Made by a program: the position numbers and the translations under genes
Part shown: positions 1-64,000 of the stretch, in pieces
Position numbering within the stretch: position 1 is the stretch's first letter
Layout: each line of letters begins with the position of its first letter
The notes under the pieces: generated by a model
Told to the model about the DNA's origin: nothing
Databases searched by the model: none
Seen by the model: only the letters and a program-made list of their open reading frames with translations
Assembly: GCF_055900595.2 (NCBI RefSeq)
Contig: NZ_CM148325.1
Length of the DNA stretch: 64,000 nt
Direction: 5' to 3' (one strand)

Positions 1-80
1 ATTTGTTTCCCCATCTACACGTTTATCGTCATATTTTTGTATAGCTATTCTCAGCATTCGTGGGTAGATTATTTTTTTTC

Positions 81-200
81 CAACCGCAGCGCATCCACAT
101 ACCGCCCCTCGCTGTTCTGCTGCCACAACCAGCCCAGCCCCTGCTGCGCCTGCGTTAACATTTTTGCTAGCCAGCACGGTCACGGCAGGCAATTCTATGA
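81..200 (-). pseudogene. Degenerate non-coding duplicate of the 3' end of the tagF-like gene
   Basis: About 110 bp (84-190) aligns colinearly with 1183-1290, the 3' coding end of the 1163-1933 gene, with about 13 mismatches counted by eye; similarity decays beyond. No intact minus-strand ORF covers it. Confidence 0.5.
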
Positions 201-206
201 CAGGTA

Positions 207-680
207 CTACTCATCCGTACAACCCAGCCCCCGGCGCTGAACCACTTCACTGGCAAACGTAGCTCCGGTTTTTTTCATTATTCCTTTTTGTATTTTTTGC
301 AGCGCGGGAAATGAGATTCTCCTGCATGAATCCTCTTCCCATATATCACCAGTTACAGGGCTAACTGAAAATAGTCCCCACACATCTGTCGCTCCGGCGG
401 AAGGAGAATCATAACCTACCCCAAAACTAAAATACCCAGGATGATACAGGTTACCTTTTTTATCTTTCAGAGAACCGTCAAGAAAAAACCCAGACAATTC
501 CACATTATATTTTTCATTTTTTAGTGAAAAAACCAATAATGCCTGCGCCTGTATTTCAGTAAGACCTGACTGGTTAACAGTCGTTAGATCAAACCGCGGC
601 ACATTCCTGATAAGAATTTCAGCACAACAATTCACGGACACGACCATGAAAAGCAATACTGATATTAATTTACAGGACAT
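207..680 (-). CDS. Putative T6SS immunity protein (N-terminal signal peptide or membrane anchor), cognate to the upstream effector candidate
   Basis: 157-aa ORF whose start overlaps the stop of the 665-1135 ORF by 16 nt. N-terminal hydrophobic stretch LISVLLFMVVSVNCCA. AT-rich relative to the flanking T6SS core. No recognisable catalytic motif. Confidence 0.45.
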   Translation of the reverse strand: MSCKLISVLLFMVVSVNCCAEILIRNVPRFDLTTVNQSGLTEIQAQALLVFSLKNEKYNVELSGFFLDGSLKDKKGNLYHPGYFSFGVGYDSPSAGATDVWGLFSVSPVTGDIWEEDSCRRISFPALQKIQKGIMKKTGATFASEVVQRRGLGCTDE

Positions 681-1135
681 GTTATTCTCCGCTTAACCAT
701 ATTAATCACCCCCACTAACTCACTAGCATAACCGGTATGGCCGCCATTACTGTTTTTACCTGAATTAAAACCAGAATCAATCAATGCCTGCGCAAATTGC
801 TCCGGAGATTTTTTATTTCTGACCGCATTACCAAATCGGATTGCAAAGGACTTTCCGCTAGTTGAAAAAGAGGTATAAGTGGCAACCCACACTTGATTAC
901 TCCCCAGCGGGTGAACCTGTCCTGACTGTAAAGGTGCCGGACCATGCATGGAAAAGTAGTTATTGTATTCTGTCGCGATTCTACCCTGCCCGTAAAAGGA
1001 CTCCTTTGCAGCAAGCCCCAGGATATTTTCCACAGGCACATCAAGTTGCTTAGCGATTAATTCACATTCTTTCAGATATTGCTGTACAAACCTGACTGCA
1101 CCAGTGTTATTACAGGCTTTATCATAAGACCCCAT
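665..1135 (-). CDS. Putative T6SS peptidoglycan hydrolase effector with FlgJ-like N-acetylglucosaminidase (GH73-like) domain
   Basis: 156-aa ORF with no signal peptide. LGLAAKESFYGQG resembles the AQAALESGWG motif of the FlgJ glucosaminidase domain, and YTSF...FAQALIDSGF resembles the downstream conserved block. Sits directly after tagF-like at the 3' end of the T6SS operon. Confidence 0.5.
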   Translation of the reverse strand: MGSYDKACNNTGAVRFVQQYLKECELIAKQLDVPVENILGLAAKESFYGQGRIATEYNNYFSMHGPAPLQSGQVHPLGSNQVWVATYTSFSTSGKSFAIRFGNAVRNKKSPEQFAQALIDSGFNSGKNSNGGHTGYASELVGVINMVKRRITCPVN

Positions 1136-1162
1136 GATTCACTACTCCTTGTCTGATTATTT

Positions 1163-1933
1163 TTAATGCGGCCGGATATCCAGCCGCAACGCATCCACAT
1201 ACCGCCCCTCGCTGTTCTGCTGCCAGAACCAGCCCTGCCCCTGCTGCGCCTGCGTCAGCATTTTGTCCGGCCAGCCCGGCCACGGCAGGTGGCGCACACC
1301 GGGCAGTTCCACTACCGGCACGTCCGGCAGGCCGGTGAGTTCCCGGCTACGCTGCGGTACACGTCGTAAGCCGCGTAGCCACTGCGCCCAGCGCGGCCCC
1401 GGTCGCCACATCGCCCAGAGCTGGTCTGTCTGCTCCGCCAGTCGACCGCAGCGTTCTGTCTGTGGTGAGACATGAGCTGCCGTCAACTGCGCCAGCCAGT
1501 ACAGCCAGCCCTGTGTGTCATCCAGGCTCTCTTCCAGCCATTCCCGCCCGACACGCTGGTAAATCACCAGTGGCCACGGCCTGCCCGTACTGTCACGCGA
1601 GGCGGTCAGCACCCCGGTCAGCCACTCATCGCGCCCGCCAATGGGGAGAAATCCCGGCGACAGCACAAAACTCCACGGCAATGGGTGGTGCTCCGGTAGT
1701 GCCGTTTTCTCACGTGGTGACAGGTGCATCCAGCCGTCATTTGTTCCGGCCTTCTCGGCATCCGCGCCGTCCGGCACCACGATATGCCGCCCCTGTCCCA
1801 GCCACGTCTGCTGGTTCAGCCACGCCTGCCACACCTGCCCTTCGTTCGCGCTCACCCGCCAGCGCACGTAGTCCCGCTGGTCCGGCAGTCTGCCGAACAT
1901 CGCCGGAGCCGATACCTCTGCCCGGCGCATCAC
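1163..1933 (-). CDS. tagF: T6SS-associated protein, TagF-like (ImpM/DUF2094 type; position equivalent to SciT of Salmonella SPI-6)
   Basis: 256-aa ORF; start overlaps the tssM stop (translational coupling). Call rests on gene order after tssM and on size; family assignment is from memory, not motif-verified. Confidence 0.5.
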   Translation of the reverse strand: MMRRAEVSAPAMFGRLPDQRDYVRWRVSANEGQVWQAWLNQQTWLGQGRHIVVPDGADAEKAGTNDGWMHLSPREKTALPEHHPLPWSFVLSPGFLPIGGRDEWLTGVLTASRDSTGRPWPLVIYQRVGREWLEESLDDTQGWLYWLAQLTAAHVSPQTERCGRLAEQTDQLWAMWRPGPRWAQWLRGLRRVPQRSRELTGLPDVPVVELPGVRHLPWPGWPDKMLTQAQQGQGWFWQQNSEGRYVDALRLDIRPH

Positions 1934-4900
1934 AGCGCTCGCTCCGGGCAGGCGAAGCGTTGCAATAGCCCGCGGTTCACCGGGTCAAAATCCCGTCCGG
2001 CGGTGATTTCCAGCACCACCCGCCGCCCGTCAAAACTGTACTCCACCTGCTGTGTTCCCCGTACCACCGTCTCCTGCGCGTTACCCGCATCCAGCAGGTG
2101 AAACAGCGCCCATGGCCCGTTAGTCAGCAACGTCGAGGTGTCCTGGCGGATGCGCGGGCTGGCGGTGATTTCCGCCATTGAGCCGTTGCGCGGCCCCGGC
2201 CAGTTCACTTTCAGCGGCCTGACCGGGCCGTGAGCGTAGCGAAGCACCTGGCCGTCAATGTCAATCACCAGTTCGGTGATGGCAGGGTCCATATCCACCA
2301 CCCGCACCTGCATCGCCCAGGAAAACTTTTTCCCGCCTTCCCCATTAAAAAAAACGCTGCGGATCTGTTTCGCCTCCTGAAACGGTGTCAGGTCCGGCCC
2401 AAGCAACGTCATGTTGCCTTCGGTCGGTTTGTAGCGCCACGGGTTGCTGGCGGTGTCCGCCAGTGGGGCCAGTTGCTTCGTCCAGAACGCATCCAGCACG
2501 CCGCCGCTGGCAAAGATATGGTTAAAATCGTCCGCGCTGACTTCCTGCGGGCTGTCGGTGAAGGGGTAGCGCCCGTCGATGGCGTCGCGGCACTCATCAC
2601 CGATCACCGCTTCCATCTGCGCGTTCAGCACTTCACCGGTGCCGGCGTTGATTTTTCGCGTTCCCTGCTGCGTGAGATCCAGCAGAATATTTTTCAGTGG
2701 CGCGGGCAGTTTTGCCGCCTCCAATTGCAGTTTATCCGCCGCAGAAATGCGGCCAGGTAATGTGCTCGCTGCCAGTGCACTATCAGCGATGGTGAGCTGG
2801 GTGTAATACTCATTGAGCATCGTCAGCAGCGAATTTAACTGCGGCGCGCCGCCGCCCTGCCCGCTGTCTGTCCGCCCGGAAACCACTTCCCGCAAGGCGG
2901 CGAAACGGTCATCCACCAGTGATTTCTCTAGCCGCTCTTCCGGGTGGATGTCCTGCAATAGCTTTGCCGTCTGCACTGCTTTTCCCACATTGCCGGAGAG
3001 CCGGTCCTGCGTGCGCTGGGCCATCTGCTTTTGTCTGGCCTGCGCATCCAGCGGCGGCACCAGCGTGGTCTGCTCCACCACCGCTTTACTCAGGCGCATC
3101 AGCGGGGAATCCGGCGAGGCCAGGGTACGCAGCACCTGAAGGTCATACGCCAGCCCGGGACTGCCGTCTTCCCCGGCACTGTTGATGCTGTGAATACTGG
3201 CCAGAAAATCCTGCCAGCGGCGGGCATATTCAGCCAGGTACAGGCGGCGTACCTCACGGGTAACCGGGAGTTCCTGCCCCGGCAACTGGCTCATCACAAT
3301 ATCCGTCGTTTTTTTTTGCGTGTTTTCCCGGCCCATCACCCAGGCGTCGTCCGCTGATGCGGCTGCGACAAACTCCGACAGCCGTTTGTCGAACAGTTCC
3401 CGGTAGCCTTCGCGAGTGAAGATGCCGGGCACGCCCCGATCCAGCGGCGCGCCATCCGTGCGGACAAAAACCGTTCCCGCATCCGCGCCCACAGCGCGAA
3501 CCAGCGAAAACTCCTGCGGTGCTTCGCTCTCCATGGAAGCCAGGGCTCGAGTGTAGATACGCTCGGTGCTGGTATGGCCGTCAAGGAAAGCTCGCGCCTG
3601 GCGGATCAGCCCCTCATCTTTTTCCCAGGGCAAATGCACCACGCGGCTGCCGTCAAACAGGGCATCGATATGCTCCAGCACGGCGGCGCGACCGCCGAAC
3701 TCCGCCACGCTGTCGCGGTTGCCCAGGTCGTTCAGCACCCAGGCGTGGATCTCCGCCGCGTTGTATTTATCCTCGTGGTCCTTATCGAGGTTCAGCAACA
3801 GATAAACATGCAGGGCGTCATAGGCGGCTTTGCTGTCCTGACGCGCAATCGCATCCGAAAGCACGTATTCCATGCGTTTCACCAGCGGTGGCAGCAGTAA
3901 CTGGTCCAGCAGACGGTCATACAGGGATGCGACGCTCTCCATCACCGGCGGAACGCTGTAAAGACCATAACACCAGGCCAGCGGCGGCGAGTCCGGGTCC
4001 AGTCCCGGCCATGCAGAGAGCGCCCGTGCCTGGTTCAGCAGGGCCGGAACAGGCTGCATAGCAGGTTTTCCGGTATAGGCTTTGACATCACCATCCAGTT
4101 GGGTCGTCCGGCTGGCGATTTCATTCAGATAACCGCTGTTCCCCTGCTGGCTACCCTGCATGCCCTGCCACAACCAGAAAGCCAGCGCCAGTACCAGCAG
4201 ATGCCCGCCAGTACGCAGCAGGCGATAACGCCAGGCCCATTGAAGATTCGGCTCCACCAGGTGCGCTTCGCGGAAGATAAACTGCGTCAGTAGATCGTGC
4301 AGGAAATAGCTGCGGTTGCCGTCCGGCAGGGTATGGGATGGGGAATCAGCCTTCCCTTTGATCGCCCGGACAAAACGCTGCCAGATGCCCGACTGGTCAG
4401 CCACGGCGTCTGCCTGCGCCTGCGCGGCGCTGGTAAAAAATACGCCGCGCAGGGTGTTGTTAAGCTGGGTGGCGTCAAATTTTGAGTCGAGGAAAATCTG
4501 CTCAATGGCTTCCAGCAGCGGCGCACCCAGCGCGGCAAATTCACGCGGGAAGCGGTAGAGCCGCTGGCGGCTTTGAAGGTCGTACTCTTCCTGCAACCGG
4601 GTATCCAGCCCCTGATCCAGCCGCAGCGTCAGGTTTGCCAGTTCCCGGCCACAGAGCGCATGCAGCGACTGCGGATCGCTGGCGTGACGCCTGCGGCTGT
4701 AAGGCAGGGTGAAGCCCCAAACCTGGGCGCGCAGGTGGCTGGTCAGCCCGTGGAAATACTCCGTAAAGCCCGGCAGCAGATCCATTTTGGTGACGACCAG
4801 ATAGACCGGAAAACGAATACCCAGCGTCTCCCGCAGTTCCGCCAGCCGCGCACGCAGGGCCGCACAGGCAGCCAGTCGTTCCGCCGGGGACTGCGCGGTC

Positions 4901-5796
4901 AGATCCGCCACGTTCAGCGTCAGGATCACACCGTTGAGCGGTGCGCCAGGGCGGTGCTTACGCAGCAGCCCAAGAAACCCCTGCCACTCCCCGGCGTTAC
5001 GCTGAGTCGCGCTGATTTCGCCGCCGTCATCGTGGCGGGCATAGCGCCCGGCGGTATCGATGAGTACAGCCTCGTTGGTGAACCACCAGTCACAGTGCAG
5101 CGTGCCGCCGCCCGGCACGGTGAGGATATGCGCGGTCTGCTCCATCTGCTCCGCCAGCGGAAACTGTAGCCCGGTGTTAAGTAGCGCGGTGGTTTTGCCA
5201 TCGCCGGGGCTGCCGATAACCATAAACCACGGCAGTTCGTACAGGAAGCGCTTCCCTTCCAGGACCTTACGCCAGCCGGGCAGGTCCACCCGCAGTTGTT
5301 TCAGTTGCCGGATGGCACGGGTGACAATATGGCTGACCGTGCGCAGGTCGGCTTTAATTTCCCCGGCCACCGGCACGTCTTCCCCGCGCGGATGCAGGAA
5401 ACGGCGCAGCAGTTGTTCATCCAGGCGCAGCGCCCGCCACAGTCGGTACAGGCCATAAAGCGCATAAGTCAGCAGGATCAGGCCGATAAGCGTCAGACGC
5501 AGCCACAGCGGCGCAAACGGGCGAACGTCACCGAAGGCCAGCAGGGGTGAAACAAAACCGATGACCAGGCACAGAACCGTTACGCCAATGATGCTCATCG
5601 ACCAGTTCACCAGCCACAGGGCGAGGAACATCAGTAACAGAACGATGGTGACTACCCGGCTCCCCACAGATGCCAGCGGATGCAGGGTATCAAACGCCAC
5701 CAGCGGCCCGATAAACCAGACCAGCAACGCCAGCATCACCACGCCGACAACGGCCAGCGCGCGGCGGGAAAACAGCATACTGAGAAATTTTTGCAT
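1930..5796 (-). CDS. tssM: T6SS membrane complex protein TssM (IcmF family)
   Basis: 1288-aa ORF with N-terminal transmembrane helices, Walker A motif GSPGDGKTT, and a large C-terminal periplasmic region. Coupled to the upstream and downstream genes. Confidence 0.9.
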   Translation of the reverse strand: MQKFLSMLFSRRALAVVGVVMLALLVWFIGPLVAFDTLHPLASVGSRVVTIVLLLMFLALWLVNWSMSIIGVTVLCLVIGFVSPLLAFGDVRPFAPLWLRLTLIGLILLTYALYGLYRLWRALRLDEQLLRRFLHPRGEDVPVAGEIKADLRTVSHIVTRAIRQLKQLRVDLPGWRKVLEGKRFLYELPWFMVIGSPGDGKTTALLNTGLQFPLAEQMEQTAHILTVPGGGTLHCDWWFTNEAVLIDTAGRYARHDDGGEISATQRNAGEWQGFLGLLRKHRPGAPLNGVILTLNVADLTAQSPAERLAACAALRARLAELRETLGIRFPVYLVVTKMDLLPGFTEYFHGLTSHLRAQVWGFTLPYSRRRHASDPQSLHALCGRELANLTLRLDQGLDTRLQEEYDLQSRQRLYRFPREFAALGAPLLEAIEQIFLDSKFDATQLNNTLRGVFFTSAAQAQADAVADQSGIWQRFVRAIKGKADSPSHTLPDGNRSYFLHDLLTQFIFREAHLVEPNLQWAWRYRLLRTGGHLLVLALAFWLWQGMQGSQQGNSGYLNEIASRTTQLDGDVKAYTGKPAMQPVPALLNQARALSAWPGLDPDSPPLAWCYGLYSVPPVMESVASLYDRLLDQLLLPPLVKRMEYVLSDAIARQDSKAAYDALHVYLLLNLDKDHEDKYNAAEIHAWVLNDLGNRDSVAEFGGRAAVLEHIDALFDGSRVVHLPWEKDEGLIRQARAFLDGHTSTERIYTRALASMESEAPQEFSLVRAVGADAGTVFVRTDGAPLDRGVPGIFTREGYRELFDKRLSEFVAAASADDAWVMGRENTQKKTTDIVMSQLPGQELPVTREVRRLYLAEYARRWQDFLASIHSINSAGEDGSPGLAYDLQVLRTLASPDSPLMRLSKAVVEQTTLVPPLDAQARQKQMAQRTQDRLSGNVGKAVQTAKLLQDIHPEERLEKSLVDDRFAALREVVSGRTDSGQGGGAPQLNSLLTMLNEYYTQLTIADSALAASTLPGRISAADKLQLEAAKLPAPLKNILLDLTQQGTRKINAGTGEVLNAQMEAVIGDECRDAIDGRYPFTDSPQEVSADDFNHIFASGGVLDAFWTKQLAPLADTASNPWRYKPTEGNMTLLGPDLTPFQEAKQIRSVFFNGEGGKKFSWAMQVRVVDMDPAITELVIDIDGQVLRYAHGPVRPLKVNWPGPRNGSMAEITASPRIRQDTSTLLTNGPWALFHLLDAGNAQETVVRGTQQVEYSFDGRRVVLEITAGRDFDPVNRGLLQRFACPERAL

Positions 5797-6083
5797 TATT
5801 GTTCAGAACTCCATGCGAGAATCAGTAATAGCAAAATGCCGCAAGCTGAAAAAATCCTTCCAGTACGGGCTACTGAAAGAAAATAAAGAGCAATCTGAAC
5901 AATTATCAAAATAAAATAAATCAACATTTTGATTATTTCTCTGTTCCCATTTCCCTGAGGCAACGTTGTCATTGAAGGATCCATATCCTGCATCCATTGA
6001 TACTCATTCCCGGAAAAAAGCATGATGATGATCAGACCCATAATGAATAACAACCATCCTGATATCTGAATTATTCTTCTCAC
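5796..6083 (-). CDS. Small predicted 3-TM inner-membrane protein of unknown function (SciR-position gene)
   Basis: 95-aa ORF with three hydrophobic segments (IIQISGWLLFIMGLIIIMLF, MLIYFILIIVQIALYFL, IFSACGILLLLILAW). Its stop overlaps the tssM start. Strongly AT-rich. Confidence 0.45.
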   Translation of the reverse strand: MRRIIQISGWLLFIMGLIIIMLFSGNEYQWMQDMDPSMTTLPQGNGNREIIKMLIYFILIIVQIALYFLSVARTGRIFSACGILLLLILAWSSEQ

Positions 6084-6091
6084 GAAGACTC

Positions 6092-6766
6092 CTAATGGGC
6101 GATGAGTAAATTAGAGAAATGCAACCAGTTGTTGACAATAAAATTGCCATAGCTGGTATCTTCCTTTATTTTCTCCAGAGTAAGCGACATACCCCGGTTA
6201 TAACGGGCACCAATAATTCTTATCTGCTCTTTCGTCAGGTGTGGTAAGGAGGACTGAAATTCATCTCTTTCAGCTAATTGATAAAGATGTCTGGCCACAA
6301 GTTGAATATTAAAAATATCATGCTGGAGGCAATTTGCCAGTTCACGCAATTGAGAGGTATCCATTTTTGACTCATCAAGCCCAAGCGTTCTGGCTGCGGT
6401 TCGCAATTGCATACTCACTGCACCAAAAGATGTTTTTTCTGGTCTCGAAGTTATTGTGATATGTTCATCAATCCACTCAGGCCCACTCCAGTCAATAGTC
6501 CGAGCATCAAATGCCAGCATATCTACAATACTGGGATCCCCCCCGACTTCTATCCAACACACACCTGCCAGTAAAGGTGCTGGCAAATTATATGTATTGG
6601 CAGCCGATGTTATCAGAAGATGGTTATGTTTTACCCAGCCATCTTTGAAATAACGCCCAAACGGTACACCACCGCCCCATTTTTTTGGCGCTAATTTCCA
6701 GAAAAGAAATTCGGTCACGCCCCATACCGGTGAATGATTCGATGCATTGCAGTCCAGATTATTCAT
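6092..6766 (-). CDS. Hypothetical protein with lysozyme/lytic-transglycosylase-like motifs (SciQ-position gene); candidate peptidoglycan-active accessory or effector
   Basis: ORF 6092-6775. ATG at 6766 has GGAG 8 nt upstream; an alternative GTG at 6775 overlaps the tssL stop. Motif series WIEVGG ... GAVSMQL ... GARYNRG is reminiscent of SLT-domain E / GLMQ / AYNxG motifs but with atypical spacing. No signal peptide. AT-rich. Confidence 0.4.
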   Translation of the reverse strand: MNNLDCNASNHSPVWGVTEFLFWKLAPKKWGGGVPFGRYFKDGWVKHNHLLITSAANTYNLPAPLLAGVCWIEVGGDPSIVDMLAFDARTIDWSGPEWIDEHITITSRPEKTSFGAVSMQLRTAARTLGLDESKMDTSQLRELANCLQHDIFNIQLVARHLYQLAERDEFQSSLPHLTKEQIRIIGARYNRGMSLTLEKIKEDTSYGNFIVNNWLHFSNLLIAH

Positions 6767-6771
6767 TTTTC

Positions 6772-8088
6772 TCACTCCACCACCAGAATTTCCACCCGAC
6801 GGTTCTGCGCCCGTCCGGTTTTAGTGCTGTTATCGGCCACCGGTACGGTATCTCCTTTCCCGACGACCCGAATCCGGCTGACCGGAACACCACCGGACGT
6901 CAGCAGTGAAGCCACTTCCGTCGCCCGTTTTTCCGACAACACCTGGTTGGAGGGGAATTCAGCGGAGTGGATCGGCTGACTGTCGGTGTGTCCGGTCACC
7001 GTCACCGCGCCGCCCACACGCGCAATCTCTCGCGCGGCCTTATCAATCACCGGGCTTAGCGCATCATTCACGGTTTTCTGCCCTGGTATAAACATCGTAT
7101 CGCCACGAAAGATTACACGGCTGTGATGGTCATCTTCCTCCACCGTCAGCAGGCCACGGGCGATTTCGTTCGCCAGCAGGATTTTCAGCCGCAGTTTATG
7201 CACTGGAACGGGTGGCGGCGGTAGATTTTTACCAATGGCGTCGATACGCTGTTGTACGGTTTCGATAGCGAGGTTCATCCGGTGGCTGTAAAGGCCAAAC
7301 AGCGTCAGCATCACCAGCAGGGCGATTCCGGCACTCAGCCAGACCGGCACGCGGCGCATCCGTCGCATTCGCCCACTGACGGCACCGGCAAAACCCGGCG
7401 AGAGCGTCGGCGTGATCGGATCGCGACGCTGGACCAGTTGAGTCAGCAGTTGCTGACGAATATCGTCCAGTTGTTTACGTCCGTCAGGCCGTACACTGTA
7501 GCGGCCTTCAAAACCCAGCCCCAGAATGTGGTAAATGATCTCCAGTACATCGTTGTGCTCCTGGAAGCTTGCGGCCAGACGCCCAATTATCTGAAACAGC
7601 TTGATGCCGCCTTCACTTTCGCCATGAAAAGTGACCAGCAGGCTTTTTCCAGCCCAGACACCGCGCCGCCCCCAGGTGGTGTTGTTGGCGGCTTCGTCCA
7701 GCGAAGTGCATAGGCAATAACGCACAGCCAGCACATGTTCGCGGCGAAGGTTTGCCTGATCGCATAACGTCTGATATCGACGAACTTCACGCTCCAGTAG
7801 GGCACGATAATGTTCGACAAAACCAGGGGATAGTTCACGGGGCATTTGCGCCAGCGCGCACAGCAGAGGGCTTGCCGCCGCTAAAAGGGGATTCACGGCA
7901 GCGGTGATTTCAGCCAGCCGGATCTTCACATCCGGGCCGTCTTCAACCACCACCTTTATATCTTCCCTGCGAAGGTTGTCCTGTATTGCCGTATCGTAAC
8001 CGTCACTGTCGGGCAGTTTTACTCCCCCGGCTGATGGCTGGAAGGGCAGGGTATTCGCCGCAGGCGGCGTCAGGATCTCATCGGTCAT
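6772..8088 (-). CDS. tssL: T6SS membrane protein TssL (DotU-like) with C-terminal OmpA/MotB-like peptidoglycan-binding domain
   Basis: 438-aa ORF with a DotU-like N-terminal region, one TM segment (VWLSAGIALLVMLTLFGLY), and a C-terminal OmpA-like region (TVTGHTDSQP...SEKRA...NRRVEI). Overlaps the tssK stop. Confidence 0.85.
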   Translation of the reverse strand: MTDEILTPPAANTLPFQPSAGGVKLPDSDGYDTAIQDNLRREDIKVVVEDGPDVKIRLAEITAAVNPLLAAASPLLCALAQMPRELSPGFVEHYRALLEREVRRYQTLCDQANLRREHVLAVRYCLCTSLDEAANNTTWGRRGVWAGKSLLVTFHGESEGGIKLFQIIGRLAASFQEHNDVLEIIYHILGLGFEGRYSVRPDGRKQLDDIRQQLLTQLVQRRDPITPTLSPGFAGAVSGRMRRMRRVPVWLSAGIALLVMLTLFGLYSHRMNLAIETVQQRIDAIGKNLPPPPVPVHKLRLKILLANEIARGLLTVEEDDHHSRVIFRGDTMFIPGQKTVNDALSPVIDKAAREIARVGGAVTVTGHTDSQPIHSAEFPSNQVLSEKRATEVASLLTSGGVPVSRIRVVGKGDTVPVADNSTKTGRAQNRRVEILVVE

Positions 8089-9428
8089 TTATCGCGAACT
8101 CCCCACAGCTCCAGCTCCAGCCCTGGAAACTCTCCGGCGGTATGCATTGCCATACCACCATAGCGGGCGATATGTTCCCACAACACGCCGTCGCGGCGGA
8201 TGTCGTAATAGATGTAACCGGACTGGAACGGGATCTGACGCGGCGGCACCGGCAATACCTGTAAAGCAAGACCCGGCAGGTGCGAGCGAATCAGTTCCGG
8301 CAGGCGTTCTGACGGCCCTATTTTGGTCTGAGCCGAAAAATGTTGTAGTAAGGTGTCGGCGGACATCTGTGCCTTCACCGCCAATACTAACGAGCTGAAA
8401 TCTGACAGTTCGGTAGGTTCAACCACCGCATTGAGAATACCGTAAATTCCCTCTTCCAGAGGGATTCGCTGCGCCCCACGTATTAGCACAGCATTCAGCA
8501 GATACTGAACCTCGTCCACCACCGATTTCAGCCCGGCATAGGGCGTCAAATGCTTATATTCTTTATATTCTTCCGGACGGCGTGTTTGCGGGCGCACGTA
8601 GGTAGAGAGTTCTCCGGCAAGTGCGCAGAGGTTACGATACAGCACCTCAGGCGACAGCGGTGTTTTCGACATATGGATCAGTAAGGGGCCGAAACGATTA
8701 AGAACTTGCAGAAGCAGGTAATCAGACACTTCCGCCGCTTCATGACCGTGTTTGTCGCTCCCCGTCAATCGTTCCGCCAGTGAATTTGCACGCATTTTTA
8801 TCAGATCGTTAATCCACGATAGCCAGGTACATATCAGCGTACTGGCCTGGTAGTTCGCTACTGGCGGGATCAACTCTTTGTCTATATCGACCCGACCATC
8901 GGGATGCAGCGCCGTGATGCGTGTCAGCGGCAGGCCGATCCACGCGTCTGTCACCGCCTTTTCAGGTAACAGTCGCAAGCGCAGGTGGCTAAGTTGCAGT
9001 AGTTGCGCGCCTCGCCCCAGCGAATTGGCATCACGGATTTCACTTTCATGTACCGAAAAACGTGCCAGTGATTCAGGGTTATTGTCGAAACTGGTTTCTT
9101 CACTGTTCGGCGTGCGTATTGGCACAGCCAGATAAATCAACTGGTTAAGATGCTCAGGAAGGATGGTCAGAGGCGGCGGGAGTGGTGTGTGCCCCGGCGC
9201 ATTAAAAGGTGTACCGTCAGCAAATACCCCGGAAGCCTTCGTTAGTACCAGCTTTCCGATGTTCAGCGCCTCACTACCAATACCATACTCATTGAAGCCC
9301 CAGAAAAAAGGTGAAAGAGGCAAACTGCGATAATGAATGACATGTTCCAGATAGCGTTCCTGCTGCTGAAACATCTGTGGCAGCAAAAATTGTCCTTCAC
9401 TCCAGACCACCCGGTTATTCCAACTCAT
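8085..9428 (-). CDS. tssK: T6SS baseplate protein TssK
   Basis: 447-aa ORF, translationally coupled to tssJ upstream and tssL downstream; size and position typical of TssK. Confidence 0.8.
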   Translation of the reverse strand: MSWNNRVVWSEGQFLLPQMFQQQERYLEHVIHYRSLPLSPFFWGFNEYGIGSEALNIGKLVLTKASGVFADGTPFNAPGHTPLPPPLTILPEHLNQLIYLAVPIRTPNSEETSFDNNPESLARFSVHESEIRDANSLGRGAQLLQLSHLRLRLLPEKAVTDAWIGLPLTRITALHPDGRVDIDKELIPPVANYQASTLICTWLSWINDLIKMRANSLAERLTGSDKHGHEAAEVSDYLLLQVLNRFGPLLIHMSKTPLSPEVLYRNLCALAGELSTYVRPQTRRPEEYKEYKHLTPYAGLKSVVDEVQYLLNAVLIRGAQRIPLEEGIYGILNAVVEPTELSDFSSLVLAVKAQMSADTLLQHFSAQTKIGPSERLPELIRSHLPGLALQVLPVPPRQIPFQSGYIYYDIRRDGVLWEHIARYGGMAMHTAGEFPGLELELWGVRDK

Positions 9429-9431
9429 AAT

Positions 9432-9965
9432 TTACTCATCCCGTTCTTTAATCACTATGGCGCTTTGCTCTATGCCTGCATCCAGTTCGACTTTTTTCTT
9501 TGGCATAAAGCGGCTGTACCAACTTTTTTCCGGTGGATCAGGAATTTTATATGTAGCCCGCCAGACCGATTTTCCCAGATTGCGGTATCCGGCGAGGATC
9601 CCCAGCGTGGTGGTTTCCTTATTGAGGGAGCGGCGCAATTTTTTCTCCTCGCCCGGACGCAGAATAAAGCTGTCGCGGTGGAGTAAATCATCAGCAAGAA
9701 CAGCCTTGTCATTGTCCTGAAGGGACCACCAGTCCGCCGCCGTGAAAGCTGCATCATTTTTCAGTTCATAAACGCGTATCTCTATGGGCGCGGCTTTTTT
9801 CTGATTGTCAGGATTCACCTTATCGGAAGCCTTCATCACCAGATCGAGTCTTTGTGACATCAGGTCCGGCACGTCGTCGCTGTCAATGCTGCACCCGGAA
9901 AGCAGGCAGACAAAAGACAAAGCTACCGCACATAACCACCCACCGGGGTTACGCCATTTATTCAC
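9432..9965 (-). CDS. tssJ: T6SS outer-membrane lipoprotein TssJ
   Basis: Long ORF 9432-10091 trimmed to a GTG at 9965 that has an AAGGA Shine-Dalgarno upstream. This gives a lipoprotein signal peptide ending in the lipobox LLSGC. 4 nt before tssK. Confidence 0.7.
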   Translation of the reverse strand: MNKWRNPGGWLCAVALSFVCLLSGCSIDSDDVPDLMSQRLDLVMKASDKVNPDNQKKAAPIEIRVYELKNDAAFTAADWWSLQDNDKAVLADDLLHRDSFILRPGEEKKLRRSLNKETTTLGILAGYRNLGKSVWRATYKIPDPPEKSWYSRFMPKKKVELDAGIEQSAIVIKERDE

Positions 9966-9991
9966 TGTAATTTCCTTTAAAATCAAATGAT

Positions 9992-10021
9992 AAAAACCGG
10001 CCTGGCTATTTGCCGGGCCGG
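9992..10021 (-). terminator. Intrinsic terminator/attenuator hairpin immediately downstream of hcp
   Basis: Minus-strand reading gives CCGGCCCGGCAAATAGCCAGGCCGG followed by TTTTTATCATTT, i.e. a GC-rich stem then a U-tract, between the hcp stop and the tssJ start. Confidence 0.6.
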
Positions 10022-10032
10022 AAAAGTACCGC

Positions 10033-10518
10033 TTAAATTTCTTTATTGGCCTTGAAGTCGTAGCCTGCGGTGATGGTGCCGCCGCTGCCACCTTGCTGGT
10101 TTTGCACCACGTATTCCTGCTTCACGGTGCTGAAAGAGAGTTCGACTGTTTCACGGGAGGCAATTTCACCTTCTTTACTGCCGCTGGGCGATACAACCGC
10201 CACAATCAGGTCAGTGAAGGTATATTTGAGATATTCCAGCGGATTGCCGCCTGCTTTACGCATGGTCAGCACAGCTTTCGGAATGTGTTTGCCAGAGGCG
10301 CAGTACTTGAACAGGTTCGGACTGGCGCGATCGATATAGTGGTCAAAGTCCAGGTTAGTCACGGAGACTTTACCGGATCCCAGACCGCTGCCCGCGTGCA
10401 TGGTGGATTCCTGGTGGATATTCCAGCGCCAGCTCAGCACCTCAATTTCATTTTTATGTTTGTCATCCATTGACTCGCCGTCAATACCGTCAATTTTCAG
10501 AAAAATGTCATAAGCCAT
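10033..10518 (-). CDS. hcp: T6SS tube protein Hcp
   Basis: ORF 10033-10524; the second ATG (10518) has better Shine-Dalgarno spacing and gives MAYDIFLKIDGIDG..., about 161 aa, typical Hcp size and sequence character. Confidence 0.9.
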   Translation of the reverse strand: MAYDIFLKIDGIDGESMDDKHKNEIEVLSWRWNIHQESTMHAGSGLGSGKVSVTNLDFDHYIDRASPNLFKYCASGKHIPKAVLTMRKAGGNPLEYLKYTFTDLIVAVVSPSGSKEGEIASRETVELSFSTVKQEYVVQNQQGGSGGTITAGYDFKANKEI

Positions 10519-10753
10519 TTTCATTTCCTTATTTAGAATTACTTAAAAATAACCTCTGATTTATCTGTACATCTGGATACAGGTAAACCATTGCCGTACA
10601 GAACCCCCTCTCCTTAATTTCAGAAGAACAGAAGGCTGTATAATTTCCGGTACTGAAATACCGGGAAGATATTTATTTACCTTATAAATAAATCATCAAA
10701 ACAATAATTTTAGCCCTGCGTTTCTCACTCAATATATTCACAAAATAAATAAA

Positions 10754-12268
10754 TTAGGCATTACCCTGTTTTACTGACGGCAGTTTTGTGACCAGGCGCA
10801 GCGACCCCGTTAATCCCTCAAGCTGAAAATGCGGGCGCAGGAAGAATTTGGCATCGTAATAACCCGGATTACCTTCCACCTCTTCCACCACCACTTCGGC
10901 AGCTGCTAGTGGGCGACGAGCTTTGGTTTCCTGTGAGGAGTTCACCGGATCGGCATCGACGTAGTTCATGATCCACTCATTGAGCCAGCGCTGCATATCT
11001 TCGCGCTCTTTGAACGAGCCGATCTTGTCGCGCACGATGCATTTGAGGAAGTGTGCAAATCTTGAACAGGCGAACAAATAGGGCAACCGGGCGGAGAGAT
11101 TGGCGTTGGCCGTGGCGTCCGGATCGTAATAATCCTGCGGTTTTTGCAGCGACTGTGCGCCAATAAAGGCGGCATAATCAGAGTTTTTGCGGTGGATCAG
11201 CGGGATAAAACCGTTTTTGGCCAGTTCAGCTTCACGGCGATCAGAGATGGCAATTTCCGTCGGGCATTTCATGTCCACGCCGCCGTCATCGGTCGGGAAG
11301 GTATGACAGGGCAGATTTTCCACCGCGCCACCAGATTCCACACCACGGATCAACGTACACCAACCATAATGTTTGAAAGAACGGTTGATATTTACACCCA
11401 TCGCATAGGCGGCATTGCTCCAGACATATTTGCTGTGATCTGCGCCATCCGCATCTTCTTCAAAATCAAACTCATCGACAGGGTTTGTTTTCGCACCATA
11501 AGGCAAACGGGAGAGAAAACGTGGCATCGTCAGGCCAATGTAGCGAGAATCCTCACTTTTTCGCAGCGAGTTCCACGGTGCGTATTCGAGGTTTTGGGTC
11601 ACGATTTTGGTCAAATCACGCGGGTTAGCCAGTTCCTGCCAGGAGTCCATCTGCAACACTGACGGAGAGGCACCGGCAATAAACGGCGCATGGGCTGAGG
11701 CTGCTACTTTGGCAATGGAACCGAGCAGATCCACATCCGGTGGCGTGTGATCAAAATAATAATCCGCAATAATACAACCGTAAGGTTCTCCACCTAACTG
11801 TCCATATTCAGCTTCATACAGCTTTTTGAACATGGGGCTTTGATCCCAGGCTATCCCTTTGTAACGTTTCATATTTTTCCGCAATTCATCCTTCGAAAGG
11901 TTCATAAAGCGGATTTTTAATTTTTCATCGGTTTCAGTGTTGTAAACCAAATGTTCCATCCCACGCCAGGAGGACTCCAGTTTCTGAAATTCCGGATGAC
12001 TCAGGATGAGTTTGATCTGCTCGGTTAATTTGAAATCAATCTGCTCAATAATCGCAGCAATACTTTTATAAGCGTCGTCACTGACGGTGACGGTATTTGT
12101 CAGAGCCTGTTGGGCCAGCGTCTGAACTGCTGCCTCAACAGCCTTTGCTGCCTGAGGTGTCTTGGGACGGAAGGCTTTATCCAGGAGCGAATCAAATTCA
12201 GTGTCCTGATAGGCAGTGGTTTGCGCAGCAGAGAGATCGCCAGTCGCCAGAAGAGTATCGTTTACCAT
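10754..12268 (-). CDS. tssC: T6SS contractile sheath large subunit TssC
   Basis: 504-aa ORF immediately downstream of tssB; size and position of TssC (VipB). Confidence 0.9.
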   Translation of the reverse strand: MVNDTLLATGDLSAAQTTAYQDTEFDSLLDKAFRPKTPQAAKAVEAAVQTLAQQALTNTVTVSDDAYKSIAAIIEQIDFKLTEQIKLILSHPEFQKLESSWRGMEHLVYNTETDEKLKIRFMNLSKDELRKNMKRYKGIAWDQSPMFKKLYEAEYGQLGGEPYGCIIADYYFDHTPPDVDLLGSIAKVAASAHAPFIAGASPSVLQMDSWQELANPRDLTKIVTQNLEYAPWNSLRKSEDSRYIGLTMPRFLSRLPYGAKTNPVDEFDFEEDADGADHSKYVWSNAAYAMGVNINRSFKHYGWCTLIRGVESGGAVENLPCHTFPTDDGGVDMKCPTEIAISDRREAELAKNGFIPLIHRKNSDYAAFIGAQSLQKPQDYYDPDATANANLSARLPYLFACSRFAHFLKCIVRDKIGSFKEREDMQRWLNEWIMNYVDADPVNSSQETKARRPLAAAEVVVEEVEGNPGYYDAKFFLRPHFQLEGLTGSLRLVTKLPSVKQGNA

Positions 12269-12292
12269 GAAAGTTCCTTAATAAAATCGCAG

Positions 12293-12838
12293 TTAGTCTG
12301 CTGTTCCTGTTTCACCTGATAAGACACTTTCCTGTTGAGCGACAGGTTTTGGCGCACTGGCCAGAGCTTTCAGTAACGTAGGGTCTTGTAATAGTTTGTT
12401 GATAAGATTTTCTGCTCCCGCTTTACCATCCATATACGTTTGTAGGTTGGCAAGCTGAGTACGCGCTTCCAGCAGCTGGTTCAGGGCATCCACCTTACGG
12501 GCAATTTGCGCAGGCGAAAAATCGTCCATATTCTCCAGCGTGATATCGACCATTAACTGCCCTTCGCCCGTCAGCGTATTGGGGACAGCAAACGCCACGC
12601 GCGGCGCAATGGCTTTCATCCGCTCGTTGAAGTTATCGATATCAATATCAAGGAATTTACGATCGGTGACCGGTGGCAGCTCTTCGCGTGGTTTACCGGC
12701 CAGATCGGCCAGCACTGCCATGACAAACGGTAGTTCGATTTTTTTCTCGGAGCCATAAATCTCAACGTCATACTCAATCTGCACGCGGGGCGCGCGGTTG
12801 CGGGCAATAAACTTCTGCGCGCTGTTGTTGATAGCCAT
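12293..12838 (-). CDS. tssB: T6SS contractile sheath small subunit TssB
   Basis: 181-aa ORF directly upstream of tssC; size and position of TssB (VipA). Confidence 0.9.
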   Translation of the reverse strand: MAINNSAQKFIARNRAPRVQIEYDVEIYGSEKKIELPFVMAVLADLAGKPREELPPVTDRKFLDIDIDNFNERMKAIAPRVAFAVPNTLTGEGQLMVDITLENMDDFSPAQIARKVDALNQLLEARTQLANLQTYMDGKAGAENLINKLLQDPTLLKALASAPKPVAQQESVLSGETGTAD

Positions 12839-12899
12839 AATCCTTCATTTCCTTATCAGTGAGCCGACGACCACCAGGGGAGCGGTTCGACGGTACAGT

Positions 12900-13190
12900 T
12901 TAAAAATCATACGCAGAGAGTATTTTTATAATCTCTTTGTTTTCTTTGTACTTTTCCCGCAGCACAGGGAGTGATTTCTTCGCTGGAGGACACCAGGTAT
13001 CAACCCCCTTTTCGATGTCTCTTTTATCCTTCTCTGGTAAAGAACTGTCCCATTCACCAGCAAGATGCTGGCACATTTCCGCATTACTCAGAAAATGCTG
13101 CACATCCTGTGGTAAAGACGGTTCCCCCTGAACACTGAAAGCGAACATCATTAACAGGAATGTCCACAACACCGGATAACGAAATGTCAT
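12900..13190 (-). CDS. Hypothetical small secreted protein (signal peptide) between clpV and tssB
   Basis: 96-aa ORF with N-terminal signal-peptide-like segment MTFRYPVLWTFLLMMFAFSVQG followed by a charged C-terminal region. AT-rich. No known family recognised. Confidence 0.35.
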   Translation of the reverse strand: MTFRYPVLWTFLLMMFAFSVQGEPSLPQDVQHFLSNAEMCQHLAGEWDSSLPEKDKRDIEKGVDTWCPPAKKSLPVLREKYKENKEIIKILSAYDF

Positions 13191-13408
13191 ACTTAATGTC
13201 CATCAATTGACCAGTGCATGAGATATGCTCTGGCGGGAGGGCGATATGTTGCAGAGATACTGCCCCTTGCACGCGCATTACCAAGCGCGCGCAAAAAATT
13301 TTCTACCGATGCACGAAAAGTCCCCTGCAAATCATTAGTGGAAGAACTTACAGGAAAGCGACTGACCCACATTGCGCCACTTAATTCTTTTGCCATAAGG
13401 ATGCTCCA

Positions 13409-16042
13409 TTAATCCGTTTCAAAAATAATCTGTTCATCCTCATCAACACGAATGCGGATTTGCGTGATGGCCGTTTTCTCTGTCATCGCCTGCAACCAAT
13501 AACGGGACAGTTGTGGGAGGATATGTTGTTCGATATAGCCGATGAGCAAACGAGCGCCGGTTTCGTGCATCGGGCAGCGCGACACAATATGCGTAATCAG
13601 TTCATCGCCATACACCAGTGAAACGCCATGCTGCTCCGCCATCCGAGCCATCAATCTGCCAAGATGCAGGCGGGCAATAACACCACGCGCGGTCTCATCC
13701 AGCGGTAAATAAGGAATAACCGTCACACGCCCCAGGAAAGCCGCCGGGAAGTGTTTACGTAACTCCGGCATTAACGCCTCTTTTAGTCCTGCCGAATCAG
13801 GCATCAGCGCCGGATCCTCACAGAGCTGGCTGATAAGTTCCGCCCCCGCGTTAGTAGTCAACAACAGCGTGGTATTTTTGAAATCGATGTGGACACCTTC
13901 GCCGTCCTCCATCGCGCCTTTATCGAATACCTGGTAGAACAACTCGTGGACGTCGTGATGGGCTTTTTCAATTTCATCCAACAGCACTACACTCCAGGGG
14001 TGACGGCGTACGGCTTCCGTCAACACACCGCCTTCGCCATAGCCGACGTAGCCGGGCGGCGCGCCTTTCAGCGTGGAGACGGTGTGAGACTCCTGAAACT
14101 CGCTCATGTTGATGGTGATCAGGTTCTGCTCACCGCCGTAAATAGATTCCGCCAGCGCCAGCGCGGTCTCGGTCTTGCCGACACCGGACGGCCCGGCCAG
14201 CAGAAAGACGCCCATCGGTTTACGCGGGTCGCCTAACCCCGCCCGCGCGGTCTGAATACGCTCGCCAATCTGCGCCAGCGCATCCATCTGCCCGGTAACA
14301 CGCTGCGCCAAACGGGTGGGCAATTCCAGTATCTGACTGGCTTCATCTTTCACCATCCGTCCGGCGGGAATACCGGTCCAGTCAGAGACAATCTCTGCCA
14401 CCACGGTTGCACTGACTTCCGGGTACACGACGGGGTTTTCACCCTGCCAGCCTCTTAATGCCGTTTCTGCCTGTTGTAGAGTGATTTCGTCGCGCTCGCC
14501 AGGCGCTGCGCCGCGTTGCTCCTGTAAACTGCGAACCAACTCCAGTTCCTGCTGCCACCGCGCTTCGGTGTCAGAAAGATCGGCATTAAGCGATATAATC
14601 CGCGCCGTCAGTACATCGCCCCGCTCCGAGCGGATACCCATTTTTTCCTGCTTTAATAACAACTCCTGCTCCAGTTCGGCAGCGTTGAGCTGCTGGCGCA
14701 GATACTGGACTCTCGCAGGCGGGGTATGCAGCGACAGCGCTACACGGGCCGCCGCCGTATCCAGCAGGCTGATGGCCTTATCCGGTAGTTGCCGGGCCGG
14801 AATGTAACGGTGAGAAAGCTGTACGGCGGCACGCACGGCCTCATCAAGGATCAGCACGTCATGGTGTTTTTCAAGCGTGGTGACTAACCCGCGTACCATC
14901 TCAACAGCCGCAACCTCTTCCGGCTCAGCAACCTGCAATACCTGAAAACGCCGGGTCAGCGCCGGATCCTTTTCGATATGGCGTTTGTACTCGCTCCAGG
15001 TGGTTGCGCCGATGGTGCGCAGGGTGCCACGCGCCAGCGCCGGTTTCAGCAGGTTGGCAGCATCCCCCGTACCGGATGTACCACCAGCGCCCACCAGCGT
15101 GTGAACTTCATCAACAAAAAGGATCACCGGCTGCGGCGAGCGCGCGGCCTCTTCCAGCAACGCTTTCAGGCGGGATTCAAATTCACCCTTCATGGAGGCC
15201 CCAGCCAGCAGCGCTCCAACATCCAGTGACAGCAATCGCACGTTACGCAGTGACGGCGGTACTTCCCCCCCGGCAATCGCCAGCGCGAATCCTTCCACCA
15301 CTGCCGTTTTCCCGACCCCCGCTTCGCCGGTCAGTAGCGGGTTGTTCTGGCGACGGCGCAGCAGAATATCCGTCATAGTACGGATCTCGTGTTCGCGACC
15401 GGTGACCGGATCGATATTGCCTTCACGGGCCAGCGCAGTCATGTCCTGGCAGTATTTCGCCAGCGCGGATTTGCTTCCGGTTGATTCGCCGGCAAAGACC
15501 TGGCTAGCTTCCCCCGGTACTGCAGAATTTAAATCCGAGCCGTCATAAGGCATTTCTGTTAATTCAGGAGATGAAGTGATTAAAGACGGAAGAATATCTA
15601 ATAGTTCATCTACCGGTAGCTCTGCCAATGGCGCACAAATATTTTTTAACACCCGACACAATTCTGGCGTGGTTAACCAGGCAAGTAATAACCATCCACT
15701 ACGAATTTTTTGATCGCCAAAGCGGATACTTGCTAACATCCAGGCTTTTTCAACTGAAAGATCGATATGATGGGAAAAATCGTTAATTACACTCGCTCCG
15801 GCAGGCAATATATTCAATTGCTGAATTAACGCCTTCTCAACATCAGCAGATGTTATTTGATAATGTCGAAGCACATTGTGAATGTCATTCTCTGGTTGTT
15901 GTATTAACTGATGCAACCAATGCGTCAGTTCGACATAAGGGTTAGCGCGTAATTTACAGAACGTCGTCGCAGATTCCAAAGATCTAAACAAAGATTTGGT
16001 TAGCTTTCCATACAGTGCACTGCGCGAAACAGGAGTGTCCAT
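13409..16042 (-). CDS. clpV: T6SS AAA+ ATPase ClpV (TssH)
   Basis: 877-aa ORF with two AAA+ modules: Walker A GEAGVGKTA and GPSGVGKTE, Walker B DEVH and DEIEKAH; ClpB-like but located in the T6SS cluster. Confidence 0.93.
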   Translation of the reverse strand: MDTPVSRSALYGKLTKSLFRSLESATTFCKLRANPYVELTHWLHQLIQQPENDIHNVLRHYQITSADVEKALIQQLNILPAGASVINDFSHHIDLSVEKAWMLASIRFGDQKIRSGWLLLAWLTTPELCRVLKNICAPLAELPVDELLDILPSLITSSPELTEMPYDGSDLNSAVPGEASQVFAGESTGSKSALAKYCQDMTALAREGNIDPVTGREHEIRTMTDILLRRRQNNPLLTGEAGVGKTAVVEGFALAIAGGEVPPSLRNVRLLSLDVGALLAGASMKGEFESRLKALLEEAARSPQPVILFVDEVHTLVGAGGTSGTGDAANLLKPALARGTLRTIGATTWSEYKRHIEKDPALTRRFQVLQVAEPEEVAAVEMVRGLVTTLEKHHDVLILDEAVRAAVQLSHRYIPARQLPDKAISLLDTAAARVALSLHTPPARVQYLRQQLNAAELEQELLLKQEKMGIRSERGDVLTARIISLNADLSDTEARWQQELELVRSLQEQRGAAPGERDEITLQQAETALRGWQGENPVVYPEVSATVVAEIVSDWTGIPAGRMVKDEASQILELPTRLAQRVTGQMDALAQIGERIQTARAGLGDPRKPMGVFLLAGPSGVGKTETALALAESIYGGEQNLITINMSEFQESHTVSTLKGAPPGYVGYGEGGVLTEAVRRHPWSVVLLDEIEKAHHDVHELFYQVFDKGAMEDGEGVHIDFKNTTLLLTTNAGAELISQLCEDPALMPDSAGLKEALMPELRKHFPAAFLGRVTVIPYLPLDETARGVIARLHLGRLMARMAEQHGVSLVYGDELITHIVSRCPMHETGARLLIGYIEQHILPQLSRYWLQAMTEKTAITQIRIRVDEDEQIIFETD

Positions 16043-16374
16043 CTGTTACACCTAATGATGTAATAACATATAAATGATACATAAAAATAACTGTATCGAT
16101 TAAAACTTCTAATTAATAGAATTATCAAAAAGGCAGAATAAAACAATGATGCATATCACAGAACACAATGTAATATAGCAGGTAGTATCTTTTTCATGGT
16201 GATATTCAATAGAGCAAGCCAATTTCATACGCACCGTGAATATATTAAATTGTAAATCGCCACTATATATTTCCGTGAAAACTTATATTGATAAAGTAAA
16301 TTGATCAGCTTTGCTTATCTAAAAATTTAGAAAACTTATTCTTTTGAAAGAAACACTCTACACAGTGATACGCA
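16043..16374. promoter_or_regulatory. AT-rich divergent control region between the clpV operon and the fha-like/tssE-F-G-A operon
   Basis: About 330 bp of strongly AT-rich non-coding sequence flanked by divergently oriented start codons. Individual promoter elements not resolved. Confidence 0.5.
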
Positions 16375-17286
16375 ATGAAACCAAATATTACGTGGGAACT
16401 CCAAAAAATACAGGCGCATGGGATCGCCGATAACACAATTTACGCGACTGAAGGAACACAAATTATCTTCACCGTTACCTCTCCCTGGATTCCTGTTTTT
16501 GATGTGAATGATGATGTAAAGATTGCGCTCAGACTGACCCGCCACGAAGAAGCATGGTGGATTATCAATCAGTCTACCGAATATTGCTGTACGGTAAACG
16601 ACCAGATTGTGGAACCTCATCACCGTATGCGTCTGAATGAAGGCGACCTGATAGAATGGGGATTATCTTCATGGTGCCTTGTGCATGGCAATCCATCATC
16701 TCCGAACCTAAGCGCAGTAAAGACATCGCAGACTGCCACCACGTCGGAAACAATAACCGAATATCTGGATCTGGATTGGTTCAGGCAGCAGCATCTGACA
16801 TCACAAAATCCATTCGATATCATTCCTGTTCATGGAGCCTCCTCCACCGGAGAAGATGCGGAAAAAGAAAATGCCCTGACCCGACTTTATCAGGAATACC
16901 GCGAAGCGTTGTTATCTCCCGAACAAGATCTTCATCGCCATGCTGATCCTTTTCCCTTTAACGAAGAACCCTCCTCGCAGGATCTGGATTCATTGCGTGA
17001 CCTGGTCACCGAAGCCGAGACATTGCAGGATATGGTCACTGGCGGGTTAAGCATTGACGCTATTCTCAATGTACTGGATGCCACCGGCGAAGATGAAACT
17101 ATCTGGCCTGTCGAAAACACTCCCCCTGACATCCTGCATTTACTTTCCCCGGAATACGCCCCGGAAACAGCGCATAACACCGTTCTGCCCGACCTGACAC
17201 GCAAAGAGCATCGCATCATTGGCATTGACAGCCATTACCGGATAAACCCGGCACAACACGGAGATACCTCTCATGATAAACAATAA
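16375..17286 (+). CDS. T6SS-associated hypothetical protein, possibly degenerate FHA-domain (TagH/Fha-like); SciA position
   Basis: 303-aa ORF, first gene of the plus operon. N-terminal region has weak FHA-like character (RLNEGDLIEWG); acidic/proline-rich C-terminal half. Assignment is weak. Confidence 0.3.
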   Translation: MKPNITWELQKIQAHGIADNTIYATEGTQIIFTVTSPWIPVFDVNDDVKIALRLTRHEEAWWIINQSTEYCCTVNDQIVEPHHRMRLNEGDLIEWGLSSWCLVHGNPSSPNLSAVKTSQTATTSETITEYLDLDWFRQQHLTSQNPFDIIPVHGASSTGEDAEKENALTRLYQEYREALLSPEQDLHRHADPFPFNEEPSSQDLDSLRDLVTEAETLQDMVTGGLSIDAILNVLDATGEDETIWPVENTPPDILHLLSPEYAPETAHNTVLPDLTRKEHRIIGIDSHYRINPAQHGDTSHDKQ

Positions 17287-18103
17287 CGAGCTACCGGCTA
17301 CCCTGTCGGCGCTGCTGCGGGATTATTCCGTGGCGGAAGGCATTCAGATGGCCGAGCAGCAGGTCAGGATGCTCCCAGCGCAGACCTTCCGCCGCCACAG
17401 TCTATTTCAGTTATTGTGCGTGGCAGGCGACTGGTCGCGGGCACTGCAACAGATCCAGCTATGCGCCCGGATGGACGCAAATTATACCCGCGAAGCGCAG
17501 GTATTTGGCGAGCTGATCCGCTGTGAGATATACCGCCACGCCTGCTTTCAGGGAGAACAACGGCCCGATTTTATTCTTCCGCCGCCCGCCTGGATGGAGG
17601 ATCTGCTGACCGCCCTCGCCTGTAACGCCCGTGGTGAAGCGCAGGAAGCTGACGCCCACCGCAGCCGCGCACTTGAGGCCATAACAGATACTGCAGGGCA
17701 GTGGAATGGCGGCGCATTTGACTGGATTAGCGACAGCGACTCCCGTATCGGTCCGGTACTCGAACTGATCGCGGGCGGGGTATATATCTGGCTGCCGTTT
17801 TCACAAATCTGTTCGCTGAAATCGCCGCGGCCTGCGCATCTGACCGATTTGCTCTGGAAACCCGTCAACGTCACCCTGCACAACGGTGACACGCACAGCG
17901 CCTGGCTGTTTCCCCGCTACAGCGGCTCTGAAAAGGCCGCCGATACCCTGCGTCTGTGCCGGGAAACGGTCTGGCAGGACGGGCCGGGAGAGACGCTGGT
18001 ACAGGCGCAGGGTCAGAGGGTGTGGCTCACCAGCCAGGGCGATATCAGCCTGCTGGATTTGTCCACCTGTACCTTTAATACCTCCGAAGGAAGCGACGCG
18101 TGA
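17273..18103 (+). CDS. tagJ: T6SS accessory protein TagJ (ImpE family)
   Basis: 276-aa ORF, overlaps the preceding and following genes; size and position match ImpE/TagJ (SciB position in SPI-6-type clusters). Confidence 0.55.
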   Translation: MINNNELPATLSALLRDYSVAEGIQMAEQQVRMLPAQTFRRHSLFQLLCVAGDWSRALQQIQLCARMDANYTREAQVFGELIRCEIYRHACFQGEQRPDFILPPPAWMEDLLTALACNARGEAQEADAHRSRALEAITDTAGQWNGGAFDWISDSDSRIGPVLELIAGGVYIWLPFSQICSLKSPRPAHLTDLLWKPVNVTLHNGDTHSAWLFPRYSGSEKAADTLRLCRETVWQDGPGETLVQAQGQRVWLTSQGDISLLDLSTCTFNTSEGSDA

Positions 18104-18594
18104 GCACCTCCCGCCAGCGTCCGGGCAGCCACCTGCTGCCCACACTGTTTGACCGCCTGTGCGATGACGCCCCAGACCAGAAGCGCGACCACGATATCAG
18201 CGTCAGCCCGGTTCAGCTTAAGGAGATCATCCGCCGGGATTTGTCGTTTCTGCTCAACACCGTCAGCCATGAAGATGATATTGATGCCGCACGTTACCCA
18301 CACGCGGCGGCATCCGTACTGAACTATGGCCTGCCGCCACTGGCGGGCAGCTTTCTGTACGAACACAAATGGGACGATATTCGCAGGGCCATTTTGCGTA
18401 CCATCATCCGGTTTGAACCCCGGCTGCAAGCGTCCACCCTGCAAATCATCCCACTTCAGGATGAGCGCCACCAGAGCGGCCATAACACATTACAGTTTGA
18501 AATTCGCGGCGAGATCCTCACGCAGCCCTACCCGATGGCATTCCGGGTACGCAGCGCGCTGGATATGGAACAGAGCCGCATTACGTTTTTTTAA
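18100..18594 (+). CDS. tssE: T6SS baseplate protein TssE (gp25-like)
   Basis: 164-aa ORF directly upstream of tssF with ATGA overlap to tagJ; size and position of TssE. Confidence 0.75.
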   Translation: MSTSRQRPGSHLLPTLFDRLCDDAPDQKRDHDISVSPVQLKEIIRRDLSFLLNTVSHEDDIDAARYPHAAASVLNYGLPPLAGSFLYEHKWDDIRRAILRTIIRFEPRLQASTLQIIPLQDERHQSGHNTLQFEIRGEILTQPYPMAFRVRSALDMEQSRITFF

Positions 18595-18609
18595 TTCAGA
18601 GAGAAACCG

Positions 18610-20493
18610 ATGGATCCACGGCTACTGGAATACTACAACCGCGAACTGAGCTATCTGCGGGAAACGGGAGCCGAATTTGCCGCCCGTCATCCTAAAGTCG
18701 CCGCCAGACTGGGTATGCAGGGAACGGATATTGCCGATCCGTATGTGGAGCGTATGGTCGAAGCCTTTAGCTTCCTGACCGCCCGCACGCAGCTAAAAAT
18801 TGACGCTGAATTCCCCCGTTTCACCCAGCGCCTGCTGGAAGTAGTCAGCCCCAATTACGTCACCCCCACGCCCTCAATGAGCGTGGCGCAGCTCCATCCC
18901 GACCCGGAAGAAGGCGATCTGGCGAAGGGATTTACCGTCCCGCGCGACACGGCCTTTTTTTCCGCCATTCCGGAAGGCGAAAGTACCGCCTGTCAGTTTC
19001 GCAGCAGCCAGGATGTAACGCTGTGGCCGCTCGCCATCGAAGAGGTGCGACTGACCGCCGCACCGCCGGATATGCCTGCCCTGCACCGCTCTCTGCCAGC
19101 CAACATTCACGTCGCTGGTGCGCTGCGTATTACCCTGCGCACCTTTGGTGAACTGACATTCAGTCAGCTTGCAGGGCTGGACAGGCTTCCGTTTTATCTC
19201 TGTGGCGAGGAGCGCACGGCCTCACACCTGTTCGAACTGCTACATACCAGCGCCATCGCGACCCTGGCTGGCATTCCGGGGCATTTTGACGGTGCGCTGG
19301 ATGTGAATCTGCAACATCCCGTTATGTACGAAGGCCTGGAGCTGGATCAGGGGCTGCTGCCGCTGGCGTGGAACGTGTTTCACGGTCATAACCTGCTGCA
19401 TGAATATTTTGCCTGTCCAGAACGCTTTTATTTTTTCACCCCGACAGGCCTGTCTGCCGGGTTACAGAAAATTGACGGTGGCGTGGCGGAGATTGTTATC
19501 CTGCTGAACCGCCTGCCGCCGGACTGGCTGATCCACCAGACAAACGCGGCACAGTTCAGCCTGTTCTGTACCCCGATTATCAACCTGTTTCCCCGCGTCA
19601 CCGCACGGATCGATGTCACGCACAGCACGACGGAACAGCATCTGGTGGTAGACAGAACCCATCCACTGGATTATGAGGTGTTCTCGGTCCAGGAAGTGGA
19701 AGGGCTGGAAACCGACACCACACGGAAGATGGCCTTTCGCCCGCTCTACCACACCCGCAATAATGATGAAGGCAATCACGGACGTTATTTTTCCCTGCGC
19801 CGGGAGCCCCGCCGCTTATCAGAAAACGCCCGCCGTTACGGCACCCGTACCCCCTATACGGGCTCGGAAGTGTTCCTGTCGCTGGTTGACCAATATGAAG
19901 CGCCGTACCCAGAAAATCTGCGCCACATCACCATCACGGCCATGGTCACTAACCGCGATCTGCCCTGTCTTATTGCACGTAATGGCCGGGACGATCTAAC
20001 CGTGGATGCGGCAATCCCAGTGGCGGGCGTAGGGCTTATCCGCCCGCCGCGCTCGCCGCAGCCCCCGCTGGCTGAACGTGAGATGGCCTGGCGTTTGATC
20101 CGCCAGTTATCCTTTAATTATCTGCCGCTGGCCGATCTGGATCACCGTACCGGCGGCCAGGCGCTGCGCGATCTGCTTAACCTGTTTATTCCGGCGCATG
20201 ACAGCCCACAGTCGCGCCAGGTACGCAGTCTGATTGGCTGCAACACCACCCCGGTCACCCGCCGTCTGCCCGGTACCGGGCTGCTGGTCTATGGACGCGG
20301 CGTCAGTTGTGAACTGACGGTGGATGAGGAAGGGTTCTCCGGTATCAGTCCGTATCTGTTCGGCCTGGTGCTGGAGCACTATATCGCCCGTCATGTTTCC
20401 ATTAATACCTTCTCGCAGATGACGCTGCACAGCATGCAGCGCGGCAAAATTATGACCTGGCCTGTCAGGGCGGGACAGCGGGGAAGCGTATGA
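18610..20493 (+). CDS. tssF: T6SS baseplate protein TssF
   Basis: 627-aa ORF between tssE and tssG, overlapping the tssG start; size and position of TssF. Confidence 0.85.
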   Translation: MDPRLLEYYNRELSYLRETGAEFAARHPKVAARLGMQGTDIADPYVERMVEAFSFLTARTQLKIDAEFPRFTQRLLEVVSPNYVTPTPSMSVAQLHPDPEEGDLAKGFTVPRDTAFFSAIPEGESTACQFRSSQDVTLWPLAIEEVRLTAAPPDMPALHRSLPANIHVAGALRITLRTFGELTFSQLAGLDRLPFYLCGEERTASHLFELLHTSAIATLAGIPGHFDGALDVNLQHPVMYEGLELDQGLLPLAWNVFHGHNLLHEYFACPERFYFFTPTGLSAGLQKIDGGVAEIVILLNRLPPDWLIHQTNAAQFSLFCTPIINLFPRVTARIDVTHSTTEQHLVVDRTHPLDYEVFSVQEVEGLETDTTRKMAFRPLYHTRNNDEGNHGRYFSLRREPRRLSENARRYGTRTPYTGSEVFLSLVDQYEAPYPENLRHITITAMVTNRDLPCLIARNGRDDLTVDAAIPVAGVGLIRPPRSPQPPLAEREMAWRLIRQLSFNYLPLADLDHRTGGQALRDLLNLFIPAHDSPQSRQVRSLIGCNTTPVTRRLPGTGLLVYGRGVSCELTVDEEGFSGISPYLFGLVLEHYIARHVSINTFSQMTLHSMQRGKIMTWPVRAGQRGSV

Positions 20494-21485
20494 GCGACGA
20501 TTTCACTCAGGCGCAGGAAACCCCATGGCGTTACGGTTTTCTGAACCTGATGCGCCGCGTGGATGTGCAGTTGTGTACCGTTCTGGCGGGCAACACCTGG
20601 CAACCACGGATGGAAAAATTTCGCCTCGGACAAACGCCCACGCTGACCTTTGCGCCACGGGAAATCGCCAGTGTGAGCTGGCAGGAAGGACGCCTGCACA
20701 TCAGCCTGTACAGTCTCGGGCTGTGGGGGCCGAACGGCCCGCTGCCGCTGCACTACACCGAACTGGCGCGTAACCGGACCGAAAGCCGCCGCGATCCGAC
20801 GCTGACCCGTTTTTCCGATCTTTTTCATCACCGCTGGCTGACGCAGTTTTACCAGGCCTGGCGCAGCGCCCAGTCCGCCGGAGGCGGTCTGGATAAACCG
20901 CAACATGACCGCTTTGCCTTTTATGTCGCCAGCCTCAGCGGGCAGGATTTGCGGGAGAGCGCCGACAGCCCGCTGCCGGATCACGTTCGCCTGGCAGCAT
21001 CGGCGCATCTGGTGCGTGAGTCCCGCAACCCCGACGGGCTGGCCGCCACGCTGGCTCACTATTTCGGCGTGCCTTTCCGGATACAAGAGTATGTCCTGCA
21101 CTGGATAGCCGTGGCGGACGATGAGATCACCCGGCTGGGGATGCCTGCTTCCTCTTCCGTTATTGGCAATGGCGCACTCATCGGCCAGGCGGTGCCGGAT
21201 ATGCAGTATAAATTCCGGCTGGTGATTGGCCCGCTGACGCTGGCCGATTATCAGCGTTTTCTGCCTGGCGGCAATAACCTGCCAGTCCTGACGGAACTGG
21301 TTCGCGCTTTCACCGGTTTTGAATACTGCTGGGAAATTGAGCTACAGCTTAAACCACATGCTGCCCCTCCGGCTGTTACCGGTGGCCCATACCAGCTTGG
21401 CTGGACCGCCTGGGCCGGTAAAGCCATGCACGACAACCCGGTGACGGGCATGATTTTCGAACCTGAACACTATCTGGCGCACTGA
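20490..21485 (+). CDS. tssG: T6SS baseplate protein TssG
   Basis: 331-aa ORF coupled to tssF; size and position of TssG. Confidence 0.85.
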   Translation: MSDDFTQAQETPWRYGFLNLMRRVDVQLCTVLAGNTWQPRMEKFRLGQTPTLTFAPREIASVSWQEGRLHISLYSLGLWGPNGPLPLHYTELARNRTESRRDPTLTRFSDLFHHRWLTQFYQAWRSAQSAGGGLDKPQHDRFAFYVASLSGQDLRESADSPLPDHVRLAASAHLVRESRNPDGLAATLAHYFGVPFRIQEYVLHWIAVADDEITRLGMPASSSVIGNGALIGQAVPDMQYKFRLVIGPLTLADYQRFLPGGNNLPVLTELVRAFTGFEYCWEIELQLKPHAAPPAVTGGPYQLGWTAWAGKAMHDNPVTGMIFEPEHYLAH

Positions 21486-21495
21486 GGATAATTTT

Positions 21496-22542
21496 ATGGA
21501 TACATCCCTGTCTGACCCTGTTTCGGCGGAATGCCCCTGCGGCCCGGATCTGGAGTACGATCCCGAGTACCTGCTGCTGTTCACCCGCGCCGCACCGCGT
21601 GAAGAAGCGCAATATGGCGATTTTGTCAGTACGCCGGAAATCATTAACTGGGCGGAGCTTGAGCGGGATGCCCGCCGCCTGCTGACGCGCAGTAAAGATA
21701 TCCGTATTCTGGTTGTCCTGCTGCGCTGCCGTATCCAGCAGGCCGGTGCCAGGGGACTGGCGGAGGTACTCACGCTGCTGGAAACGTTGTGCGCCACGTA
21801 CCCGGACGCCATCCACCCGCAACTGCTCGCGACTGAAGATATCACCGCCGAAGAGGCGGCTGTGGCACGCAGTAACGCGCTGGCGGCGTTGCTGGACCAC
21901 GAAGGCGTAATGGCGGATATCCGGGGTATCACGCTGTCAAATAATGTCGCCATGCGCCTTCAGGTACGGGATGTGGAGCGTTCGCTGTCTGCATCACGCC
22001 CGGCGGATGCGCTGGCACCGGAATCGGTACGCCAGCAACTGGCCGACCTGGAAGCGCGCGGCGCACTGCCACTTGACGCCTTTCGCCAGGCCGCAGAGAC
22101 CACTGAGCGGCTGCAACGCCATGCGCGTGAAACGCTGAATGAACAGGCACCGAACCTATCCCGTCTGACACAATTGCTGGCTCTGTTGCCGGGAGCGATA
22201 CGGACCACCACGCCGGAGATCCTGCCACAACCAGTGGTTGAACAGCCGGAGAGCACCGCCATCGTTCATACTGAACAGATATCGTCAGAGCAGATTGCGC
22301 TACCGGTGCATATCGCGGAGGAAATATCACCGATGTCCGGCGCAGAACCCAGGCAGATCCGCGACCGGAACGACGCGCTGGAACGCCTGCGTGTCATCCG
22401 TCGCTGGTTTGAGCACAGCGAACCGAGCAGCCCGACCATTCCTTTGCTGCGCCAGGCAGAGCGCCTGGTCGGAAAACGCTTCTCGGAGGTTATAAATGAA
22501 ATTCCAGTAGAACTGCTGGAAAAATGGGATGCGCTGGAGTAA
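21496..22542 (+). CDS. tssA: T6SS protein TssA (ImpA N-terminal domain), short form
   Basis: 348-aa ORF with an ImpA_N-like signature at the N-terminus (CPCGPDLEYDPEY...EAQYGDF...INWAELERDARRLLTRSKDIRILVVLL). Confidence 0.8.
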   Translation: MDTSLSDPVSAECPCGPDLEYDPEYLLLFTRAAPREEAQYGDFVSTPEIINWAELERDARRLLTRSKDIRILVVLLRCRIQQAGARGLAEVLTLLETLCATYPDAIHPQLLATEDITAEEAAVARSNALAALLDHEGVMADIRGITLSNNVAMRLQVRDVERSLSASRPADALAPESVRQQLADLEARGALPLDAFRQAAETTERLQRHARETLNEQAPNLSRLTQLLALLPGAIRTTTPEILPQPVVEQPESTAIVHTEQISSEQIALPVHIAEEISPMSGAEPRQIRDRNDALERLRVIRRWFEHSEPSSPTIPLLRQAERLVGKRFSEVINEIPVELLEKWDALE

Positions 22543-22548
22543 CAGAAG

Positions 22549-22580
22549 TGGCCAGAATTTATAATGTCTGGCCATTTTTT
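22549..22580 (+). terminator. Intrinsic terminator after tssA
   Basis: Stem TGGCCAGA...TCTGGCCA followed by TTTTTT, 7 nt after the tssA stop codon. Confidence 0.7.
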
Positions 22581-22638
22581 AAATCATATTCGTTTTACTT
22601 CCTGAGTGAAAAAATTCTCGCTTCACCAAAACGACGAA

Positions 22639-22665
22639 AGCCCGAATCATTACTGATTCGGGCTT
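22639..22665 (-). terminator. Hairpin downstream of aspV (putative terminator)
   Basis: Inverted repeat AAGCCCGAATC...GATTCGGGCTT just 3' of the tRNA on the minus strand; the U-tract is interrupted. Confidence 0.4.
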
Positions 22666-22674
22666 TCTGAATAT

Positions 22675-22751
22675 TGGCGGAACGGACGGGACTCGAACCC
22701 GCGACCCCCTGCGTGACAGGCAGGTATTCTAACCGACTGAACTACCGCTCC
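22675..22751 (-). tRNA. aspV: tRNA-Asp (GUC)
   Basis: 77-nt sequence; reverse complement matches E. coli tRNA-Asp as recalled (GGAGCGGTAGTTCAGTCGGTTAGAATACCTGCCTGTCACGCAGGGGGTCGCGGGTTCGAGTCCCGTCCGTTCCGCCA). Confidence 0.97.
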
Positions 22752-22883
22752 GCGTTGTGTTCCGTTGGGAACGAGGCGAATATTACGGATTGCCTCACCC
22801 TTCGTCAACGGTTTTTCTCATCTTTTGAATCGTTTGCTGCAAAAATCGCCCAAGTCGCTATTTTTAGCGCCTTTTACAGGTAT

Positions 22884-23615
22884 TTATGCCCGCCAGAGGC
22901 AGCTTCCGCCCTTTTTCTGCACCAGATCGAGACGGGCTTCATGTGCCGCAAGCTCTTCATCTGTCGCAAAAACAACGCGTAACTTACTTGCCTGACGCAC
23001 AATGCGCTGAATTGTTGTTTCACCTTGTTGCTGCTGTGTCTCTCCTTCCATCGCAAAAGCCATCGACGTTTGACCACCGGTCATCGCCAGATAAACTTCC
23101 GCAAGGATCTGGGCATCGAGTAATGCCCCGTGCAGCGTTCGTTTACTGTTATCTATTTCGTAGCGGGCACATAACGCATCGAGGCTGTTACGTTTACCGG
23201 GAAACATTTTCCTCGCCACCGCAAGGCTATCGGTGACCTTACAGAAGGTATTGGTCTTCGGAATATCGCGCTTAAGTAACGAGAACTCGTAGTCCATAAA
23301 GCCGATATCGAACGCTGCGTTATGGATCACCAACTCAGCGCCGCGAATATAGTCCATGAACTCATCGGCTACCTCGGCAAACGTGGGCTTATCGAGCAAA
23401 AACTCATCGGCAATACCATGTACGCCAAAGGCTTCAGGATCCACCAGCCGATCGGGTTTGAGATAAACATGGAAGTTATTGCCCGTCAGACGACGGTTCA
23501 CTACTTCAACGGCACCAATCTCAATGATCTTGTGGCCTTCATAGTGCGCACCAATCTGGTTCATGCCGGTGGTTTCGGTATCGAGAACGATCTGGCGTGT
23601 AATTGCAGTGCTCAT
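22884..23615 (-). CDS. dnaQ: DNA polymerase III epsilon subunit (3'-5' proofreading exonuclease)
   Basis: ORF 22884-23624 trimmed to the internal ATG giving [20 protein letters not shown]... (243 aa), recognised as E. coli DnaQ. Confidence 0.95.
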
Positions 23616-23679
23616 AGCGGTCATTTATGTCAGACTTGTCGTTTTACAGTTCGATTCAATTACAGGAAGTCTACCAGAG

Positions 23680-24147
23680 ATGCTTAAACAGGTAGAAATT
23701 TTCACCGATGGTTCGTGTCTGGGTAATCCTGGACCTGGTGGTTACGGCGCTATTTTACGCTATCGCGGACGCGAGAAAACCTTTAGCGCTGGCTACACCC
23801 GCACCACCAACAACCGTATGGAGTTGATGGCCGCTATTGTCGCGCTGGAGGCGTTAAAAGAACATTGCGAAGTCATTTTGAGTACCGACAGCCAGTATGT
23901 CCGCCAGGGTATCACCCAGTGGATCCATAACTGGAAAAAACGTGGCTGGAAAACAGCAGACAAAAAACCAGTAAAAAATGTCGATCTCTGGCAACGTCTT
24001 GATGCTGCATTGGGGCAGCATCAAATCAAATGGGAATGGGTTAAAGGCCATGCCGGACACCCGGAAAACGAACGCTGTGATGAACTGGCTCGTGCTGCGG
24101 CGATGAATCCCACACTGGAAGATACAGGCTATCAAGTCGAAGTTTAA
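23680..24147 (+). CDS. rnhA: Ribonuclease HI
   Basis: Internal start gives [23 protein letters not shown]... (155 aa), recognised as E. coli RNase HI; divergent from dnaQ as in E. coli. Confidence 0.95.
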
Positions 24148-24866
24148 GCCTGTGGTTTACGACATTGCCGGGTGGCACCAACCGCCTGGCGAATTCGTGG
24201 CTTGTTTTTACTCTGTTTCATCGGATTTAGCGTTAAAGGAATAGTCCGTTTCCGGGCAACGATAAGTTGTAAGCAACCAAGCGCAGGAATATGCGCATTC
24301 AATAGTTTTCCACCGTGTTTGTTCCACGGGAGAACGTGGAAACGGCTGGCGTGCAGCACTTCAAAATTCAACAAAGAGAGCCAGTCCAGTTGCCGCATCA
24401 GAGTAAACATCCGGCTGTTATAGGGCGAGTTTTTTCGCAATACCGGCACAAGTTTGCGTAATCCCATTAAACTGATGGGATTGAAGCCGCTAATGACCAA
24501 CCAACCATCATCAATCAATACCCGATCGGCTTCACGTAATAAACGATGCGGATCGGTGCACCACGGCAATGTATGTGCCAATAGACAAACATCAACGGAT
24601 TTATCGGCAAAAGGAAGATGAAGTGGGTCCGCCTGTACCTGGACGGGCATTCCTTGCGCAGAAACATTCACTTGATGAGAAACCGCGCACGCTTCGCAAT
24701 TGATTTCTGCGCTTAAATTGCCAATCTTAAGCAGATGAAAACCATACATTTTAGTGAACCACGGGTTGAGCTGGCGCTCCAGCGCTTTGCGATAAAGCTC
24801 TCCCCAGGGCAAATCGCCCCAGCGATCAGGAGCCACGACAGTTTGAGGGACTCTTGCCGGTTTCAT
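24144..24866 (-). CDS. yafS: Putative SAM-dependent methyltransferase YafS
   Basis: ORF 24144-24884 trimmed to [14 protein letters not shown]... (240 aa); convergent with rnhA, overlapping stops. Confidence 0.85.
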
Positions 24867-24896
24867 CACAACCTTCCGTTTCACACTGAGAGGTAA

Positions 24897-25655
<759 letters not shown>

Positions 25656-25726
25656 TAAAACTTTCTTGTCATCGGCTCCGTTCGCCGTTATGATCGGTCG
25701 TCTTTTAAGCAACTATTGACACACAC

Positions 25727-27085
25727 ATGAAGGCAAAAGCGATATTACTCGCCTCTGTCCTGCTCGTGGGTTGCCAGAGTACCGGCAACGTTCAACAGCA
25801 CGCACAGAGCCTTTCTGCAGCTGGTCAAGGGGAAGCAGCAAAGTTTACAAGTCAGGCACGATGGATGGACGATGGGACGTCTATCGCGCCAGATGGTGAC
25901 TTGTGGGCTTTCATTGGCGACGAGCTAAAGATGGGAATTCCGGAAAATGACCGGATTCGCGAACAGAAACAGAAATATTTACGCAATAAGAGCTATCTCC
26001 ACGATGTAACTTTACGGGCAGAGCCGTATATGTACTGGATAGCCGGGCAAGTTAAAAAACGTAACATGCCTATGGAACTGGTACTACTACCCATAGTGGA
26101 GAGCGCTTTTGATCCTCACGCAACGTCTGGCGCCAATGCCGCAGGCATCTGGCAGATCATTCCGAGCACGGGGCGCAATTATGGTTTGAAACAGACCCGT
26201 AATTATGACGCGCGTCGCGATGTTGTTGCTTCAACAACTGCCGCGCTGAACATGATGCAGCGTCTGAACAAGATGTTTGACGGCGACTGGCTTCTGACCG
26301 TAGCGGCTTATAACAGCGGCGAAGGTCGGGTCATGAAGGCAATTAAAACGAACAAAGCGCGTGGGAAATCCACGGACTTCTGGTCATTACCATTGCCGCA
26401 GGAAACGAAGCAATACGTGCCTAAAATGCTGGCATTGAGTGATATTCTCAAAAACAGCAAGCGTTATGGTGTACGTCTGCCAACGACTGATGAAAGCCGT
26501 GCTCTGGCGCGTGTGCACCTGAGCAGCCCGGTTGAAATGGCGAAGGTTGCAGATATGGCGGGGATTTCCGTCAGCAAGCTGAAGACATTCAACGCTGGCG
26601 TGAAAGGCTCCACGCTGGGCGCAAGTGGCCCGCAGTACGTGATGGTGCCAAAGAAGCATGCAGATCAACTGCGTGAATCTCTGGCTTCTGGCGAAATTGC
26701 TGCCGTACAGTCGACACTGGTTGCCGACAATACGCCGCTTAACAGCCGTGTTTACACCGTACGCTCTGGCGACACGCTTTCAAGCATCGCTTCACGTCTC
26801 GGCGTAAGCACCAAAGATTTGCAGCAGTGGAACAAACTGCGGGGATCTAAGCTGAAAGCAGGCCAAAGTTTGACGATTGGCGCAGGTAGTAGCGCACAGC
26901 GGTTGGCAAACAACAGCGATAGCATTACGTATCGTGTACGCAAAGGCGATTCGCTTTCAAGCATTGCTAAACGCCACGGCGTGAACATCAAAGATGTGAT
27001 GCGCTGGAACAGCGACACTGCGAATCTGCAACCAGGCGATAAGCTGACGTTGTTTGTGAAAAACAACAACATGCCAGATTCCTGA
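25727..27085 (+). CDS. mltD: Membrane-bound lytic murein transglycosylase D (lipoprotein, LysM repeats)
   Basis: 452-aa ORF with lipoprotein signal peptide ending LLVGC and two C-terminal LysM-like repeats (YTVRSGDTLSSIASRLGV, YRVRKGDSLSSIAKRHGV). Confidence 0.93.
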   Translation: MKAKAILLASVLLVGCQSTGNVQQHAQSLSAAGQGEAAKFTSQARWMDDGTSIAPDGDLWAFIGDELKMGIPENDRIREQKQKYLRNKSYLHDVTLRAEPYMYWIAGQVKKRNMPMELVLLPIVESAFDPHATSGANAAGIWQIIPSTGRNYGLKQTRNYDARRDVVASTTAALNMMQRLNKMFDGDWLLTVAAYNSGEGRVMKAIKTNKARGKSTDFWSLPLPQETKQYVPKMLALSDILKNSKRYGVRLPTTDESRALARVHLSSPVEMAKVADMAGISVSKLKTFNAGVKGSTLGASGPQYVMVPKKHADQLRESLASGEIAAVQSTLVADNTPLNSRVYTVRSGDTLSSIASRLGVSTKDLQQWNKLRGSKLKAGQSLTIGAGSSAQRLANNSDSITYRVRKGDSLSSIAKRHGVNIKDVMRWNSDTANLQPGDKLTLFVKNNNMPDS

Positions 27086-27095
27086 CAAACCAGAT

Positions 27096-27131
27096 AATAA
27101 AAAGGCACCGATTCCCCCGGTGCCTTTTTTA
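27096..27131. terminator. Bidirectional intrinsic terminator between convergent mltD and yafE
   Basis: AAAAAGGCACCG...CGGTGCCTTTTTT: a stem flanked by an A-tract and a T-tract. Confidence 0.75.
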
Positions 27132-27132
27132 T

Positions 27133-27903
27133 TTATGCTGCTTTATGTGCTTCTACCATGATGATATCACTGGTGAAAGAGCCATCATTCTGCAAGGCAA
27201 AATACGTTTTCACCTCTGTCGATGCGCTCTGTTGGTAAACGCGAATAGCGTCTACTAACGTTTCTGGCGTACGCATTCTCGCGACCCATGAAGAAAATTC
27301 CAGCGGTAACTTATCTGTAATTAAATTATCAACTATCAGATTGGCTTCATTGATTAACGCCAACCACTCACCGCAGGCGTAATTACGCACATGTGATGTA
27401 TCGCGTAACGCTTCTACCGTCTGTAACCAGATATCACGTACCGGATGTCCTGGCGACATGACGTCCATCACAATCAGCTTACCGCCAGGTTTCAATATCC
27501 GATTCACTTCACGCAGTGCTGCACCAACATCATGCCAGTGATGGGCAGAATAACGGCTGATAACAATATCAAATGCGTTATCGGCAAATGGCAGACTTTC
27601 GGCATATCCCTGGCGGGTGGTGATATTTTTCAGTTGCCGGGCTTCGGCAGCTTGTGCCACGACATCCAGCATATGGGCAGATAAGTCATACGCCACCACC
27701 GTGCTCACGTTTTGCGCAGCGACAAAGCTGGCATGCCCTGCTCCGCAGCCCATATCAAGTACACTTGCATCAGGATAATCAGCCAGACGCTCCGCCAGGC
27801 GCTGTAAATCTCGTCCGGATGCATGTACGGTACTGGTCAGATATTCGCTGGCTTGAGAGCTAAACTGCTTTTCTACGTGGTCATGGTGGGATTGTGTTGT
27901 CAT
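27133..27903 (-). CDS. yafE: Putative SAM-dependent methyltransferase (YafE-like)
   Basis: 256-aa ORF with methyltransferase motif I (VLDMGCGAGH); conserved neighbourhood. Annotated start in reference genomes may differ. Confidence 0.8.
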   Translation of the reverse strand: MTTQSHHDHVEKQFSSQASEYLTSTVHASGRDLQRLAERLADYPDASVLDMGCGAGHASFVAAQNVSTVVAYDLSAHMLDVVAQAAEARQLKNITTRQGYAESLPFADNAFDIVISRYSAHHWHDVGAALREVNRILKPGGKLIVMDVMSPGHPVRDIWLQTVEALRDTSHVRNYACGEWLALINEANLIVDNLITDKLPLEFSSWVARMRTPETLVDAIRVYQQSASTEVKTYFALQNDGSFTSDIIMVEAHKAA

Positions 27904-27980
27904 TGCGCTGTCCTTTTGTTATTTGAGTATAAAAGGGCAGCGCCAAACGTTGGTCTGCCCTGTGGCAGACCTGACATACC

Positions 27981-28832
<852 letters not shown>

Positions 28833-29021
28833 CTACTGTTATAGGGATTTTAGCTCACTCTTTCAACGAGCAATTGTATATTGTTATGTAAGCAAGTGCT
28901 TACACCGGTCAGAAATTTGCTCATTATTGAGAACATTAAATCGGATGACATATCACGCATCCCGATGGTTTAATGACAAATAAATTCAAAATATCTCATC
29001 TATTTTGCAACAGGAGCAAAA

Positions 29022-29936
29022 ATGAAAGCCACGTCGGAAGAACTCGCCATTTTTGTTTCGGTCGTCGAAAGCGGCAGCTTTAGCCGGGCAGCGGAACAAT
29101 TAGGGCAAGCAAACTCAGCGGTAAGCCGGGCGGTGAAAAAGCTGGAGATGAAACTTGGCGTTAGCCTGCTTAATCGGACCACGCGGCAACTTAGCCTGAC
29201 GGAAGAAGGCGAGCGTTATTTTCGTCGCGTACAGTCAATTTTGCAGGAGATGGCAGCGGCAGAATCAGAAATTATGGAGACGCGTAATACGCCGCGTGGA
29301 CTGTTACGGATCGATGCTGCAACCCCTGTGGTGCTGCACTTCCTGATGCCGTTGATTAAGCCTTTCCGTGAACGCTATCCGGAAGTCACTTTATCGCTAG
29401 TCTCCTCCGAAACGATTATTAATTTGATTGAACGAAAAGTGGATGTCGCGATTCGCGCTGGTACGTTAACAGATTCCAGCTTACGAGCCAGGCCATTGTT
29501 TAACAGTTATCGAAAAATTATCGCCTCCCCCGATTATATTTCCCGCTACGGGAAGCCAGAAACGATCGACGATTTAAAGCAACATGTTTGCCTGGGATTC
29601 ACTGAACCCGCTTCCCTCAATACCTGGCCGATAGCCTGTAGTGATGGACAATTACATGAGGTAAAGTACGGTTTGTCATCCAATAGTGGGGAAACACTGA
29701 AACAGCTTTGCCTGAGTGGCAACGGGATTGCGTGTTTGTCCGACTACATGATCGACAGAGAAATCGCTCGCGGAGAATTGGTGGAGTTAATGGCAGATAA
29801 AGTGTTGCCAGTGGAAATGCCATTCAGTGCAGTCTATTACAGCGACCGTGCGGTAAGTACGCGCATCCGGGCTTTTATCGATTTCCTTAGCGAGCATGTA
29901 AAAACAGCTCCCAGAGGAGCTGTCAGAGAGGCTTAA
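29022..29936 (+). CDS. yafC: LysR-family transcriptional regulator YafC
   Basis: 304-aa ORF with an N-terminal helix-turn-helix typical of LysR regulators ([36 protein letters not shown]). Confidence 0.9.
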
Positions 29937-30736
29937 TCCCATTCAGGAGCCAGACCTGCCGGGCTAACCAGGCGGTCGTTGCAATCCAGTGCGGCGATCG
30001 CTTTTTTATCTTCGGCATCAAACTGTAAATTTTGTGCCTTAAGATTACTCTCCAGGTTTTCACGTTTAGTAGAAGAAGGAATTACTGAGTAACCTTCCCC
30101 CATAGCCCACGCCAGAATCACTTGTGCCGGAGTCGCATTGTGTTTAGCTGCGATACGAGCAATAACCTCATTTTTCAGTGCATTACCATAAGCCAGCGTC
30201 ATATAGGAAGTAATATGGATGCCGTGCTGTTTAGCCCAATCAACCACTTTACGGTTTTGCAGATAAGGAGAGAGTTCAATCTGGTTAGTAGCGATGTTTT
30301 CAGCGCCAACAGCAGCAATCGCTTTTTCCATCAATGGGATCGTGAAGTTGGAAATACCGATCTCACGCGTCAGACCTTGTTTTTTCGCTTCCAGCAGCGC
30401 CTGCATAAACTCTTCAACAGAGACTTCATCGTTTGGTGACGGCCAGTGGATTAGCGTCAGATCAACATAATCGGTACGCAATTTTTGCAGGCTCTCTTTC
30501 AGACTTGGGGTCAATTTATCTTTGCTGAGATTTTCAATCCAGATTTTAGTGGTGATGTAGAGTTCATTACGTGGCACGCCACTTTCTGCAATCGCCTGAC
30601 CTACTGCGGCTTCGTTATCATAGATTTGTGCGGTATCAATTGCGCGATAACCAAGTTCAAGCGCCGTTTTCACAGATGAAATAACAACGTCGTCTTTCAG
30701 ACGAAAAGTACCTAAACCAAATGCAGGAATAGCCAT
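29933..30736 (-). CDS. dkgB: 2,5-diketo-D-gluconate reductase B (aldo-keto reductase)
   Basis: 267-aa ORF recognised as E. coli DkgB ([42 protein letters not shown]...); convergent with yafC. Confidence 0.95.
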
Positions 30737-30859
30737 AATATGCCTCTTTTAATGCTATGTTCGTTAACTGAGATGATTATGGACTTTAGACTGTTGCGGA
30801 AAAAGGGCATAAAATGCAGAGGATTTTTGCAATTATGGCAACAATAAACATACAGACGA

Positions 30860-31567
30860 AAATAAATATCCTCCGGCATAGCCGGAGGTTTTTCAAATGC
30901 GCCTGTAAGGCTCTGTTACCAGCCGCGCCCTAACAGGCGCATACGATCTGACATTTGCATTCAACTTCGTTACTTACGGCCCGTAAACGGGCTGCCCGGA
31001 TATGGAATCGATAACTGCTCCCCCATTTTATCCTCTTCAAGCTGGTGCTTTATGTAGTCCTGTATCTTCGCCGTGTTCTTACCCACCGTATCGACATAGT
31101 ACCCTCGGCACCAGAACTCCCTGTTTCTGTATTTGAATTTCAAATCCCCAAACTGCTCGTAAAGCATCAGACTGCTTTTCCCTTTCAGATATCCCATAAA
31201 GCCGGATACGCTCATTTTGGGTGGGATTTCCACAAGCATATGGATATGATCTGCGCAGCACTCTGCTTCCAGAATCCGTACGCTTTTCCACTCACACAGC
31301 TTTCTCAAAATACTGCCTATCGCCCTACGCTTCTCTCCGTAAAACGCCAGTCTTCGGTATTTCGGCGCAAAAACTATGTGATATTTACAGTTCCAGCGGG
31401 TGTGCGCTAAGCTCTTTTCGTCCCCCATTGGGACCCCCTTTTGATTTCTTGTTTGACACTTGCAGTTGCCAGACCGCAAGGTGTTTTAACAAATCAAAAG
31501 GGGTTTTAATAACTGGCTCAAAGCTGAAAGCTTTCCGGAACCCCCAGCCTAGCCGGGGGTTTTCTGT
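30860..31567 (-). mobile_element. IS200-type insertion sequence (IS200/IS605 family); boundaries approximate
   Basis: Contains an intact IS200-like tnpA; hairpin AACCCCCAGCCTAGCCGGGGGTT near 31541-31563 and palindromes at 30870-30945 flank it. Exact ends not determinable by eye. Confidence 0.6.
30970..31428 (-). CDS. tnpA: IS200 transposase TnpA (Y1 HuH tyrosine transposase)
   Basis: ORF 30970-31479 trimmed to MGDEKSLAHTRWNCKYHIVFAPKYRR... (152 aa); HuH motif HIHML and catalytic Tyr region YYVDTVG. Confidence 0.9.
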   Translation of the reverse strand: MGDEKSLAHTRWNCKYHIVFAPKYRRLAFYGEKRRAIGSILRKLCEWKSVRILEAECCADHIHMLVEIPPKMSVSGFMGYLKGKSSLMLYEQFGDLKFKYRNREFWCRGYYVDTVGKNTAKIQDYIKHQLEEDKMGEQLSIPYPGSPFTGRK

Positions 31568-31571
31568 GCAC

Positions 31572-31598
31572 AAAAAAACCTCGAGCGTTAACTCGAGG
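31572..31598 (-). terminator. rrnH operon terminator downstream of aspU
   Basis: CCTCGAGCGTTAACTCGAGG hairpin with a U-tract on the minus strand (AAAAAAA on plus), directly 3' of tRNA-Asp. Confidence 0.8.
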
Positions 31599-31610
31599 CT
31601 TCTTAATAAG

Positions 31611-31687
31611 TGGCGGAACGGACGGGACTCGAACCCGCGACCCCCTGCGTGACAGGCAGGTATTCTAACCGACTGAACTACCGCTCC
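31611..31687 (-). tRNA. aspU: tRNA-Asp (GUC), distal gene of rrnH operon
   Basis: 77 nt, identical to the 22675-22751 copy. Confidence 0.97.
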
Positions 31688-31739
31688 ACCGAATTCTTTT
31701 ACAACCACCGGTTTTATGACCGGCTTACTGCTTAATTTG

Positions 31740-31859
31740 ATGCCTGGCAGTTCCCTACTCTCGCATGGGGAGACCCCACACTACCATCGGCGCTACGGCG
31801 TTTCACTTCTGAGTTCGGCATGGGGTCAGGTGGGACCACCGCGCTAAGGCCGCCAGGCA
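31740..31859 (-). rRNA. rrfH: 5S ribosomal RNA
   Basis: 120 nt; reverse complement matches E. coli 5S rRNA (TGCCTGGCGGC...GGAACTGCCAGGCAT) apart from about one position relative to my recollection of rrfB. Confidence 0.95.
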
Positions 31860-31952
31860 AATTCTGTTTCATCAGACCGCTTCTGCGTTCTGATTTAATC
31901 TGTATCAGGCTGAAAATCTTCTCTCAATCCGCCAAAACATCTTCGGCGTTGT

Positions 31953-34857
<2,905 letters not shown>

Positions 34858-35030
34858 TCACAACCCGAAGATGTTTCACTTCTGATTGCGAAAATTTGAG
34901 AGACTCACGAACAACTTTCGTTGTTCAGTGTTTCAATTTTCAGCTTGATCCAGATTTTTAAAGAGCAAAACTTCGCAGTGAACCTTTGCAGGTACACTCT
35001 GAAGTATTTTTTATTTAATCACTACAGAGA

Positions 35031-35106
35031 TGGTGGAGCTATGCGGGATCGAACCGCAGACCTCCTGCGTGCAAAGCAGGCGCTCTCCCAGCTGAGCTAT
35101 AGCCCC
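35031..35106 (-). tRNA. alaV: tRNA-Ala (UGC), spacer tRNA
   Basis: 76 nt; reverse complement GGGGCTATAGCTCAGCTGGGAGAGCGCCTGCTTTGCACGCAGGAGGTCTGCGGTTCGATCCCGCATAGCTCCACCA. Confidence 0.97.
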
Positions 35107-35148
35107 ATAACATGTAGTTAAAACCTCTTCAAATTTGCGGTGCAAATT

Positions 35149-35225
<77 letters not shown>

Positions 35226-35293
35226 GTAGAGGTTTTACTGCTCATTTTCATCAGACAATCTGTGTGAGCACTGCAAAGCACAGTTCTTTCAGG

Positions 35294-36835
<1,542 letters not shown>

Positions 36836-36966
36836 AAAAGTTTGATGCTCAAAGAATTAAACTTCGTAATGAATTACGTGTTCACTCTTGAGACTTGGTA
36901 TTCATTTTTCGTCTTGCGACGTTAAGAATCCGTATCTTCGAGTGCCCACACAGATTGTCTGATAAA

Positions 36967-36978
36967 TTGTTAAAGAGC
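36967..36978 (-). promoter_or_regulatory. rrn leader boxA antitermination element
   Basis: Minus-strand GCTCTTTAACAA in the rrnH leader between the promoters and 16S. Confidence 0.7.
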
Positions 36979-37019
36979 AGTTGCGACGCGGCTTTCAGCT
37001 CACTGTCGCGAGGTGGCGT

Positions 37020-37047
37020 ATATTACGCTTTCCTCTTTCAGAGTCAA
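37020..37047 (-). promoter_or_regulatory. rrnH P2 promoter
   Basis: Minus strand: -35 TTGACT, 16-bp spacer, -10 TAATAT, GC-rich discriminator (CGCCACC). Confidence 0.7.
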
Positions 37048-37129
37048 CCCTGAATTTCAGGATTTTTCTCTTCAACCGAACCGGCTGTTTGTGTGAAGTG
37101 ATTCACATCCGCCGTGTCGATGGAGGCGC

Positions 37130-37185
37130 ATTATAGGGAGTCGTTTCAGGAAGACAAGCGGAAAAATGCATTTTTATTTCAACCG
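37130..37185 (-). promoter_or_regulatory. rrnH P1 promoter with upstream AT-rich UP element
   Basis: Minus strand: -35 TTGTCT, 16-bp spacer, -10 TATAAT, discriminator GCGCC; AT-rich UP-like sequence (AAATAAAAATGCATTTTTC) just upstream. Confidence 0.75.
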
Positions 37186-37200
37186 CTCATCTTTTAATCA

Positions 37201-37773
37201 TTACGCCGGTTTTTGCTGCTTTTTTATCGCTTGCGGCAGGTCTGCCAGGCTATTTAACACCCAATCCGCCGCGTTTTCTGCTTCAGGCGTAATAGGTTTT
37301 CCCGTACGCACCAGCACTTTTGTTCCCACGTTCGCCGCAGCCGCTGCCTGCATATCTTCTAATTTATCGCCCACCATATAAGAAGCGGCCATATCAATAT
37401 GCAAATAATCGCGTGCTGACAAAAGCATCCCCGGATGTGGTTTGCGGCAGTCGCAGACCTGGCGAAACTCTTCAACACTACCCTGCGGATGATGCGGGCA
37501 ATAATAGATACCATCCAGATCGACATCGCGGTCCGCCAGCGACCAGTCCATCCACTCGGTCAGCGTTTCAAACTGTGCTTCAGTAAATTTACCGCGAGCA
37601 ATGCCAGACTGGTTGGTTACTACCACCAGCGCAAAGCCCATTTTTTTTAGCTCGCGCATGGCGTCAATGACACCGTCGATAAATTCAAAGTTGTCGATCT
37701 CATGGACATAGCCGTGATCGACATTAATGGTGCCATCACGGTCAAGAAAAATTGCGGGTACGCTCTTCGCCAC
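37201..37773 (-). CDS. gmhB: D-glycero-beta-D-manno-heptose-1,7-bisphosphate 7-phosphatase
   Basis: 190-aa ORF with HAD phosphatase motif FLDRDGT and CxxC...C zinc-binding pattern; recognised as E. coli GmhB, upstream of rrnH. Confidence 0.93.
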
Positions 37774-37862
37774 CTTTTATAGCTCCTTAATAAGGCATGT
37801 GACGCTAGTATCGCATGTTTCGACCTGCAAGAAAGTGTTCTTCGCATAAACCTGATTGATTT

Positions 37863-37870
37863 AGACGTCT
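37863..37870 (+). promoter_or_regulatory. MetJ operator (met box) in metN promoter region
   Basis: Exact AGACGTCT consensus octamer about 95 bp upstream of the metN start; adjacent octamers are degenerate. Confidence 0.55.
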
Positions 37871-37960
37871 GGATGCCTTAACATCCATTTCATTGACGGC
37901 TTTGACCGTTTCAGGCATTCGAAATGCCACGACTAACTTAATGACGATAATAAATAATCA

Positions 37961-38992
37961 ATGATAAAACTTTCGAATATCACCAAAGTGTTCCACCAGG
38001 GCACCCGCACCATCCAGGCGTTGAACAACGTCAGCCTGCATGTGCCAGCTGGACAAATTTATGGCGTTATCGGTGCCTCAGGCGCGGGTAAAAGTACGCT
38101 TATCCGTTGTGTAAACCTGCTGGAGCGCCCAACCGAGGGTAGCGTGCTGGTCGATGGTCAGGAACTTACCACGCTGTCAGAATCCGAGTTGACCAAAGCT
38201 CGCCGCCAGATTGGTATGATTTTCCAGCATTTTAACCTGCTCTCTTCGCGCACTGTTTTTGGCAACGTGGCACTGCCGCTGGAGCTGGACAACACGCCGA
38301 AAGACGAGATTAAACGTCGCGTGACAGAATTACTGTCATTGGTTGGTCTTGGCGATAAGCATGATAGTTACCCGTCTAACCTTTCCGGTGGGCAGAAACA
38401 ACGTGTGGCGATTGCCCGTGCGTTAGCCAGCAATCCCAAAGTATTGCTGTGTGATGAGGCCACCAGCGCGCTGGACCCGGCAACAACACGTTCTATTCTC
38501 GAACTGCTGAAAGACATCAATCGTCGTCTGGGTTTGACGATTCTGTTGATCACCCACGAAATGGACGTTGTGAAGCGCATTTGTGATTGCGTGGCGGTGA
38601 TCAGTAATGGCGAGTTGATCGAGCAGGACACGGTAAGTGAAGTGTTCTCGCATCCGAAAACGCCGCTAGCGCAGAAGTTTATTCAGTCGACCCTGCATCT
38701 GGATATCCCGGAAGACTATCAGGAACGACTGCAAGCGGAACCATTCGCTGACTGCGTGCCGATGCTGCGTCTGGAGTTTACCGGTCAATCGGTCGATGCC
38801 CCGCTGCTTTCTGAAACCGCGCGTCGTTTCAACGTCAATAACAACATTATTAGCGCGCAGATGGATTACGCCGGTGGCGTTAAGTTCGGCATCATGCTGA
38901 CTGAAATGCACGGCACACAACAAGATACGCAAGCCGCCATTGCCTGGCTGCAGGAACACCATGTAAAAGTAGAGGTACTGGGTTATGTCTGA
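37961..38992 (+). CDS. metN: D/L-methionine ABC transporter ATP-binding protein
   Basis: 343-aa ORF with Walker [13 protein letters not shown] signature LSGGQKQR and Walker [13 protein letters not shown]-terminal regulatory domain. Confidence 0.95.
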
Positions 38993-39638
38993 GCCGATGA
39001 TGTGGCTGCTGGTTCGTGGCGTATGGGAAACGCTGGCAATGACCTTCGTATCCGGTTTTTTTGGTTTTGTGATTGGCCTGCCGGTTGGCGTCCTGCTTTA
39101 TGTCACGCGTCCGGGGCAAATTATTGCTAACGCGAAGCTGTATCGTACCGTTTCTGCGATTGTGAACATTTTCCGATCCATCCCGTTCATTATCTTGCTG
39201 GTATGGATGATTCCGTTTACTCGCGTTATTGTCGGTACATCGATTGGTTTGCAAGCAGCGATTGTTCCGCTGACAGTTGGTGCAGCACCGTTTATTGCCC
39301 GTATGGTCGAGAACGCTCTGCTGGAGATCCCAACCGGGTTAATTGAAGCTTCCCGCGCAATGGGTGCTACGCCGATGCAGATCGTTCGCAAAGTGCTGTT
39401 ACCGGAGGCGTTGCCAGGTCTGGTGAATGCAGCAACTATCACCCTGATTACTCTGGTCGGTTATTCCGCAATGGGTGGCGCAGTCGGTGCCGGTGGTTTG
39501 GGTCAGATTGGCTATCAGTATGGCTACATCGGTTACAACGCGACGGTGATGAATACGGTACTGGTATTGCTGGTCATTCTGGTTTATTTAATTCAGTTCG
39601 CAGGCGACCGCATCGTCCGGGCTGTCACTCGCAAATAA
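38985..39638 (+). CDS. metI: D/L-methionine ABC transporter permease
   Basis: 217-aa multi-TM ORF overlapping the metN stop; ABC permease fold. Confidence 0.93.
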
Positions 39639-39677
39639 CGTTCAACACAACATAAATAATTGAAGAAGGAATAAGGT

Positions 39678-40493
39678 ATGGCGTTCAAATTCAAAACCTT
39701 TGCGGCAGTGGGAGCCCTGATTGGATCACTGGCACTGGTAGGCTGCGGTCAGGATGAAAAAGATCCAAACCACATTAAAGTCGGCGTGATTGTTGGTGCC
39801 GAACAGCAGGTTGCAGAAGTCGCGCAGAAAGTCGCGAAAGACAAATATGGCCTGGACGTTGAGCTGGTCACCTTCAACGACTATGTTCTGCCAAACGAAG
39901 CATTGAGCAAAGGCGATATCGACGCCAACGCCTTCCAGCATAAACCGTACCTTGATCAGCAACTGAAAGATCGTGGCTACAAACTGGTCGCAGTAGGCAA
40001 CACGTTTGTGTATCCGATTGCCGGTTACTCCAAGAAAATCAAATCGCTGGATGAACTGCAGGATGGTTCGCAGGTTGCCGTGCCAAACGACCCGACTAAC
40101 CTTGGTCGTTCACTGCTGCTGCTGCAAAAAGTGGGCTTGATCAAACTGAAAGATGGCGTTGGCCTGTTGCCAACAGTTCTTGATGTTGTAGAGAACCCAA
40201 AAAACCTGAAAATTGTTGAGCTGGAAGCACCGCAGCTGCCGCGCTCTCTGGACGATGCGCAAATCGCTCTGGCGGTTATCAACACCACCTATGCCAGCCA
40301 GATTGGCCTGACTCCGGCGAAAGACGGTATCTTTGTCGAAGATAAAGACTCCCCGTACGTAAACCTGATCGTAACGCGTGAAGATAACAAAGACGCTGAG
40401 AACGTGAAGAAATTCGTCCAGGCTTATCAGTCTGACGAAGTTTACGAAGCAGCAAACAAAGTGTTTAACGGAGGCGCTGTTAAAGGCTGGTAA
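39678..40493 (+). CDS. metQ: D/L-methionine-binding lipoprotein
   Basis: 271-aa ORF with lipoprotein signal peptide ending LVGC; NlpA-family substrate-binding protein. Confidence 0.93.
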   Translation: MAFKFKTFAAVGALIGSLALVGCGQDEKDPNHIKVGVIVGAEQQVAEVAQKVAKDKYGLDVELVTFNDYVLPNEALSKGDIDANAFQHKPYLDQQLKDRGYKLVAVGNTFVYPIAGYSKKIKSLDELQDGSQVAVPNDPTNLGRSLLLLQKVGLIKLKDGVGLLPTVLDVVENPKNLKIVELEAPQLPRSLDDAQIALAVINTTYASQIGLTPAKDGIFVEDKDSPYVNLIVTREDNKDAENVKKFVQAYQSDEVYEAANKVFNGGAVKGW

Positions 40494-40530
40494 TTTTTAG
40501 GCTGTTTCCACAATTTGTAATATCATTCAG

Positions 40531-40559
40531 GACGGGCGCTTGCCCGTCTTGTCATTTTT
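40531..40559 (+). terminator. Intrinsic terminator after metQ
   Basis: GACGGGCGCTTGCCCGTC hairpin followed by a T-rich tract. Confidence 0.75.
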
Positions 40560-40610
40560 ACAAGCTCCTGATTCAATATTGACGTTTTGATCATACATTG
40601 AGGAAATACT

Positions 40611-41015
40611 ATGCGTGCTTTACCGATCTGTTTAGTAGCACTCATGCTAAGCGGCTGTTCCATGTTAAGCAGATCCCCTGTCGAACCCGTTCAAAGCACT
40701 GCACCCCAGCCGAAAGCGGAGCCTGCAAAACCGAAAGCACCGCGCGCCGCGCCGGTCCGAATTTATACCAATGCAGAAGAATTAGTCGGCAAACCATTCC
40801 GCGATCTCGGTGAAGTCAGTGGCGATTCTTGCCAGGCCTCTAATCAGGACTCTCCGCCGAGCATTCCAACCGCGCGTAAGCGGATGCAAATCAATGCCTC
40901 TAAAATGAAAGCCAATGCGGTATTACTGCATAGCTGCGAAGTTACCAGCGGTACGCCAGGCTGTTATCGTCAGGCTGTATGTATCGGTTCTGCGCTTAAC
41001 ATTACGGCGAAATGA
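40611..41015 (+). CDS. rcsF: Outer-membrane lipoprotein RcsF (Rcs phosphorelay sensor)
   Basis: 134-aa ORF with lipobox LSGC, proline/lysine-rich linker and four conserved cysteines; recognised as RcsF. Confidence 0.93.
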   Translation: MRALPICLVALMLSGCSMLSRSPVEPVQSTAPQPKAEPAKPKAPRAAPVRIYTNAEELVGKPFRDLGEVSGDSCQASNQDSPPSIPTARKRMQINASKMKANAVLLHSCEVTSGTPGCYRQAVCIGSALNITAK

Positions 41016-41719
41016 GCAGTTTCCAGTTCGAGCAAATAGGCGTTATTCACTCGCCCTATAAAGAAAAATTCGCCGTTCCGCGCCAGCCAGGTCTGGTAAA
41101 AAGCGCCAACGGTGAACTGCATCTCATTGCTCCCTACAACCAGGCCGACGCCGTTCGCGGCCTGGAAGCGTTTAGCCATTTATGGATCCTTTTTGTCTTT
41201 CATCAAACAATGGAAGGCGGCTGGCGTCCGACAGTGCGTCCACCGCGCCTCGGCGGTAACGCCAGAATGGGCGTTTTCGCCACACGCTCTACTTTCCGCC
41301 CTAACCCGATTGGTATGTCGCTGGTAGAGCTGAAGGAAGTTATTTGTCATAAAGATAGCGTGATTCTGAAGCTCGGCAGTCTGGATCTGGTCGATGGTAC
41401 GCCGGTGGTAGATATCAAACCGTATCTTCCCTTTGCCGAATCGCTTCCTGATGCCAGTGCCAGCTATGCGCAAAGTGCACCAGCGGCAGAGATGGCGGTG
41501 AGTTTTACCTTAGAGGTCGAAAAGCAGCTTTTGACATTGGAGAAGCGCTATCCGCAGTTAACGCTGTTTATCCGCGAAGTACTGGCGCAGGACCCGCGTC
41601 CAGCCTATCGTAAAGGTGAGGAAACGGGCAAAACCTATGCCGTCTGGCTACATAATTTTAACGTTCGCTGGCGCGTCACCGACGCTGGTTTTGAAGTCTT
41701 TGCGCTGGAACCGCGTTAA
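41012..41719 (+). CDS. tsaA: tRNA (adenine37-N6)-methyltransferase TsaA (YaeB)
   Basis: 235-aa ORF overlapping the rcsF stop; conserved position upstream of proS. Confidence 0.88.
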   Translation: MSSFQFEQIGVIHSPYKEKFAVPRQPGLVKSANGELHLIAPYNQADAVRGLEAFSHLWILFVFHQTMEGGWRPTVRPPRLGGNARMGVFATRSTFRPNPIGMSLVELKEVICHKDSVILKLGSLDLVDGTPVVDIKPYLPFAESLPDASASYAQSAPAAEMAVSFTLEVEKQLLTLEKRYPQLTLFIREVLAQDPRPAYRKGEETGKTYAVWLHNFNVRWRVTDAGFEVFALEPR

Positions 41720-41829
41720 ATTCGCGCCCTTCTCTTTTGACATTTCTTTTGCACTGGTAAACTAAATCACTTTTTTTGTCCCAGGCTCGCCTTGAGCCTG
41801 CTCTACCTTCCAACTGGAACCGTAACAAC

Positions 41830-43548
41830 ATGCGTACTAGCCAATACCTGCTCTCCACTCTTAAGGAGACACCTGCCGACGCCGAGGTGATCAGCCATCA
41901 GCTGATGTTGCGCGCCGGGATGATCCGCAAGCTGGCCTCCGGGTTATACACCTGGCTGCCGACCGGCGTGCGCGTTCTGAAAAAAGTCGAAAACATCGTG
42001 CGTGAAGAGATGAACAACGCCGGTGCGATCGAGGTGTTAATGCCGGTGGTTCAGCCATCTGAACTGTGGCAAGAGAGTGGTCGTTGGGAACAGTATGGCC
42101 CGGAATTGCTGCGTATTGCTGACCGTGGTGACCGTCCGTTCGTACTCGGCCCAACTCATGAAGAAGTGATTACCGACCTGATTCGTAACGAGCTGAGCTC
42201 TTACAAACAGCTGCCGCTGAACTTCTATCAGATCCAGACCAAGTTCCGTGATGAAGTGCGCCCGCGTTTCGGCGTCATGCGTTCCCGCGAATTCCTGATG
42301 AAAGATGCTTACTCTTTCCATACCTCTCAGGAATCCCTGCAGGAAACCTACGATGCAATGTATGCGGCCTACAGCAAAATCTTCAGCCGCATGGGGCTGG
42401 ATTTCCGCGCCGTACAGGCCGACACCGGTTCTATCGGCGGCAGCGCCTCTCACGAATTCCAGGTGCTGGCGCAGAGCGGTGAAGACGATGTGGTCTTCTC
42501 CGACACCTCTGACTATGCAGCGAACATTGAGCTGGCAGAAGCTATCGCGCCGAAAGAACCGCGCGCTGCTGCTACCCAGGAAATGACGCTGGTTGATACG
42601 CCGAACGCGAAAACCATCGCTGAACTGGTAGAACAATTCAATCTGCCGATTGAAAAAACGGTTAAGACTCTGCTGGTTAAAGCCGTTGAAGGCAGTAGCT
42701 TCCCGCTGGTTGCGCTGCTGGTTCGCGGTGACCACGAGCTGAACGAAGTTAAAGCTGAGAAACTGCCGCAGGTTGCAAGCCCGCTGACTTTCGCGACTGA
42801 AGAAGAAATTCGTGCCGTGGTTAAAGCCGGTCCGGGTTCACTGGGTCCGGTAAACATGCCGATTCCGGTAGTAATTGACCGTACTGTTGCGGCGATGAGT
42901 GATTTTGCTGCTGGTGCTAACATCGATGGCAAACACTACTTCGGTATCAACTGGGATCGCGATGTCGCAACCCCGGAAGTTGCGGATATCCGTAACGTAG
43001 TGGCTGGCGATCCAAGCCCGGATGGACAGGGTACGCTGCTGATCAAACGTGGTATCGAAGTCGGTCACATCTTCCAGCTGGGTACTAAGTACTCCGAAGC
43101 ACTTAAAGCCTCCGTTCAGGGTGAAGATGGCCGTAATCAGATCCTGACTATGGGTTGCTACGGTATCGGCGTAACGCGCGTAGTAGCTGCGGCAATTGAG
43201 CAGAACCACGACGAACGCGGCATCGTATGGCCTGACGCTATCGCACCTTTCCAGGTGGCGATTCTGCCGATGAACATGCACAAATCCTTCCGCGTACAGG
43301 AGCTGGCTGAGAAACTGTATAGCGAACTGCGCGCACAGGGTATCGAAGTGCTGCTGGATGACCGCAAACAACGTCCGGGCGTGATGTTTGCTGATATGGA
43401 ACTGATCGGTATTCCGCACACTATCGTGTTGGGCGACCGTAACCTCGACAACGACGATATCGAATACAAATACCGTCGTAACGGTGAGAAACAGTTAATT
43501 AAGACCGGTGACATCGTCGATTATCTGGTGAAACAGATTAAAGGCTGA
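41830..43548 (+). CDS. proS: Prolyl-tRNA synthetase
   Basis: ORF 41776-43548 trimmed to the internal ATG giving [20 protein letters not shown]... (572 aa); class II aaRS motifs. Confidence 0.95.
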
Positions 43549-43554
43549 TGCCAG

Positions 43555-43585
43555 AAAGGGTCCTGAATTTCAGGACCCTTTTTTA
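43555..43585 (+). terminator. Intrinsic terminator after proS
   Basis: GGGTCCTGAATTTCAGGACCC hairpin followed by TTTTTT. Confidence 0.8.
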
Positions 43586-43591
43586 CATGGA

Positions 43592-44425
43592 TTGTATAAA
43601 ATGGATAAACCAAAGGCGTACTGCTGCCTGCTTCTCCCCTGCTTTCTTTTACTTTCGGCCTGTACCGTTGATATCAGCCAACCAGACTCATCAGCCACAG
43701 CGGTAGATGCCAAGGCAAAAACATGGGCAGTCAAATTCCAGCATCAAAGCTCTTTCACCGAACAATCAATAAAAGAAATAACAGAACCTGATCTCAAACC
43801 CGGCGATTTACTGTTCTCCTCAAGCCTCGGGGTAACCTCATTTGGTATCCGCGTCTTCAGCACTTCCTCAGTGAGCCACGTTGCAATCTTTTTGGGAGAT
43901 AATAACGTTGCAGAAGCGACAGGAGATGGCATCCAGATTGTTTCCCTTAAAAAAGCGATGAAGCATAGTGATAAGCTTTTCGTCTTACGAGTCCCGGATC
44001 TTACCCCGCAACAAGCCACAGAAATTACCGCGTTTGCCAATAAAATCAAAGATAGCGGTTATAACTATCGCGGCATTGTCGAATTTATTCCATTTATGGT
44101 GACTCGCCAGATGTGCTCACTGAATCCGTTCTCCGAGGATTTTCGCCAACAGTGCGTCAGCGGCCTGGCGAAAGCGCAGTTAAGCAGTGTGAGCGAAGGA
44201 GACAAAAAGTCGTGGTTTTGTTCGGAATTTGTCACTGATGCATTTGCCAAAGCCGGACATCCGCTTACGCTGGCACAGTCTGGCTGGATTAGCCCTGCCG
44301 ATCTGATGCATATGCGTACTGGCGATGTCTCTGCGTTTAAGCCAGAAACGCAGTTACATTATGTTGGGCACCTGAAGCCAGGAATTTATATTAAAGCGAG
44401 TCGCTTTGTTGGACTGACTCAGTGA
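43592..44425 (+). CDS. yaeF: Putative lipoprotein YaeF (NlpC/P60-like)
   Basis: 277-aa ORF with lipoprotein signal peptide (lipobox LLSAC); conserved position. Exact start uncertain (alternative ATG 3 codons in). Confidence 0.8.
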   Translation: MYKMDKPKAYCCLLLPCFLLLSACTVDISQPDSSATAVDAKAKTWAVKFQHQSSFTEQSIKEITEPDLKPGDLLFSSSLGVTSFGIRVFSTSSVSHVAIFLGDNNVAEATGDGIQIVSLKKAMKHSDKLFVLRVPDLTPQQATEITAFANKIKDSGYNYRGIVEFIPFMVTRQMCSLNPFSEDFRQQCVSGLAKAQLSSVSEGDKKSWFCSEFVTDAFAKAGHPLTLAQSGWISPADLMHMRTGDVSAFKPETQLHYVGHLKPGIYIKASRFVGLTQ

Positions 44426-44429
44426 TAAA

Positions 44430-44545
44430 AGCCTGCCTCGTGCACAAAATGCCGGATGCGGCGTGAGCGCCTTACCCGGCCTACAAAATCTTGCTAATAC
44501 AAAATGTTGCATTATTGGCTGTAGGCCTGATAAGCGCTGCGCATC
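44430..44545. repeat. REP/BIME extragenic palindromic repeat cluster
   Basis: GCCGGATGCGGCGTGAGCGCCTTACCCGGCCTACA and inverted partner ...TGTAGGCCTGATAAGCGCTGCGCATCAGGC in the convergent yaeF-nlpE gap. Confidence 0.8.
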
Positions 44546-44580
44546 AGGCAATTTTTCGTTTGTTTCTGTCTCACGATGGC

Positions 44581-45291
44581 TTACTGCCCCAAACTACTGC
44601 AATCCTGGTGCGGGTAAAATTTACCTGCCGTATCGGGCGCAAATACTTTGGTCGGCGCACCAGTATCCGGATTAGCCTCAAGCGTAAAGTGACCTTCTAC
44701 TGACAGTAACACTGGTTTCTCGCTGTTGCCGCGGGCAGCCAAATAGCCCCGTTCCAGCTCAGCGTTATTCGCTACCATGAAACGTTTTCCGGTCGCACAA
44801 TCAGTAAAGGTTGCCGCATCAGCCATATAAAAATACATGCCGCGTAGAGTCATCGGCGTCACTGGCAGGCTGGATTTTGCCGGTTCCAGTGTATAGTTGA
44901 ACTGCGATTCGATCGGATTGCCTTCACGATCGAGCATCTCCAGCGCATCTCCTTTCGCCCGATAATATGACTTTTCACCTTTACTGTCGGTTAATACCAG
45001 TTTGTCAGCGGTTCGCGCCCATGTACCGTAGGAGGCGAAAGAGGAAGGTTCTTCACGAGCCCCCAGATAACGCTCATTCATCACCCAGGTTCCATCTTTT
45101 TCGAGGAACAGAGAGGTTTCGATGCCTTCGCAATCAGCACACGGCAGCACGCCGCGCCAGCTTTGCGGCATCGGCTTCAGTTCAGCGGCCTGCGCCGGAG
45201 AAAGCGTATCGACTTCGGCTCGATTATTACATCCCATCAGAGTAAAGAGGCTGATTACAGCCATCGCTGTCACTATCGCTTTTTTCACCAT
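44581..45291 (-). CDS. nlpE: Envelope stress sensor lipoprotein NlpE (CutF)
   Basis: 236-aa ORF with lipoprotein signal peptide (LMGC) and CxxC motif; recognised as NlpE. Confidence 0.92.
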   Translation of the reverse strand: MVKKAIVTAMAVISLFTLMGCNNRAEVDTLSPAQAAELKPMPQSWRGVLPCADCEGIETSLFLEKDGTWVMNERYLGAREEPSSFASYGTWARTADKLVLTDSKGEKSYYRAKGDALEMLDREGNPIESQFNYTLEPAKSSLPVTPMTLRGMYFYMADAATFTDCATGKRFMVANNAELERGYLAARGNSEKPVLLSVEGHFTLEANPDTGAPTKVFAPDTAGKFYPHQDCSSLGQ

Positions 45292-45304
45292 CCATTCCTT
45301 CTTT

Positions 45305-45727
45305 TTATTCCCGACCGCCGCGCACTTTGCCGCGCAACGCCTTCACGCTTGATTTTTGTGCTTTCGATACCAGCCTGCGCTCTTTTGATGCGCGGGTAGG
45401 TCGTGTCGGTCGTCGGGCTTTTTGTTCTGTTGTTAATTCTTTAATCACTGCCACCAGCCGAGCCAGCGCCGCTTCGCGGTTCAGTTCCTGGCTGCGGTAT
45501 TCCTGTGCCTTGATGACTATCACTCCATCGCTGCTAATCAGATGATGGCTGGCAGCGAGCAGGCGCTCTTTGTAATACTCTGGCAGGCTGGACGCTCGAA
45601 TGTCAAAACGCAGATGAATAGCCGTTGAGGTCTTATTCACATGCTGTCCGCCCGCGCCCTGTGCACGAATAGCAGTGATCTCAAACTCACCATCGGGGAT
45701 AGCAACATGTCGGGAAATCATAATCAT
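45305..45727 (-). CDS. arfB: Peptidyl-tRNA hydrolase ArfB (YaeJ), ribosome rescue factor
   Basis: 140-aa ORF with GGQ motif ([12 protein letters not shown]) and basic C-terminal tail. Confidence 0.93.
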
Positions 45728-46269
45728 GAAGGTTGTTGCCAGGCGATTAAGTTTACTTCCAGATTATTCTTATCATCCGATAACCAAATCACCCCATCCT
45801 GAATCGTTGCCTGCAGCGTCATGGTACGATCGGCAAAGGCGCTCACTTTTGCCAGTTGCTCGTCGTCCAGATACCAGACAGAAAGATTGGCAAACTGCGC
45901 ACATTTGCTCTGATTTTGCTGCCACCAGATTTGCGCCGCCCGACTATTATAGGCAAACAGCGCCACTTCTGCGGCCTGGGTGCAGGCTTTCTTAATCCGC
46001 CGCTCATCCGGCAATCCCAGTTCAATCCACAAATCAATGCCCAGATGATCATTACGCAGCCACGCTTCCGGCTCATCATCGGCACACAAACCTCGGGTAA
46101 ATTGCAGACGTTCATCAGCATATTTCAGCCACGCCAGCAAGCGCAGCATCATGCGCTCCTGGGTTTCTGAAGGATGGCGCGCCAGCGTCAGAGAGGCATC
46201 GAGAAACTGGTTGCGGTCGAGATCGGCCACATTAACCGTCGCTTTATAAATTGTCGCTTTAAGCGCCAT
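45724..46269 (-). CDS. yaeQ: YaeQ family protein
   Basis: 181-aa ORF overlapping the arfB start; conserved neighbourhood. Confidence 0.88.
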
Positions 46270-46434
46270 AAGAAAACTCCTTTCGAATCAGGAGGCCATT
46301 GTAACGGAATACGTGCAGTTGCGACGCTGATATTGCAGAAATGAGTGTGGTATAGTCACCTTGCGAAACAGAGTTTATCTTCGTAGGCTTAGACTTGCAT
46401 CCACGGTTAAGTCAGAGTGCTGACAGGAGGGCAT

Positions 46435-46635
46435 GTGGAAAAATATTGTGAGTTAATACGCAAGCGGTACGCGGAAATCGCCAGCGGAGACTTAGGATAC
46501 GTTCCGGACGCGCTGGGCTGCGTTTTGAAAGTGCTGAATGAAATGGCTGCCGACGATGCCCTTTCTGAGGCTGTCAGGGAAAAAGCAGCATACGCTGCGG
46601 CAAACTTACTGGTGAGCGATTATGTCAATGAATGA
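46435..46635 (+). CDS. yaeP: UPF0253 protein YaeP
   Basis: GTG start preceded by AGGAGG, giving (M)[21 protein letters not shown]..., 66 aa; overlaps the rof start. Confidence 0.8.
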
Positions 46636-46882
46636 TACGTATCAACCAATCAATTGTGATGATTACGATAATCTTGAGCTCGCCTGCCAGCATCATTTAA
46701 TGCTGACACTTGAGCTGAAAGATGGCGAAAAACTGCAGGGGAAGGCCAGCGATTTAGTCTCCCGCAAAAATGTGGAATATCTGGTCGTTGAAGCTGCTGG
46801 CGAAACACGCGAGCTACGCCTGGATAAAATTACCAGCTTTAGCCACCCGGAAATTGGTACGGTGGTGGTGAGCGAGTCCTGA
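46628..46882 (+). CDS. rof: Rho-binding antiterminator Rof (YaeO)
   Basis: Internal ATG gives [23 protein letters not shown]... (84 aa), recognised as Rof. Confidence 0.88.
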
Positions 46883-46934
46883 TTGACTTTCGCCGGATGC
46901 GACGTTTGATGCGTCTTATCCGGCTTTCACTTAA

Positions 46935-48230
46935 CTAAGTGTTTCGCCGCCAGACAAAACTTACGCCATTCTCACCTTCAGCCACACCTTCTTGCGTCAC
47001 AAATACCTCTGCCGCTGCAATCAGCGTTTCGCCATAAAACAGCAGTGGCGTGGTGTCACGCAACCACGGCGGTACGCCCAGTTCCTGCCAGATTTTCTTT
47101 AACTTACGCCCACCATTGCGCCCGACAATATGCAGCAATCCTGGCGCTTTGAAACGCACGCTGACCGCTTCGTCTGCACGCGGAGGGCGAATATCGCCTC
47201 CCGCAGTAAGCTGTACACTTCCCAGCGCCGCCGGTAATTCCAGCGGTTGTAACCACGTCTGCCACGGCACAATGGTTTCGCTTTGCCCAGTGACGGATTT
47301 AATCCACCACAGTTGCGATTGATAGCGGCGGATTTCAAACGCCCCCAAACGTAAACAGGGGGAAGCATCTTCTCGCGCCAGCGCCACTTCCTGCCAGATC
47401 CTCACCAACGCGTCGCGGGAAGGCATCGGTGCATTCTGCCCTGCCAGCCAGCGGCGGATAATCGCCGCGCGACGGGCATCACTCATCGCCAGCATTGGCG
47501 CAATCTGCAGCGTCCCCTGCGGCGTTTGACAGTGTGCTAAATCATCTGCCAGCAGTTCATCCAGCAGGCTCTCTTGCTCAGCACAAAGTGCGGCGCTGCG
47601 GGCCGTTGCTTCGGCAAAATGCGGCCAACGCTGCTGCAATAACGGCACTACGCGTAGGCGCAGGAAGTTACGATCGTATGAGTCGTCCTGATTACTTTCG
47701 TCTTCAATCCAACGTAAACCATGCGCCAACGCCCACTGCTCCAGTTCTCCCCGTGTGCGGGCGAGCAACGGTCGGATCAGCCGCGTTCCGGCAAACTCCG
47801 AGACTTCCGCCATAGCCGAAAGCCCTGCAGGGCCGCTACCACGTTTTAACGCCAGCAGAAACGTTTCACATTGATCGTCGAGATGTTGCGCTGTAACCAG
47901 CACTTCACCAGGTAACAGGGTACGAGCAAATGCCTGATAACGTGCCTGCCGCGCCTGAGCCTCAATACCTAGCCCCTCTTGCGCAAGTTGCACACGCTCA
48001 ACCACCAGCGGCACCTGCCACTGGTGGCAGATGTTCTCGCAATGCATAACCCAGGCATCGGCATTGGCACTTAAACCGTGATGCACATGAATCGCGCGCA
48101 GGGTGACGCCCGGATTTTCCGTCCGCCACTGCACCAACTGATGCAGCAGAACGGTGGAGTCAAGCCCGCCGCTAAAGGCCACCAGAATCTGGCGTGAGAT
48201 GAGAAGTTGTCTATTGAGAGTGAGTGTCAT
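46935..48230 (-). CDS. tilS: tRNA(Ile)-lysidine synthetase
   Basis: 431-aa ORF with PP-loop motif SGGLDS near the N-terminus. Confidence 0.93.
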
Positions 48231-48294
48231 GATGGTGCGATTTTACAGTAGCAATGCCCGGCACGTTACCGGGCAAATATGGCGATGACAAGCC

Positions 48295-48684
48295 TTACTG
48301 CTCATACAGTTCCAACGGCAGTCCGTCCGGATCGTTAAAGAATGTGAAGCGCTTTTGCGTGTAGGGATCGACACGTATGGCTTCACATTTCACGTTATGG
48401 CTTTCAAGGTGCGCCACTGCCGCATCGATATCATCAACGCTAAAAGCCAGATGACGCAGGCCGCAAGCTTCCGGTCGGCTGGGGCGCTCCGGCGGGAACG
48501 GAAATGAGAAAAGCTCAATCACATATTGCCCATTAAGCGCCAAATCCCCTTTCCACGAATCGCGCGCTTCGCGATAGACTTCGCTTTGCAGCGTGAAACC
48601 GAGAATATCGCAGTAGAAAGCTTTGCTCACCGCATAATCCGTCGCAATAATCGCAATATGATGAACTTGTTTTAAACCCAGCAT
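48295..48684 (-). CDS. yaeR: Glyoxalase/VOC-family protein YaeR
   Basis: ORF 48295-48711 trimmed to MLGLKQVHHIAIIATDY... (129 aa). Confidence 0.85.
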   Translation of the reverse strand: MLGLKQVHHIAIIATDYAVSKAFYCDILGFTLQSEVYREARDSWKGDLALNGQYVIELFSFPFPPERPSRPEACGLRHLAFSVDDIDAAVAHLESHNVKCEAIRVDPYTQKRFTFFNDPDGLPLELYEQ

Positions 48685-48740
48685 AACGTCTCCTTTATTT
48701 GTTAACAGCACGTTACTCGCCCGGAAGCCGCTCTGGCAAG

Positions 48741-50882
48741 TTATCCCGCCATTTTTAGGACTCGTACGCGGTAAACGCCATCTTCGTCCTGTTTCGCGCC
48801 GTGAATATCCGTTTCCAAGCCGGGGTAGCGCTGGCCCACTGAACAGAGCATCAGCAGAAAATCGAGTACCGTGCGGCTCTTCTCGGTCAGCATTTCTCCT
48901 GGCATCAGTAGCGGTACGCCAGGCGGATAAGGCAGGATCATATTTGCCGATACTCTACCGACCAGTTGTTCCAGCGCAATGGTTTCTACTTCACCTTTAA
49001 TCTGTCGTTGCCAGGCCTGATGTGGCGTCATGATCATCTCCGGCAAAGTATCAAATGCCCGCAACATCAAACCGGGAAGATCGTGTTTACGAATCAGCTT
49101 ATGTATCCCTTGCGCGAGATCCTGAATACGCATATTGCGATAAAAATCGGGATCTTCTGCATAGAGATCGGGCAGCATATTTTTGATCCGCAGGTTGAGA
49201 TCGTAAGAGCGCTTAAATTCCGTCAACCCACGCAATAATCCCATTGCTTTGGTTTTATCGATGCCAATACTAAAGAGAAACAGCAGGTTATAAGGGCCGG
49301 TTTTCTCTACTACGATCCCACGTTCGTCGAGGAATTTTGCCACCAGCGCCGCCGGGATCCCCTCATCGCTCATATTGCCCTGCTCGTCCATCCCCGGTGT
49401 CAAAATAGTGACTTTAACCGGATCGAGAAACATATGATCGGCATCCGCATCGTTAAAGCCGTGCCACTTTTCGCCAGGCGCAACGGGCCAGCATTCGGCT
49501 TCATCCACCTGCGGCGGTTGCCAGATATCGAAAAACCAGCCGTCAGACTCTTCCCGCAGCCGCTGGACCTCTTTGCGAAAATGCAGCGCTCGTTCTACTG
49601 AACGGTTAATCAGCCGTTTGCCCGGATTACCACGCAGCATCGCCGCCGCTGTCTCAACCGAAGCAACAATGGGATAACTGGGCGAAGTGGTGGTATGCAT
49701 CATAAAGGCTTCATTAAACGCCTCTTCGTCGTACTCACCTTTAATGTGGATCAGTGATGCCTGCGACAACGCCGCCAGCATTTTGTGGGTCGATTGCGTT
49801 TCGAAGAAAACTTTTCCTGCCACCCGATCGCCACTCATACCACTTTTGCCCTGATAGATCGGATGAAAATGAGTATACGGGACCCAGGCGGAATCGAAGT
49901 GGATCGAGGGGACATCCAGCGTCTGTTTGATCCAGTCGGTGTTGTAGAGCAAGCCATCATAGGTTGAGTTGGTGATCACCGCATGAACCGGCCATTGTGC
50001 CTGCGTGGTAGCAGCGACTTTCTCTTCGATACTGTCGCGGGTAAATTCTCGTCGCGGGATCCCACCCAGAATCCCCAACGCATTACGTGTTGGTTTTAGC
50101 CAGACCGGCACTACATCGTTCATCATCAACAGATGCGCCAGCGATTTATGACAATTGCGGTCAATTAACAGCGTACTGCCGGATGGCGCGGCGTACATAC
50201 CCACAATTTTGTTCGACGTCGATGTTCCGTTGGTGACAATATAACTCTGTTCCGCGCCGAAAGTCCGTGCGATGTACTCTTCCGCTTCCAGATGTGGCCC
50301 GGTGTGGTCGAGCAACGAACCTAGCTCGGTGACCGAAATAGAGACGTCAGCCTTGAGGGTATTCCCGCCGAAAAAATCATAAAACAGACAGCCAACCGGG
50401 CTTTTTTGATAGGCGGTGCCGCCCATATGCCCCGGCGTACAAAAGGTGTACTTCCGCTCTTTGACATAAGTAAACAAGGCTTTAGTGAATGGCGGGGTAA
50501 TGTTATCGAGATATTCGTTGGTGTACTGACGAATACGAATGGCGATATCTTCTGCCTGCCCCAGCGCATATTCAAAGAACCAGAGCGCCATCCGCATATC
50601 CTGCACGCTGACATCCATCGTCGAGTGAGTATTGATGAAGGCATAAAGCGGGAGATATTCATTAAGTTGATTGATATCGCTACATAAATCGAGACTGTAT
50701 TCATCCCAGTCAAAAATCACGCCGCATATTCGTGGGTTGTGTTCGATAAATTTCAGCAAATCAACGCTGTTTTGTGGCCAGATAATCTGAAAACCTTGCG
50801 CCACCAGCGCCGACTCCAGTTCTTTGATGGGCTCATCTTTATAAAAGACGCCATGCGGTCCCATAATGGCAATGATATTCAT
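48741..50882 (-). CDS. ldcC: Lysine decarboxylase, constitutive
   Basis: 713-aa ORF of the Orn/Lys/Arg decarboxylase family (PLP-lysine region FETQSTHKMLAALSQAS); chromosomal context next to accA identifies ldcC rather than cadA. Confidence 0.93.
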   Translation of the reverse strand: MNIIAIMGPHGVFYKDEPIKELESALVAQGFQIIWPQNSVDLLKFIEHNPRICGVIFDWDEYSLDLCSDINQLNEYLPLYAFINTHSTMDVSVQDMRMALWFFEYALGQAEDIAIRIRQYTNEYLDNITPPFTKALFTYVKERKYTFCTPGHMGGTAYQKSPVGCLFYDFFGGNTLKADVSISVTELGSLLDHTGPHLEAEEYIARTFGAEQSYIVTNGTSTSNKIVGMYAAPSGSTLLIDRNCHKSLAHLLMMNDVVPVWLKPTRNALGILGGIPRREFTRDSIEEKVAATTQAQWPVHAVITNSTYDGLLYNTDWIKQTLDVPSIHFDSAWVPYTHFHPIYQGKSGMSGDRVAGKVFFETQSTHKMLAALSQASLIHIKGEYDEEAFNEAFMMHTTTSPSYPIVASVETAAAMLRGNPGKRLINRSVERALHFRKEVQRLREESDGWFFDIWQPPQVDEAECWPVAPGEKWHGFNDADADHMFLDPVKVTILTPGMDEQGNMSDEGIPAALVAKFLDERGIVVEKTGPYNLLFLFSIGIDKTKAMGLLRGLTEFKRSYDLNLRIKNMLPDLYAEDPDFYRNMRIQDLAQGIHKLIRKHDLPGLMLRAFDTLPEMIMTPHQAWQRQIKGEVETIALEQLVGRVSANMILPYPPGVPLLMPGEMLTEKSRTVLDFLLMLCSVGQRYPGLETDIHGAKQDEDGVYRVRVLKMAG

Positions 50883-50979
50883 GTGTTCCTCCTGGAAAAT
50901 CCTTCCTTAATCATAGCCCGCTCAAACCATGGCGATAAAAAAGGGCCACCGAAGTGACCCTTTTCAGAACATTTGCTGA

Positions 50980-51939
50980 TTACGCGTAGCCGTAGCTCAT
51001 CAGGCGCTGATAACGACGATTTTTTAAATCTTCAGTGCTTAACACGTCGAGATCGGCCAGATCCGCCAGCAGTTGCGCTTTCAGAGACGCCGCCATCGCT
51101 TCCGGGTTACGGTGAGCGCCGCCCAGCGGTTCCGGGATGATGGAGTCGATCAGTTTCAGTTCTTTCAAACGCGGAGCGATGATCCCCATCGCTTCAGCCG
51201 CCAGCGGTGCTTTGTCGGCGCTCTTCCACAGAATGGACGCGCAACCTTCCGGCGAAATAACGGAATAGGTGCTGTATTGCAGCATATTCACTTTATCGCC
51301 CACGCCAATCGCCAGTGCGCCGCCAGAACCACCTTCACCGATAACGGTGCAAATAGTCGGTACGCTAAGGCGAGACATTTCACGCAGGTTGCGTGCAATG
51401 GCTTCAGACTGACCGCGTTCTTCTGCGCCCACGCCCGGATAAGCCCCCGGGGTGTCGATAAAGGTGATGATTGGCATCTTAAAGCGTTCAGCCATTTGCA
51501 TCAGACGCAGTGCTTTGCGGTAACCTTCTGGCGCTGGCATACCAAAGTTACGGCGAATTTTTTCTTTGGTTTCACGACCTTTTTGATGACCAATGATCAT
51601 CACCGGACGACCATCGAGACGGGCGATACCACCGACGATAGCTTTATCGTCTGCATACGCGCGGTCGCCAGCCAGTTCGTCAAATTCATCAAAGGCCAGG
51701 CGAACGTAATCCAGGGTATAAGGACGCTGTGGATGGCGTGCCAGTTGCGCAATCTGCCATGCACCGAGATCGGCGAAGATTTTACGCGTCAGTTCTACGC
51801 TTTTTTCACGCAGACGATGCACTTCTTCATCGATGTTAATATCCAGTTTCTCATCCTGGCGGCTAACCGCAGTCAGAGAATCGATTTTCGCTTCCAGCTC
51901 TGCAATCGGCTGTTCAAAATCAAGGAAATTCAGACTCAT
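50980..51939 (-). CDS. accA: Acetyl-CoA carboxylase carboxyltransferase alpha subunit
   Basis: 319-aa ORF recognised as AccA ([22 protein letters not shown]...). Confidence 0.96.
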
Positions 51940-51951
51940 AGTATTCCTGTA

Positions 51952-54900
51952 TTAGTCAAACTCCAGTTCCACCTGCTCCGAACCAATGAGGCCACGGAGA
52001 TCGTTTAATAAACGATCGCTCGGAGAAACACGCCACGTCGCGCCAAAACGCAACCGCGCGCGTGCATCCGCCCTCTGATAGTAGAGATGTACTGGAATTG
52101 TCCCAGAGCGGTGGGGTTCCAGAGACTGACGGAGTCGGTTTAAAAGCTGGTCATCAATTTGCCTGTCCGTCAGCGAGATAGCAAGCCCGCGAGCATATTT
52201 TTCCCGGGCTTCGTCAATATCCATCACTTCGCGAGCGGTCATTTTAAGCCCACCGCTGAAGTCATCAAAGCTGACCTGTCCGCTGACGATAAGTATGCGG
52301 TCTTTTTCCAGCAATTGCTGGTATTTATCCAGGGCGTCAGTAAACAACATCACTTCCAGCCGCCCGGAACGGTCATCCAGCGTGCAGATACCGATACGAT
52401 TGCCGCGCTTGGTGACCATAACCCGCGCAGCAACAACGAGCCCCGCAGCCGTGGTGACTTTACCACGTTCTGTCGGGTGCATGTCTTTCAGCCTTACGCC
52501 TCCGACATAACGCTCAATCTCTTTTAAATACTGGTTGATAGGGTGTCCCGTCAGATACAGACCTAACGTTTCACGTTCCCCATCTAACACCACCTGCTCC
52601 GGCCACGGTTGGCAACTGGCGTAGGATTGTTCAATTTGTTCCGGCTCTTCTGCCAGCACGCCGAACATATCAGCCTGACCGATGGCTTCTGCTTTCGCGT
52701 GTTGATCAGCCGCCTTTAACGCATCGCCCAGCGAGTTCATCAGCGCCGCGCGGTGTGGCCCAAGACGGTCAAACGCCCCGGACATGATCAGTTTTTCCAG
52801 CACTCGCCGGTTTAACTTTTTGGTGTCTGTACGGGCGCAGAGATCAAACAGTTCACGGAAATAGCCGCCTTTATTACGGGCTTCGATGATCGCCTCAATC
52901 GGACCTTCACCTACCCCTTTGATCGCGCCAATACCATACACGATTTCGCCGTCGTCGTTGACGTGGAAATGGTAAAGACCGGAGTTTATATCTGGTGGCA
53001 GGATTTTCAGCCCCATCCGCCAGCACTCATCCACCAGGCCTACCACCTTCTCGGTGTTGTCCATATCTGCGGTCATTACTGCCGCCATAAACTCCGCTGG
53101 ATAGTGCGCTTTCAGCCATAACGTTTGATATGAAACCAAAGCATAGGCCGCGGAGTGCGATTTGTTAAATCCGTACCCAGCGAATTTCTCCACCAGGTCG
53201 AAGATTTTCATCGCCAGTTCGGCGTTGATCCCGTTCTTTTCTGCGCCTTCAGCAAATACAGAACGCTGCTTGGCCATCTCTTCCGGCTTTTTCTTACCCA
53301 TCGCACGACGCAGCATATCCGCGCCACCGAGGGTATAACCAGAAAGCACCTGGGCAATCTGCATGACCTGTTCCTGATACAGGATGATGCCGTAGGTTGG
53401 CTCCAGTACCGGTTTCAGGCTTTCATGCTGCCACTGCACATCCGGATAGGAGATCTCTTCGCGACCATGTTTACGGTCGATAAAGTTATCCACCATCCCT
53501 GATTGCAACGGACCAGGGCGGAACAGTGCCACCAGTGCGATCATATCTTCGAAGCAGTCAGGTTGCAGACGCTTGATCAGGTCCTTCATGCCGCGCGATT
53601 CAAGCTGGAATACCGCAGTGGTTTCCGAGCGTTGCAGCATGTCGAAGCTTTTCTTGTCATCCAGCGGGATCGCGGCGATATCCAGCGGCGGCTCGCCATT
53701 CTTCGCCCGCCGCTTGTTGATCATCTCCAGCGCCCAGTTGATGATGGTGAGCGTACGCAAACCAAGGAAGTCGAACTTCACCAGTCCGGCGTATTCAACG
53801 TCGCTTTTATCAAACTGGGTGACCGGATGTTTGCCCTCTTCATCGCAGTAAAGCGGCGCAAAATCAGTAATTTTGGTCGGCGCGATAACCACCCCACCGG
53901 CGTGCTTACCGGCGTTACGGGTGACCCCTTCAAGTTTGCGCGCCATGTCGATCAGCGCCTTAACTTCTTCGTCCGCTTCGTAGATTTCCGGCAGTTGCGG
54001 CTCGGCTTCAAACGCTTTCGCCAGCGTCATCCCCGGATCTGGCGGGATCAGTTTCGAGATACGATCGACAAAGCCGTACGGATGCCCCAGCACACGGCCT
54101 ACGTCGCGGATCACCGCTTTTGCCGCCATTGTACCGAAGGTGATGATCTGCGATACCGCATCACGGCCGTACATATCTGCCACGTGTTCGATAACCTGGT
54201 CGCGTTTTTCCATACAGAAGTCAACGTCGAAGTCAGGCATGGAGACACGTTCCGGGTTAAGGAAACGTTCGAACAGCAGGTCAAATTCCAACGGATCGAG
54301 GTCGGTGATTTTTAACGCGTAAGCCACCAGTGACCCTGCACCAGAACCACGGCCTGGCCCTACCGGTACGCCGTTATCTTTCGACCACTGGATAAATTCC
54401 ATAACGATGAGGAAGTAACCCGGGAAGCCCATCTGGTTGATAACCTGAAGTTCAGTATCCAGACGTTCGTCATACTCCGGGCGACGCTTAAGACGTTCTT
54501 CCTCGTCAGGGAATAAAAACGCCAGACGCTCTTCCAGGCCTTCTTTTGCACGCTTGACCAGATAATCTTCGGTGCTCATGTCCCCGGTCGGGAACTGCGG
54601 CAGGAAGTATTCACCGAGACGCACAGTCACGTTACAGCGTTTGGCGATCTCAACAGTGTTGGCAAGGGCTTCGGGGATGTCGGCAAACAGCTCGCACATC
54701 TCCTCTTCGCTGCGCATATATTGCTGCGGCGAATAATTACGCGGGCGTTTGGGATCGTCGAGAGTAAAGCCGTCATGGATCGCGACACGGATTTCGTGCG
54801 CGTCAAAGTCGCTGCTGTCGATAAAGCGCACGTCATTGGTCGCCACGACGGGCAAACCGCGCGCTTCCGCCAGCTCCACTGCCGCGTGCAGATAACTTTC

Positions 54901-55434
54901 TTCGTCCGGCCTGCCGGTGCGGATCAGCTCGAGAAAATAGCGATCCGGGAAGTGCTCTTCATAAAACGCAACGCACTCATCTACCAGCGCGCTGTTACCA
55001 CGCAAAAGACTGCGCCCGACGTCGCCCATGCGCCCGCCGGAAAGGAGGATCAGCCCTTCGTTTAATTCGATAAGCCAGTCGCGATCGATGATAGGCCCAG
55101 CGGCACCGTACCCGCGCTGATACGCTTTTGAGATCAGCAACGTCAGATTCTGATAGCCGGTATTGTTCGCCGCCAGCACCGTCAGGTGGGTTAACTCATC
55201 ACCCAGCAGGTCGCACTGGACATTAAAATCTGCCCCGACGATGGGCTTAATCCCTGCGCCATGTCCCGCTCCGTAGAACTTCACCAGACCGCAAAGGTTG
55301 GTGAAATCGGTGATCGCCAGTGCTGGCATACCCAACGCCGCCGCCTTTTTTACCAGCGGCGCGGTTTTGGCCAGGCCATCGATCATCGAGTAGTCGCTGT
55401 GCACCCGCAGGTGTACGAAACGTGGTTCAGACAT
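51952..55434 (-). CDS. dnaE: DNA polymerase III alpha subunit
   Basis: 1160-aa ORF with N-terminal PHP domain ([14 protein letters not shown]...) and polymerase core. Confidence 0.97.
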
Positions 55435-55470
55435 CTTCAGATTCCGGTTTACTTAATCTCGACACAAGAA

Positions 55471-56067
55471 TCAGGACGCAAGTCCCAGTGCGCGTTTGAC
55501 AGGCCCAAAGCTGCGACGATGATGTTCAGTCGCGCCATATTCAGCCAGTTTTTCCAGATGAAAAGCGGTTGGATACCCTTTGTGCTGGGCAAAACCATAT
55601 TGCGGGAAAACAATATCCAGCGCCGCCATTTCAGCGTCGCGCGTCACTTTCGCCAGGATAGACGCAGCACTGATTTCCGGCACACGACTGTCGCCTTTCA
55701 CCACTGCCATCGCAGGCATCGGTAATTTTGGGCAGCGGTTACCATCAATCAACACATATTCTGGCGCAATATGCAGCCCCGCGACGGCGCGCTGCATCGC
55801 CAGCATGGTCGCATGAAGAATGTTCAGTTCGTCGATTTCGTGGGGTTCCGCGCGGCCCAGACTCCAGCTCAACGCTTTCTCTTTGATCTCTTCACAGAGC
55901 GCCAGACGGCGTTTTTCGCTCAGCTTTTTGGAATCATTCAGCCCGGCAATTGGGCGCGCCGGGTCAAGGATCACCGCAGCGGTAACCACCGCGCCAACTA
56001 ACGGCCCGCGTCCGACTTCATCCACACCCGCAACCAGATGCGTGTGCGGATAAACAAATTCGATCAT
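55471..56067 (-). CDS. rnhB: Ribonuclease HII
   Basis: 198-aa ORF with motif [12 protein letters not shown]; overlaps the lpxB stop. Confidence 0.95.
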
Positions 56068-57212
56068 TGTGTTAACTCCAGAACGGCTTGTGCCGCCTGC
56101 TCATCGGCATTGCAGCGGATCTGCTGATGCAGTTCACGGAAGGTATCGTGCATCGCGTGACTGGTTTTCCCATTCGCCAACAGCGGTAACAGCGCCGCAG
56201 CCAGTTTTTGCGGCTCACACTCTTCCTGCAATAACTCTTTGACTAACTCTCTGCCCGCCAGCAAATTTGGCAGCGAGACATACTCGGTTTTCACCAGCCG
56301 CTTCGCCAGCCAGAAGGTAAAAGGCTTCATGCGATATCCCACCACCATCGGGCATTTCGCCAGCATGCACTCCAGGGCTGCCGTACCCGACGCCAGTAGC
56401 GCCGCATCACTGGCGACCATCGCCTCACGGCCCCTCCCATCCAGCAGATGAACAGCAAGGTCCGGTGCGACTTCAGCTTTGATACGCTCAAACTGCTCGC
56501 GGCGTTTGGCATTCACCAGCGGCACCACGATCTCGAGATCGGGATATGTCTGACGCAAAAGCTGAGCCGTTTTCAGGAAATCGGCACTAAGCATCTCCAC
56601 TTCCGCACCACGGCTTCCCGGCAGCAATGCAAGACAGTGAGCATCGTGAGGGATCCCCAGCACATCACGCGCGGCGTTTTTATCTGGATCTAACGGCATG
56701 GCATCAGCCATGGTGTGACCGATAAAACGGCACGGCACGTTGTATTTGTCATAAAACGCTTTTTCGAAAGGCAGAAATGCGAGCACCAGATCGGTGGCTC
56801 TGCCTATTTTGAAAACGCGTTTCTGTCGCCACGCCCAGACGGACGGACTGACGTAATGAATGGTTTTGATACCCTGCTTTTTAAGATTACCTTCGAGGGT
56901 AATATTGAAGTCAGGTGCATCAATGCCGACAAAAACATCTGGCTTCAGTTCGCCAAAACGCTTTGTCAGATCGGCACGAATATGCAGTAAGCGACGCAGA
57001 CGCCCGAGCACTTCAACAATGCCCATCACCGCCAGCTCTTCCATTTCGTACCAGGCTTCGCAGCCTTCAGCCTGCATTCGTGGCCCGGCAACACCAACAA
57101 AGCGGGCGTTGGGCACACGTTCTTTCAGAGCGCGGATTAAACCGGCCCCCAGGATATCGCCGGAGGTTTCTCCGGCGACCAGGGCAATCGTTAATGGACG
57201 CTGTTCAGTCAT
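56064..57212 (-). CDS. lpxB: Lipid-A-disaccharide synthase
   Basis: 382-aa ORF recognised as LpxB; coupled to lpxA. Confidence 0.95.
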
Positions 57213-58000
57213 TAACGAATCAGACCGCGCGTTGAGCGTGCAAAGAAATCGGTAAAGGCTTTCACTTCCGGATATGTTTCCGCCAGTTCAGCAATTTCCG
57301 GTTTCACTTCATCGAGCGTTTTACCGCTACGATAAATCAGCTTATACGCATTGCGGATAGCGGTAATCGCCTCACGGCTGAATCCGCGGCGCTTCAGCCC
57401 TTCGATATTGACACCGAACGGCGTTGCGTGGTTACCCTGCGCAATGACATAAGGAGGGACGTCCTGCGCCACACCGGAGCAGCCGCCAACCATCACATGC
57501 GCACCAATGATGCAGAACTGATGGACTGCGGTCATGCCGCCGATGATCGCGAAGTCGTCAACCGATACGTGACCCGCCAGCGTTGCGTTGTTGGCGAGGA
57601 TGCAGCGGTTACCTACCGTACAATCGTGCGCAATGTGCGCGTTGATCATCAGTAAGTTGTCGCTGCCCACCTTCGTCAATCCACCGCCCTGGACTGTGCC
57701 ACGATGAATGGTGACGCTTTCGCGAATGCGGTTACGATCGCCGATTTCCACACGGGTCGGTTCGCCAGCATATTTAAGATCCTGGTTGACTTCGCCGATG
57801 GAGGCGAACTGATAAATCTCATTGTCGCGGCCAATTTTAGTATGACCATTCACGACAACGTGAGATTTCAGTACGGTACCCTCACCAATTTCGACATGGG
57901 GTCCAACGATACAAAAAGGACCAATGTGAGCATTGGCGGCAATCGATGCGCCCTCTTCCACAATGGCGGTTGGATGCACAAAGGCGGATTTATCAATCAC
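57212..58000 (-). CDS. lpxA: UDP-N-acetylglucosamine O-acyltransferase
   Basis: 262-aa ORF with left-handed beta-helix hexapeptide repeats; starts [18 protein letters not shown]. Confidence 0.96.
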
Positions 58001-58003
58001 GTA

Positions 58004-58459
58004 TCAGGCCTCCCGGCTACGAGCACACATCATCGTTGCTTCGCAAACTACTTTACCGTCGACCAGAGCAACCCCTTTAAAACGGGTCAGGCCGCGGCGC
58101 GTTTTTTCGAAAGTGACTTCCATGATCATTTGATCGCCTGGCACGACCGGGCGCTTGAAGCGCGCTTCGTCAATACCGGCGAAGTAGTACAGCTCGCCCG
58201 GTTCCAGTTTTCCTACGCTCTTAAACGCCAGAATACCTGTTGCCTGTGCCATTGCTTCCAGAATAAGCACACCCGGGAAAATCGGTTTTCCAGGAAAATG
58301 GCCCTGGAAGAATGGCTCATTGACAGAGACATTTTTTACTGCGCGCAGAAAACGACCTTCTTCAAAATCCAGCACGCGATCTACCAGTAAGAACGGGAAA
58401 CGGTGCGGCAGAAGTTCTAAAATCTCTTCAATCTGCAGAGTATGAGTGTTAGTAGTCAA
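58004..58459 (-). CDS. fabZ: 3-hydroxyacyl-ACP dehydratase FabZ
   Basis: ORF 58004-58552 trimmed to a non-ATG (TTG) start, giving (M)[31 protein letters not shown]... (151 aa), as in E. coli. Confidence 0.9.
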
Positions 58460-58563
58460 GATACTCTTCCTGTCAAAATATAAGAAACGACAATAATAAC
58501 ACGGCCTGCCGCAATCGTAAGAATGAGACAGGCCGTAAAGTTTGGCGAACAAAAGATGGAACG

Positions 58564-59589
58564 TTAGTCTTGTTGATTAACCTTGCGCTCAAGCGATTTC
58601 AAACGCTTGCTCATGTCATCAATGTTCATCACCAGTGCAGCGGTTTTGCGCCAGACTTTGTTGGGTTGCAGCGGAATGCCTGAGGAATAGACGCCTGGTT
58701 CAGTGATGGGACGCATCACCATACCCATGCCCGTAACCGTCACTTTGTCGCATATTTCCATATGCCCATTGATTACGCTGGCTCCGCCGATCATGCAGTA
58801 ACGACCAATTTTCAGGCTTCCCGCCATAATGACGCCACCGGCAACCGCCGTATTGTCGCCAATCACGACGTTATGTGCAATCTGGCACTGGTTATCAATG
58901 ATCACGCCATTGCCAATAACGGTGTCATCCAGCGCACCGCGATCGATAGTAGTACAGGCACCGATCTCCACGCGATCGCCAATAATTACGCGACCAATCT
59001 GCGGGATCTTCACCCAGTTACCCCGATCGTTGGCATAACCAAAGCCGTCTGCGCCTACCACTGTTCCGGACTGGATCAGGCAATTCTGACCGATCTGGAT
59101 CTCATGGTAAATGGTTACGTTCGCCCAGAGACGCGAACCTGCACCTATTTTGCTGTTTTTACCTACGAAGCAACCGGCACCGATAATCACGTTATCGCCC
59201 AGTTCAACGCCGGACTCAATCACCGCGTTAGCGCCAATCGATACGTTGTTACCCAGCTTCGCCGTCGCGTCGATCACCGCACTGGGTGCAATGTTCTGCG
59301 CGGGCTGCGGCGTGGTATCTAAAATTTGCGCCATGCGCGCGTAAGTCAGGTAGGGGTTCTTCACTACCAGCGCGGCACTTTTCGCGAAAGGAAGATCGTC
59401 CTGGGTCATGACAACCGCGGACGCCTGGCACAAGCCTAAATGCTCACGGTATTTTGGGTTAACCATGAACGTGATGTGACCTGTTTGTGCAGATTGCATG
59501 GACGCAACGCCGGTGATGACGATATCGCCATCACCGTGTAGTTCTGCATCCAACTGCTGCGCTAAATCAGCCAGTCGAATTGAAGGCAT
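58564..59589 (-). CDS. lpxD: UDP-3-O-(3-hydroxymyristoyl)glucosamine N-acyltransferase
   Basis: 341-aa ORF with hexapeptide repeats; [22 protein letters not shown]. Confidence 0.96.
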
Positions 59590-59592
59590 TAC

Positions 59593-60078
59593 TTATTTAA
59601 CCTGTTTCAGTACGTCAGCAGTGATGTCTTTTACATCGCTGCTGTTGTAAGCAACGGCGTTTGCATCAACAACCAGATCGATATCCTGGCTGTTGGCAAC
59701 GGATTTCACAGCAGTCTGGATACGAGTAACCAGTTTGCCGCGTTCTTCGTTGGAACGACGAGCGCGATCCTGCTCAAAAGCCTGCGCTTTCTGAGCAAAA
59801 GTCTGGCGCTGAGCCATCACGTCTTTTTCCAGTTTGGTACGATCGCTGCCCGCTTTCATGGACTGCAGCTTTTTCATTTTAGCCTGCAGATCGGTTTCCA
59901 TACGCTGCAGTTCGCTGGCACGGCCTTTGAACTCATTTTCCAGCGTGTTAGAAACACCGGTTTTCTGCGCTACCTGCTGGAACAGGCTGCCCATATTGAC
60001 GATTGCAATTTTGTCAGCCGCCTGAGCAGAAGTTGCCAGTGCTAAACCGAGACCTGCAGCTAATAACCACTTTTTCAC
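59593..60078 (-). CDS. skp: Periplasmic chaperone Skp
   Basis: 161-aa ORF with signal peptide and basic coiled-coil body; [20 protein letters not shown]. Confidence 0.96.
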
Positions 60079-60199
60079 AATAAACTCCTTACCATCCCAT
60101 TTGCACCGGAGGGTGCAGTTCTTTGCGTGGCCCGGCGATCTTATATTGATCGCCTAAAGTCATCGCTACACTACCACTACATTCCTTTGTGGAGAACAC

Positions 60200-62650
<2,451 letters not shown>

Positions 62651-62661
62651 CTAACTAACTC

Positions 62662-64000
62662 TCATAACCGAGAGAAATCATTGAAAAGTGCAAGCCCCAT
62701 TAACAGCACCAGCAGAATCGAGCCAATGCGATAACAAAAGTCTTGAACCCGCTCGGATACCGGTCCGCCCTTGATCTTTTCGATCGCAAGGAACAGCAGA
62801 TGCCCCCCATCAAGTACGGGCAACGGAAACAGGTTAATTATCCCTAAGTTCACGCTAATGAGCGCAAGAAACGGCAGGTAATAAACAACCCCGAGTTCCG
62901 CTGTCATCCCAGCCCCCTTGGCGATAGAGATCGGCCCACTGAGGTTGTTCAGTTTCACATCACCGGTGATCAATTTTCCCAGCATACTGACCGTCAGCTT
63001 CATCAGCTGCCACGTTTTGTCCGTGGCTTCGACGATAGCGTTGAACGGCCCATACTGGCGTACAACTTTATACTCATCTGGCAAAGGAATGACTTTCTGC
63101 TCAATACCGACAAAACCAATCGCCTTACCATTACCCGGTTTACTCTCCGGGATTAATGTCAAAGACAAGGGACTCCCCTGTCTTTCGATTTCTAACGCTA
63201 AGGATTTACCCGGGTTATCCCGGACAAGCATCACAAAGGTCACCCACTGCGTTAAGGACTGACCATCGACTTTAACGATCCTGTCGCCTGCTTGCAAACC
63301 TGCCTTGCTTGCGGCCGAGTTTGGCTGCACATTTTCCAGTACAGGTTCAATTTGCGGGCCACGAGGACGAATCCCCAGCGAAGATACCGGATCTTCTTTA
63401 TCAGGCTCAAACGCCCAGTGACGTAAATCGAGCTTTACATCCCGTCGTTGGTCGCTGCCAAATGGCGCTACCGTAATGGTGGTGCTTTCATCGCCAATTT
63501 TATCGACCAACTGCAAACGCACGGCATCCCAATCAGGCGTTTCGATACCATCTACGGCTTTTAGTTCCGTACCTGGTGCAATTTGTGCTTCCGCAGCTAT
63601 CGAATTGGCTGCTATTTCGCCAACCACCGGACGTACGCCAGGTACACCAATAATAAAAACCAGCCAGTAGGCAAAGATAGCAAAAATGAAGTTTGCAACC
63701 GGACCTGCGGCAATAATCGCCGCACGTTGGCCGACAGATTTATTATTGAAGGCATGGTGGCGGAGTTCCGGAACAACCGGTTCTGCGCGCTCATCCAGCA
63801 TTTTGACATAACCGCCCAACGGGATCAGGGCGATGACATATTCGGTGCCTAGCTTATCAGTTCGGCGCCAGAGCGCCTTGCCAAAACCTATTGAGAAACG
63901 CTCAACACGAACACCACAACGCCGGGCAACCCAGAAATGACCAAATTCATGCACGGTGATAAGTACACCCAGTGCAACGATGAACGAAGCCAAATCCCAG
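62662..64000 (-). CDS. rseP: Regulator of sigma-E protease RseP (site-2 protease), 5' end truncated by window edge
   Basis: ORF runs to the window end; HEFGHF zinc-metalloprotease motif and PDZ region present. The first few codons lie beyond position 64000. Confidence 0.93.

Follow-up and report, generated by a model that had tools for sequence, protein, structure and literature searches.

The window analysed here is the whole 64,000-nucleotide stretch of contig NZ_CM148325.1 (NCBI RefSeq assembly GCF_055900595.2), and its positions 1-22542 are occupied by a T6SS island that carries every T6SS core gene but one (12 of 13; tssA-H and J-M) together with the accessory genes tagF, tagJ and tagK (Table 1). 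The genes form two divergent operons; the minus-strand operon starts with clpV and includes the cargo genes, of which tge2 and tgi2 follow tagF, while the plus-strand operon runs from tagK to tssA. The first-pass annotation had described these operons with the correct order, strands and coordinates; however, it had counted thirteen T6SS genes, and the number found is 15 (12 core and 3 accessory). It had also correctly placed tssB after clpV but had missed the two small ORFs located between them.

Table 1. Coordinates, strand and supporting matches of the features identified in the window
Position	Strand	Feature	Evidence
69-189	-	Remnant duplicate of tagF 3′ end, distal copy of 111-bp direct repeat (79-189)	Repeat alignment
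207-680	-	tgi2, predicted periplasmic immunity protein for Tge2, 157 aa	PDB 4KT3 chain B, E = 4.7e-36; Pfam T6SS_Tgi2PP, 1.4e-13
665-1135	-	tge2, predicted peptidoglycan glycoside hydrolase (glucosaminidase-family) T6SS effector, 156 aa	PDB 4KT3 chain A, E = 2.2e-46; Pfam Glucosaminidase, 5.5e-9
1163-1933	-	tagF, accessory gene	TIGR03373, 41.5 bits (cut-off 41.2); Pfam TagF_N, 4.4e-8
1930-5796	-	tssM (IcmF), membrane-complex subunit, 1288 aa	TIGR03348, 1049.7 bits, full-length; 86% identity to SPI-6 TssM
5796-6083	-	95-aa protein, hydrophobic, apparently membrane-spanning segments, candidate immunity partner	No family match
6092-6775	-	Lysozyme/lytic-transglycosylase-fold protein, 227 aa, candidate cell-wall effector	Fold
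6772-8088	-	tssL, long form, C-terminal OmpA-like peptidoglycan-binding domain	TIGR03349, 215 bits; TIGR03350, 163.8 bits
8085-9428	-	tssK, baseplate subunit	TIGR03353, 402 bits
9432-9965	-	tssJ, outer-membrane lipoprotein	TIGR03352, 127.6 bits
10033-10518	-	hcp (tssD), tube protein	TIGR03344, 60 bits; 157/161 residues identical to S. Typhimurium Hcp1 (STM0276, PDB 5XHH)
10754-12268	-	tssC, sheath large subunit	TIGR03355, 714.8 bits
12293-12838	-	tssB, sheath small subunit	TIGR03358, 190 bits
12900-13190	-	96-aa ORF, N-terminal signal-like segment	Weak thioredoxin-like match only
13193-13396	-	67-aa ORF, doubtful significance	10 homologues only
13409-16042	-	clpV (tssH), sheath-recycling AAA+ ATPase	TIGR03345, 1220.8 bits; 84% identity to SPI-6 ClpV
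16043-16374		AT-rich divergent promoter region between operons	GC 27.7%
16375-17286	+	tagK, accessory gene	NF033418, 545.5 bits, full length; marginal FHA match, E = 0.0016
17273-18103	+	tagJ (ImpE family), accessory gene	Pfam ImpE, 1.7e-39
18100-18594	+	tssE, baseplate (gp25-like)	TIGR03357, 67.6 bits
18610-20493	+	tssF, baseplate	TIGR03359, 619 bits
20490-21485	+	tssG, baseplate	TIGR03347, 333.5 bits
21496-22542	+	tssA, short ImpA-family form, 348 aa	Pfam ImpA_N, 2.7e-29
22675-22751	-	aspV, tRNA-Asp(GUC), chromosomal anchor of the island	ARAGORN, Rfam

Every core gene is full length, and no frameshift was found in the ORFs of the island. The profile searches called for by the first-pass annotation showed that the core ORFs do match T6SS models: TssB, C, D, E, F, G, H, J, K, L and M, as well as TagF and TagK, passed the curated NCBIfam cut-offs with scores far above those expected by chance, and TssA was the only core gene to fall below its own (144.7 bits vs 160.85 for TIGR03363). 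Three component groups of a canonical class i T6SS are present, i.e., the sheath, tube and recycling ATPase (TssB, TssC, Hcp and ClpV, all above the curated cut-offs), the baseplate and TssA (TssE, F, G and K above the cut-off, and TssA through ImpA_N) and the membrane complex (TssJ, L and M profiles). No vgrG or PAAR gene was found in the window. The absence of vgrG and PAAR is probably explained by the window beginning inside the island; the initial description of the island as near-complete would thus reflect the window edge and not gene loss. In strain R32_14_1F, the nearest complete genome, with a 98.2%-identical island whose RefSeq annotation defined our tssJ start, an intact vgrG is found along with DcrB-like and Rhs genes at a distance of 3-11 kb left of position 1 of the window. 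Based on this strain for the vgrG/PAAR part, we infer that the weapon would be complete in the source strain.

At its other end, the island abuts the 3′ side of aspV, as first proposed, at a distance of 132 bp. Its mean GC content is higher than that of the adjacent backbone (54.5% vs 48.1%), also as proposed; however, the rise is not uniform but a mosaic, with the core genes at 50-66%, tagK at 48%, the cargo genes at 36-47% and the divergent promoter region as listed in Table 1. E. coli K-12 carries only yafT-ykfM-yafU′-yafF′ between aspV and yafV, which agrees with the earlier statement that it has no T6SS at this site. Of 5426 complete E. coli genomes, 110 (~2%) carry a near-complete island, and close relatives with a backbone 100% identical to that of the window have only a tssA stub beside aspV. 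These observations support the view of the island as accessory DNA, and the locus was not found in T6SS-negative E. coli backbones, the counter-evidence that the first-pass annotation had named.

The first gene of the plus-strand operon, initially called fha-like, is tagK, given its full-length profile match and its marginal FHA score. Between tssB and clpV, the 96-aa ORF, possibly an orphan immunity protein, has counterparts at the corresponding position in Escherichia, in Citrobacter and at a single Salmonella locus (71-93%). The homologues of the 67-aa ORF (n = 10) range from 48 to 106 aa, and all the named ones come from Escherichia or Shigella. In the 332-bp intergenic region, searches for a sigma-70 promoter and a Fur box gave no match above shuffled controls. 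The corresponding region of SPI-6 is reported to be under the control of H-NS and Fur, and SPI-6 is repressed by H-NS under standard culture (PMC12288458). By analogy with Salmonella, H-NS probably keeps this AT-rich divergent promoter silent under laboratory growth conditions.

Downstream of tagF, tge2 and tgi2 are adjacent and overlap by 16 bp. Both products belong to the Tge2-Tgi2 family and are clear homologues of the Pseudomonas protegens pair Tge2P-Tgi2P (PDB 4KT3); based on its sequence, the tgi2 product carries a hydrophobic N-terminal signal-like segment. Tge2 is a known effector of SPI-6 VR2 (PMC12288458). The pair is bracketed by two copies of the tagF 3′ end, which form a direct repeat (79-189 and 1179-1289) with 89% identity, and the tagF remnant is annotated in R32_14_1F as a partial 'cytoplasmic protein' pseudogene.

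The 227-aa lysozyme-fold protein and the 95-aa membrane protein are probably a second effector-immunity pair. The former has a lysozyme-like fold, as in the GH23-like peptidoglycan hydrolases (lytic transglycosylases, g-type lysozymes and Tse3), with a putative catalytic glutamate that ends an N-terminal helix; among the curated families (Pfam SLT, NCBIfam) it has no match, its sole match being PHROG 11932, of unknown function. It has neither a signal peptide nor a lipobox, and the GC content of its gene (43%) is cargo-like. Directly after the genes of its homologues in Burkholderia ambifaria and Rhodanobacter, there are ORFs of ~98-102 aa that are homologous to the 95-aa protein (26-30% identity) and have in common with it the motif Y-x-WM-x(3)-DPS. 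Such a homologue and its small partner also form an orphan two-gene module far from T6SS genes, and the Yersinia homologue stands alone. The fold, the position and the conserved two-gene module make the 227-aa protein a candidate effector. It has the lysozyme-like fold in common with P. aeruginosa Tse3 (of the Tse3-Tsi3 pair), although the two proteins are no more than 16-17% identical and Tse3 is about twice as long; the partner is small, hydrophobic and apparently membrane-spanning, whereas Tgi2 is a putative lipoprotein (PDB 4KT3 chain B). Instead of a secreted toxin, the 227-aa protein might be a dedicated peptidoglycan-remodelling enzyme for the passage of TssJLM through the cell wall, a role played by MltE for the EAEC Sci-1 system, and the location of its gene between the membrane-complex genes tssL and tssM would fit such a role. 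We consider this unlikely, since a protein with no signal peptide or lipobox would have no Sec route to its own periplasm, and an unrelated Rap1a-domain gene with a small ORF takes its place in SPI-6, Citrobacter and Enterobacter. The cargo-like GC content and the existence of the two-gene module well away from T6SS loci also argue against it.

The first-pass annotation had noted a resemblance to the Salmonella SPI-6 layout. SPI-6 loci were fetched through the exact Hcp1 protein, and the window proteins were mapped on them by tblastn. The synteny comparison that had been suggested showed the same two divergent operons in collinear order; as in the island, the T6SS of Salmonella enterica SPI-6 (sci cluster, STM0266-STM0290; i3) has tagK-tagJ-tssE-F-G-A opposite clpV-tssB-C-hcp-tssJ-K-L-[cargo]-tssM. 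The fetched loci do not extend as far as the SPI-6 tssG, tssA and tagF genes, and these genes and the aspV anchor are presumed here from the literature. Most proteins of the island are 72-97% identical to their SPI-6 counterparts (97% for Hcp, 95% for TssB, 94% for TssC and 91% for TssF), with TagK at only 56%, and the product lengths are near-equal (TssK 447/447, TssF 627/627, TssE 164/164, TssM 1288/1289). TssB, TssC and Hcp fall into 90%-identity clusters with Salmonella proteins. Both systems have a Tge2-family effector, and some of the gene junctions that hold cargo are common to the two. One of these is tssL-tssM, where SPI-6 has a Rap1a-domain gene and a 143-aa ORF and the island has the lysozyme-fold protein and its small membrane partner; three other related loci likewise differ from the island in their gene pair at this junction. 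The Tae4/Tai4 pair, the second hcp and the 110-aa gene between tssC and hcp of SPI-6 are absent from the island, and the host differs, i.e., the island is in E. coli. SPI-6 is located at aspV in Salmonella (Blondel 2009; PMC12288458), has been classed as i3 (PMC12288458) and has been grouped with B. pseudomallei tss-2 (Blondel 2009).

The best PDB match of TssC was P. aeruginosa H1 TssC1 (5N8N), with 802 bits vs 375 for V. cholerae VipB. By TssC similarity, the P. aeruginosa H1-T6SS and Burkholderia T6SS-1 (B. pseudomallei tss-2) are of the same subtype as the island, and TagJ is present in them; the ClpV homologues of Burkholderiales are 60-65% identical to that of the island. Neither the PpkA/PppA/Fha threonine-phosphorylation module nor the TagQRST genes were seen in the window, and TagK was not detected in the Burkholderia locus. 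On the grounds of protein identity, gene order and TssC similarity, we assign the island to subtype i3. Overall, with a probability of about 90%, positions 1-22542 represent the core part of a T6SS island of the SPI-6 type (subtype i3) that is intact and anchored at aspV in an E. coli chromosome.

Only three classes, T6SS-1 (i2), T6SS-2 (i1) and T6SS-3 (i4b), are recognized in the E. coli literature (PMC12282107), and aspV is a known site of i1 clusters (PMC2808357; PMC12282107); T6SS-2 clusters such as EC042_0210-0226 of E. coli 042 and OI-7 of O157:H7 occupy the same hot spot beside dnaQ-aspV. Both points would favor placing the island in one of these classes. Nevertheless, the 042 i1 cluster, with the order tssB-C-E-F-G-tagH-tssJ-K-L-clpV-vasI-tssA-tssM-vasL-hcp, has an architecture unrelated to that of the island, and its proteins are 25-42% identical, compared with 72-97% to SPI-6 for most genes. 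The i4b reference (042 aai; tssB-tssC-tssE-tssF-tssG-tssI-PAAR-tssA-tssJ-tssK-tssL-tssM-tssH; PMC12282107 Table S2) is also unlike the island, the i2 reference set has TagL, which the island does not have, and TagJ and TagK have no entry in the supplementary tables of the survey (PMC12282107). In a megablast search of the 5426 E. coli genomes, the only sequence in common outside the carriers was a 74-bp ClpV motif in O157 strains. We therefore rejected membership in these classes as extremely improbable. The reference clusters considered were Sci-1 of CFT073 and 042 for i2, the aspV clusters of RS218 and 042 for i1 and aai of 042 for i4b; the sequence test was direct for i1, and i2 and i4b were compared by their listed gene order.

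A recent horizontal import from Salmonella or another enterobacterium would be consistent with the adjoining tRNA gene, the higher mean GC content, the patchy distribution in E. coli and the finding, here and in Blondel 2009, that the nearest relatives outside Enterobacteriaceae are in Snodgrassella and Burkholderiales. We regard it as very unlikely, because individual genes share no more than 64-88% of their DNA sequence with SPI-6 and long stretches 76-82%, and the divergence from Citrobacter amalonaticus matches that of the neighboring genes: nucleotide identity is 78-88% for the T6SS core genes (71-73% for tssJ and tssA) and 82-85% for dnaQ and rnhA. The same architecture, with ClpV at 84-95%, was found in the species-representative genomes of Escherichia sp. 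E1V33, Escherichia sp. MOD1-EC7003 and E69, in C. amalonaticus and in Enterobacter sp. Except for the Enterobacter locus, all of them are at aspV in the same orientation, as is Salmonella according to the literature (Blondel 2009). The cargo slots vary among these relatives, with a Rap1a-type gene in E1V33, Citrobacter and Enterobacter, and a sciJ-like gene is present in all their loci but that of MOD1-EC7003, which ends before this slot; tagK, tagJ, tssE and tssL are more divergent from these relatives than the backbone is. The divergence pattern, in one outgroup comparison, points to old residence rather than recent insertion, and the Escherichia/Salmonella/Citrobacter lineage has most likely had the island at aspV for a long time. 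In most E. coli, it has most likely been lost, or the tRNA gene is flanked by a T6SS of another class.

Following established T6SS biology, TssJ, TssL and TssM would form the envelope-spanning complex, and TssE, F, G and K would form the baseplate together with a VgrG spike whose gene is presumed to lie just beyond the window. TssA would initiate Hcp tube polymerization within the TssBC sheath, the contraction of which would propel Hcp, VgrG and cargo into a neighboring bacterium; ClpV would then recycle the contracted sheath, and TagF, TagJ and TagK would modulate assembly. The target of the cargo would be peptidoglycan, through Tge2 with its immunity protein Tgi2 and probably also through the lysozyme-fold enzyme with its small membrane partner. 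Given this peptidoglycan-attacking cargo, the predicted function of the system is most likely that of a contact-dependent antibacterial weapon.

The island could also be a silent or decaying relic, intact in the window yet non-working in this strain, for example through loss of vgrG or permanent silencing. The deletion of nearly the whole island in close strains, its rarity among complete E. coli genomes, the reported degradation of the related Shigella sonnei T6SS (PMC10579285), the low GC content of the intergenic region and the repression of SPI-6 by H-NS under standard culture (PMC12288458) would all be in line with decay or silencing. However, this has a low probability in our judgment, considering that all ORFs are full length and unshifted, that the exact protein sequences of the island occur on hundreds of contigs, that the mosaic recombination patches relative to R32_14_1F keep the reading frames intact, and that R32_14_1F has the intact vgrG, DcrB-like and Rhs module. 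All eight proteins that were looked up, of the 21 of the island, have verbatim entries in public databases, and the majority of these carry a T6SS annotation. The intact island of the well-studied SPI-6 type is an ordinary, already annotated T6SS, although this type is usually left out of E. coli surveys.

The window is oriented opposite to the K-12 chromosome, and to the right of aspV it carries dnaQ, rnhA, yafS, gloB, mltD, yafD, yafC, dkgB, aspU and the rrnH operon. Several complete E. coli genomes are 100% identical to the window along this backbone (22581-31700), and the best-matching island, that of strain R32_14_1F, is 98.2% identical across all 22,580 bases. Based on the ORF listing and the RefSeq annotation of the R32_14_1F island, a 332-bp spacer separates two divergent operons. 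The minus-strand operon comprises clpV, two small ORFs, tssB, tssC, hcp, tssJ, tssK, tssL, two unnamed ORFs, tssM, tagF and an effector/immunity pair, and the plus-strand operon comprises tagK, tagJ, tssE, tssF, tssG and tssA.

TssB, C, E, F, G, H, J, K, L, M and TagK matched NCBIfam equivalog models full-length and above cut-off, TssL being of the long, OmpA-type form; Hcp (subfamily model) and TagF (domain model) also scored above their NCBIfam cut-offs. TagJ was recognized by Pfam ImpE (1.7e-39) and TssA by Pfam ImpA_N (2.7e-29), the latter falling below the TIGR03363 cut-off (144.7 vs 160.85 bits). With 12 of the 13 core genes and three accessory genes in the window, and nearly all core ORFs recognized by curated models, the two divergent T6SS operons that the first-pass annotation placed beside aspV are real. 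The absence of vgrG, the only missing core gene, is most probably an effect of the window edge, since the R32_14_1F island extends further left, as far as yafV, and there contains an intact vgrG as well as vgrG fragments, one DcrB-like and one Rhs gene, and an ISAs1 remnant.

Features of the aspV-associated island, in window coordinates
Feature	Position	Strand	Remark
T6SS island	1-22542
Direct repeat, distal copy	79-189		111 bp
tgi2	207-680	-
tge2	665-1135	-
tagF	1163-1933	-
Direct repeat, proximal copy	1179-1289		111 bp
Divergent patch	4200-6000		5' part of tssM
95-aa candidate partner ORF	5796-6083	-
227-aa ORF	6092-6775	-
Divergent patch	6600-9000		tssL-tssK
tssC-hcp spacer	10519-10753		235 bp
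96-aa ORF	12900-13190	-
67-aa ORF	13193-13396	-
Divergent patch	13800-15000		mid-clpV
Divergent promoter region	16043-16374
ARAGORN tRNA-His call	20276-20369		94 nt, inside tssF
aspV	22675-22751	-

The window Hcp is identical at 157 of 161 positions to PDB 5XHH, which a paper on VgrS describes as the SPI-6-encoded Hcp1 (STM0276) of S. Typhimurium. Using the exact 5XHH/Hcp1 sequence, we drew four SPI-6 loci from public assemblies; they carry the SPI-6 hallmark hcp1-tae4-tai4-hcp2 and share the operon structure of the window. In tblastn searches with the window proteins, identity to these loci was 97% for Hcp, 95% for TssB, 94% for TssC, 91% for TssF, 86% for TssM, 85% for TssK, 84% for ClpV, 79% for TssL and TssE, 74% for TssJ, 72% for TagJ and 56% for TagK, with nearly equal product lengths. 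These identities and the shared operon structure support the SPI-6 likeness that had been proposed from gene order. The SPI-6 T6SS belongs to subtype i3 (PMC12288458), and Blondel et al. placed it in one group with tss-2 of B. pseudomallei and a cluster from Ralstonia, in agreement with the 60-65% identity of ClpV relatives that we found in Burkholderiales. TssC scored 802 bits against TssC1 of P. aeruginosa H1 (5N8N) and 375 bits against V. cholerae VipB. A ClpV scan of GTDB species representatives returned no Salmonella, which at first seemed to argue against SPI-6 kinship; the cause was the use of exact 8-mer peptide patterns, and the kinship stands because ClpV is 84% identical in direct comparison. 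Some SPI-6 features are absent from the window, namely the tae4-tai4 genes and second hcp that lie just downstream of hcp1 in SPI-6, and a gene of 110 aa between tssC and hcp. A gene of about this size occupies the tssC-hcp spacer in Escherichia sp. E1V33, strain E69, Citrobacter, Enterobacter and the SPI-6 loci, whereas the window spacer measures only 235 bp.

Three Escherichia species-representative genomes and Citrobacter amalonaticus carry the island at the same aspV site and in the same orientation. Compared with Citrobacter, dnaQ and rnhA are 82% and 85% identical at the nucleotide level, and most T6SS core genes fall within 78-88%, tssJ and tssA being lower (71-73%); DNA identity to SPI-6 reaches 76-82% along long stretches. 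From the common site, the match between island and backbone identities and the SPI-6 values, the island appears to have diverged together with the chromosome and to have been lost repeatedly, which disfavours a recent import. Compared with the R32_14_1F island, the window is nearly SNP-free outside three patches that are ~4-11% divergent, a pattern typical of, and here indicating, recombination between island alleles. A GC content above that of the backbone had also been claimed; this holds for the mean (54.5% in the island, 48.1% in the adjacent backbone), but the island is a mosaic, with tagF at 66%, tssM at 62%, tssB, tssC and hcp at ~50%, cargo genes at 36-47% and the divergent promoter region at 27.7%.

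Each of the two effector/immunity ORFs at the left end matches one chain of the Tge2-Tgi2 complex of P. protegens (4KT3; E = 2.2e-46 and 4.7e-36), and the two also match the Pfam families Glucosaminidase and T6SS_Tgi2PP, respectively; Tge2 is already known as an effector from variable region 2 of SPI-6 (PMC12288458). The pair is flanked on both sides by a direct repeat whose copies are 89% identical. Of these, the proximal one coincides with the 3' end of tagF, and the distal one is a duplicate of it, which the annotation of a related genome lists as a pseudogene fragment. The repeat is likely the footprint of cargo-cassette exchange.

Between tssL and tssM, the window carries two unnamed ORFs, whereas SPI-6, Citrobacter and Enterobacter have a Rap1a-domain gene and a small ORF in the same slot. 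The 227-aa product, a lysozyme-fold protein, matched no Pfam or NCBIfam model and has no signal peptide. Its family, with 51-64% identity, extends from Enterobacteriaceae to Burkholderia and Rhodanobacter, and contains an invariant E76 within a conserved GVCWIEVGGDP block, as well as the motifs TSFGxVSxQ and GARYNRG. In Burkholderia ambifaria and Rhodanobacter, homologues of the hydrophobic 95-aa protein lie directly 3' of the 227-aa family members, and the pair stands there as an orphan two-gene module. The two ORFs are a probable second effector-immunity pair, targeting peptidoglycan; the main rival explanation is that the 227-aa protein is a dedicated wall-remodelling enzyme. No named family for it was found in the literature searched, which lay outside subscription journals. 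The cargo slots hold one confirmed family, Tge2/Tgi2, and one candidate pair of cell-wall toxin and immunity protein. Of the small ORFs between clpV and tssB, the 96-aa one has a signal-like N-terminus, and the 67-aa one may or may not be a truncated effector; it has only short homologues, and those that carry a name come from Escherichia or Shigella.

By homology and from established T6SS biology, the system would be a contractile injection machine in which TssJLM form the envelope complex and TssEFGK the baseplate, an Hcp tube primed by TssA lies inside the TssBC sheath, and ClpV recycles the sheath; cell-wall hydrolases would be delivered into neighbouring bacteria, with sister cells shielded by the immunity proteins. 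H-NS silencing has been reported for SPI-6 (PMC12288458), and the AT-rich promoter region would fit similar silencing here. In that region, the best Fur-box match (13/19) did not exceed those in shuffled sequence, and a promoter/terminator scan gave no enrichment over shuffles. An Rfam search returned no families inside the island. The ARAGORN tRNA-His call, repeated at the equivalent place in a second locus (L004), is probably a false positive, as it lies inside the tssF CDS and lacks Rfam support.

Among 5426 complete E. coli genomes, megablast found the island at ≥80% coverage in 110, and ~170 contain at least some portion of it at ≥90% identity. Another 313 genomes with 80-90% matches do not carry a divergent variant; they share only a 74-bp ClpV AAA motif, found in O157:H7 and other strains. 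The K-12 locus (aspV-yafT-ykfM-yafU'-yafF'-yafV) confirms that K-12 has no T6SS at aspV. In the i1-type island of E. coli 042, the first gene after aspV is a 786-bp ORF with the size and position of K-12 yafT; K-12 ykfM, on the opposite strand, is 480 bp, the length of the adjacent 042 hcp gene. Going by ORF size and position, the K-12 aspV-yafV stretch may be an i1 island remnant. All eight window proteins looked up have verbatim public copies, with contig counts per protein ranging from 181 to at least 1000, and most are already annotated under T6SS names in E. coli or other Escherichia.

EC042_0210-0226 (PMC2808357), the T6SS commonly reported at aspV in E. coli, differs wholly from the window island in gene order and shows only 25-42% protein identity. 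Three E. coli classes are recognized, i2 (T6SS-1), i1 (T6SS-2) and i4b (T6SS-3) (PMC12282107, PMC10562709). The rare i4b class, with a prevalence likewise of ~2%, was considered as the identity of the island and rejected, given that the gene order of its reference, the aai cluster of 042 (PMC12282107), is unlike that of the window. Since both the i1 and i4b references differ from the island, its class falls outside the three-class scheme. In the literature searched outside subscription journals, no SPI-6-like or i3 T6SS was found described in E. coli. We tentatively propose, with a joint probability of about 0.4, that E. coli has in the SPI-6-type i3 system a fourth T6SS class, ancestral at aspV in Escherichia, Salmonella and Citrobacter, which most E. 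coli have since lost or had displaced, and that the 227-aa/~95-aa pair is an undescribed, widespread T6SS effector-immunity family. If so, i3 has been missed by E. coli surveys using i1, i2 and i4b, including a 131,610-genome screen. There are indirect hints that the Shigella sonnei T6SS may be of this type: some homologues of TssA and the 67-aa ORF are labelled Shigella flexneri, and Tae4 homologues have been reported in Shigella.

Novelty is low, the system being of a well-known kind and already annotated in public records; apart from two modest points of interest, the class omitted from E. coli T6SS surveys and classifications and the unnamed lysozyme-fold candidate effector pair, it is a textbook T6SS island that changes no concept. 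The aspV site of E. coli can house no fewer than two unrelated classes of T6SS (i1 in 042 and i3 in the window), as aspV is reportedly common to SPI-6 and SPI-20 in Salmonella. Prevalence screens restricted to i1, i2 and i4b miss a Salmonella-type, probably antibacterial, weapon carried by ~2% of complete E. coli genomes, so that its carriers may be labelled T6SS-negative or single-system.

What the first reader, a model, noticed from the sequence alone, without database searches (positions are those of the whole stretch)
1..1935. No vgrG or PAAR spike gene in the visible cluster
All sheath, tube, baseplate and membrane-complex genes are present, but neither VgrG nor a PAAR protein is encoded in the window. 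In SPI-6-type loci vgrG follows tagF; here an effector-immunity cassette and the tagF-remnant repeat occupy that position instead. The spike genes are either further upstream beyond position 1 or encoded elsewhere as orphans.
Basis: seen in the sequence. Interest (0 to 1): 0.4.

Follow-up and report, generated by a model that had tools for sequence, protein, structure and literature searches.

The report
Spike genes lie just off-window
The window really contains no VgrG or PAAR spike gene, but only because it stops inside a known variable region of an ordinary E. coli SPI-6-type type VI secretion cluster; assemblies identical to the window carry vgrG, its chaperone gene and a PAAR-Rhs toxin gene starting 3.3 kb beyond position 1.

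Summary
Window 1-22.5 kb is an aspV-linked, SPI-6-type T6SS cluster of E. coli. It holds 12 of the 13 core genes (tssA-H, tssJ-M) plus tagF, tagJ and tagK. No VgrG, PAAR or Rhs sequence occurs anywhere in the 64 kb.

Positions 1-1935 hold four features, all on the minus strand:
- tagF (1163-1933);
- a Tge2-family peptidoglycan glucosaminidase effector (665-1135; PDB 4KT3_A, E=2e-46);
- its Tgi2 immunity gene (207-680; 4KT3_B, E=5e-36);
- a 111-nt remnant of a tagF 3' end (79-189, 89% identical to 1179-1289).

Looking up the window's exact TssM protein found public contigs that are 100.000% identical to window 1-15796. Beyond position 1 these contigs continue with two more effector-immunity pairs and a vgrG 5' fragment. 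An intact 739-aa VgrG then starts 3,345 nt past the edge, followed by a DcrB/Eag chaperone and a PAAR-Rhs effector.

Every relative examined has vgrG in that place: 6 annotated RefSeq genomes and 10 further assembly contexts. This matches the published SPI-6 layout, with VR2 downstream of tssM carrying Tge2 and tssI-eagR-rhs modules after it.

The "missing spike" is a window-edge artefact. Interest is low. The only mildly notable feature is the set of remnants (tagF', vgrG', tagF'') that look like scars of stacked effector-immunity modules.

The parts
79..189 (-). tagF' remnant: the last ~36 codons of a tagF of another allele. Its own stop codon is at 66-68. It is a direct repeat of 1179-1289.
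   Evidence: the repeat finder gives 111 nt at 89% identity. It translates to ...MLTQAQQGLGWLWQQNSEGRYVDALRLEKK*. Window 1-189 matches the intact tagF 3' end plus downstream DNA of strain AR_0077 at 94.7%. PGAP marks it as a partial CDS lacking its N-terminus.
207..680 (-). Tgi2-family immunity gene (157 aa, N-terminal signal sequence)
   Evidence: PDB 4KT3_B, E=4.7e-36 over residues 34-157. PF21576 T6SS_Tgi2PP is on record for the identical protein.
665..1135 (-). Tge2-family peptidoglycan glycoside hydrolase (glucosaminidase) effector, 156 aa
   Evidence: PDB 4KT3_A, E=2.2e-46 over residues 6-153; the motif AAKES aligns with AAQES. PF01832 Glucosaminidase. Weak FlgJ hit.
1163..1933 (-). tagF (T6SS accessory gene). 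Its last ~5 codons differ from those of the remnant.
   Evidence: TIGR03373, 41.5 bits against a cutoff of 41.2. PF09867 TagF_N. Alignment.
1930..5796 (-). tssM
   Evidence: TIGR03348, 1049.7 bits
5796..6775 (-). Candidate effector-immunity pair of unknown family in the tssL-tssM variable site: a 227-aa protein at 6092-6775 and a 95-aa DUF2645-like membrane protein at 5796-6083.
   Evidence: The 227-aa protein has no NCBIfam, Pfam or PDB match. DUF2645 is a weak hit. Other strains carry a Tlde1 pair at this site.
6772..10524 (-). tssL (6772-8088), tssK (8085-9428), tssJ (9432-9965), hcp (10033-10524)
   Evidence: NCBIfam hits; PGAP coordinates
10754..12838 (-). tssC (10754-12268), tssB (12293-12838)
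   Evidence: TIGR03355 and TIGR03358
12900..13396 (-). Internally deleted effector (13193-13396, 67 aa) with its immunity-like gene retained (12900-13190, 96 aa)
   Evidence: BLASTP: residues 1-64 and the last 7 residues match a 187-aa protein of strain PapRG-06-5
13409..16042 (-). clpV / tssH
   Evidence: TIGR03345, 1220.8 bits
16375..22542 (+). tagK, tagJ, tssE, tssF, tssG, tssA
   Evidence: NCBIfam hits; PGAP names in the collinear relative
22675..22751 (-). tRNA-Asp (aspV position), the boundary of the island next to dnaQ
   Evidence: ARAGORN; PGAP

Best explanation
The window's left edge cuts through the variable region between tagF and vgrG of a complete, SPI-6-type, aspV-linked E. coli T6SS cluster.

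Read in the direction of transcription (minus strand), the operon is:
tssM - tagF - [Tge2 effector - Tgi2 immunity] - tagF' remnant - || window edge || - [effector ~240 aa - immunity 123 aa] - vgrG' 5' fragment - tagF'' remnant - [effector 233 aa - immunity 128 aa] - vgrG - eag (DcrB-like chaperone) - PAAR-Rhs effector - Rhs immunity.

The spike (a VgrG trimer capped by the PAAR domain of the Rhs effector) is therefore encoded in the same cluster, 3.3-6 kb beyond position 1.

The 1-1935 region itself is a peptidoglycan-glucosaminidase effector/immunity module. It was added behind tagF by recombination that brought its own tagF 3' end and left the recipient's last 111 nt of tagF as a scar.

Shown: gene content, the homologies, the repeat, and the identity of the flanking contigs. 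Inferred: that the window's own genome continues like those contigs, the recombination route, and Hcp-dependent delivery of the small Tge2 effector (general knowledge of small cargo effectors).
For: - Exact-protein look-up of the window's TssM found it in 386 collection blocks. All 24 contigs read show the same downstream layout, with VgrG (Phage_GPD, Phage_base_V, Gp5_trimer_C), DcrB and PAAR_motif-RHS.
- L007 and L009 are 100.000% identical to window 1-15796, with 0 mismatches and 0 gaps. L008 differs by 2 mismatches.
- VgrG in L007: TIGR03361, E=2.3e-165.
- Rhs N-terminus: PAAR PF05488 E=5e-16 and NF033420 E=6e-13.
- The closest RefSeq genome, NZ_CP074749.1, is collinear with all 64 kb apart from the IS200 insertion at 30867-31571, and 99.85% identical over window 1-2000. 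It has vgrG 3,326 nt beyond the edge, then a DcrB-related gene and RHS.
- Five further annotated E. coli genomes have vgrG-eag-rhs there. So do all 10 distinct contexts of the identical Tge2 protein, Escherichia sp. E1V33 and Enterobacter sp. ENT03.
- 111 genomes hold at least 80% of window 1-6000 and 112 hold at least 80% of this vgrG.
Against: - The window's own upstream sequence cannot be read. The argument rests on contigs identical over 15.8 kb and on relatives.
- The region is variable between strains. Two assemblies that are both identical to the window differ beyond the edge by homopolymer lengths and a 30-nt indel. In L009 (G6 instead of G8) vgrG is split into 591 + 151 aa, so the intactness of vgrG in the window's own genome is not certain.
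- Exact 45-mer look-up of the window's first bases in species-representative genomes found nothing. That collection simply does not hold this strain.
Confidence: 0.95

Rival explanations
1. The cluster in this genome truly lacks linked spike genes and depends on orphan vgrG/PAAR islands elsewhere in the chromosome.
For: Nothing direct. The vgrG query has up to 3 places per genome in E. coli, so extra copies or fragments do exist in some strains. The tagF-vgrG interval is recombination-prone.
Against: All contigs carrying the window's exact TssM, and all contexts of its exact Tge2, have vgrG-eag-PAAR-rhs next door. Two of them are 100% identical to the window up to its edge.
Confidence: 0.03
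2. The linked vgrG is present but inactivated by a frameshift in the G-tract, as in assembly L009. The apparatus would then be spike-less or would rely on another VgrG.
For: L009 is 100% identical to the window over the overlap. It has G6 instead of G8 in vgrG, giving 591-aa and 151-aa ORFs. It also differs in an A7/A8 tract in the neighbouring effector gene.
Against: L007, L008 and the RefSeq relative all have the intact 739-aa gene, and most of the contigs read resembled L007. All L007-L009 differences are indels with 0 substitutions. The two that affect reading frames lie in homopolymers, and L009 is a single 5.49-Mb contig. This is the pattern expected from long-read consensus errors (inference).
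Confidence: 0.08
3. A divergent VgrG or PAAR protein is hidden in the window among unannotated ORFs.
For: A few small ORFs (5796-6083, 6092-6775, 12900-13190) have no family assignment.
Against: They are too small for VgrG. None has a PAAR or Phage_GPD hit on record. They sit as effector/immunity-like pairs in known variable sites. tblastn found nothing. PGAP annotation of the collinear genome lists none.
Confidence: 0.01

Closest known systems
[quoted passage not shown]
   Same: The cluster sits next to a tRNA-Asp gene. It has the same core gene set and accessory genes (tagF, tagJ, tagK). Effector-immunity pairs occupy variable sites: Tae4 after tssC in relatives, and Tge2 and Tlde1 downstream of tssM. 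A tssI-eagR-rhs module encodes a PAAR-Rhs effector (PMC13224477, PMC11669294).
   Different: The host is E. coli. This strain lacks the Tae4 pair and has an internally deleted effector next to clpV. It carries an unassigned 227-aa/95-aa pair where others have Tlde1. Two extra effector-immunity pairs of an uncharacterised family precede vgrG.
Tge2PP-Tgi2PP of Pseudomonas protegens (PDB 4KT3)
   Same: Both proteins are homologous over their full length (E=2e-46 and 5e-36). The effector has a glucosaminidase fold, and its AAxES motif aligns with that of 4KT3_A. The immunity protein has a signal sequence. The genes are adjacent and overlapping.
   Different: Enterobacterial alleles, sitting directly behind tagF and followed by a tagF remnant. 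Activity and secretion were not tested here.
Eag chaperone plus prePAAR/PAAR-Rhs effector modules
   Same: A DcrB/DUF1795-like gene lies between vgrG and a PAAR-DUF6531-RHS gene. PF25799 prePAAR_I is recorded for the L019 homologue.
   Different: The module lies outside the window. Its C-terminal toxin domains differ between strains.
Orphan or displaced toxin-immunity arrays (Rhs/CdiA-CT orphan modules; Vibrio cholerae T6SS immunity-gene arrays). From my own knowledge, not checked in a paper here.
   Same: New modules are added by recombination in conserved flanking sequence. The displaced pieces stay behind as direct-repeat scars.
   Different: Here the scars are pieces of structural or accessory genes (tagF 3' end, vgrG 5' end), not of the toxin gene itself. 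Complete effector genes are retained, not only immunity genes.

Membership tests
SPI-6-type T6SS cluster | All 13 core components TssA-TssM are encoded in the cluster | tested here: met
   12 are in the window. TssA scores below the NCBIfam cutoff (144.7 against 160.85) but has E=5e-42 and PGAP calls it 'ImpA family'. TssI/VgrG is found only in the flank of contigs 100% identical to the window.
SPI-6-type T6SS cluster | Variable regions holding Tae/Tge/Tlde effector-immunity pairs, and a tssI-eagR-rhs module downstream | tested here: met
   Tge2/Tgi2 follow tagF. Tae4/Tai4 and Tlde1 occupy the corresponding sites in relatives. vgrG-DcrB-PAAR-Rhs is in the flank. The layout is as described in PMC13224477.
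SPI-6-type T6SS cluster | Insertion next to the aspV tRNA gene | tested here: met
   tRNA-Asp lies at 22675-22751, between tssA and dnaQ. That SPI-6 is aspV-linked is from my own knowledge; PMC2907695 surfaced in the search but was not read.
VgrG (TssI) in the window | gp27/gp5-like domains (Phage_GPD, Phage_base_V) encoded within 1-64000 | tested here: not met
   tblastn best hit E=1.1. No such annotation in the collinear PGAP-annotated genome inside the window's span.
PAAR protein in the window | PAAR motif domain (PF05488 / NF033420) encoded within 1-64000 | tested here: not met
   tblastn with the PAAR-Rhs protein gave a best hit of E=0.54. No PAAR hit is on record for any called gene of window 1-15796. 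The remaining genes are assigned to other families. A dedicated six-frame profile scan was not run.
Tge2 effector family | Full-length homology to Tge2PP, with a glucosaminidase domain and the aligned Glu of the AAxES motif | tested here: met
   4KT3_A, E=2.2e-46; window E45 aligns with the Glu of AAQES. PF01832. The catalytic role of that Glu is from my own knowledge (Whitney et al. 2013, paper not held).
Tge2 effector family | Adjacent cognate periplasmic immunity protein of the Tgi2 family | tested here: met
   4KT3_B, E=4.7e-36. PF21576. The hydrophobic N-terminus is visible in the ORF translation. NCBIfam gave no hit at E<=0.001.
Tge2 effector family | T6SS-dependent export and peptidoglycan hydrolysis in prey | not testable with these tools
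   Needs secretion and competition assays.
TagF | TagF domain (TIGR03373 / PF09867) | tested here: met
   41.5 bits against a cutoff of 41.2; PF09867 is on record.

The most novel reading that the evidence does not exclude
The short pieces of core genes in the tagF-vgrG interval may be more than passive scars. They are the 111-nt tagF', the 774-nt vgrG' and the 34-nt tagF''; a 71-nt tagF 3' piece also lies downstream of tssL in Enterobacter sp. ENT03. They could act as portable homology arms that travel with effector-immunity modules. That would let modules be stacked, swapped between alleles, and moved between different variable sites and genera of SPI-6-type clusters.
Probability: 0.25. Interest if true: 0.3.

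Novelty: already known. Interest (0 to 1): 0.06.

Why it matters
It matters little. The finding would have been interesting only if a complete T6SS cluster truly lacked its spike genes, which would imply dependence on orphan vgrG/PAAR islands or a novel tip. Instead, the spike genes sit just outside the arbitrary window boundary in a published cluster architecture.

The practical lesson is for the scan: absence claims at a window edge should be checked against flanking sequence.

A small by-product is a clean example of how effector-immunity modules accumulate between tagF and vgrG, leaving core-gene remnants. This could help annotate such loci: tagF' and vgrG' pseudogenes are scars, not decaying systems.

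Tried and rejected
- An exact 45-mer from window 1-45 was searched in species-representative genomes and gave 0 hits. The strain is not a GTDB representative.
- NCBIfam gave nothing for Tgi2 at E<=0.001. PDB and Pfam identified it instead.
- The 227-aa protein at 6092-6775 has no match in Pfam, PDB or NCBIfam, so it remains unassigned.
- The full-length 187-aa effector of relatives has no PDB match.
- Whitney et al. 2013 (the Tge2 paper) could not be fetched by DOI or by a guessed PMC id. The catalytic-residue statement therefore rests on the alignment plus my own knowledge.
- The 20-mer tagF scan of genome contigs returned 4 unrelated hits (Chloroflexi, Myxococcales, Rhodothermia and Bacteroidales MAGs), which I treated as chance matches.
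- I considered and rejected a hidden divergent VgrG or PAAR in the window, and a truly spike-less cluster (see rival explanations).
- The ARAGORN 'tRNA-His' inside tssF is treated as a false positive.
Full report
**What is in the window**

The first 22.5 kb is a type VI secretion cluster. The remainder is E. coli core chromosome.

On the minus strand lie:
- tagF (1163-1933), tssM (1930-5796), tssL (6772-8088), tssK (8085-9428), tssJ, hcp (10033-10524);
- tssC (10754-12268), tssB (12293-12838) and clpV (13409-16042).

On the plus strand lie tagK, tagJ, tssE, tssF, tssG and tssA (16375-22542). A tRNA-Asp gene (22675-22751) and dnaQ follow. All assignments come from NCBIfam hits, ARAGORN and the PGAP annotation of a collinear relative.

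The whole window is collinear with E. coli R32_14_1F (NZ_CP074749.1). Identity is 98.2% over 1-26000 without a single gap, and 98.0-99.0% over the rest. The one exception is a ~700-bp IS200-family insertion at 30867-31571. The annotated genes to the right of the island are ordinary housekeeping genes.

**Checking the observation**

There is no VgrG, PAAR or Rhs coding sequence anywhere in the 64 kb. I took the cluster-linked VgrG, Eag chaperone, PAAR-Rhs and neighbouring effector/immunity proteins from the relative and ran tblastn against the window. Nothing scored better than E=0.1. All ORFs of appreciable size are assigned to other families. The few unassigned small ORFs carry no PAAR or gp27/gp5 hit on record.

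- All sheath, tube, baseplate and membrane-complex genes are present.
- The two genes after tagF are an effector-immunity pair.
- A tagF-derived repeat is present.

**What 1-1935 is**

- ORF 665-1135 (156 aa) is homologous over its full length to Tge2PP, chain A of PDB 4KT3 (E=2.2e-46). It carries a glucosaminidase domain, and its AAKES motif aligns with AAQES of the structure.
- ORF 207-680 (157 aa, hydrophobic N-terminus) is homologous to the cognate immunity protein Tgi2PP, chain B (E=4.7e-36; PF21576).
- Positions 79-189 are an 89%-identical direct copy of 1179-1289, the 3' end of tagF. They encode the last ~36 codons of a TagF ending ...ALRLEKK*. The intact gene ends ...ALRLDIRPH*.

Window 1-189 matches, at 94.7%, the 3' end of the intact tagF plus its downstream DNA in strain AR_0077, which has no cassette at this site. 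The Tge2-Tgi2 module therefore arrived with its own tagF terminus and was joined to the recipient's tagF 111 nt before its stop, leaving that tail as a scar.

Of 5,426 complete E. coli genomes, 144 match the window's first 6 kb. Only 8 carry this Tge2-Tgi2 allele, and 4 more carry a diverged allele. At least one of those four, GF4-3, has it at the same site with the same remnant.

**What lies beyond position 1**

Looking up the window's exact 1288-aa TssM in public assemblies returned many contigs. L007 (GCA_048019945.1) and L009 (GCA_974490495.1, a 5.49-Mb contig) are 100.000% identical to window 1-15796. L008 differs by two bases.

Beyond the window edge these contigs continue, in order, with:
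1. an effector-like gene (~240 aa) and a 123-aa partner;
2. a 774-nt 5' fragment of vgrG (93% identical to the full gene);
3. a second, 34-nt tagF-3' remnant;
4. a related 233-aa/128-aa pair;
5. an intact 739-aa VgrG (L007 19141-21360, which is 3,345 to 5,564 nt beyond position 1; TIGR03361 E=2.3e-165);
6. a DcrB/Eag-type chaperone gene;
7. a PAAR-DUF6531-RHS effector gene (PF05488 E=5e-16).

These features are documented.

The same arrangement, with one or two effector-immunity pairs in front of vgrG, is found widely:
- in the six annotated RefSeq relatives inspected;
- in all ten distinct contexts of the identical Tge2 protein;
- in Escherichia sp. E1V33 and Enterobacter sp. ENT03.

Genome counts agree. 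111 genomes hold at least 80% of window 1-6000 and 112 hold at least 80% of this vgrG.

**Comparison with what is known**

This is the published layout of SPI-6-type clusters:
- VR1 lies downstream of tssC (Tae2, Tae4).
- VR2 lies downstream of tssM (Tge2/Tgi2P, Tlde1 and ORFs of unknown function).
- VR3 lies downstream of tssI, with tssI-eagR-rhs modules encoding PAAR-Rhs effectors.

Duplicated tge2/tgi2P modules are also reported (PMC13224477, PMC11669294). The window simply ends inside VR2.

The word 'instead' is not quite right, because the cassette is an addition in front of vgrG and not a replacement of it.

**Residual uncertainty**

I cannot read the window's own flank. The two assemblies that are identical to the window differ from each other beyond the edge only by indels: A7 against A8 in the ~240-aa effector gene, a 30-nt repeat unit in vgrG', and G8 against G6 in vgrG. 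With G6 (L009) vgrG is split into 591 + 151 aa. With G8 (L007, L008 and the RefSeq relative) it is intact.

There are no substitutions between L007 and L009, and L009 is a single chromosome-sized contig. I therefore think these are consensus errors in the L009 assembly (inference). A real frameshift or phase variation is not excluded.

**Mechanistic note on the remnants**

Loci that have the vgrG' fragment also have the short tagF'' remnant right after it. Loci without vgrG' lack tagF''. This is what one expects if whole [tagF-3' ... effector-immunity ... vgrG-5'] segments from allelic loci were stacked in tandem, with one illegitimate junction each.

In Enterobacter sp. ENT03 a 71-nt tagF-3' piece lies downstream of tssL, in front of a different effector-immunity-like pair. 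Such pieces can evidently travel with modules between variable sites.

This resembles the displaced or orphan toxin-immunity arrays known for Rhs, CDI and Vibrio T6SS loci (my own knowledge). It is a modest refinement, not a new kind of system.

**Verdict**

The explanation is a window-edge artefact in an already described cluster architecture. Novelty: already known. Interest is low.

Noticed in passing
L007 15797-19140 (the DNA just beyond window position 1); window 79-189: Stacked effector-immunity modules are separated by core-gene scars: tagF' (111 nt), vgrG' (nt 1-774 of vgrG, 93%) and tagF'' (34 nt, 88%). Loci lacking vgrG' also lack tagF''. The two effector-like proteins (~240 and 233 aa) are paralogous (about 35% identity) and have no family assignment. 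Their partners (123 and 128 aa) are also paralogous and unassigned.
   Followed up: partly
L023+L024 (Enterobacter sp. ENT03), concatenated coordinates 7626-7694: A 71-nt copy of the tagF 3' end (87%) lies just downstream of tssL, in front of a 152-aa/148-aa gene pair. It is far from the real tagF. Its upstream flank translates to a Tae4-like peptide. This suggests modules move between variable sites together with bits of flanking genes.
   Followed up: partly
L007 ~16116-16122 and ~20877-20884, against L009: Two assemblies, each 100% identical to the window over the 15.8-kb overlap, differ in homopolymer length. A7 against A8 frameshifts the ~240-aa effector gene in L007 and L008. G8 against G6 frameshifts vgrG in L009. 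This is either assembly error or slipped-strand variation of the spike gene.
   Followed up: partly
window 12900-13396: The 67-aa ORF 13193-13396 consists of residues 1-64 plus the last 7 residues of a 187-aa putative effector that is intact in other strains. This is an in-frame 120-codon deletion at an HWS(I/L) microhomology. The downstream 96-aa immunity-like gene is intact, giving a disarmed effector with retained immunity.
   Followed up: partly
window 5796-6775: A 227-aa protein and a 95-aa DUF2645-like membrane protein lie between tssL and tssM, at the site where other strains carry Tlde1 and its immunity gene. The 227-aa protein has no Pfam, NCBIfam or PDB match. It is a candidate uncharacterised effector-immunity pair.
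   Followed up: partly
window 10524-10754: The tssC-hcp spacer is only 230 bp. The Tae4/Tai4 pair present at this site in several related E. coli clusters (a BPSL0067/STY0301-family pair in GF4-3) is absent here and in R32_14_1F.
   Followed up: no
window 30867-31571: An IS200/IS605-family transposase gene (NF033573, E=3e-42) is inserted between dkgB and the tRNA-Asp at the end of the rRNA operon. It is absent from the otherwise collinear NZ_CP074749.1.
   Followed up: partly
window 20276-20369: ARAGORN calls a 94-nt 'tRNA-His' inside the tssF coding sequence. This is almost certainly a false positive.
   Followed up: no

Follow-up and report, generated by a model that had tools for sequence, protein, structure and literature searches.

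Related systems

VR2, a variable region of Salmonella SPI-6, is known to hold Tge2/Tgi2P and other pairs, including candidates of the sizes seen in this study (~243 aa, and ~279 aa + ~86 aa), and S. Tennessee carries two tge2/tgi2P copies (PMC10469887, PMC13224477). Both papers deal with gene content only, and neither tagF nor repeats are mentioned in them. The absence of mobile elements has been taken as an argument against VR2 being a recombination hot spot (PMC10469887).

At Rhs/CDI loci, as PMC5361080 and PMC12288458 cite from Jackson 2009 and Koskiniemi 2014, every module is preceded by a repeat of one conserved upstream sequence: recombination adds, deletes or activates modules, and arrays grow downstream of a conserved gene. 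There it is the toxin gene itself whose core end is repeated, and a toxin domain fused in frame is what gets displaced. Modules of the V. cholerae T6SS are acquired horizontally without an integrase (Kirchberger 2017, PMC5361080). Homologous recombination and rare homology-facilitated illegitimate recombination have been proposed for this system, with integron arrays as an analogy, and an incoming module takes the place of the resident effector, whose immunity gene stays behind as an orphan (PMC5361080).

Organization of the locus

In the window (the whole stretch of DNA analysed, 64,000 nt in length), an effector-immunity cassette lies between tagF and a partial second copy of the tagF 3' end, referred to here as the remnant. 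The two copies of the repeated sequence are designated H1 (within tagF) and H2 (the remnant). The features are as follows:

1930-5796, minus strand: tssM, membrane-complex gene upstream of tagF, 1288 aa (ORF list; RefSeq annotation of L001)
1163-1933, minus strand: tagF, intact, 256 aa, C-terminus ...GWFWQQNSEGRYVDALRLDIRPH followed by the stop (NCBIfam TIGR03373, E 1.4e-10)
1179-1289, minus strand: H1, the repeat copy within the tagF coding sequence (alignment)
1136-1178, minus strand: cassette-linked tail, comprising the last tagF codons (DIRPH and stop) and a 27-nt spacer (locus comparison)
665-1135, minus strand: tge2, predicted Tge2-family peptidoglycan glycoside hydrolase effector, 156 aa (Pfam and PDB matches)
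207-680, minus strand: tgi2, predicted Tgi2-family immunity protein, 157 aa, with a hydrophobic N-terminal leader (Pfam and PDB matches)
150-190, minus strand: cassette-linked part of H2, degenerate tagF with an in-frame TGA (locus comparison)
79-149, minus strand: background part of H2, near-native tagF 3' core holding the crossovers (4/71 bases differ from H1)
69-78, minus strand: native tagF tail (...EKK; stop at 69-71), detached from its gene (same as the tagF end in empty-site loci L004 and L005)
1-68, minus strand: start of the spacer toward the next module (L001, 5142-6058)

L001 is a RefSeq-annotated locus that is 99.9% identical to the window. Its gene order, tssL-tssM-tagF-cassette-modules-vgrG-DcrB, is also that of Salmonella-type loci. 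The slot matches the known VR2 of Salmonella SPI-6 in position (after tssM/tagF and before vgrG), in cluster layout, in resident pair (Tge2/Tgi2P) and in having strain-variable content; it is not a newly discovered variable site. The first-pass annotation had suggested an effector-exchange hotspot distinct from those at vgrG or rhs 3' ends. The tagF-end repeats and the varied cargo support exchange here, at what is at most a candidate hotspot, and the slot itself was already known as VR2 (PMC10469887, PMC13224477). We found no description of tagF repeats as a recombination footprint.

As at Rhs/CDI loci, a 3' end is repeated before successive modules (H1, H2 and a third copy, H3, in L001), and remnants lie between or after modules in L011, L014, L015, L017, L020 and L021. 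Unlike the repeats described there, however, this one comes from a gene for an accessory protein, TagF, and not from a toxin with an in-frame displaced domain; the variable "tail" is 3-7 codons long and the effector is a separate gene. In contrast to V. cholerae, nothing is displaced in the window: only ~125 nt of tagF is duplicated, the pair is complete, and the insertion would be scarlessly reversible. Nor does the locus resemble an integron in having an integrase, attI/attC sites or a fixed crossover point: no integrase is annotated in the flanks examined around the slot, the switch points vary, and the remnant shows no structure.

The tssM stop overlaps the tagF start. The tagF product, named "TagF domain-containing protein" in RefSeq, is 76% identical to the Salmonella TagF of L017. 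The cassette-linked tail is 93-100% conserved in all filled loci, including those with cargo type B (described below), and is missing from empty-site alleles. Past the window's left edge, the next module encodes a 244-aa candidate metallopeptidase effector and a small partner. The 244-aa protein has weak Pfam hints only (Peptidase_M57 and M64), and candidate effectors of similar size have been described in VR2 (PMC10469887).

The Tge2/Tgi2 pair

The tge2 product matches Pfam Glucosaminidase (PF01832, E 5.5e-9) and PDB 4KT3_A (E 2.2e-46, residues 6-153), and the tgi2 product matches Pfam T6SS_Tgi2PP (PF21576, E 1.4e-13) and PDB 4KT3_B (E 4.7e-36), with the latter alignment running through the last residue. 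On the basis of these matches, 207-1135 is a Tge2/Tgi2 effector-immunity pair; the first-pass annotation had already called it an effector-immunity pair. Both proteins are homologous over nearly their full length to Tge2PP-Tgi2PP of Pseudomonas protegens (PDB 4KT3), a comparison that concerns the gene pair and not the genomic junction. An origin of the Tgi2 C-terminus from tagF was considered and rejected, given that this end aligns with Tgi2PP up to its last residue.

Between tgi2 and tge2 there is a 16-nt overlap that includes the tge2 stop. A simple consensus scan found no promoter-like site upstream of tge2, which has its own ribosome-binding site (AAGGAG, read from the sequence of the preceding spacer). 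The cassette is presumably transcribed by read-through from the tssM-tagF transcript. No integrase or transposase is annotated beside it in flanks of 3.8-6 kb downstream and ~4-6 kb upstream.

A direct repeat of the tagF 3' end

A direct repeat, 111 nt long, pairs positions 79-189 with 1179-1289, its two copies starting exactly 1100 nt apart. H1 and H2 are identical at 99/111 bases (12 mismatches; BLAST E = 1.6e-37), while the best 111-mer in 200 shuffles reached no more than 55/111 matches. Eight of the 12 mismatches are clustered within 156-180. The pairing reported in the first-pass annotation (84-190 with 1183-1290, about 13 mismatches), for which it had proposed a pairwise alignment as a check, was therefore essentially right. 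The weaker similarity that it described over a further 40 bp is absent on the same diagonal: past 190/1290, ungapped, only 1-4 of every 10 bases match. Gapped similarity in this region is only suggestive in the window and is clearer in Salmonella-type loci, where remnants are ~35 nt longer and reach the tgi2 stop codon; because of this, the corresponding ~35-nt part may have been lost or degraded in the E. coli copy.

The C-terminal motif encoded by H1, GWFWQQNSEGRYVDALRL, is the best-conserved block of the gene, with 100% protein identity and 90% nucleotide identity across genera. Synonymous-site conservation of this anchor is unexceptional (0.66, versus 0.45-0.73 elsewhere), so separate selection on the anchor DNA need not be invoked: protein constraint explains the nucleotide conservation. 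The tagF core sequence is TGGCAGCAGAACAGYGARGGNCGNTATGTGGATGC.

Filled and empty sites in E. coli

Among 5426 complete E. coli genomes, 114 contain the tagF end, which they carry at 126 places in total. Two copies occur in exactly 12 genomes, and these are the same 12 that carry the cassette, which is thus rare among genomes with this tagF end (12/114). In the sampled one-copy E. coli loci (L004 and L005), an intact tagF runs straight into the tail and flank of the remnant: the sequence of the empty-site allele is what results when the right part of H1 is continued by H2's left part and tail. The comparison drew on eight filled loci in E. coli and roughly eight from other taxa. The E. coli slot contains either Tge2/Tgi2, in two types, or nothing, with types A and B sharing 63% (Tge2) and 57% (Tgi2) protein identity. 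Tae4 and Tge2 cassettes were seen in four combinations among the loci. A comparison of the junction across genomes, suggested from the window sequence, thus gave the predicted outcome: cargo varies and empty sites exist.

Between strains, the cassette diverges by 0.4-1.4% and the tagF body by 2.3-10.3% (Fisher p 6e-4 to 9e-17), and the cassette occurs in at least four tagF backgrounds. Judged by this low divergence and this variety of backgrounds, the cassette has therefore moved by recombination, and on the same divergence values it is younger than its flanks.

The remnant is a mosaic. Its cassette-linked part (150-190, 41 nt) travels with the cassette: among the eight filled E. coli loci, seven share it at 100% identity and one at 97.6%, a difference of 0 or 1 base, with types A and B alike; its identity to any functional tagF is only 80%. 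The background part (79-149) matches L004, the empty-site allele with the same background, and this part and the tail track the local empty-site allele. Within the remnant, L006 switches at a different point from L001/L002/L008. There is also shuffling of H1 types relative to cargo types, as in L010, which combines the H1 of the window with type B cargo, and breakpoints occur within the tagF body and tssM as well.

An alternative is that one ancient illegitimate (or homology-facilitated illegitimate) insertion of tge2-tgi2 duplicated ~125-160 nt of the tagF end, and that the remnant has been idle since, with vertical descent, occasional loss and large-segment recombination accounting for the present distribution. 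This would fit the degenerate cassette-side remnant with its in-frame stop, the large-segment mosaicism across tagF and tssM, and the position of the junction, which in Salmonella-type loci as in E. coli directly follows the tgi2 stop codon and points to one origin. It does not fit a background-side remnant that equals the local allele, switch points that vary inside 111 nt, or a cassette up to nine times less diverged than the adjoining tagF. In addition, the remnants of several lineages have decayed except for a core of ~60-70 nt, which still shows 94-96% identity with the resident tagF; a core kept so nearly identical suggests ongoing exchange or gene conversion. We therefore regard an idle remnant as unlikely, and favour one whose homology is still used.

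Coding and regulatory potential of the remnant

The remnant retains an ORF of 30 codons in the tagF frame (69-161, minus strand, ending ...GRYVDALRLEKK and stop). An in-frame TGA lies just upstream, as read from the sequence, and the N-terminal part is missing; RefSeq annotates a partial TagF pseudogene. The description of this copy as non-coding holds in that it is a pseudogene with no N-terminal part, but a 30-codon ORF in the tagF frame has been kept.

The persistence of this ORF in the window and the striking invariance of the cassette-side 41 nt could be read as signs that the repeat is maintained for a function of its own, whether it serves the downstream module (as a promoter, a terminator, a small gene or a regulatory RNA) or is the site of a site-specific recombinase. 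However, in L003 and in Salmonella-type remnants the ORF is interrupted, either by an indel or by stop codons. No promoter- or terminator-like sites were found in window 1-206, the remnant has no Rfam match, and its RNA fold is no better than that of shuffled sequences (z = +0.9); a regulatory or structured-RNA role was rejected on these grounds. With regard to a recombinase, no such gene is annotated nearby, and the switch points vary instead of marking a single fixed site. A function of this kind is accordingly very improbable, and we continue to treat the remnant as a stretch of homology. The tail that follows each remnant co-varies with the downstream module.

Modules and remnants in other genera

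A tagF core of ~55 nt occurs before or after successive modules in Salmonella-type loci, Citrobacter, another Escherichia and Enterobacter, and lies between or after modules in L011, L014, L015, L016, L017, L020 and L021. A TagF search of genome contigs returned only four loci, and Salmonella-type loci were reached via Tge2 homologues. These loci contain tandem Tge2/Tgi2 cassettes, each followed by a tagF remnant. The Citrobacter cargo is a 282-aa + 94-aa pair, also followed by a remnant, and in Enterobacter (L012) a module and its remnant are found upstream of tssM. The 282-aa Citrobacter protein and a 233-aa "MSKR..." protein have no significant NCBIfam or Pfam match. In L001, the third tagF copy, H3 (34 nt), lies ahead of the next module. 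The remnants of some loci are decayed (69% in L014 and 76% for the second remnant of L015), and these are probably no longer usable. The sole orphan-like case is L020, in which a frameshifted tge2 lies beside an intact tgi2. Carriage of the cassette by plasmids or phages was rejected: the few matches are mislabelled chromosomal pieces, namely a 4.9-Mb "plasmid", two ~5-kb unplaced Salmonella contigs and a 2-kb phage contig that is of low coverage, labelled "UNVERIFIED_ORG" and Salmonella-like.

Tandem arrangements raise another explanation, in which tandem duplication of a segment running from about position -160 of tagF through the tgi2 stop was followed by decay or replacement of one copy, such that the remnant would be a duplication junction and not an insertion scar. 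L015 and L020 do contain tandem Tge2/Tgi2 cassettes parted by a tagF end with tail and spacer, and L001 has a truncated vgrG and a 34-nt tagF piece between two paralogous modules, an arrangement that resembles a duplication junction. The window, however, has a single cassette and nothing cassette-like past the remnant; the two L015 cassettes are only 71% identical in Tge2 and are therefore not a recent duplication; and duplication would account neither for empty sites that have a native tail nor for a remnant that follows the last cassette. Tandem duplication is thus an improbable source of the remnant, and insertion and exchange at the tagF end remain our preferred reading.

Proposed mechanism

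We consider it probable that the repeats provide the homology by which gene pairs are gained, lost and swapped through homologous recombination. That a cassette was inserted or swapped by way of tagF-end homology had been suggested in the first-pass annotation, and the empty sites, low cassette divergence, mosaic remnant and varied cargo all support it. The 1.1-kb Tge2/Tgi2 cassette sits within the last ~125 nt of tagF. In this model it brings a replacement tagF end on one side and leaves the resident end as a detached remnant on the other, and so has a direct copy of the best-conserved tagF stretch on either side. Ordinary RecA-type homologous recombination could use both copies in three ways. 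For gain, a foreign "tagF-cassette-remnant" fragment would recombine into any cluster with tagF, with a left crossover in tagF and a right crossover in the remnant, irrespective of downstream content. For loss, copy-to-copy recombination would remove the cassette and restore an intact, in-frame tagF. For swapping, cargo would be exchanged between the two arms.

The aligned loci show the repeat, the empty sites, the mosaic remnant, a cassette younger than its flanks and the recurrence across genera; we infer the RecA-type pathway, how the first junction arose and the direction of each event, as these sequences do not distinguish gain into an empty site from loss from a filled one. The repeat may be one of several usable homologies and not the preferred one, because breakpoints also occur elsewhere in tagF and in tssM. 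Since the junction is in the same place in E. coli and Salmonella, a single origin is probable, through an event that was either illegitimate or facilitated by homology. At the 3' end of tgi2, the final ~30 nt, which are native Tgi2 sequence, have patchy similarity to tagF at about position -190 that may represent microhomology or chance.

More speculatively, the ~55-110-nt tagF 3' end might serve across the Enterobacteriaceae as a shared, integrase-free docking sequence for promoter-less modules, each travelling with its own copy, and the region might behave as a cassette array in which modules are stacked, excised scarlessly and moved between genera and even between slots, as the position upstream of tssM in L012 might illustrate. 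Faster turnover of the toxin arsenal could perhaps be the reason why such an arrangement is kept. We put this broader proposal forward only tentatively.

Implications

The T6SS effector repertoire decides strain coexistence, and the route by which the repertoire changes therefore matters. For periplasm-acting effectors, the variable regions of SPI-6-type clusters have been catalogued, with no evidence available to the authors as to how they vary, given that mobile elements do not flank them (PMC10469887). The repeated tagF ends supply the missing footprint and offer a concrete, testable answer: each module brings along a stretch homologous to part of a core-cluster gene that is itself highly conserved, and ordinary recombination would therefore be enough for gain, scarless loss and swapping. 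The gene pair and the VR2 slot are already known, and the tagF repeats would be the new part, as their probable recombination footprint. Extra copies of the tagF core also constitute a simple search key, one that can delimit modules and find new effector-immunity pairs in SPI-6-type clusters.

The tagF-end repeat and its cargo

The window matches E. coli R32_14_1F (L001) at 99.9% identity. At its left end, every gene is on the minus strand:

1930-5796, minus strand, tssM
1163-1933, minus strand, tagF (256 aa; NCBIfam TagF match)
665-1135, minus strand, 156-aa gene (tge2)
207-680, minus strand, 157-aa gene (tgi2)
about 69-190, minus strand, detached tagF piece (the remnant)

Further along, the T6SS island ends beside a tRNA-Asp gene (22675-22751). 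Another tRNA-Asp is found together with tRNA-Ala and tRNA-Ile at 31611-35225, in an ORF-free stretch (about 31.5-37 kb) that looks like a ribosomal RNA operon. A 94-nt tRNA-His called by ARAGORN on the plus strand (20276-20369) falls within a 627-aa T6SS ORF (18610-20493) and is probably a false positive.

For the 156-aa product, the matches are Pfam Glucosaminidase (E 5.5e-9) and PDB 4KT3 chain A (E 2.2e-46); for the 157-aa product they are Pfam T6SS_Tgi2PP (E 1.4e-13) and chain B of the same entry (E 4.7e-36), the latter in an alignment reaching the last residue. 4KT3 is the Tge2PP-Tgi2PP complex of Pseudomonas protegens, consistent with how the Pfam family is named and with the papers cited below. 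The cargo is accordingly identified by homology as the known Tge2/Tgi2 effector-immunity pair.

This pair is flanked by a 111-nt direct repeat (79-189 and 1179-1289; spacing 1100 nt), one copy of which (H1) lies inside the intact tagF 3' end. The two copies are in register with no indel and agree at 99/111 bases (best of 200 shuffles, 55; BLAST E = 1.6e-37), bearing out the first-pass annotation of a tagF 3'-end duplicate beside the effector pair. The weaker similarity described there for a further 40 bp is not seen on the same diagonal, where the match ends at position 190. Mismatches are clustered, with 8 of the 12 located within 156-180. The remnant, labelled a partial TagF pseudogene in RefSeq, still has an ORF (69-161) that is in the tagF frame and ends at a stop codon of its own (...GRYVDALRLEKK*), with an in-frame TGA upstream. 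Scans of the remnant for promoters, terminators, Rfam families and stable folds gave none, and no integrase or transposase is annotated beside the cassette.

Empty and filled sites in E. coli

The tagF end is present in 114 of 5426 complete E. coli genomes (126 places in total). Within this set, two copies occur in exactly 12 genomes and a Tge2 cassette in exactly 12: type A, as in the window, in 8 and type B in 4. Type A cassettes are at least 98.7% identical, and type B is about 75% identical in DNA; between the types, protein identity is 63% for Tge2 and 57% for Tgi2. Despite this overall 57%, the last 37 Tgi2 residues are nearly identical in types A and B (window 207-320; L003 4130-4240), so the conserved right arm of the cassette reaches about 110 nt into tgi2.

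Comparison of the junction across genomes recovered both states of the site, with eight filled and two empty E. coli loci (L004 and L005) inspected. In the empty loci, tagF continues directly into the remnant's tail (...EKK*) and flank, and match spans in the remaining one-copy genomes are consistent with this architecture.

A second, separate cassette, Tae4/Tai4, can occupy the position between tssM and tagF, and all four combinations are seen: neither cassette (L005), Tae4 only (L004), Tge2 only (L001) and both (L006). In related E. coli, Tae4/Tai4 is inserted exactly at the tssM/tagF junction (L004 4766-4856 and 6380-6460; L006 6423-7591), and the junction sequence is duplicated in diverged form around it (38 nt at 76% and 28 nt at 82%), so that the tssM stop and tagF start are both kept. 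This junction is a second slot, with a scar of the same kind as that at the tagF end. The window is without Tae4/Tai4; its corresponding tssM/tagF overlap is at 1920-1957. In L006 (strain Rb-50), the cluster is cut short at its vgrG end, beside yafV, by two transposase genes of the ISEc1 family (154-2504), one of which contains an internal stop.

Cassette movement and the mosaic remnant

Type A cassettes diverge from the window by 0.4-1.4%, compared to 2.3-10.3% for the adjoining tagF body (Fisher p 6e-4 to 9e-17) and 4.6-6.2% for the tssM 3' end. The same cassette is thus present in at least four tagF backgrounds, between which it has moved.

The remnant can be divided into two parts. Seven of the eight filled E. 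coli loci share the same cassette-side part (150-190), and the eighth differs from them by one base; this invariance extends to type B loci. The identity of this part to any functional tagF is only 80%. The other part (79-149), together with the tail and flank, matches the empty-site allele of its own background: L004 for the window and L006, L005 for L002 and L008. The switch point varies: relative to alignment column 88, it lies towards the cassette in L006 and towards the background (tail) in L001, L002 and L008. The tagF-attached end DIRPH* and a spacer with a ribosome-binding site are seen only together with the cassette. H1 and cargo types are reshuffled (L010 has the window's H1 with type B cargo), and the tail after the remnant varies with the downstream module (L003, L010, L011). 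Judged from these alignments, the remnant is a mosaic, as expected of a crossover site.

The slot in other genera

In another Escherichia species (L011), the order tagF-Tge2-Tgi2-remnant is conserved, with a remnant of 113 nt (83%) and a 34-nt copy further along. Remnants in Salmonella (L017, L020) and a Salmonella-like record (L021) match the resident tagF at 94-96% identity across 62-72 nt; L020 has an additional second cassette with a frameshifted tge2. A metagenome contig with a Salmonella-type layout (L015) carries two tandem cassettes (Tge2 proteins 71% identical), each followed by a tagF remnant, the first of which contains the second cassette's tail and spacer. In Citrobacter amalonaticus (L014), the slot holds a different pair (282 aa and 94 aa), and the remnant behind it is decayed (69% over 90 nt, E 8e-7). 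The cargo variation anticipated for this slot is seen in Citrobacter, in the tandem cassettes and between the two E. coli types; in E. coli the slot has only Tge2/Tgi2 or nothing.

In Enterobacter sp. ENT03 (L012), a tagF 3' remnant (1388-1490; 75% over 108 nt) is found upstream of tssM. On one side of it is tssL, on the other a truncated homologue of a Salmonella effector-like gene (233 aa, 'MSKR...'); this module apparently changed slots along with its own remnant. Left of the window's edge, L001 (3869-3902 and 3998-4749) has a third tagF copy of 34 nt, encoding SEGRYVDALRL. It adjoins a truncated N-terminal vgrG copy before the next module, and the two sit between paralogous effector-like/partner modules. 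The site has the appearance of a junction at which a whole 'tagF end-module-vgrG start' unit was duplicated or stacked.

Common to all remnants is a core of ~55 nt encoding GWFWQQNSEGRYVDALRL, the best-conserved tagF block across genera (identity 100% in protein, 90% in nucleotides). Constraint on the protein suffices as an explanation, since synonymous sites in the block show no unusual conservation.

No genuine plasmid or phage was found to carry the cassette, and some public records filed under these headings are in fact chromosomal T6SS fragments: L021 (OR845577.1), L022 (OX345330.1) and NZ_CP134663.1. Among them are an 'UNVERIFIED_ORG' phage contig of 2 kb and low coverage, which has a Salmonella-like tagF end-Tge2-Tgi2-remnant, an unplaced contig of 5.5 kb and a 'plasmid' of 4.9 Mb.

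Proposed mechanism

The remnant starts directly after the tgi2 stop in Salmonella (L017, L020), as in E. coli, suggesting that the tgi2/tagF junction arose once. That first event may have been illegitimate or homology-facilitated illegitimate recombination, possibly at a short microhomology. In L017 and L020, patchy similarity (GGGCTG...GATGAA) is present between the last ~30 nt of native tgi2 and tagF around -190, just upstream of the remnant start; this may be a chance resemblance or the microhomology at which the first junction formed.

Since two direct copies of a conserved sequence flank the cassette, a 'tagF-cassette-remnant' fragment could subsequently recombine into any tagF, whatever lies downstream, by crossing over in tagF on the left and in the remnant on the right. 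Recombination between the two copies would delete the cassette and restore an in-frame tagF. Empty-site alleles have exactly the structure predicted for such a loss, and an ancestral empty site would look the same. The proposal that the slot is filled by recombination is supported by the empty sites, the mosaic remnant, the low cassette divergence and recurrence in other genera; this support is for recombination at the site rather than for a 'hotspot' in the quantitative sense.

Relation to known systems

The position and content of the slot match variable region 2 (VR2) of Salmonella SPI-6, which lies downstream of tssM and holds Tge2/Tgi2P, Tlde1/Tldi1 and other candidate pairs, with two tge2/tgi2P copies in S. 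Tennessee (PMC10469887, PMC13224477, PMC12288458). None of the papers searched mentions tagF. Exchange of modules at the conserved end of an upstream gene, with repeated pieces left behind, is a general principle established for Rhs and CDI loci and proposed for V. cholerae (PMC5361080). No published description of the tagF repeats was found in the non-subscription literature searched. Both the gene pair and the variable region were known before; what appears to be undescribed is the repeated tagF end, as a physical trace of module turnover and its likely substrate.

Follow-up and report, generated by a model that had tools for sequence, protein, structure and literature searches.

The window, the whole 64,000-nucleotide stretch of E. 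coli DNA analysed here, carries a compact gene pair on its minus strand, immediately downstream of tssM-tagF in a complete T6SS cluster whose insertion site is tRNA-Asp (aspV). The first gene of the pair, encoding a 156-aa protein (665..1135, minus strand, ATG start), is assigned to the tge2 effector family from PDB, Pfam, AlphaFold2/Foldseek and alignment evidence; the second, encoding a 157-aa protein (207..680, minus strand, ATG start), is assigned to the tgi2 immunity family from PDB matches, Pfam PF21576 and its hydrophobic N-terminus. As an earlier sequence-only reading of this DNA had claimed, the two frames overlap, and they do so by exactly 16 nt (665..680, minus strand), where the effector gene ends and the immunity gene begins. 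The same 16-nt overlap is present in the Salmonella orthologues (positions 5456-5471 of locus L006) and in other E. coli alleles, and it suggests that translation of tge2 and tgi2 may be coupled. Shine-Dalgarno-like sequences stand 7-9 nt before each start codon: GGAG at 687-690 for tgi2, and AAGGAG at 1145-1150 for tge2, the latter within the 27-nt spacer (1136..1162, minus strand) that separates the tagF stop codon (1163-1165) from the tge2 ATG. A scan of positions 1-2000 for promoters and terminators returned no more sites than in shuffled sequence, and none between tagF and tge2; it is uninformative about expression. Because this spacer has no promoter-like site, we infer that tssM-tagF and the pair probably share a transcript.

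The two cassette genes have GC contents of 0.43 and 0.42 (GC3 0.39 and 0.36), against 0.66 for tagF and 0.62 for tssM (GC3 0.77 and 0.73), and the cassette as a whole is 42% GC compared with 62-66% in the adjoining genes. The contrast between an AT-rich pair and GC-rich tagF-like and tssM neighbours, remarked on in the sequence-only reading, is thus real, and so are the neighbours: tagF, a T6SS accessory gene (1163..1933, minus strand), is identified by TIGR03373 and by its RefSeq name, ‘TagF domain-containing protein’, and tssM, encoding a membrane-complex subunit (1930..5796, minus strand), by the RefSeq annotation of a 99.9% identical strain. The Salmonella orthologue of tssM carries IcmF Pfam domains. 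Besides tagF, the window contains 12 core T6SS genes (tssA, B, C, D, E, F, G, H, J, K, L and M), all of them intact reading frames that reach or come close to their NCBIfam cut-offs. In the 99.9% identical strain, an intact vgrG lies just past the position of the window start and vgrG-like pseudogene fragments lie downstream.

The cassette is bracketed by a 111-nt direct repeat derived from the 3′ end of tagF. One copy (copy B, 1179-1289, minus strand) lies within tagF itself and is 97.3% identical to the tagF allele of strains with an empty site. The other (copy A, 79..189, minus strand; 89% identical to 1179-1289) is a displaced tagF 3′ remnant that ends in DALRLEKK-stop at 69-71, like the tagF of strains without the cassette, and that RefSeq records as an incomplete CDS or a partial ‘TagF domain-containing protein’. 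The last five codons of the tagF preceding the cassette read DIRPH-stop, versus LEKK-stop in the empty-site allele. The inserted unit corresponds to positions 190-1178, with the remnant marking its distal edge. The empty allele may have arisen by deletion between the repeat copies; over the repeat it is ~97% identical to copy B, but it has the copy-A-type end (LEKK-stop) and flank, and insertion into an ancestral empty site would fit at least as well as deletion. A neighbouring 227-aa reading frame gave a single-sequence AlphaFold model with a pLDDT of only 37, which is unusable.

Relationship to the Tge2 and Tgi2 families

The two proteins match the two chains of one crystal structure, PDB 4KT3, with phmmer E-values of 2.2e-46 and 4.7e-36, which is beyond chance. 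This structure is the Tge2PP/Tgi2PP complex of Pseudomonas protegens, according to one review (PMC4832377). Both E. coli proteins are homologous to their counterparts over essentially the full mature length: the effector aligns with 4KT3_A (Tge2PP) over residues 6-153 of 156 at 54% identity, a profile built from 25 homologues reaches E 4.3e-72 against this prototype, and the immunity protein aligns with 4KT3_B (Tgi2PP) over residues 34-157, its mature domain, at 47% identity. Shared with Tge2PP-Tgi2PP are also the fold, the catalytic Glu, a terminal Cys pair in the effector, a C-terminal GLGC in the immunity protein, the order of effector before immunity gene and the linkage to a T6SS. The E. 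coli module differs in its enterobacterial host and in its location, which is within the main T6SS cluster and immediately downstream of tagF. PADLOC gave no match for either protein.

The proposal that the 156-aa protein is a FlgJ/GH73-like glucosaminidase is well supported. Beyond its identity to Tge2PP, the protein matches Pfam PF01832 (Glucosaminidase, E 5.5e-9), and its AlphaFold2 model (pLDDT 92.9) retrieves 4KT3_A as the best Foldseek hit (TM 0.97, rmsd 1.7 Å), followed by FlgJ 2ZYC (TM 0.73), 3VWO, 3K3T, 5DN4 and other GH73 enzymes. Both motifs quoted in support of the original assignment were located, LGLAAKESFYGQG at residues 39-51 and FAQALIDSGF at residues 113-122, and the Glu of KESFYG that had been singled out (Glu45, codon at 1001-1003) is invariant in the 25-sequence alignment. 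Its FlgJ counterpart in the alignment is the catalytic Glu185; the catalytic residue was assigned through the FlgJ structure 3K3T, an ‘E185A mutant’ that has Ala in exactly that column. Cys8 and Cys153, near the two termini, are likewise invariant. The N-terminus is not hydrophobic (best 12-residue Kyte-Doolittle mean 0.2 within the first 30 residues), in agreement with the claim that the protein lacks a signal peptide.

Kinship with FlgJ is nevertheless distant. The FlgJ C-terminal domain and other CAZy GH73 structures (2ZYC, 3K3T, 5DN4) share the lysozyme-like alpha-helical fold and a catalytic Glu in an A-x-E-S/T-G/x-W/Y-G helix, but their identity to the E. coli effector is only about 20-24%. 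Phe123 occupies the position of the Tyr in the FlgJ/GH73 ‘YATD’ motif, where Tge2PP has Tyr, and the 156-aa protein has no N-terminal FlgJ rod-binding domain. In NCBIfam it gives sub-threshold FlgJ/GsmA matches only (20 bits versus the TIGR02541 cut-off of 193). As this score is far below the equivalog cut-off, the effector, judged by sequence, is a distant GH73-like enzyme and not a FlgJ orthologue. FlgJ acts on the wall of its own producer, uses the flagellar type III pathway for export and is fused to a rod-capping domain; the E. coli effector would be a stand-alone toxin with an inhibitor.

One alternative keeps the family and role but changes the chemistry. It is unlikely that the effector is a muramidase or lytic transglycosylase acting on the MurNAc-GlcNAc bond and not an N-acetylglucosaminidase, as the sequence-only reading had taken it to be. 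One review does group Tge1-3 as ‘glycoside hydrolase (muramidase) effectors’ (PMC4832377), the effector has a weak Pfam SLT_2 match (E 0.13), and g-type lysozymes appear among the more distant structural matches of its model. However, outside the family the closest matches by sequence and by fold are without exception GH73 glucosaminidases (FlgJ, Auto, AtlA, LytB and TM0633), Pfam places the effector in Glucosaminidase, and the Salmonella literature describes a predicted N-acetylglucosaminidase (PMC10469887).

The sequence-only reading had also cast the overlapping signal-peptide protein as the cognate immunity factor, and the match to Tgi2PP, joined by one to Pfam T6SS_Tgi2PP (PF21576, E 1.4e-13), agrees with this; NCBIfam release 20 contains no model that matches it. 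Across five Tgi2 sequences, comprising enterobacterial alleles and Tgi2PP, 48 columns are invariant, including the C-terminal GLGC, and Cys119 and Cys154 are conserved. A hydrophobic N-terminus that fits the proposed export signal is present: the protein starts MSCK-LISVLLFMVVSV-NCCA↓E, with a Kyte-Doolittle mean of 2.98 over residues 5-16, and a Sec signal peptide is predicted at residues 1-20 (nt 621-680), made up of K, a 12-residue hydrophobic core and C-C-A↓E. Signal peptide and cleavage type were judged heuristically, by hydrophobicity and the small-x-small rule. Salmonella Tgi2 alleles have S-Y-A↓Q at the same position. Since Tgi2PP in 4KT3 was deposited as a ‘putative lipoprotein’, we considered a lipoprotein here as well; no canonical lipobox precedes Cys18 or Cys19 of E. 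coli Tgi2 (SVNCCA↓E), and this was therefore rejected as the default. The immunity protein looks like a soluble periplasmic protein exported by Sec and cleaved by SPase I.

Distribution and movement of the cassette

Among 5,426 complete E. coli genomes, 12 carry the cassette. This tssM-tagF is carried by 114 E. coli genomes, of which 12 have the cassette and about 100 do not. In one E. coli allele (locus L005) the immunity gene is truncated. The alleles fall into two deeply divergent lineages whose cores are only 53-68% identical, with near-identical flanks that comprise ~120 nt at the start of tge2 and, at the other end, the final ~100 nt of tgi2 together with the tagF remnant. Each of these E. 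coli lineages has its own counterpart in Salmonella.

Another of the closest known systems is the Salmonella SPI-6 T6SS, in which Tge2/Tgi2 is the VR2 module downstream of tssM (PMC10469887), also listed as the Tge2/Tgi2P module of variable region 2 (PMC10469887, PMC13224477). Salmonella Tge2 is reported in 150-240 serotypes and is described as ‘identified by bioinformatic analyses’ (PMC10469887). Both genera share an identical slot (tssM-tagF-tge2-tgi2), the gene overlap, the AT-rich composition and a tagF 3′ remnant after the module or modules; the effectors are 74% identical and the tssM-to-tgi2 stretch has 76.7% nucleotide identity. Salmonella Weltevreden differs in carrying the module twice in tandem, with a frameshifted tge2 and an intact ‘orphan’ tgi2 in the second copy, whereas the window has one. 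The module is also rare in E. coli, in contrast to its range across Salmonella serotypes. The same E. coli T6SS has an alternative in Tae4-Tai4, a small cargo module that also targets peptidoglycan and likewise pairs its effector with a periplasmic immunity protein. This module lies between tssM and tagF and places its immunity gene before the effector gene, whereas tge2-tgi2 follows tagF; as an amidase, its effector is unrelated in fold and chemistry.

Because the same AT-rich cassette occupies the same Salmonella SPI-6 slot, its association with this T6SS lineage is, on comparative grounds, old and not recent in this strain. The suggestion that the pair was acquired separately from its neighbours therefore holds at the level of the cassette, found in 12 of 114 carriers and bracketed by the tagF 3′ duplication, but not as a recent event in the strain. 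It is possible, if somewhat doubtful, that the tagF 3′ repeat and the conserved gene ends serve as built-in homologous-recombination handles for Tge2-Tgi2 modules.

Proposed action and its alternatives

We consider it very probable that the pair is a Tge2/Tgi2-family T6SS effector-immunity module of E. coli that acts as follows. The effector would be a small lysozyme-like enzyme with a single domain, a peptidoglycan glycoside hydrolase of the GH73/FlgJ type. [quoted passage not shown] The 157-aa protein is predicted to travel by Sec into the producer's own periplasm, where it would bind effector arriving from sister cells and block its active site, as in the Tge2PP-Tgi2PP crystal. Established for this pair are the family of both proteins, the effector fold, the conserved catalytic Glu, a putative N-terminal export signal and the place inside a complete T6SS cluster. 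Secretion, periplasmic toxicity, occlusion of the active site and the identity of the glycosidic bond that is cut are what we infer from the Tge2/Tgi2 family. T6SS-dependent export, toxicity specific to the periplasm and glycan cleavage are known only for the P. protegens prototype; two sources (PMC6099711 and PMC11114119) report that periplasmic Tge of this species is toxic and confers an advantage over P. putida that depends on the T6SS, and that Tgi occludes the Tge active site.

A second reading accepts the family but holds that the intact-looking genes are silent or decaying, being neither expressed nor delivered, for instance where the T6SS is inactive or the right carrier is missing; the sole surviving role would then be immunity against Tge2-bearing attackers. 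The vgrG-like pseudogene fragments of the 99.9% identical strain and the truncated immunity gene of one E. coli allele are compatible with this, as is the Salmonella locus, whose frameshifted second tge2 beside an ‘orphan’ tgi2 indicates that modules of this kind do decay. We regard it as improbable here: both reading frames are full length with good ribosome-binding sites, every family-invariant residue is kept, the 12 core T6SS genes are intact with cut-offs met or nearly so, and the near-identical strain has an intact vgrG.

That the enzyme instead remodels the producer's own peptidoglycan to make space for the T6SS membrane complex, as FlgJ does for the flagellar rod, is scarcely credible: homology to the FlgJ glucosaminidase domain and the place of tge2 immediately downstream of tssM-tagF, which encode membrane-complex and accessory proteins, would suit such a role, but the effector lacks a signal peptide and so cannot reach its own periplasm by Sec, it comes with an inhibitor of its own that has a crystallised immunity protein as homologue, its prototype Tge2PP is a secreted toxin, and the absence of the cassette from about 100 of the 114 genomes with the same tssM-tagF makes it dispensable for T6SS assembly.

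As an interpretation, then, the candidate effector-immunity pair of the sequence-only reading stands; as a new pair it does not, since the Tge2/Tgi2 family was defined in 2013, reportedly with Tge2PP-Tgi2PP and by Whitney et al. (J Biol Chem 288:26616). The feature is already known: the family has been described and its structure solved by crystallography, each partner has a Pfam model, RefSeq provides a product name, and published work covers the orthologue in the equivalent Salmonella slot, leaving the pair with little discovery value. We found no description of an E. coli Tge2 in the literature searched. Some E. coli alleles already bear the RefSeq name ‘Tgi2PP family T6SS immunity protein’; most E. 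coli records list tgi2 as a ‘hypothetical protein’ and tge2 as a ‘glucosaminidase domain-containing protein’, and these could be upgraded to Tgi2 and Tge2.

For E. coli, found as it is in so few complete genomes, the module would be a rare accessory weapon that could affect strain-strain competition in the gut. If the recombination handles tentatively proposed above are real, they would let modules be gained, lost, tandemly duplicated and swapped among enterobacterial SPI-6-type T6SS clusters without a mobile element, and the duplicated tagF end together with the mosaic alleles would offer a concrete, testable route of cassette exchange in these clusters.

Identity and layout of the Tge2-Tgi2 pair

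Two minus-strand ORFs, encoding proteins of 156 aa (665-1135) and 157 aa (207-680), overlap by exactly the 16 nt noted in an earlier sequence-only reading, which had proposed a FlgJ-like peptidoglycan hydrolase toxin and its exported immunity protein. Residues 6-153 of the 156-aa protein match 4KT3 chain A (E 2.2e-46, 54% identity), the sole PDB sequence matched, and residues 34-157 of the 157-aa protein match chain B (E 4.7e-36, 47% identity); the 4KT3 crystal contains Tge2PP bound to Tgi2PP, a type VI effector-immunity pair from Pseudomonas protegens (PMC4832377 Table 1). Pfam searches assign the effector to Glucosaminidase (PF01832, 5.5e-9) and the immunity protein to T6SS_Tgi2PP (PF21576, 1.4e-13). 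Structure prediction, which that reading had suggested as a check against GH73/FlgJ and Tge families, was positive: an AlphaFold2 effector model built from 25 homologues (pLDDT 92.9) found 4KT3_A in a structure search at TM 0.97 and rmsd 1.7 A, followed by the FlgJ glucosaminidase domains 2ZYC, 3VWO, 3K3T and 5DN4/5, with further GH73 matches to Auto, AtlA, LytB and a Thermotoga glucosaminidase. The motifs that had prompted the FlgJ comparison are present at effector residues 39-51 and 113-122. The effector is nevertheless not a FlgJ orthologue, as it scores 20 bits where the cut-off is 193 and lacks a rod-binding domain.

As had been claimed, the effector carries no hydrophobic N-terminus and thus no signal peptide, and the immunity protein begins with a predicted export signal, MSCK-LISVLLFMVVSV-NCCA|E, with textbook n-, h- and c-regions. 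The AT-richness described for the pair also held: GC is 0.43 for the effector and 0.42 for the immunity gene vs 0.66 for tagF (1163-1933, minus) and 0.62 for tssM (1930-5796, minus), with GC3 of 0.39 and 0.36 vs 0.77 and 0.73. tagF overlaps the 3′ end of tssM and is separated from the effector ORF by 27 nt. Shine-Dalgarno-like sequences, AAGGAG (1145-1150) and GGAG (687-690), lie 7-9 nt before the effector and immunity ATG, respectively. Because a promoter scan found no promoter-like site between tagF and the effector gene, we infer that the pair is likely co-transcribed with tssM-tagF. By sequence and Pfam, and for the effector also by fold, the pair belongs to the Tge2/Tgi2 family, with every computationally testable defining feature of both proteins present or, for periplasmic targeting of the immunity protein, predicted. 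All details observed in the sequence-only reading held, and its reasoning was sound.

Active site and proposed mode of action

Across 25 aligned family members, whose identity to the effector is 46-75%, 33 columns are invariant, among them Glu36, Glu45, Ser46, Gly49, the GRIA motif, Asn58-Asn59, Cys8 and Cys153. The profile of this alignment reached Sphingomonas FlgJ at E 2e-5 and pairs Glu45 (AAKES) with the Glu of FlgJ AALETGWG, a column that is Ala in 3K3T, an entry titled 'E185A mutant'; Glu45 therefore corresponds to the known catalytic acid of GH73 enzymes. Where FlgJ has the Tyr of its 'YATD' motif, Tge2PP also has Tyr and the effector studied here has Phe123; we identified no second catalytic carboxylate in the latter. 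Effector Cys8/Cys153 and the Cys119/Cys154 pair conserved in the immunity protein alignment may form disulfides once the proteins are in the periplasm.

PMC6099711 describes periplasmic toxicity of the P. protegens Tge and a T6SS-dependent fitness advantage over P. putida. By homology, the E. coli effector would be made without a signal peptide and loaded on the T6SS as small cargo, which may travel in the Hcp lumen or on VgrG. Once delivered to the periplasm of a neighbouring cell, it would hydrolyse glycan strands. The immunity protein would be exported by Sec and stationed in the periplasm of kin cells. As to the bond cut, Salmonella Tge2 is listed as a 'predicted N-acetylglucosaminidase' (PMC10469887, PMC13224477), whereas a review gives Tge family effectors as 'muramidase' (PMC4832377), and the effector may act as either. 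A self-acting enzyme serving T6SS assembly is unlikely, given the missing signal peptide, the dedicated inhibitor encoded alongside, and the absence of the gene from ~90% of genomes with the same T6SS. The module may be decaying or silent, though with low probability, both ORFs and all invariant residues being intact.

The T6SS cluster and its surroundings

The window carries a complete T6SS (tssA, G, F, E, tagK, clpV/tssH, tssB, tssC, hcp, tssJ, tssK, tssL, tssM and tagF), which ends at a tRNA-Asp (22675-22751) beside dnaQ; gloB, mltD and an rrn operon come next. Only ~2% of complete E. coli genomes contain this island (1163-22751). The Salmonella T6SS organisation is described in a review as distinct from E. 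coli T6SS1-3 (PMC6730261). ARAGORN also called a 94-nt tRNA-His at 20276-20369, within the tssF coding region (18610-20493), which is probably a false positive.

The first 2.2 kb are 99.9% identical to E. coli R32_14_1F (goat, Nebraska), in which the effector is annotated 'glucosaminidase domain-containing protein' and the immunity protein 'hypothetical protein', and in which vgrG and more small genes extend past the window start. There, several small hypothetical genes and frameshifted or partial vgrG-like fragments ('phage late control D'; L001 3926-4749 in our extract of that strain) separate the cassette from intact vgrG, and the stretch resembles one more variable region for cargo genes, partly in decay.

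A second AT-rich patch (5796-6775, minus; GC 0.36-0.45) lies between tssL and tssM and encodes a 227-aa protein (6092-6775, minus) followed by a very hydrophobic 95-aa protein (5796-6083, minus). The 227-aa ORF had no match in NCBIfam, Pfam, PDB sequences or PADLOC, and its single-sequence AlphaFold model (pLDDT 37) is too low to use; by eye, its E…SMQL…RYNRG motifs are reminiscent of SLT-type lytic transglycosylases. The 227-aa protein may be an assembly enzyme, or else a second effector acting on the cell wall, in which case the 95-aa protein would be its membrane-bound immunity partner.

Insertion site, allele mosaicism and the Salmonella counterpart

Across 5,426 complete E. coli genomes, tssM-tagF of the window type (at least 90% identity) is found in 114 and the cassette in just 12. 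The window allele (at least 98.6% identical) accounts for 8 of these, and the other 4 have one that is ~75% identical. A Tae4-Tai4 amidase module, accompanied by a 50-aa ORF, stands between tssM and tagF instead of the cassette in 11 complete genomes, and strain Rb-50 has both; with one slot before and one after, tagF is therefore flanked by two independent cargo slots. In E. coli AR_0077, this insertion (L002 2518-3840) sits at the tssM/tagF junction (window ~1930).

The cassette is bracketed by a 111-nt direct repeat of the tagF 3′ end (79-189 and 1179-1289, 89% identical). Compared with the empty-site allele, the copy in functional tagF (1179-1289) shows 97.3% identity and then runs into a new end, …DIRPH*. 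At 86.5% identity to that allele, the distal copy (79-189) is a decayed remnant, which retains the original downstream flank and …LEKK* end as in cassette-less strains. The inserted unit therefore spans 190-1178.

Sliding comparison of window 200-1140 with L004 1480-2720 (the other E. coli allele) and L006 4830-7120 (Salmonella Weltevreden) shows a mosaic allele structure. The two E. coli alleles are 96-100% identical in tagF and 83-90% in the first ~120 nt of tge2, only 53-68% in the core, and 88-97% across the final ~100 nt of tgi2 together with the tagF remnant. The nearest core to the window allele is Salmonella module 1, and to the other allele module 2; the 24-residue C-terminus IMKKTGATFASEVVQRRGLGCTDE is identical in all four enterobacterial immunity proteins. 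In strain VCSW7, a frameshift shortens the immunity gene (L005 1747-2181) to 144 aa, losing the conserved …GLGCTDE C-terminus beside an intact effector, and this 98.6%-identical copy is the one RefSeq calls 'Tgi2PP family T6SS immunity protein'.

The nearest effector relatives outside Escherichia are Salmonella enterica proteins (74%, 63% and 62% identical). S. Weltevreden shares the tssM-tagF-tge2-tgi2 order, the 16-nt overlap, 76.7% nucleotide identity from tssM to tgi2 (SPI-6), a similar GC contrast (cassette 0.40 vs 0.62-0.66) and the tagF-3′-end bracketing (L006 4829-4958 and 6987-7052). It differs in having two tandem modules before its tagF 3′ remnant (97% identical), where the window has one. 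Its second tge2 copy (L006 5930-6490) is frameshifted and uncalled, and the intact second tgi2 downstream is an 'orphan' immunity gene remaining after effector decay. Tge2/Tgi2P is a known module of Salmonella SPI-6 variable region 2, 'downstream of tssM' (PMC10469887, PMC13224477). Together with the shared layout and identity, this listing makes the E. coli pair the orthologue of an already catalogued module.

We found no description of E. coli Tge2 in the searched literature; the exact effector sequence is present on 344 public contigs and the exact immunity sequence on 302. As a kind of system tge2-tgi2 is already known, and the finding is ordinary. The proposal of separate acquisition stands for the cassette, given its presence in 12 of the 114 genomes with this tssM-tagF and the bracketing repeat, and does not extend to its association with the T6SS lineage: as judged from these comparisons, that tie is older than the E. 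coli strain.

Follow-up and report, generated by a model that had tools for sequence, protein, structure and literature searches.

A lysozyme-fold gene and a DUF2645-like membrane protein gene between tssL and tssM: a putative effector-immunity cassette in an SPI-6-type T6SS of Escherichia coli

In Pseudomonas aeruginosa, Tge1/Tse3 and Tsi3 constitute a T6SS peptidoglycan muramidase effector and its immunity protein. TagX in Acinetobacter and the recruited MltE in EAEC open the wall locally for insertion of the membrane complex, and a signal peptide or an anchor brings enzymes of the type of TagX, MltE, EtgA and VirB1 into the periplasm of the cell that makes them, where they are conserved along with the secretion system that they serve. 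Here, we analysed a 64,000-nucleotide stretch of DNA (the window) carrying an SPI-6-type T6SS of E. coli, in which two minus-strand genes, named geneA and geneB, are tightly packed between tssL and tssM. They very probably form a horizontally acquired effector-immunity cassette in a tssL-tssM cargo slot, with geneA lysing neighbours and geneB protecting the producer. The relevant features are the following:

6772-8088, minus strand: tssL (long form), NCBIfam TIGR03349 and TIGR03350
6767..6775, minus strand: tssL-geneA junction, with the TGA of tssL at 6774-6772, GGAG just upstream of geneA and the ATG at 6766; read from sequence
6092..6766, minus strand: geneA, 224 aa, lysozyme/SLT fold; putative T6SS cargo effector cleaving peptidoglycan glycan strands
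6084..6098, minus strand: geneA-geneB junction, with the TAG stop within TAGGAG (Shine-Dalgarno) and a GTG 6 nt further; read from sequence
5796..6083, minus strand: geneB, 95 aa, three-helix inner-membrane protein; putative cognate immunity protein, DUF2645-like
5794..5798, minus strand: geneB-tssM junction, TAATG, overlapping stop and start; read from sequence
1930-5796, minus strand: tssM, the flank on the far side of geneB
10033..10524, minus strand: hcp of the same cluster (Hcp ORF), putative carrier of the 25-kDa effector
665-1135 and 207-680: Tge2 and Tgi2, respectively, in the same window (Tge2 corresponding to 4kt3_A, E 2e-46)

The ATG of geneA lies 5 nt past the tssL stop, with the GGAG 8 nt upstream of it; an alternative GTG start at 6775 overlaps that stop as GTGA and would give a product of 227 aa. 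The gene ends with the TAG at 6094-6092, followed after 8 nt by the GTG of geneB (6083), whose AGGAG overlaps the geneA stop, and the TAA of geneB (5798-5796) shares bases with the ATG of tssM. Thus, the junctions bear out the sequence-only reading of two genes translationally coupled to both neighbours. The difference in composition that it had pointed out was also found, as the region 5796-6775 has a GC content of 0.409 (GC3 0.39) compared with 0.58 (GC3 0.62) for tssL and 0.62 (GC3 0.73) for tssM, and equally AT-rich 980-bp windows represent 1.2% of those in the 64 kb. This composition, which resembles that of the known Tge2/Tgi2 pair, marks geneA and geneB as a later insertion.

The geneA product had been described from sequence as a lysozyme-like protein with an E...GxxSMQ...YNxG motif series and no signal peptide, and all three points withstood the analysis. 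Residues E73, G115, S118, Q120, Y189, N190 and G192 were invariant across 34 homologues (51-85% identity), and the predicted structure was lysozyme-like in fold, a candidate catalytic Glu and the ES, GLMQ and AYNxG motifs being present. The top structural matches of this model were all peptidoglycan enzymes, with MltE among the best, and chitinases and other glycanases of lysozyme-like fold were also matched; the pLDDT was below 50 in region 103-119, which includes the invariant TSFG. Glu73 is the predicted catalytic residue, and the glycan bond could be cleaved either as by a lytic transglycosylase or as by a muramidase (as in Tse3 or g-type lysozyme), both being equally possible. In addition, a conserved extra N-terminal region was detected (C6, W15, W23, GGG), and identities from E. 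coli to Burkholderia reached 51-60%, with 49 invariant columns, a conservation unusually high for an effector that hints at additional constraints. The N-terminus, MNNLDCNASNHSPVWGVTEF, read directly from the sequence, has no hydrophobic core and therefore no Sec signal, and neither a signal peptide nor a lipobox or membrane anchor was found in geneA that would give it a route to the periplasm of its own producer. In searches against Pfam, no match appeared even at E <= 10, nor did any of the 34 members give one (SLT PF01464 included); NCBIfam, PADLOC and PDB (the latter with the single sequence and with a profile) yielded no useful sequence match, and neither single-sequence nor profile searches connected geneA with SLT or Tse3 at the level of sequence.

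Hydropathy peaks three times along the 95-aa geneB product, around residues 8-24, 53-69 and 78-92, in agreement with the three transmembrane helices previously proposed for it. The N-terminus and loop 2 are basic and loop 1 is acidic according to the hydropathy and charge distribution, and the predicted topology is N-in, with the conserved acidic loop GNEYQWMQDMDPS (KYxWMxxxDPS) in the periplasm. For immunity against a soluble cell-wall hydrolase, a protein that crosses the membrane several times and exposes a loop of just ~25 residues is unusual. GeneB matched Pfam DUF2645 (PF10840) weakly (E 0.013, model positions 6-87 of 98); precomputed DUF2645 matches of its orthologues are likewise graded "weak", and in part of the genomes its PGAP annotation reads "DUF2645 family protein". 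In hhalign, the B family aligned with YgiZ at a probability of 89% and with YjeO at 6%.

A toxin that attacks lipid II or nascent glycan chains at the face of the membrane would account for this membrane-embedded immunity protein. A pair with such a target, or directed against another glycan, instead of mature peptidoglycan, was considered for this reason, the short loop of geneB and the chitinases and glycanases among the fold matches being in line with it. However, the SLT-type motif series of geneA, the fusion of its relatives to peptidoglycan-binding and OmpA-like domains, and the peptidoglycan enzymes that fill the best structural matches make such a target very improbable.

The position of the pair was found to be polymorphic. 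In sister E. coli clusters whose tssL and tssM flanks are 93-95% identical, the same slot holds genes for a 122-aa Tlde1_dom protein (Pfam E 2e-12) and a 147-aa signal-peptide protein, in an insert that is AT-rich as well; the identity of the former rests on Pfam, as phmmer gave no match to the solved Tlde1a structure. In Salmonella SPI-6, a site has been described that is occupied by Tae6/Tai6 (S. Fresno) or by an orphan Tai6 together with a Rap1a-like Tai4 (S. Typhimurium) (10.1101/2020.02.18.954545). Judging from locus-tag order, this Salmonella site is likely the tssL-tssM slot.

These data bear on the first of two functions proposed from the sequence, a dedicated peptidoglycan-remodelling factor in which geneA would open the producer's wall for TssJLM insertion and geneB would serve as membrane anchor or exporter. 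The location of the pair inside the membrane-complex operon in tight coupling to tssL and tssM, the similarity of the geneA fold to lytic transglycosylases (MltE being one of the top matches) and the high sequence conservation of geneA are all compatible with such a role. However, the pair is not a constant companion of the genes that encode the apparatus, since a Tlde1-type pair replaces it beside near-identical tssL and tssM genes and S. Typhimurium has only orphan immunity genes at the presumed same site; the AT-rich composition of a later insertion and the lack of a signal peptide or anchor in geneA argue in the same direction.

The distribution of the family pointed away from the apparatus as well. 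The A family comprises 451 clusters at 50% identity, and the pair was kept together in ~45 of 54 species; in these loci, the gene after geneA encodes a membrane protein of 93-114 aa at a distance of -4 to +18 nt with a shared motif, so geneA is bicistronic with a small co-travelling partner. T6SS genes were present within 10 kb in 12 of the 54 species loci, in nine of which the nearest one (hcp, vgrG, tagF or tssL) lay at only 70-420 bp; hcp was found at this distance in seven species and vgrG in two. Adjacency to T6SS genes therefore occurs in independent lineages. The pair was also found amid validated effector-immunity genes. A Salmonella contig showed the order A-B-Rap1a-Tae4-Tai6-like protein-Tge2-Tgi2-DUF2195 x2-Tlde1-VgrG; in Snodgrassella, A-B comes directly after tagF and precedes a further pair that has four immunity paralogues, and in Paracidovorax it closes a PAAR-Rhs/SUKH island.

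In the remaining 42 loci no T6SS gene was detected within 10 kb. The distance of most family members from T6SS structural genes speaks against the remodelling factor and favours a module independent of the T6SS, such as a holin-endolysin-like cassette for lysis or release, or a toxin and antidote acting as a selfish addiction module, that would have come into the operon by chance. A small three-helix protein beside a signal-less muralytic enzyme does resemble holin and endolysin, the pair is found on plasmids as well, and geneA matched the PHROG family phrog_11932 (function not assigned) with E 2.6e-73. Nevertheless, tblastn found no match of geneA in 50,697 phage records, so the PHROG match probably derives from a prophage-boundary call; geneB had no PHROG match, the enzyme gene comes first, and family members have come to lie beside hcp, vgrG, PAAR or Rhs repeatedly and independently. 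Retention of B-type genes where A' was lost, described below, would also make no sense for a holin. The module independent of the T6SS is consequently very unlikely. A holin-endolysin cassette, which would be expected in the lysis module of a phage or prophage, was rejected for these reasons.

Fusion proteins provided a further line of evidence. The A domain is of the kind that forms the C-terminus of polymorphic toxins, and was found fused to PAAR (next to vgrG), to an Rhs core and to WXG100, in all three cases with a gene for a B-like three-helix protein downstream, whose Y-x-W/G-M motif was clear for the PAAR and WXG100 fusions. No trafficking domain was recognisable by Pfam in the fusion proteins of Streptomyces (460 aa) and Nostoc (1491 aa). 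A related trio, hcp-A'-DUF2645, was detected in E. coli, Serratia and Rahnella. As hcp-A'-ygiZ, it is complete in 1262 E. coli genomes, while ~3300 others, including K-12-derived EPI300 and REL606, carry ygiZ without the rest, and ygiZ is present in ~85% of complete E. coli genomes; yjeO is preceded by the unrelated yjeN. Orphan immunity genes were therefore found for the related A'/YgiZ subfamily, not for the window's own pair. Both the fusion of the A domain to delivery modules and the survival of B-type genes alone in thousands of genomes count against a remodelling factor. Together with the exchange for a Tlde1-type pair, the location of the family mostly outside T6SS clusters and the missing route to the periplasm, they leave it very improbable and favour the second function proposed, that of another effector-immunity pair.

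According to the effector-immunity reading, geneA would be synthesised as a cytoplasmic protein lacking a signal peptide, probably loaded into the Hcp tube as cargo, and injected into the periplasm of adjacent Gram-negative bacteria, where its lysozyme/SLT-like domain would cut peptidoglycan glycan strands and cause lysis. The putative Hcp route is suggested by hcp being adjacent to family members in seven other species and in the hcp-A'-DUF2645 trios. GeneB, in the producer's inner membrane with its N-terminus inside, would offer the acidic KYxWMxxxDPS loop to the periplasm and neutralise the effector arriving from sister cells by direct A-B binding, probably by filling the substrate groove. 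A broader proposal, which we regard as unlikely, is that the A domain and DUF2645-type three-helix proteins form a hitherto unrecognised cross-system toxin-immunity superfamily, acting through the T6SS (Hcp cargo, PAAR, Rhs) in Gram-negatives and WXG100/T7SS in Gram-positives, with ygiZ, and perhaps yjeO, as resident immunity genes. As the immunity protein is almost wholly embedded in the membrane, the toxin might then attack lipid-linked or nascent glycan where it meets the membrane, and not the mature sacculus; if so, protection would be achieved by shielding at the membrane and not by a classical soluble inhibitor.

GeneA probably represents an undescribed family of peptidoglycan-glycan-cleaving effectors with DUF2645-type immunity, and Tge3 may belong to the same family. 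In the literature we found no paper tying the A family, DUF2645, ygiZ or yjeO to the T6SS, and the A family is not among the effectors in SPI-6 effector surveys. It would add a widespread family, invisible to Pfam and NCBIfam, to the T6SS effectors acting on peptidoglycan glycan, and give DUF2645, including the K-12 gene ygiZ, a testable function. In addition, the tssL-tssM junction of SPI-6-type clusters emerges as a fourth cargo slot beside VR1-3, which helps to predict, for strains competing in the gut, which can kill and which can resist a given rival.

Among known systems, Geller et al. (PMC11148199) describe a SleB-like T6SS effector, which was ruled out as a counterpart by its different fold and architecture. 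Tge1/Tse3 has its fold in common with geneA without detectable sequence similarity, even by profile; Tse3 has 408 aa, geneA about half of that, and Tsi3 is periplasmic, either soluble or held by a lipid anchor, in contrast to geneB, which is a three-helix membrane protein. Tge2-Tgi2, the FlgJ-like glucosaminidase pair of SPI-6 and P. protegens, also has a small cargo effector, and both effectors are predicted to target the glycan strand, but the Tge2 fold is that of a glucosaminidase (PF01832) and not SLT-like, and Tgi2, unlike geneB, has a signal peptide. Tlde1/Tldi1 and Tae6/Tai6 of SPI-6 (DUF2778 L,D-carboxy/transpeptidases), a family of small, Hcp-associated effectors often next to an orphan hcp, provide the domain that fills the same slot in sister E. 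coli; they target the peptide stem with an unrelated fold and have periplasmic immunity proteins with a signal peptide, whereas geneA is predicted to target glycan. Unlike the family 1 lytic transglycosylases (Slt70, MltE, MltC and MltF; SLT PF01464), geneA lacks an HMM match, a signal peptide and a lipobox, and is paired with a membrane immunity gene. With TagX, recruited MltE, EtgA and VirB1 it shares a muralytic-type fold encoded in a secretion-system operon, but the geneA-geneB pair appears as exchangeable cargo, mostly outside T6SS clusters. Finally, the DUF2645 proteins YgiZ and YjeO of K-12 are small three-helix inner-membrane proteins with an N-K-Y-x-W-M loop like that of geneB; the similarity of geneB to YjeO is marginal, and ygiZ follows hcp and an A-type gene in the 1262 genomes with the complete trio.

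The window is a segment of an E. coli chromosome in which a SPI-6-type T6SS island adjoins tRNA-Asp. Along the minus strand, the genes follow the order clpV, two small ORFs, tssB, tssC, hcp, tssJ, tssK, tssL, geneA, geneB, tssM, tagF, a glucosaminidase gene, and a signal-peptide gene.

Features of the island
13193-13396 and 12900-13190, minus strand: two small ORFs at the VR1 position, with products of 67 aa and 96 aa, flanked by clpV and tssB
6772-8088, minus strand: tssL, the 5' flank of geneA
6766-6092, minus strand: geneA, 224 aa, ATG start 5 nt past the tssL stop, GGAG upstream
6083-5796, minus strand: geneB, 95 aa, GTG start 8 nt past the geneA TAG
1930-5796, minus strand: tssM, the 3' flank of geneB
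665-1135, minus strand: Tge2-type glucosaminidase effector gene downstream of tagF, matching 4kt3_A (E 2e-46)
207-680, minus strand: Tgi2-type signal-peptide gene downstream of tagF, overlapping the former

The sequence-only reading had placed geneA and geneB as an AT-rich, tightly joined insert between tssL and tssM, and both points were borne out. An alternative GTG start of geneA at 6775 overlaps the tssL stop as GTGA, the geneA TAG overlaps the AGGAG ahead of the geneB start, and the end of geneB overlaps the tssM start as TAATG. The module has a GC content of 0.409 (GC3 0.39) against 0.58 (0.62) in tssL and 0.62 (0.73) in tssM, and of the 980-bp windows in the 64 kb only 1.2% are equally AT-rich; the Tge2/Tgi2-type pair is as AT-rich as geneA-geneB. 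At the VR1 position, neither small ORF matches Tae4 or Tai4, and they may represent a remnant or an uncharacterised effector-immunity pair. The 96-aa product carries a signal peptide and weakly resembles thioredoxin-like CxxC proteins (PDB E 0.003-0.01).

Record NZ_CP074749 is 99.8% identical to the window across the geneA-geneB region. The 2.6-kb tssL-to-tssM segment occurs in roughly 145 of the 5426 complete E. coli genomes. In sister E. coli clusters, with tssL and tssM flanks at 93-95% identity to the window, a different, again AT-rich insert fills the junction; it encodes, for example in E. coli Rb-50 (locus L063, 4125-4938), a Tlde1_dom protein of 122 aa (Pfam E 2e-12) and a signal-peptide protein of 147 aa. 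RefSeq annotates the latter as "Shiga toxin A subunit", a label that is almost certainly wrong for this Tai6-type immunity protein; the same protein comes after Tae4 in a Salmonella locus (L072, 6070-6513). According to the Tlde1 study, an orphan Tai6 (STM14_0332) adjoins a Rap1a-like orphan Tai4 (STM14_0331) in S. Typhimurium SPI-6, and Tae6/Tai6 of S. Fresno occupy "the same genomic location" (10.1101/2020.02.18.954545), which, judging from locus-tag order, would be the tssL-tssM junction. The SPI-6 surveys, in which variable regions VR1-3 are defined, make no mention of the SLT-like pair.

GeneA showed no Pfam match even at E <= 10, none in NCBIfam, and none among PDB sequences. A 34-sequence geneA profile was likewise without a match, and none of the 34 members matches Pfam SLT. 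Nevertheless, 299 close homologues of about 220 aa each were found, those in Burkholderia, Rhodanobacter, Methylobacter, Yersinia, Paracidovorax, Massilia, and Pseudomonas being 51-60% identical with 49 invariant columns, a conservation unusually high for an effector. The E...GxxSMQ...YNxG series pointed out from the sequence proved invariant in the family as WIE73VGGDP, TSFG115xVS118(M/I)Q120, and ARY189N190RG192, and these residues match the ES / GLMQ / AYNxG series of family 1 lytic transglycosylases. Structure search agreed with the lysozyme-like assignment, with five Tse3 entries first in the Foldseek ranking at non-significant E-values; residues 103-119 of the model, spanning the invariant TSFG, are of low confidence. 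GeneA thus has a lysozyme/SLT fold yet falls outside the SLT and Tge1 sequence families, with predicted activity as a lytic transglycosylase or a hydrolytic muramidase. As anticipated, its N-terminus is not hydrophobic, consistent with the lack of a signal peptide.

GeneB is a small polytopic membrane protein in which the three hydrophobic segments foreseen as TM helices were found. In 25 orthologues, the N-terminus and loop 2 are basic (2.4 K+R each) and loop 1 is acidic (5.1 D+E), so an N-in topology with a periplasmic loop 1 is predicted. The only conserved motif, (N/D)KYxWMxxxDPS, sits in this loop. Membership in DUF2645 is weak by HMM (Pfam E 0.013); PGAP labels geneB as DUF2645 in some genomes, and the K-12 DUF2645 protein YgiZ has an NKYDWM loop and aligns with the geneB family at 89% probability. 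The second K-12 DUF2645 gene, yjeO (yjeN-yjeO, L065 5394-6019), overlaps by 4 nt the upstream yjeN, which encodes a soluble 104-aa protein that is not SLT-like; hhalign relates YjeO to the geneB family only marginally (probability 6%).

A genome scan yielded 54 species-representative loci, and in about 45 of them a gene for a 93-114 aa membrane protein with the same motif lies from a 4-nt overlap to 18 nt past geneA. The two genes are one module, geneB evolving faster than geneA (about 22% versus 55% identity between the same species pairs). T6SS genes lie within 10 kb in 12 loci and in none of the other 42; in nine, the nearest is 70-420 bp away (hcp in seven, plus vgrG, tagF, or tssL). An 81%-identical pair stands first in an array on one contig of Salmonella enterica, with the order A, B, Rap1a, Tae4, a Tai6-like protein, Tge2, Tgi2, two DUF2195 proteins, Tlde1, and VgrG; the pair sits there among validated effector-immunity genes. 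In Snodgrassella alvi, it lies directly 3' of tagF, ahead of a 199-aa ORF and a tandem run of four paralogous lipoprotein genes (153-159 aa; L010, 11227-13762), which look like a further effector and its enlarged set of immunity genes. In Paracidovorax citrulli, the pair is the last element of a PAAR-Rhs/SUKH island. In Rhodanobacter (L005, 1129-7790), the pair is found directly 3' of Amidase_2, two beta-lactamase-family genes, Peptidase_M15, and Peptidase_M19; this cell-wall/peptide-recycling run is the sole context hinting at a housekeeping link and may be a coincidence.

The geneA profile search recovered 451 clusters, with the domain C-terminal in many proteins of 300-730 aa. Among the N-termini ahead of it are a T6SS PAAR domain, encoded just 3' of vgrG, an Rhs-associated core, WXG100, which marks type VII secretion substrates, and peptidoglycan-binding or OmpA-like domains. 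It also ends 460-aa Streptomyces and 1491-aa Nostoc proteins, both plasmid-encoded.

Fusions of the geneA domain (protein handle, where given, then locus and coordinates within it)
P0141, L076 5001-6410; P0147, L078 631-2050; P0240, L079 3526-5967: the three PAAR, Rhs-core, and WXG100 fusions
L069 3191-4884: Streptomyces fusion
L070 161-4636: Nostoc fusion

Except in Nostoc, a small three-helix gene lies directly 3' of each, with a clear Y-x-W/G-M motif after the PAAR and WXG100 fusions. The domain therefore behaves like a polymorphic-toxin C-terminal domain, which, as judged from these architectures, would imply a toxin-immunity pair common to T6SS and T7SS-type delivery. The first function proposed for geneA, a dedicated wall-remodelling factor for apparatus insertion, is disfavoured because the junction takes different contents, most of the family shows no linkage to T6SS structural genes, the geneA product lacks a way into the producer's own periplasm, and delivery modules are found fused to the domain.

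A related subfamily, A' (236 aa in E. coli, 37% identical to geneA, with WIESGG, TSFGSMGIQ, and RYNRG), forms hcp-A'-DUF2645 trios. In E. coli they lie between mdaB and qseC, in Serratia fonticola on a conjugative plasmid, and in Rahnella on a megaplasmid. Of 5426 E. coli genomes, 1262 have the complete hcp-A'-ygiZ island; it is seen in the PN43 record NZ_MG591698 (L067 5456-6987), which is filed as a plasmid but holds a chromosomal segment of the mdaB-qseC region. In about 3300 other genomes, including REL606 and the K-12 derivative EPI300 (L080 2726-3058), ygiZ stands alone between mdaB and qseC, and it looks like a species-wide orphan immunity gene. Such B-only survivors, the recurrent hcp/vgrG linkage, and the absence of geneA homologues from all 50,697 phage records speak against a holin-endolysin or addiction cassette, a disfavoured reading to which the 42 loci without T6SS neighbours and a full-length match to phrog_11932 (function not annotated, E 2.6e-73) would lend themselves; the latter probably derives from a mis-delimited prophage.

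Junction polymorphism, effector arrays, hcp/vgrG linkage, fusions, and orphan immunity together favour, with good confidence, the other proposal, a second effector-immunity pair within the structural operon. The ~25-kDa geneA product would be a cargo effector that probably travels inside the Hcp tube, as its size and hcp linkage suggest. Delivered into the periplasm of neighbouring cells, it would cleave peptidoglycan glycan strands via Glu73, and the acidic loop of geneB, at the outer face of the inner membrane, would protect kin, probably by plugging the substrate groove. A membrane-proximal substrate (lipid II or nascent chains) would account for a membrane-embedded immunity protein and is considered unlikely.

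The analysis brings forward a putative toxin domain that is widespread yet, within the literature covered, unannotated, and that apparently spans T6SS and T7SS delivery; a functional hypothesis for DUF2645, K-12 ygiZ included; and a cargo slot at the tssL-tssM junction. T6SS effector-immunity pairs that target peptidoglycan are well known, and geneA-geneB would be one more of them.
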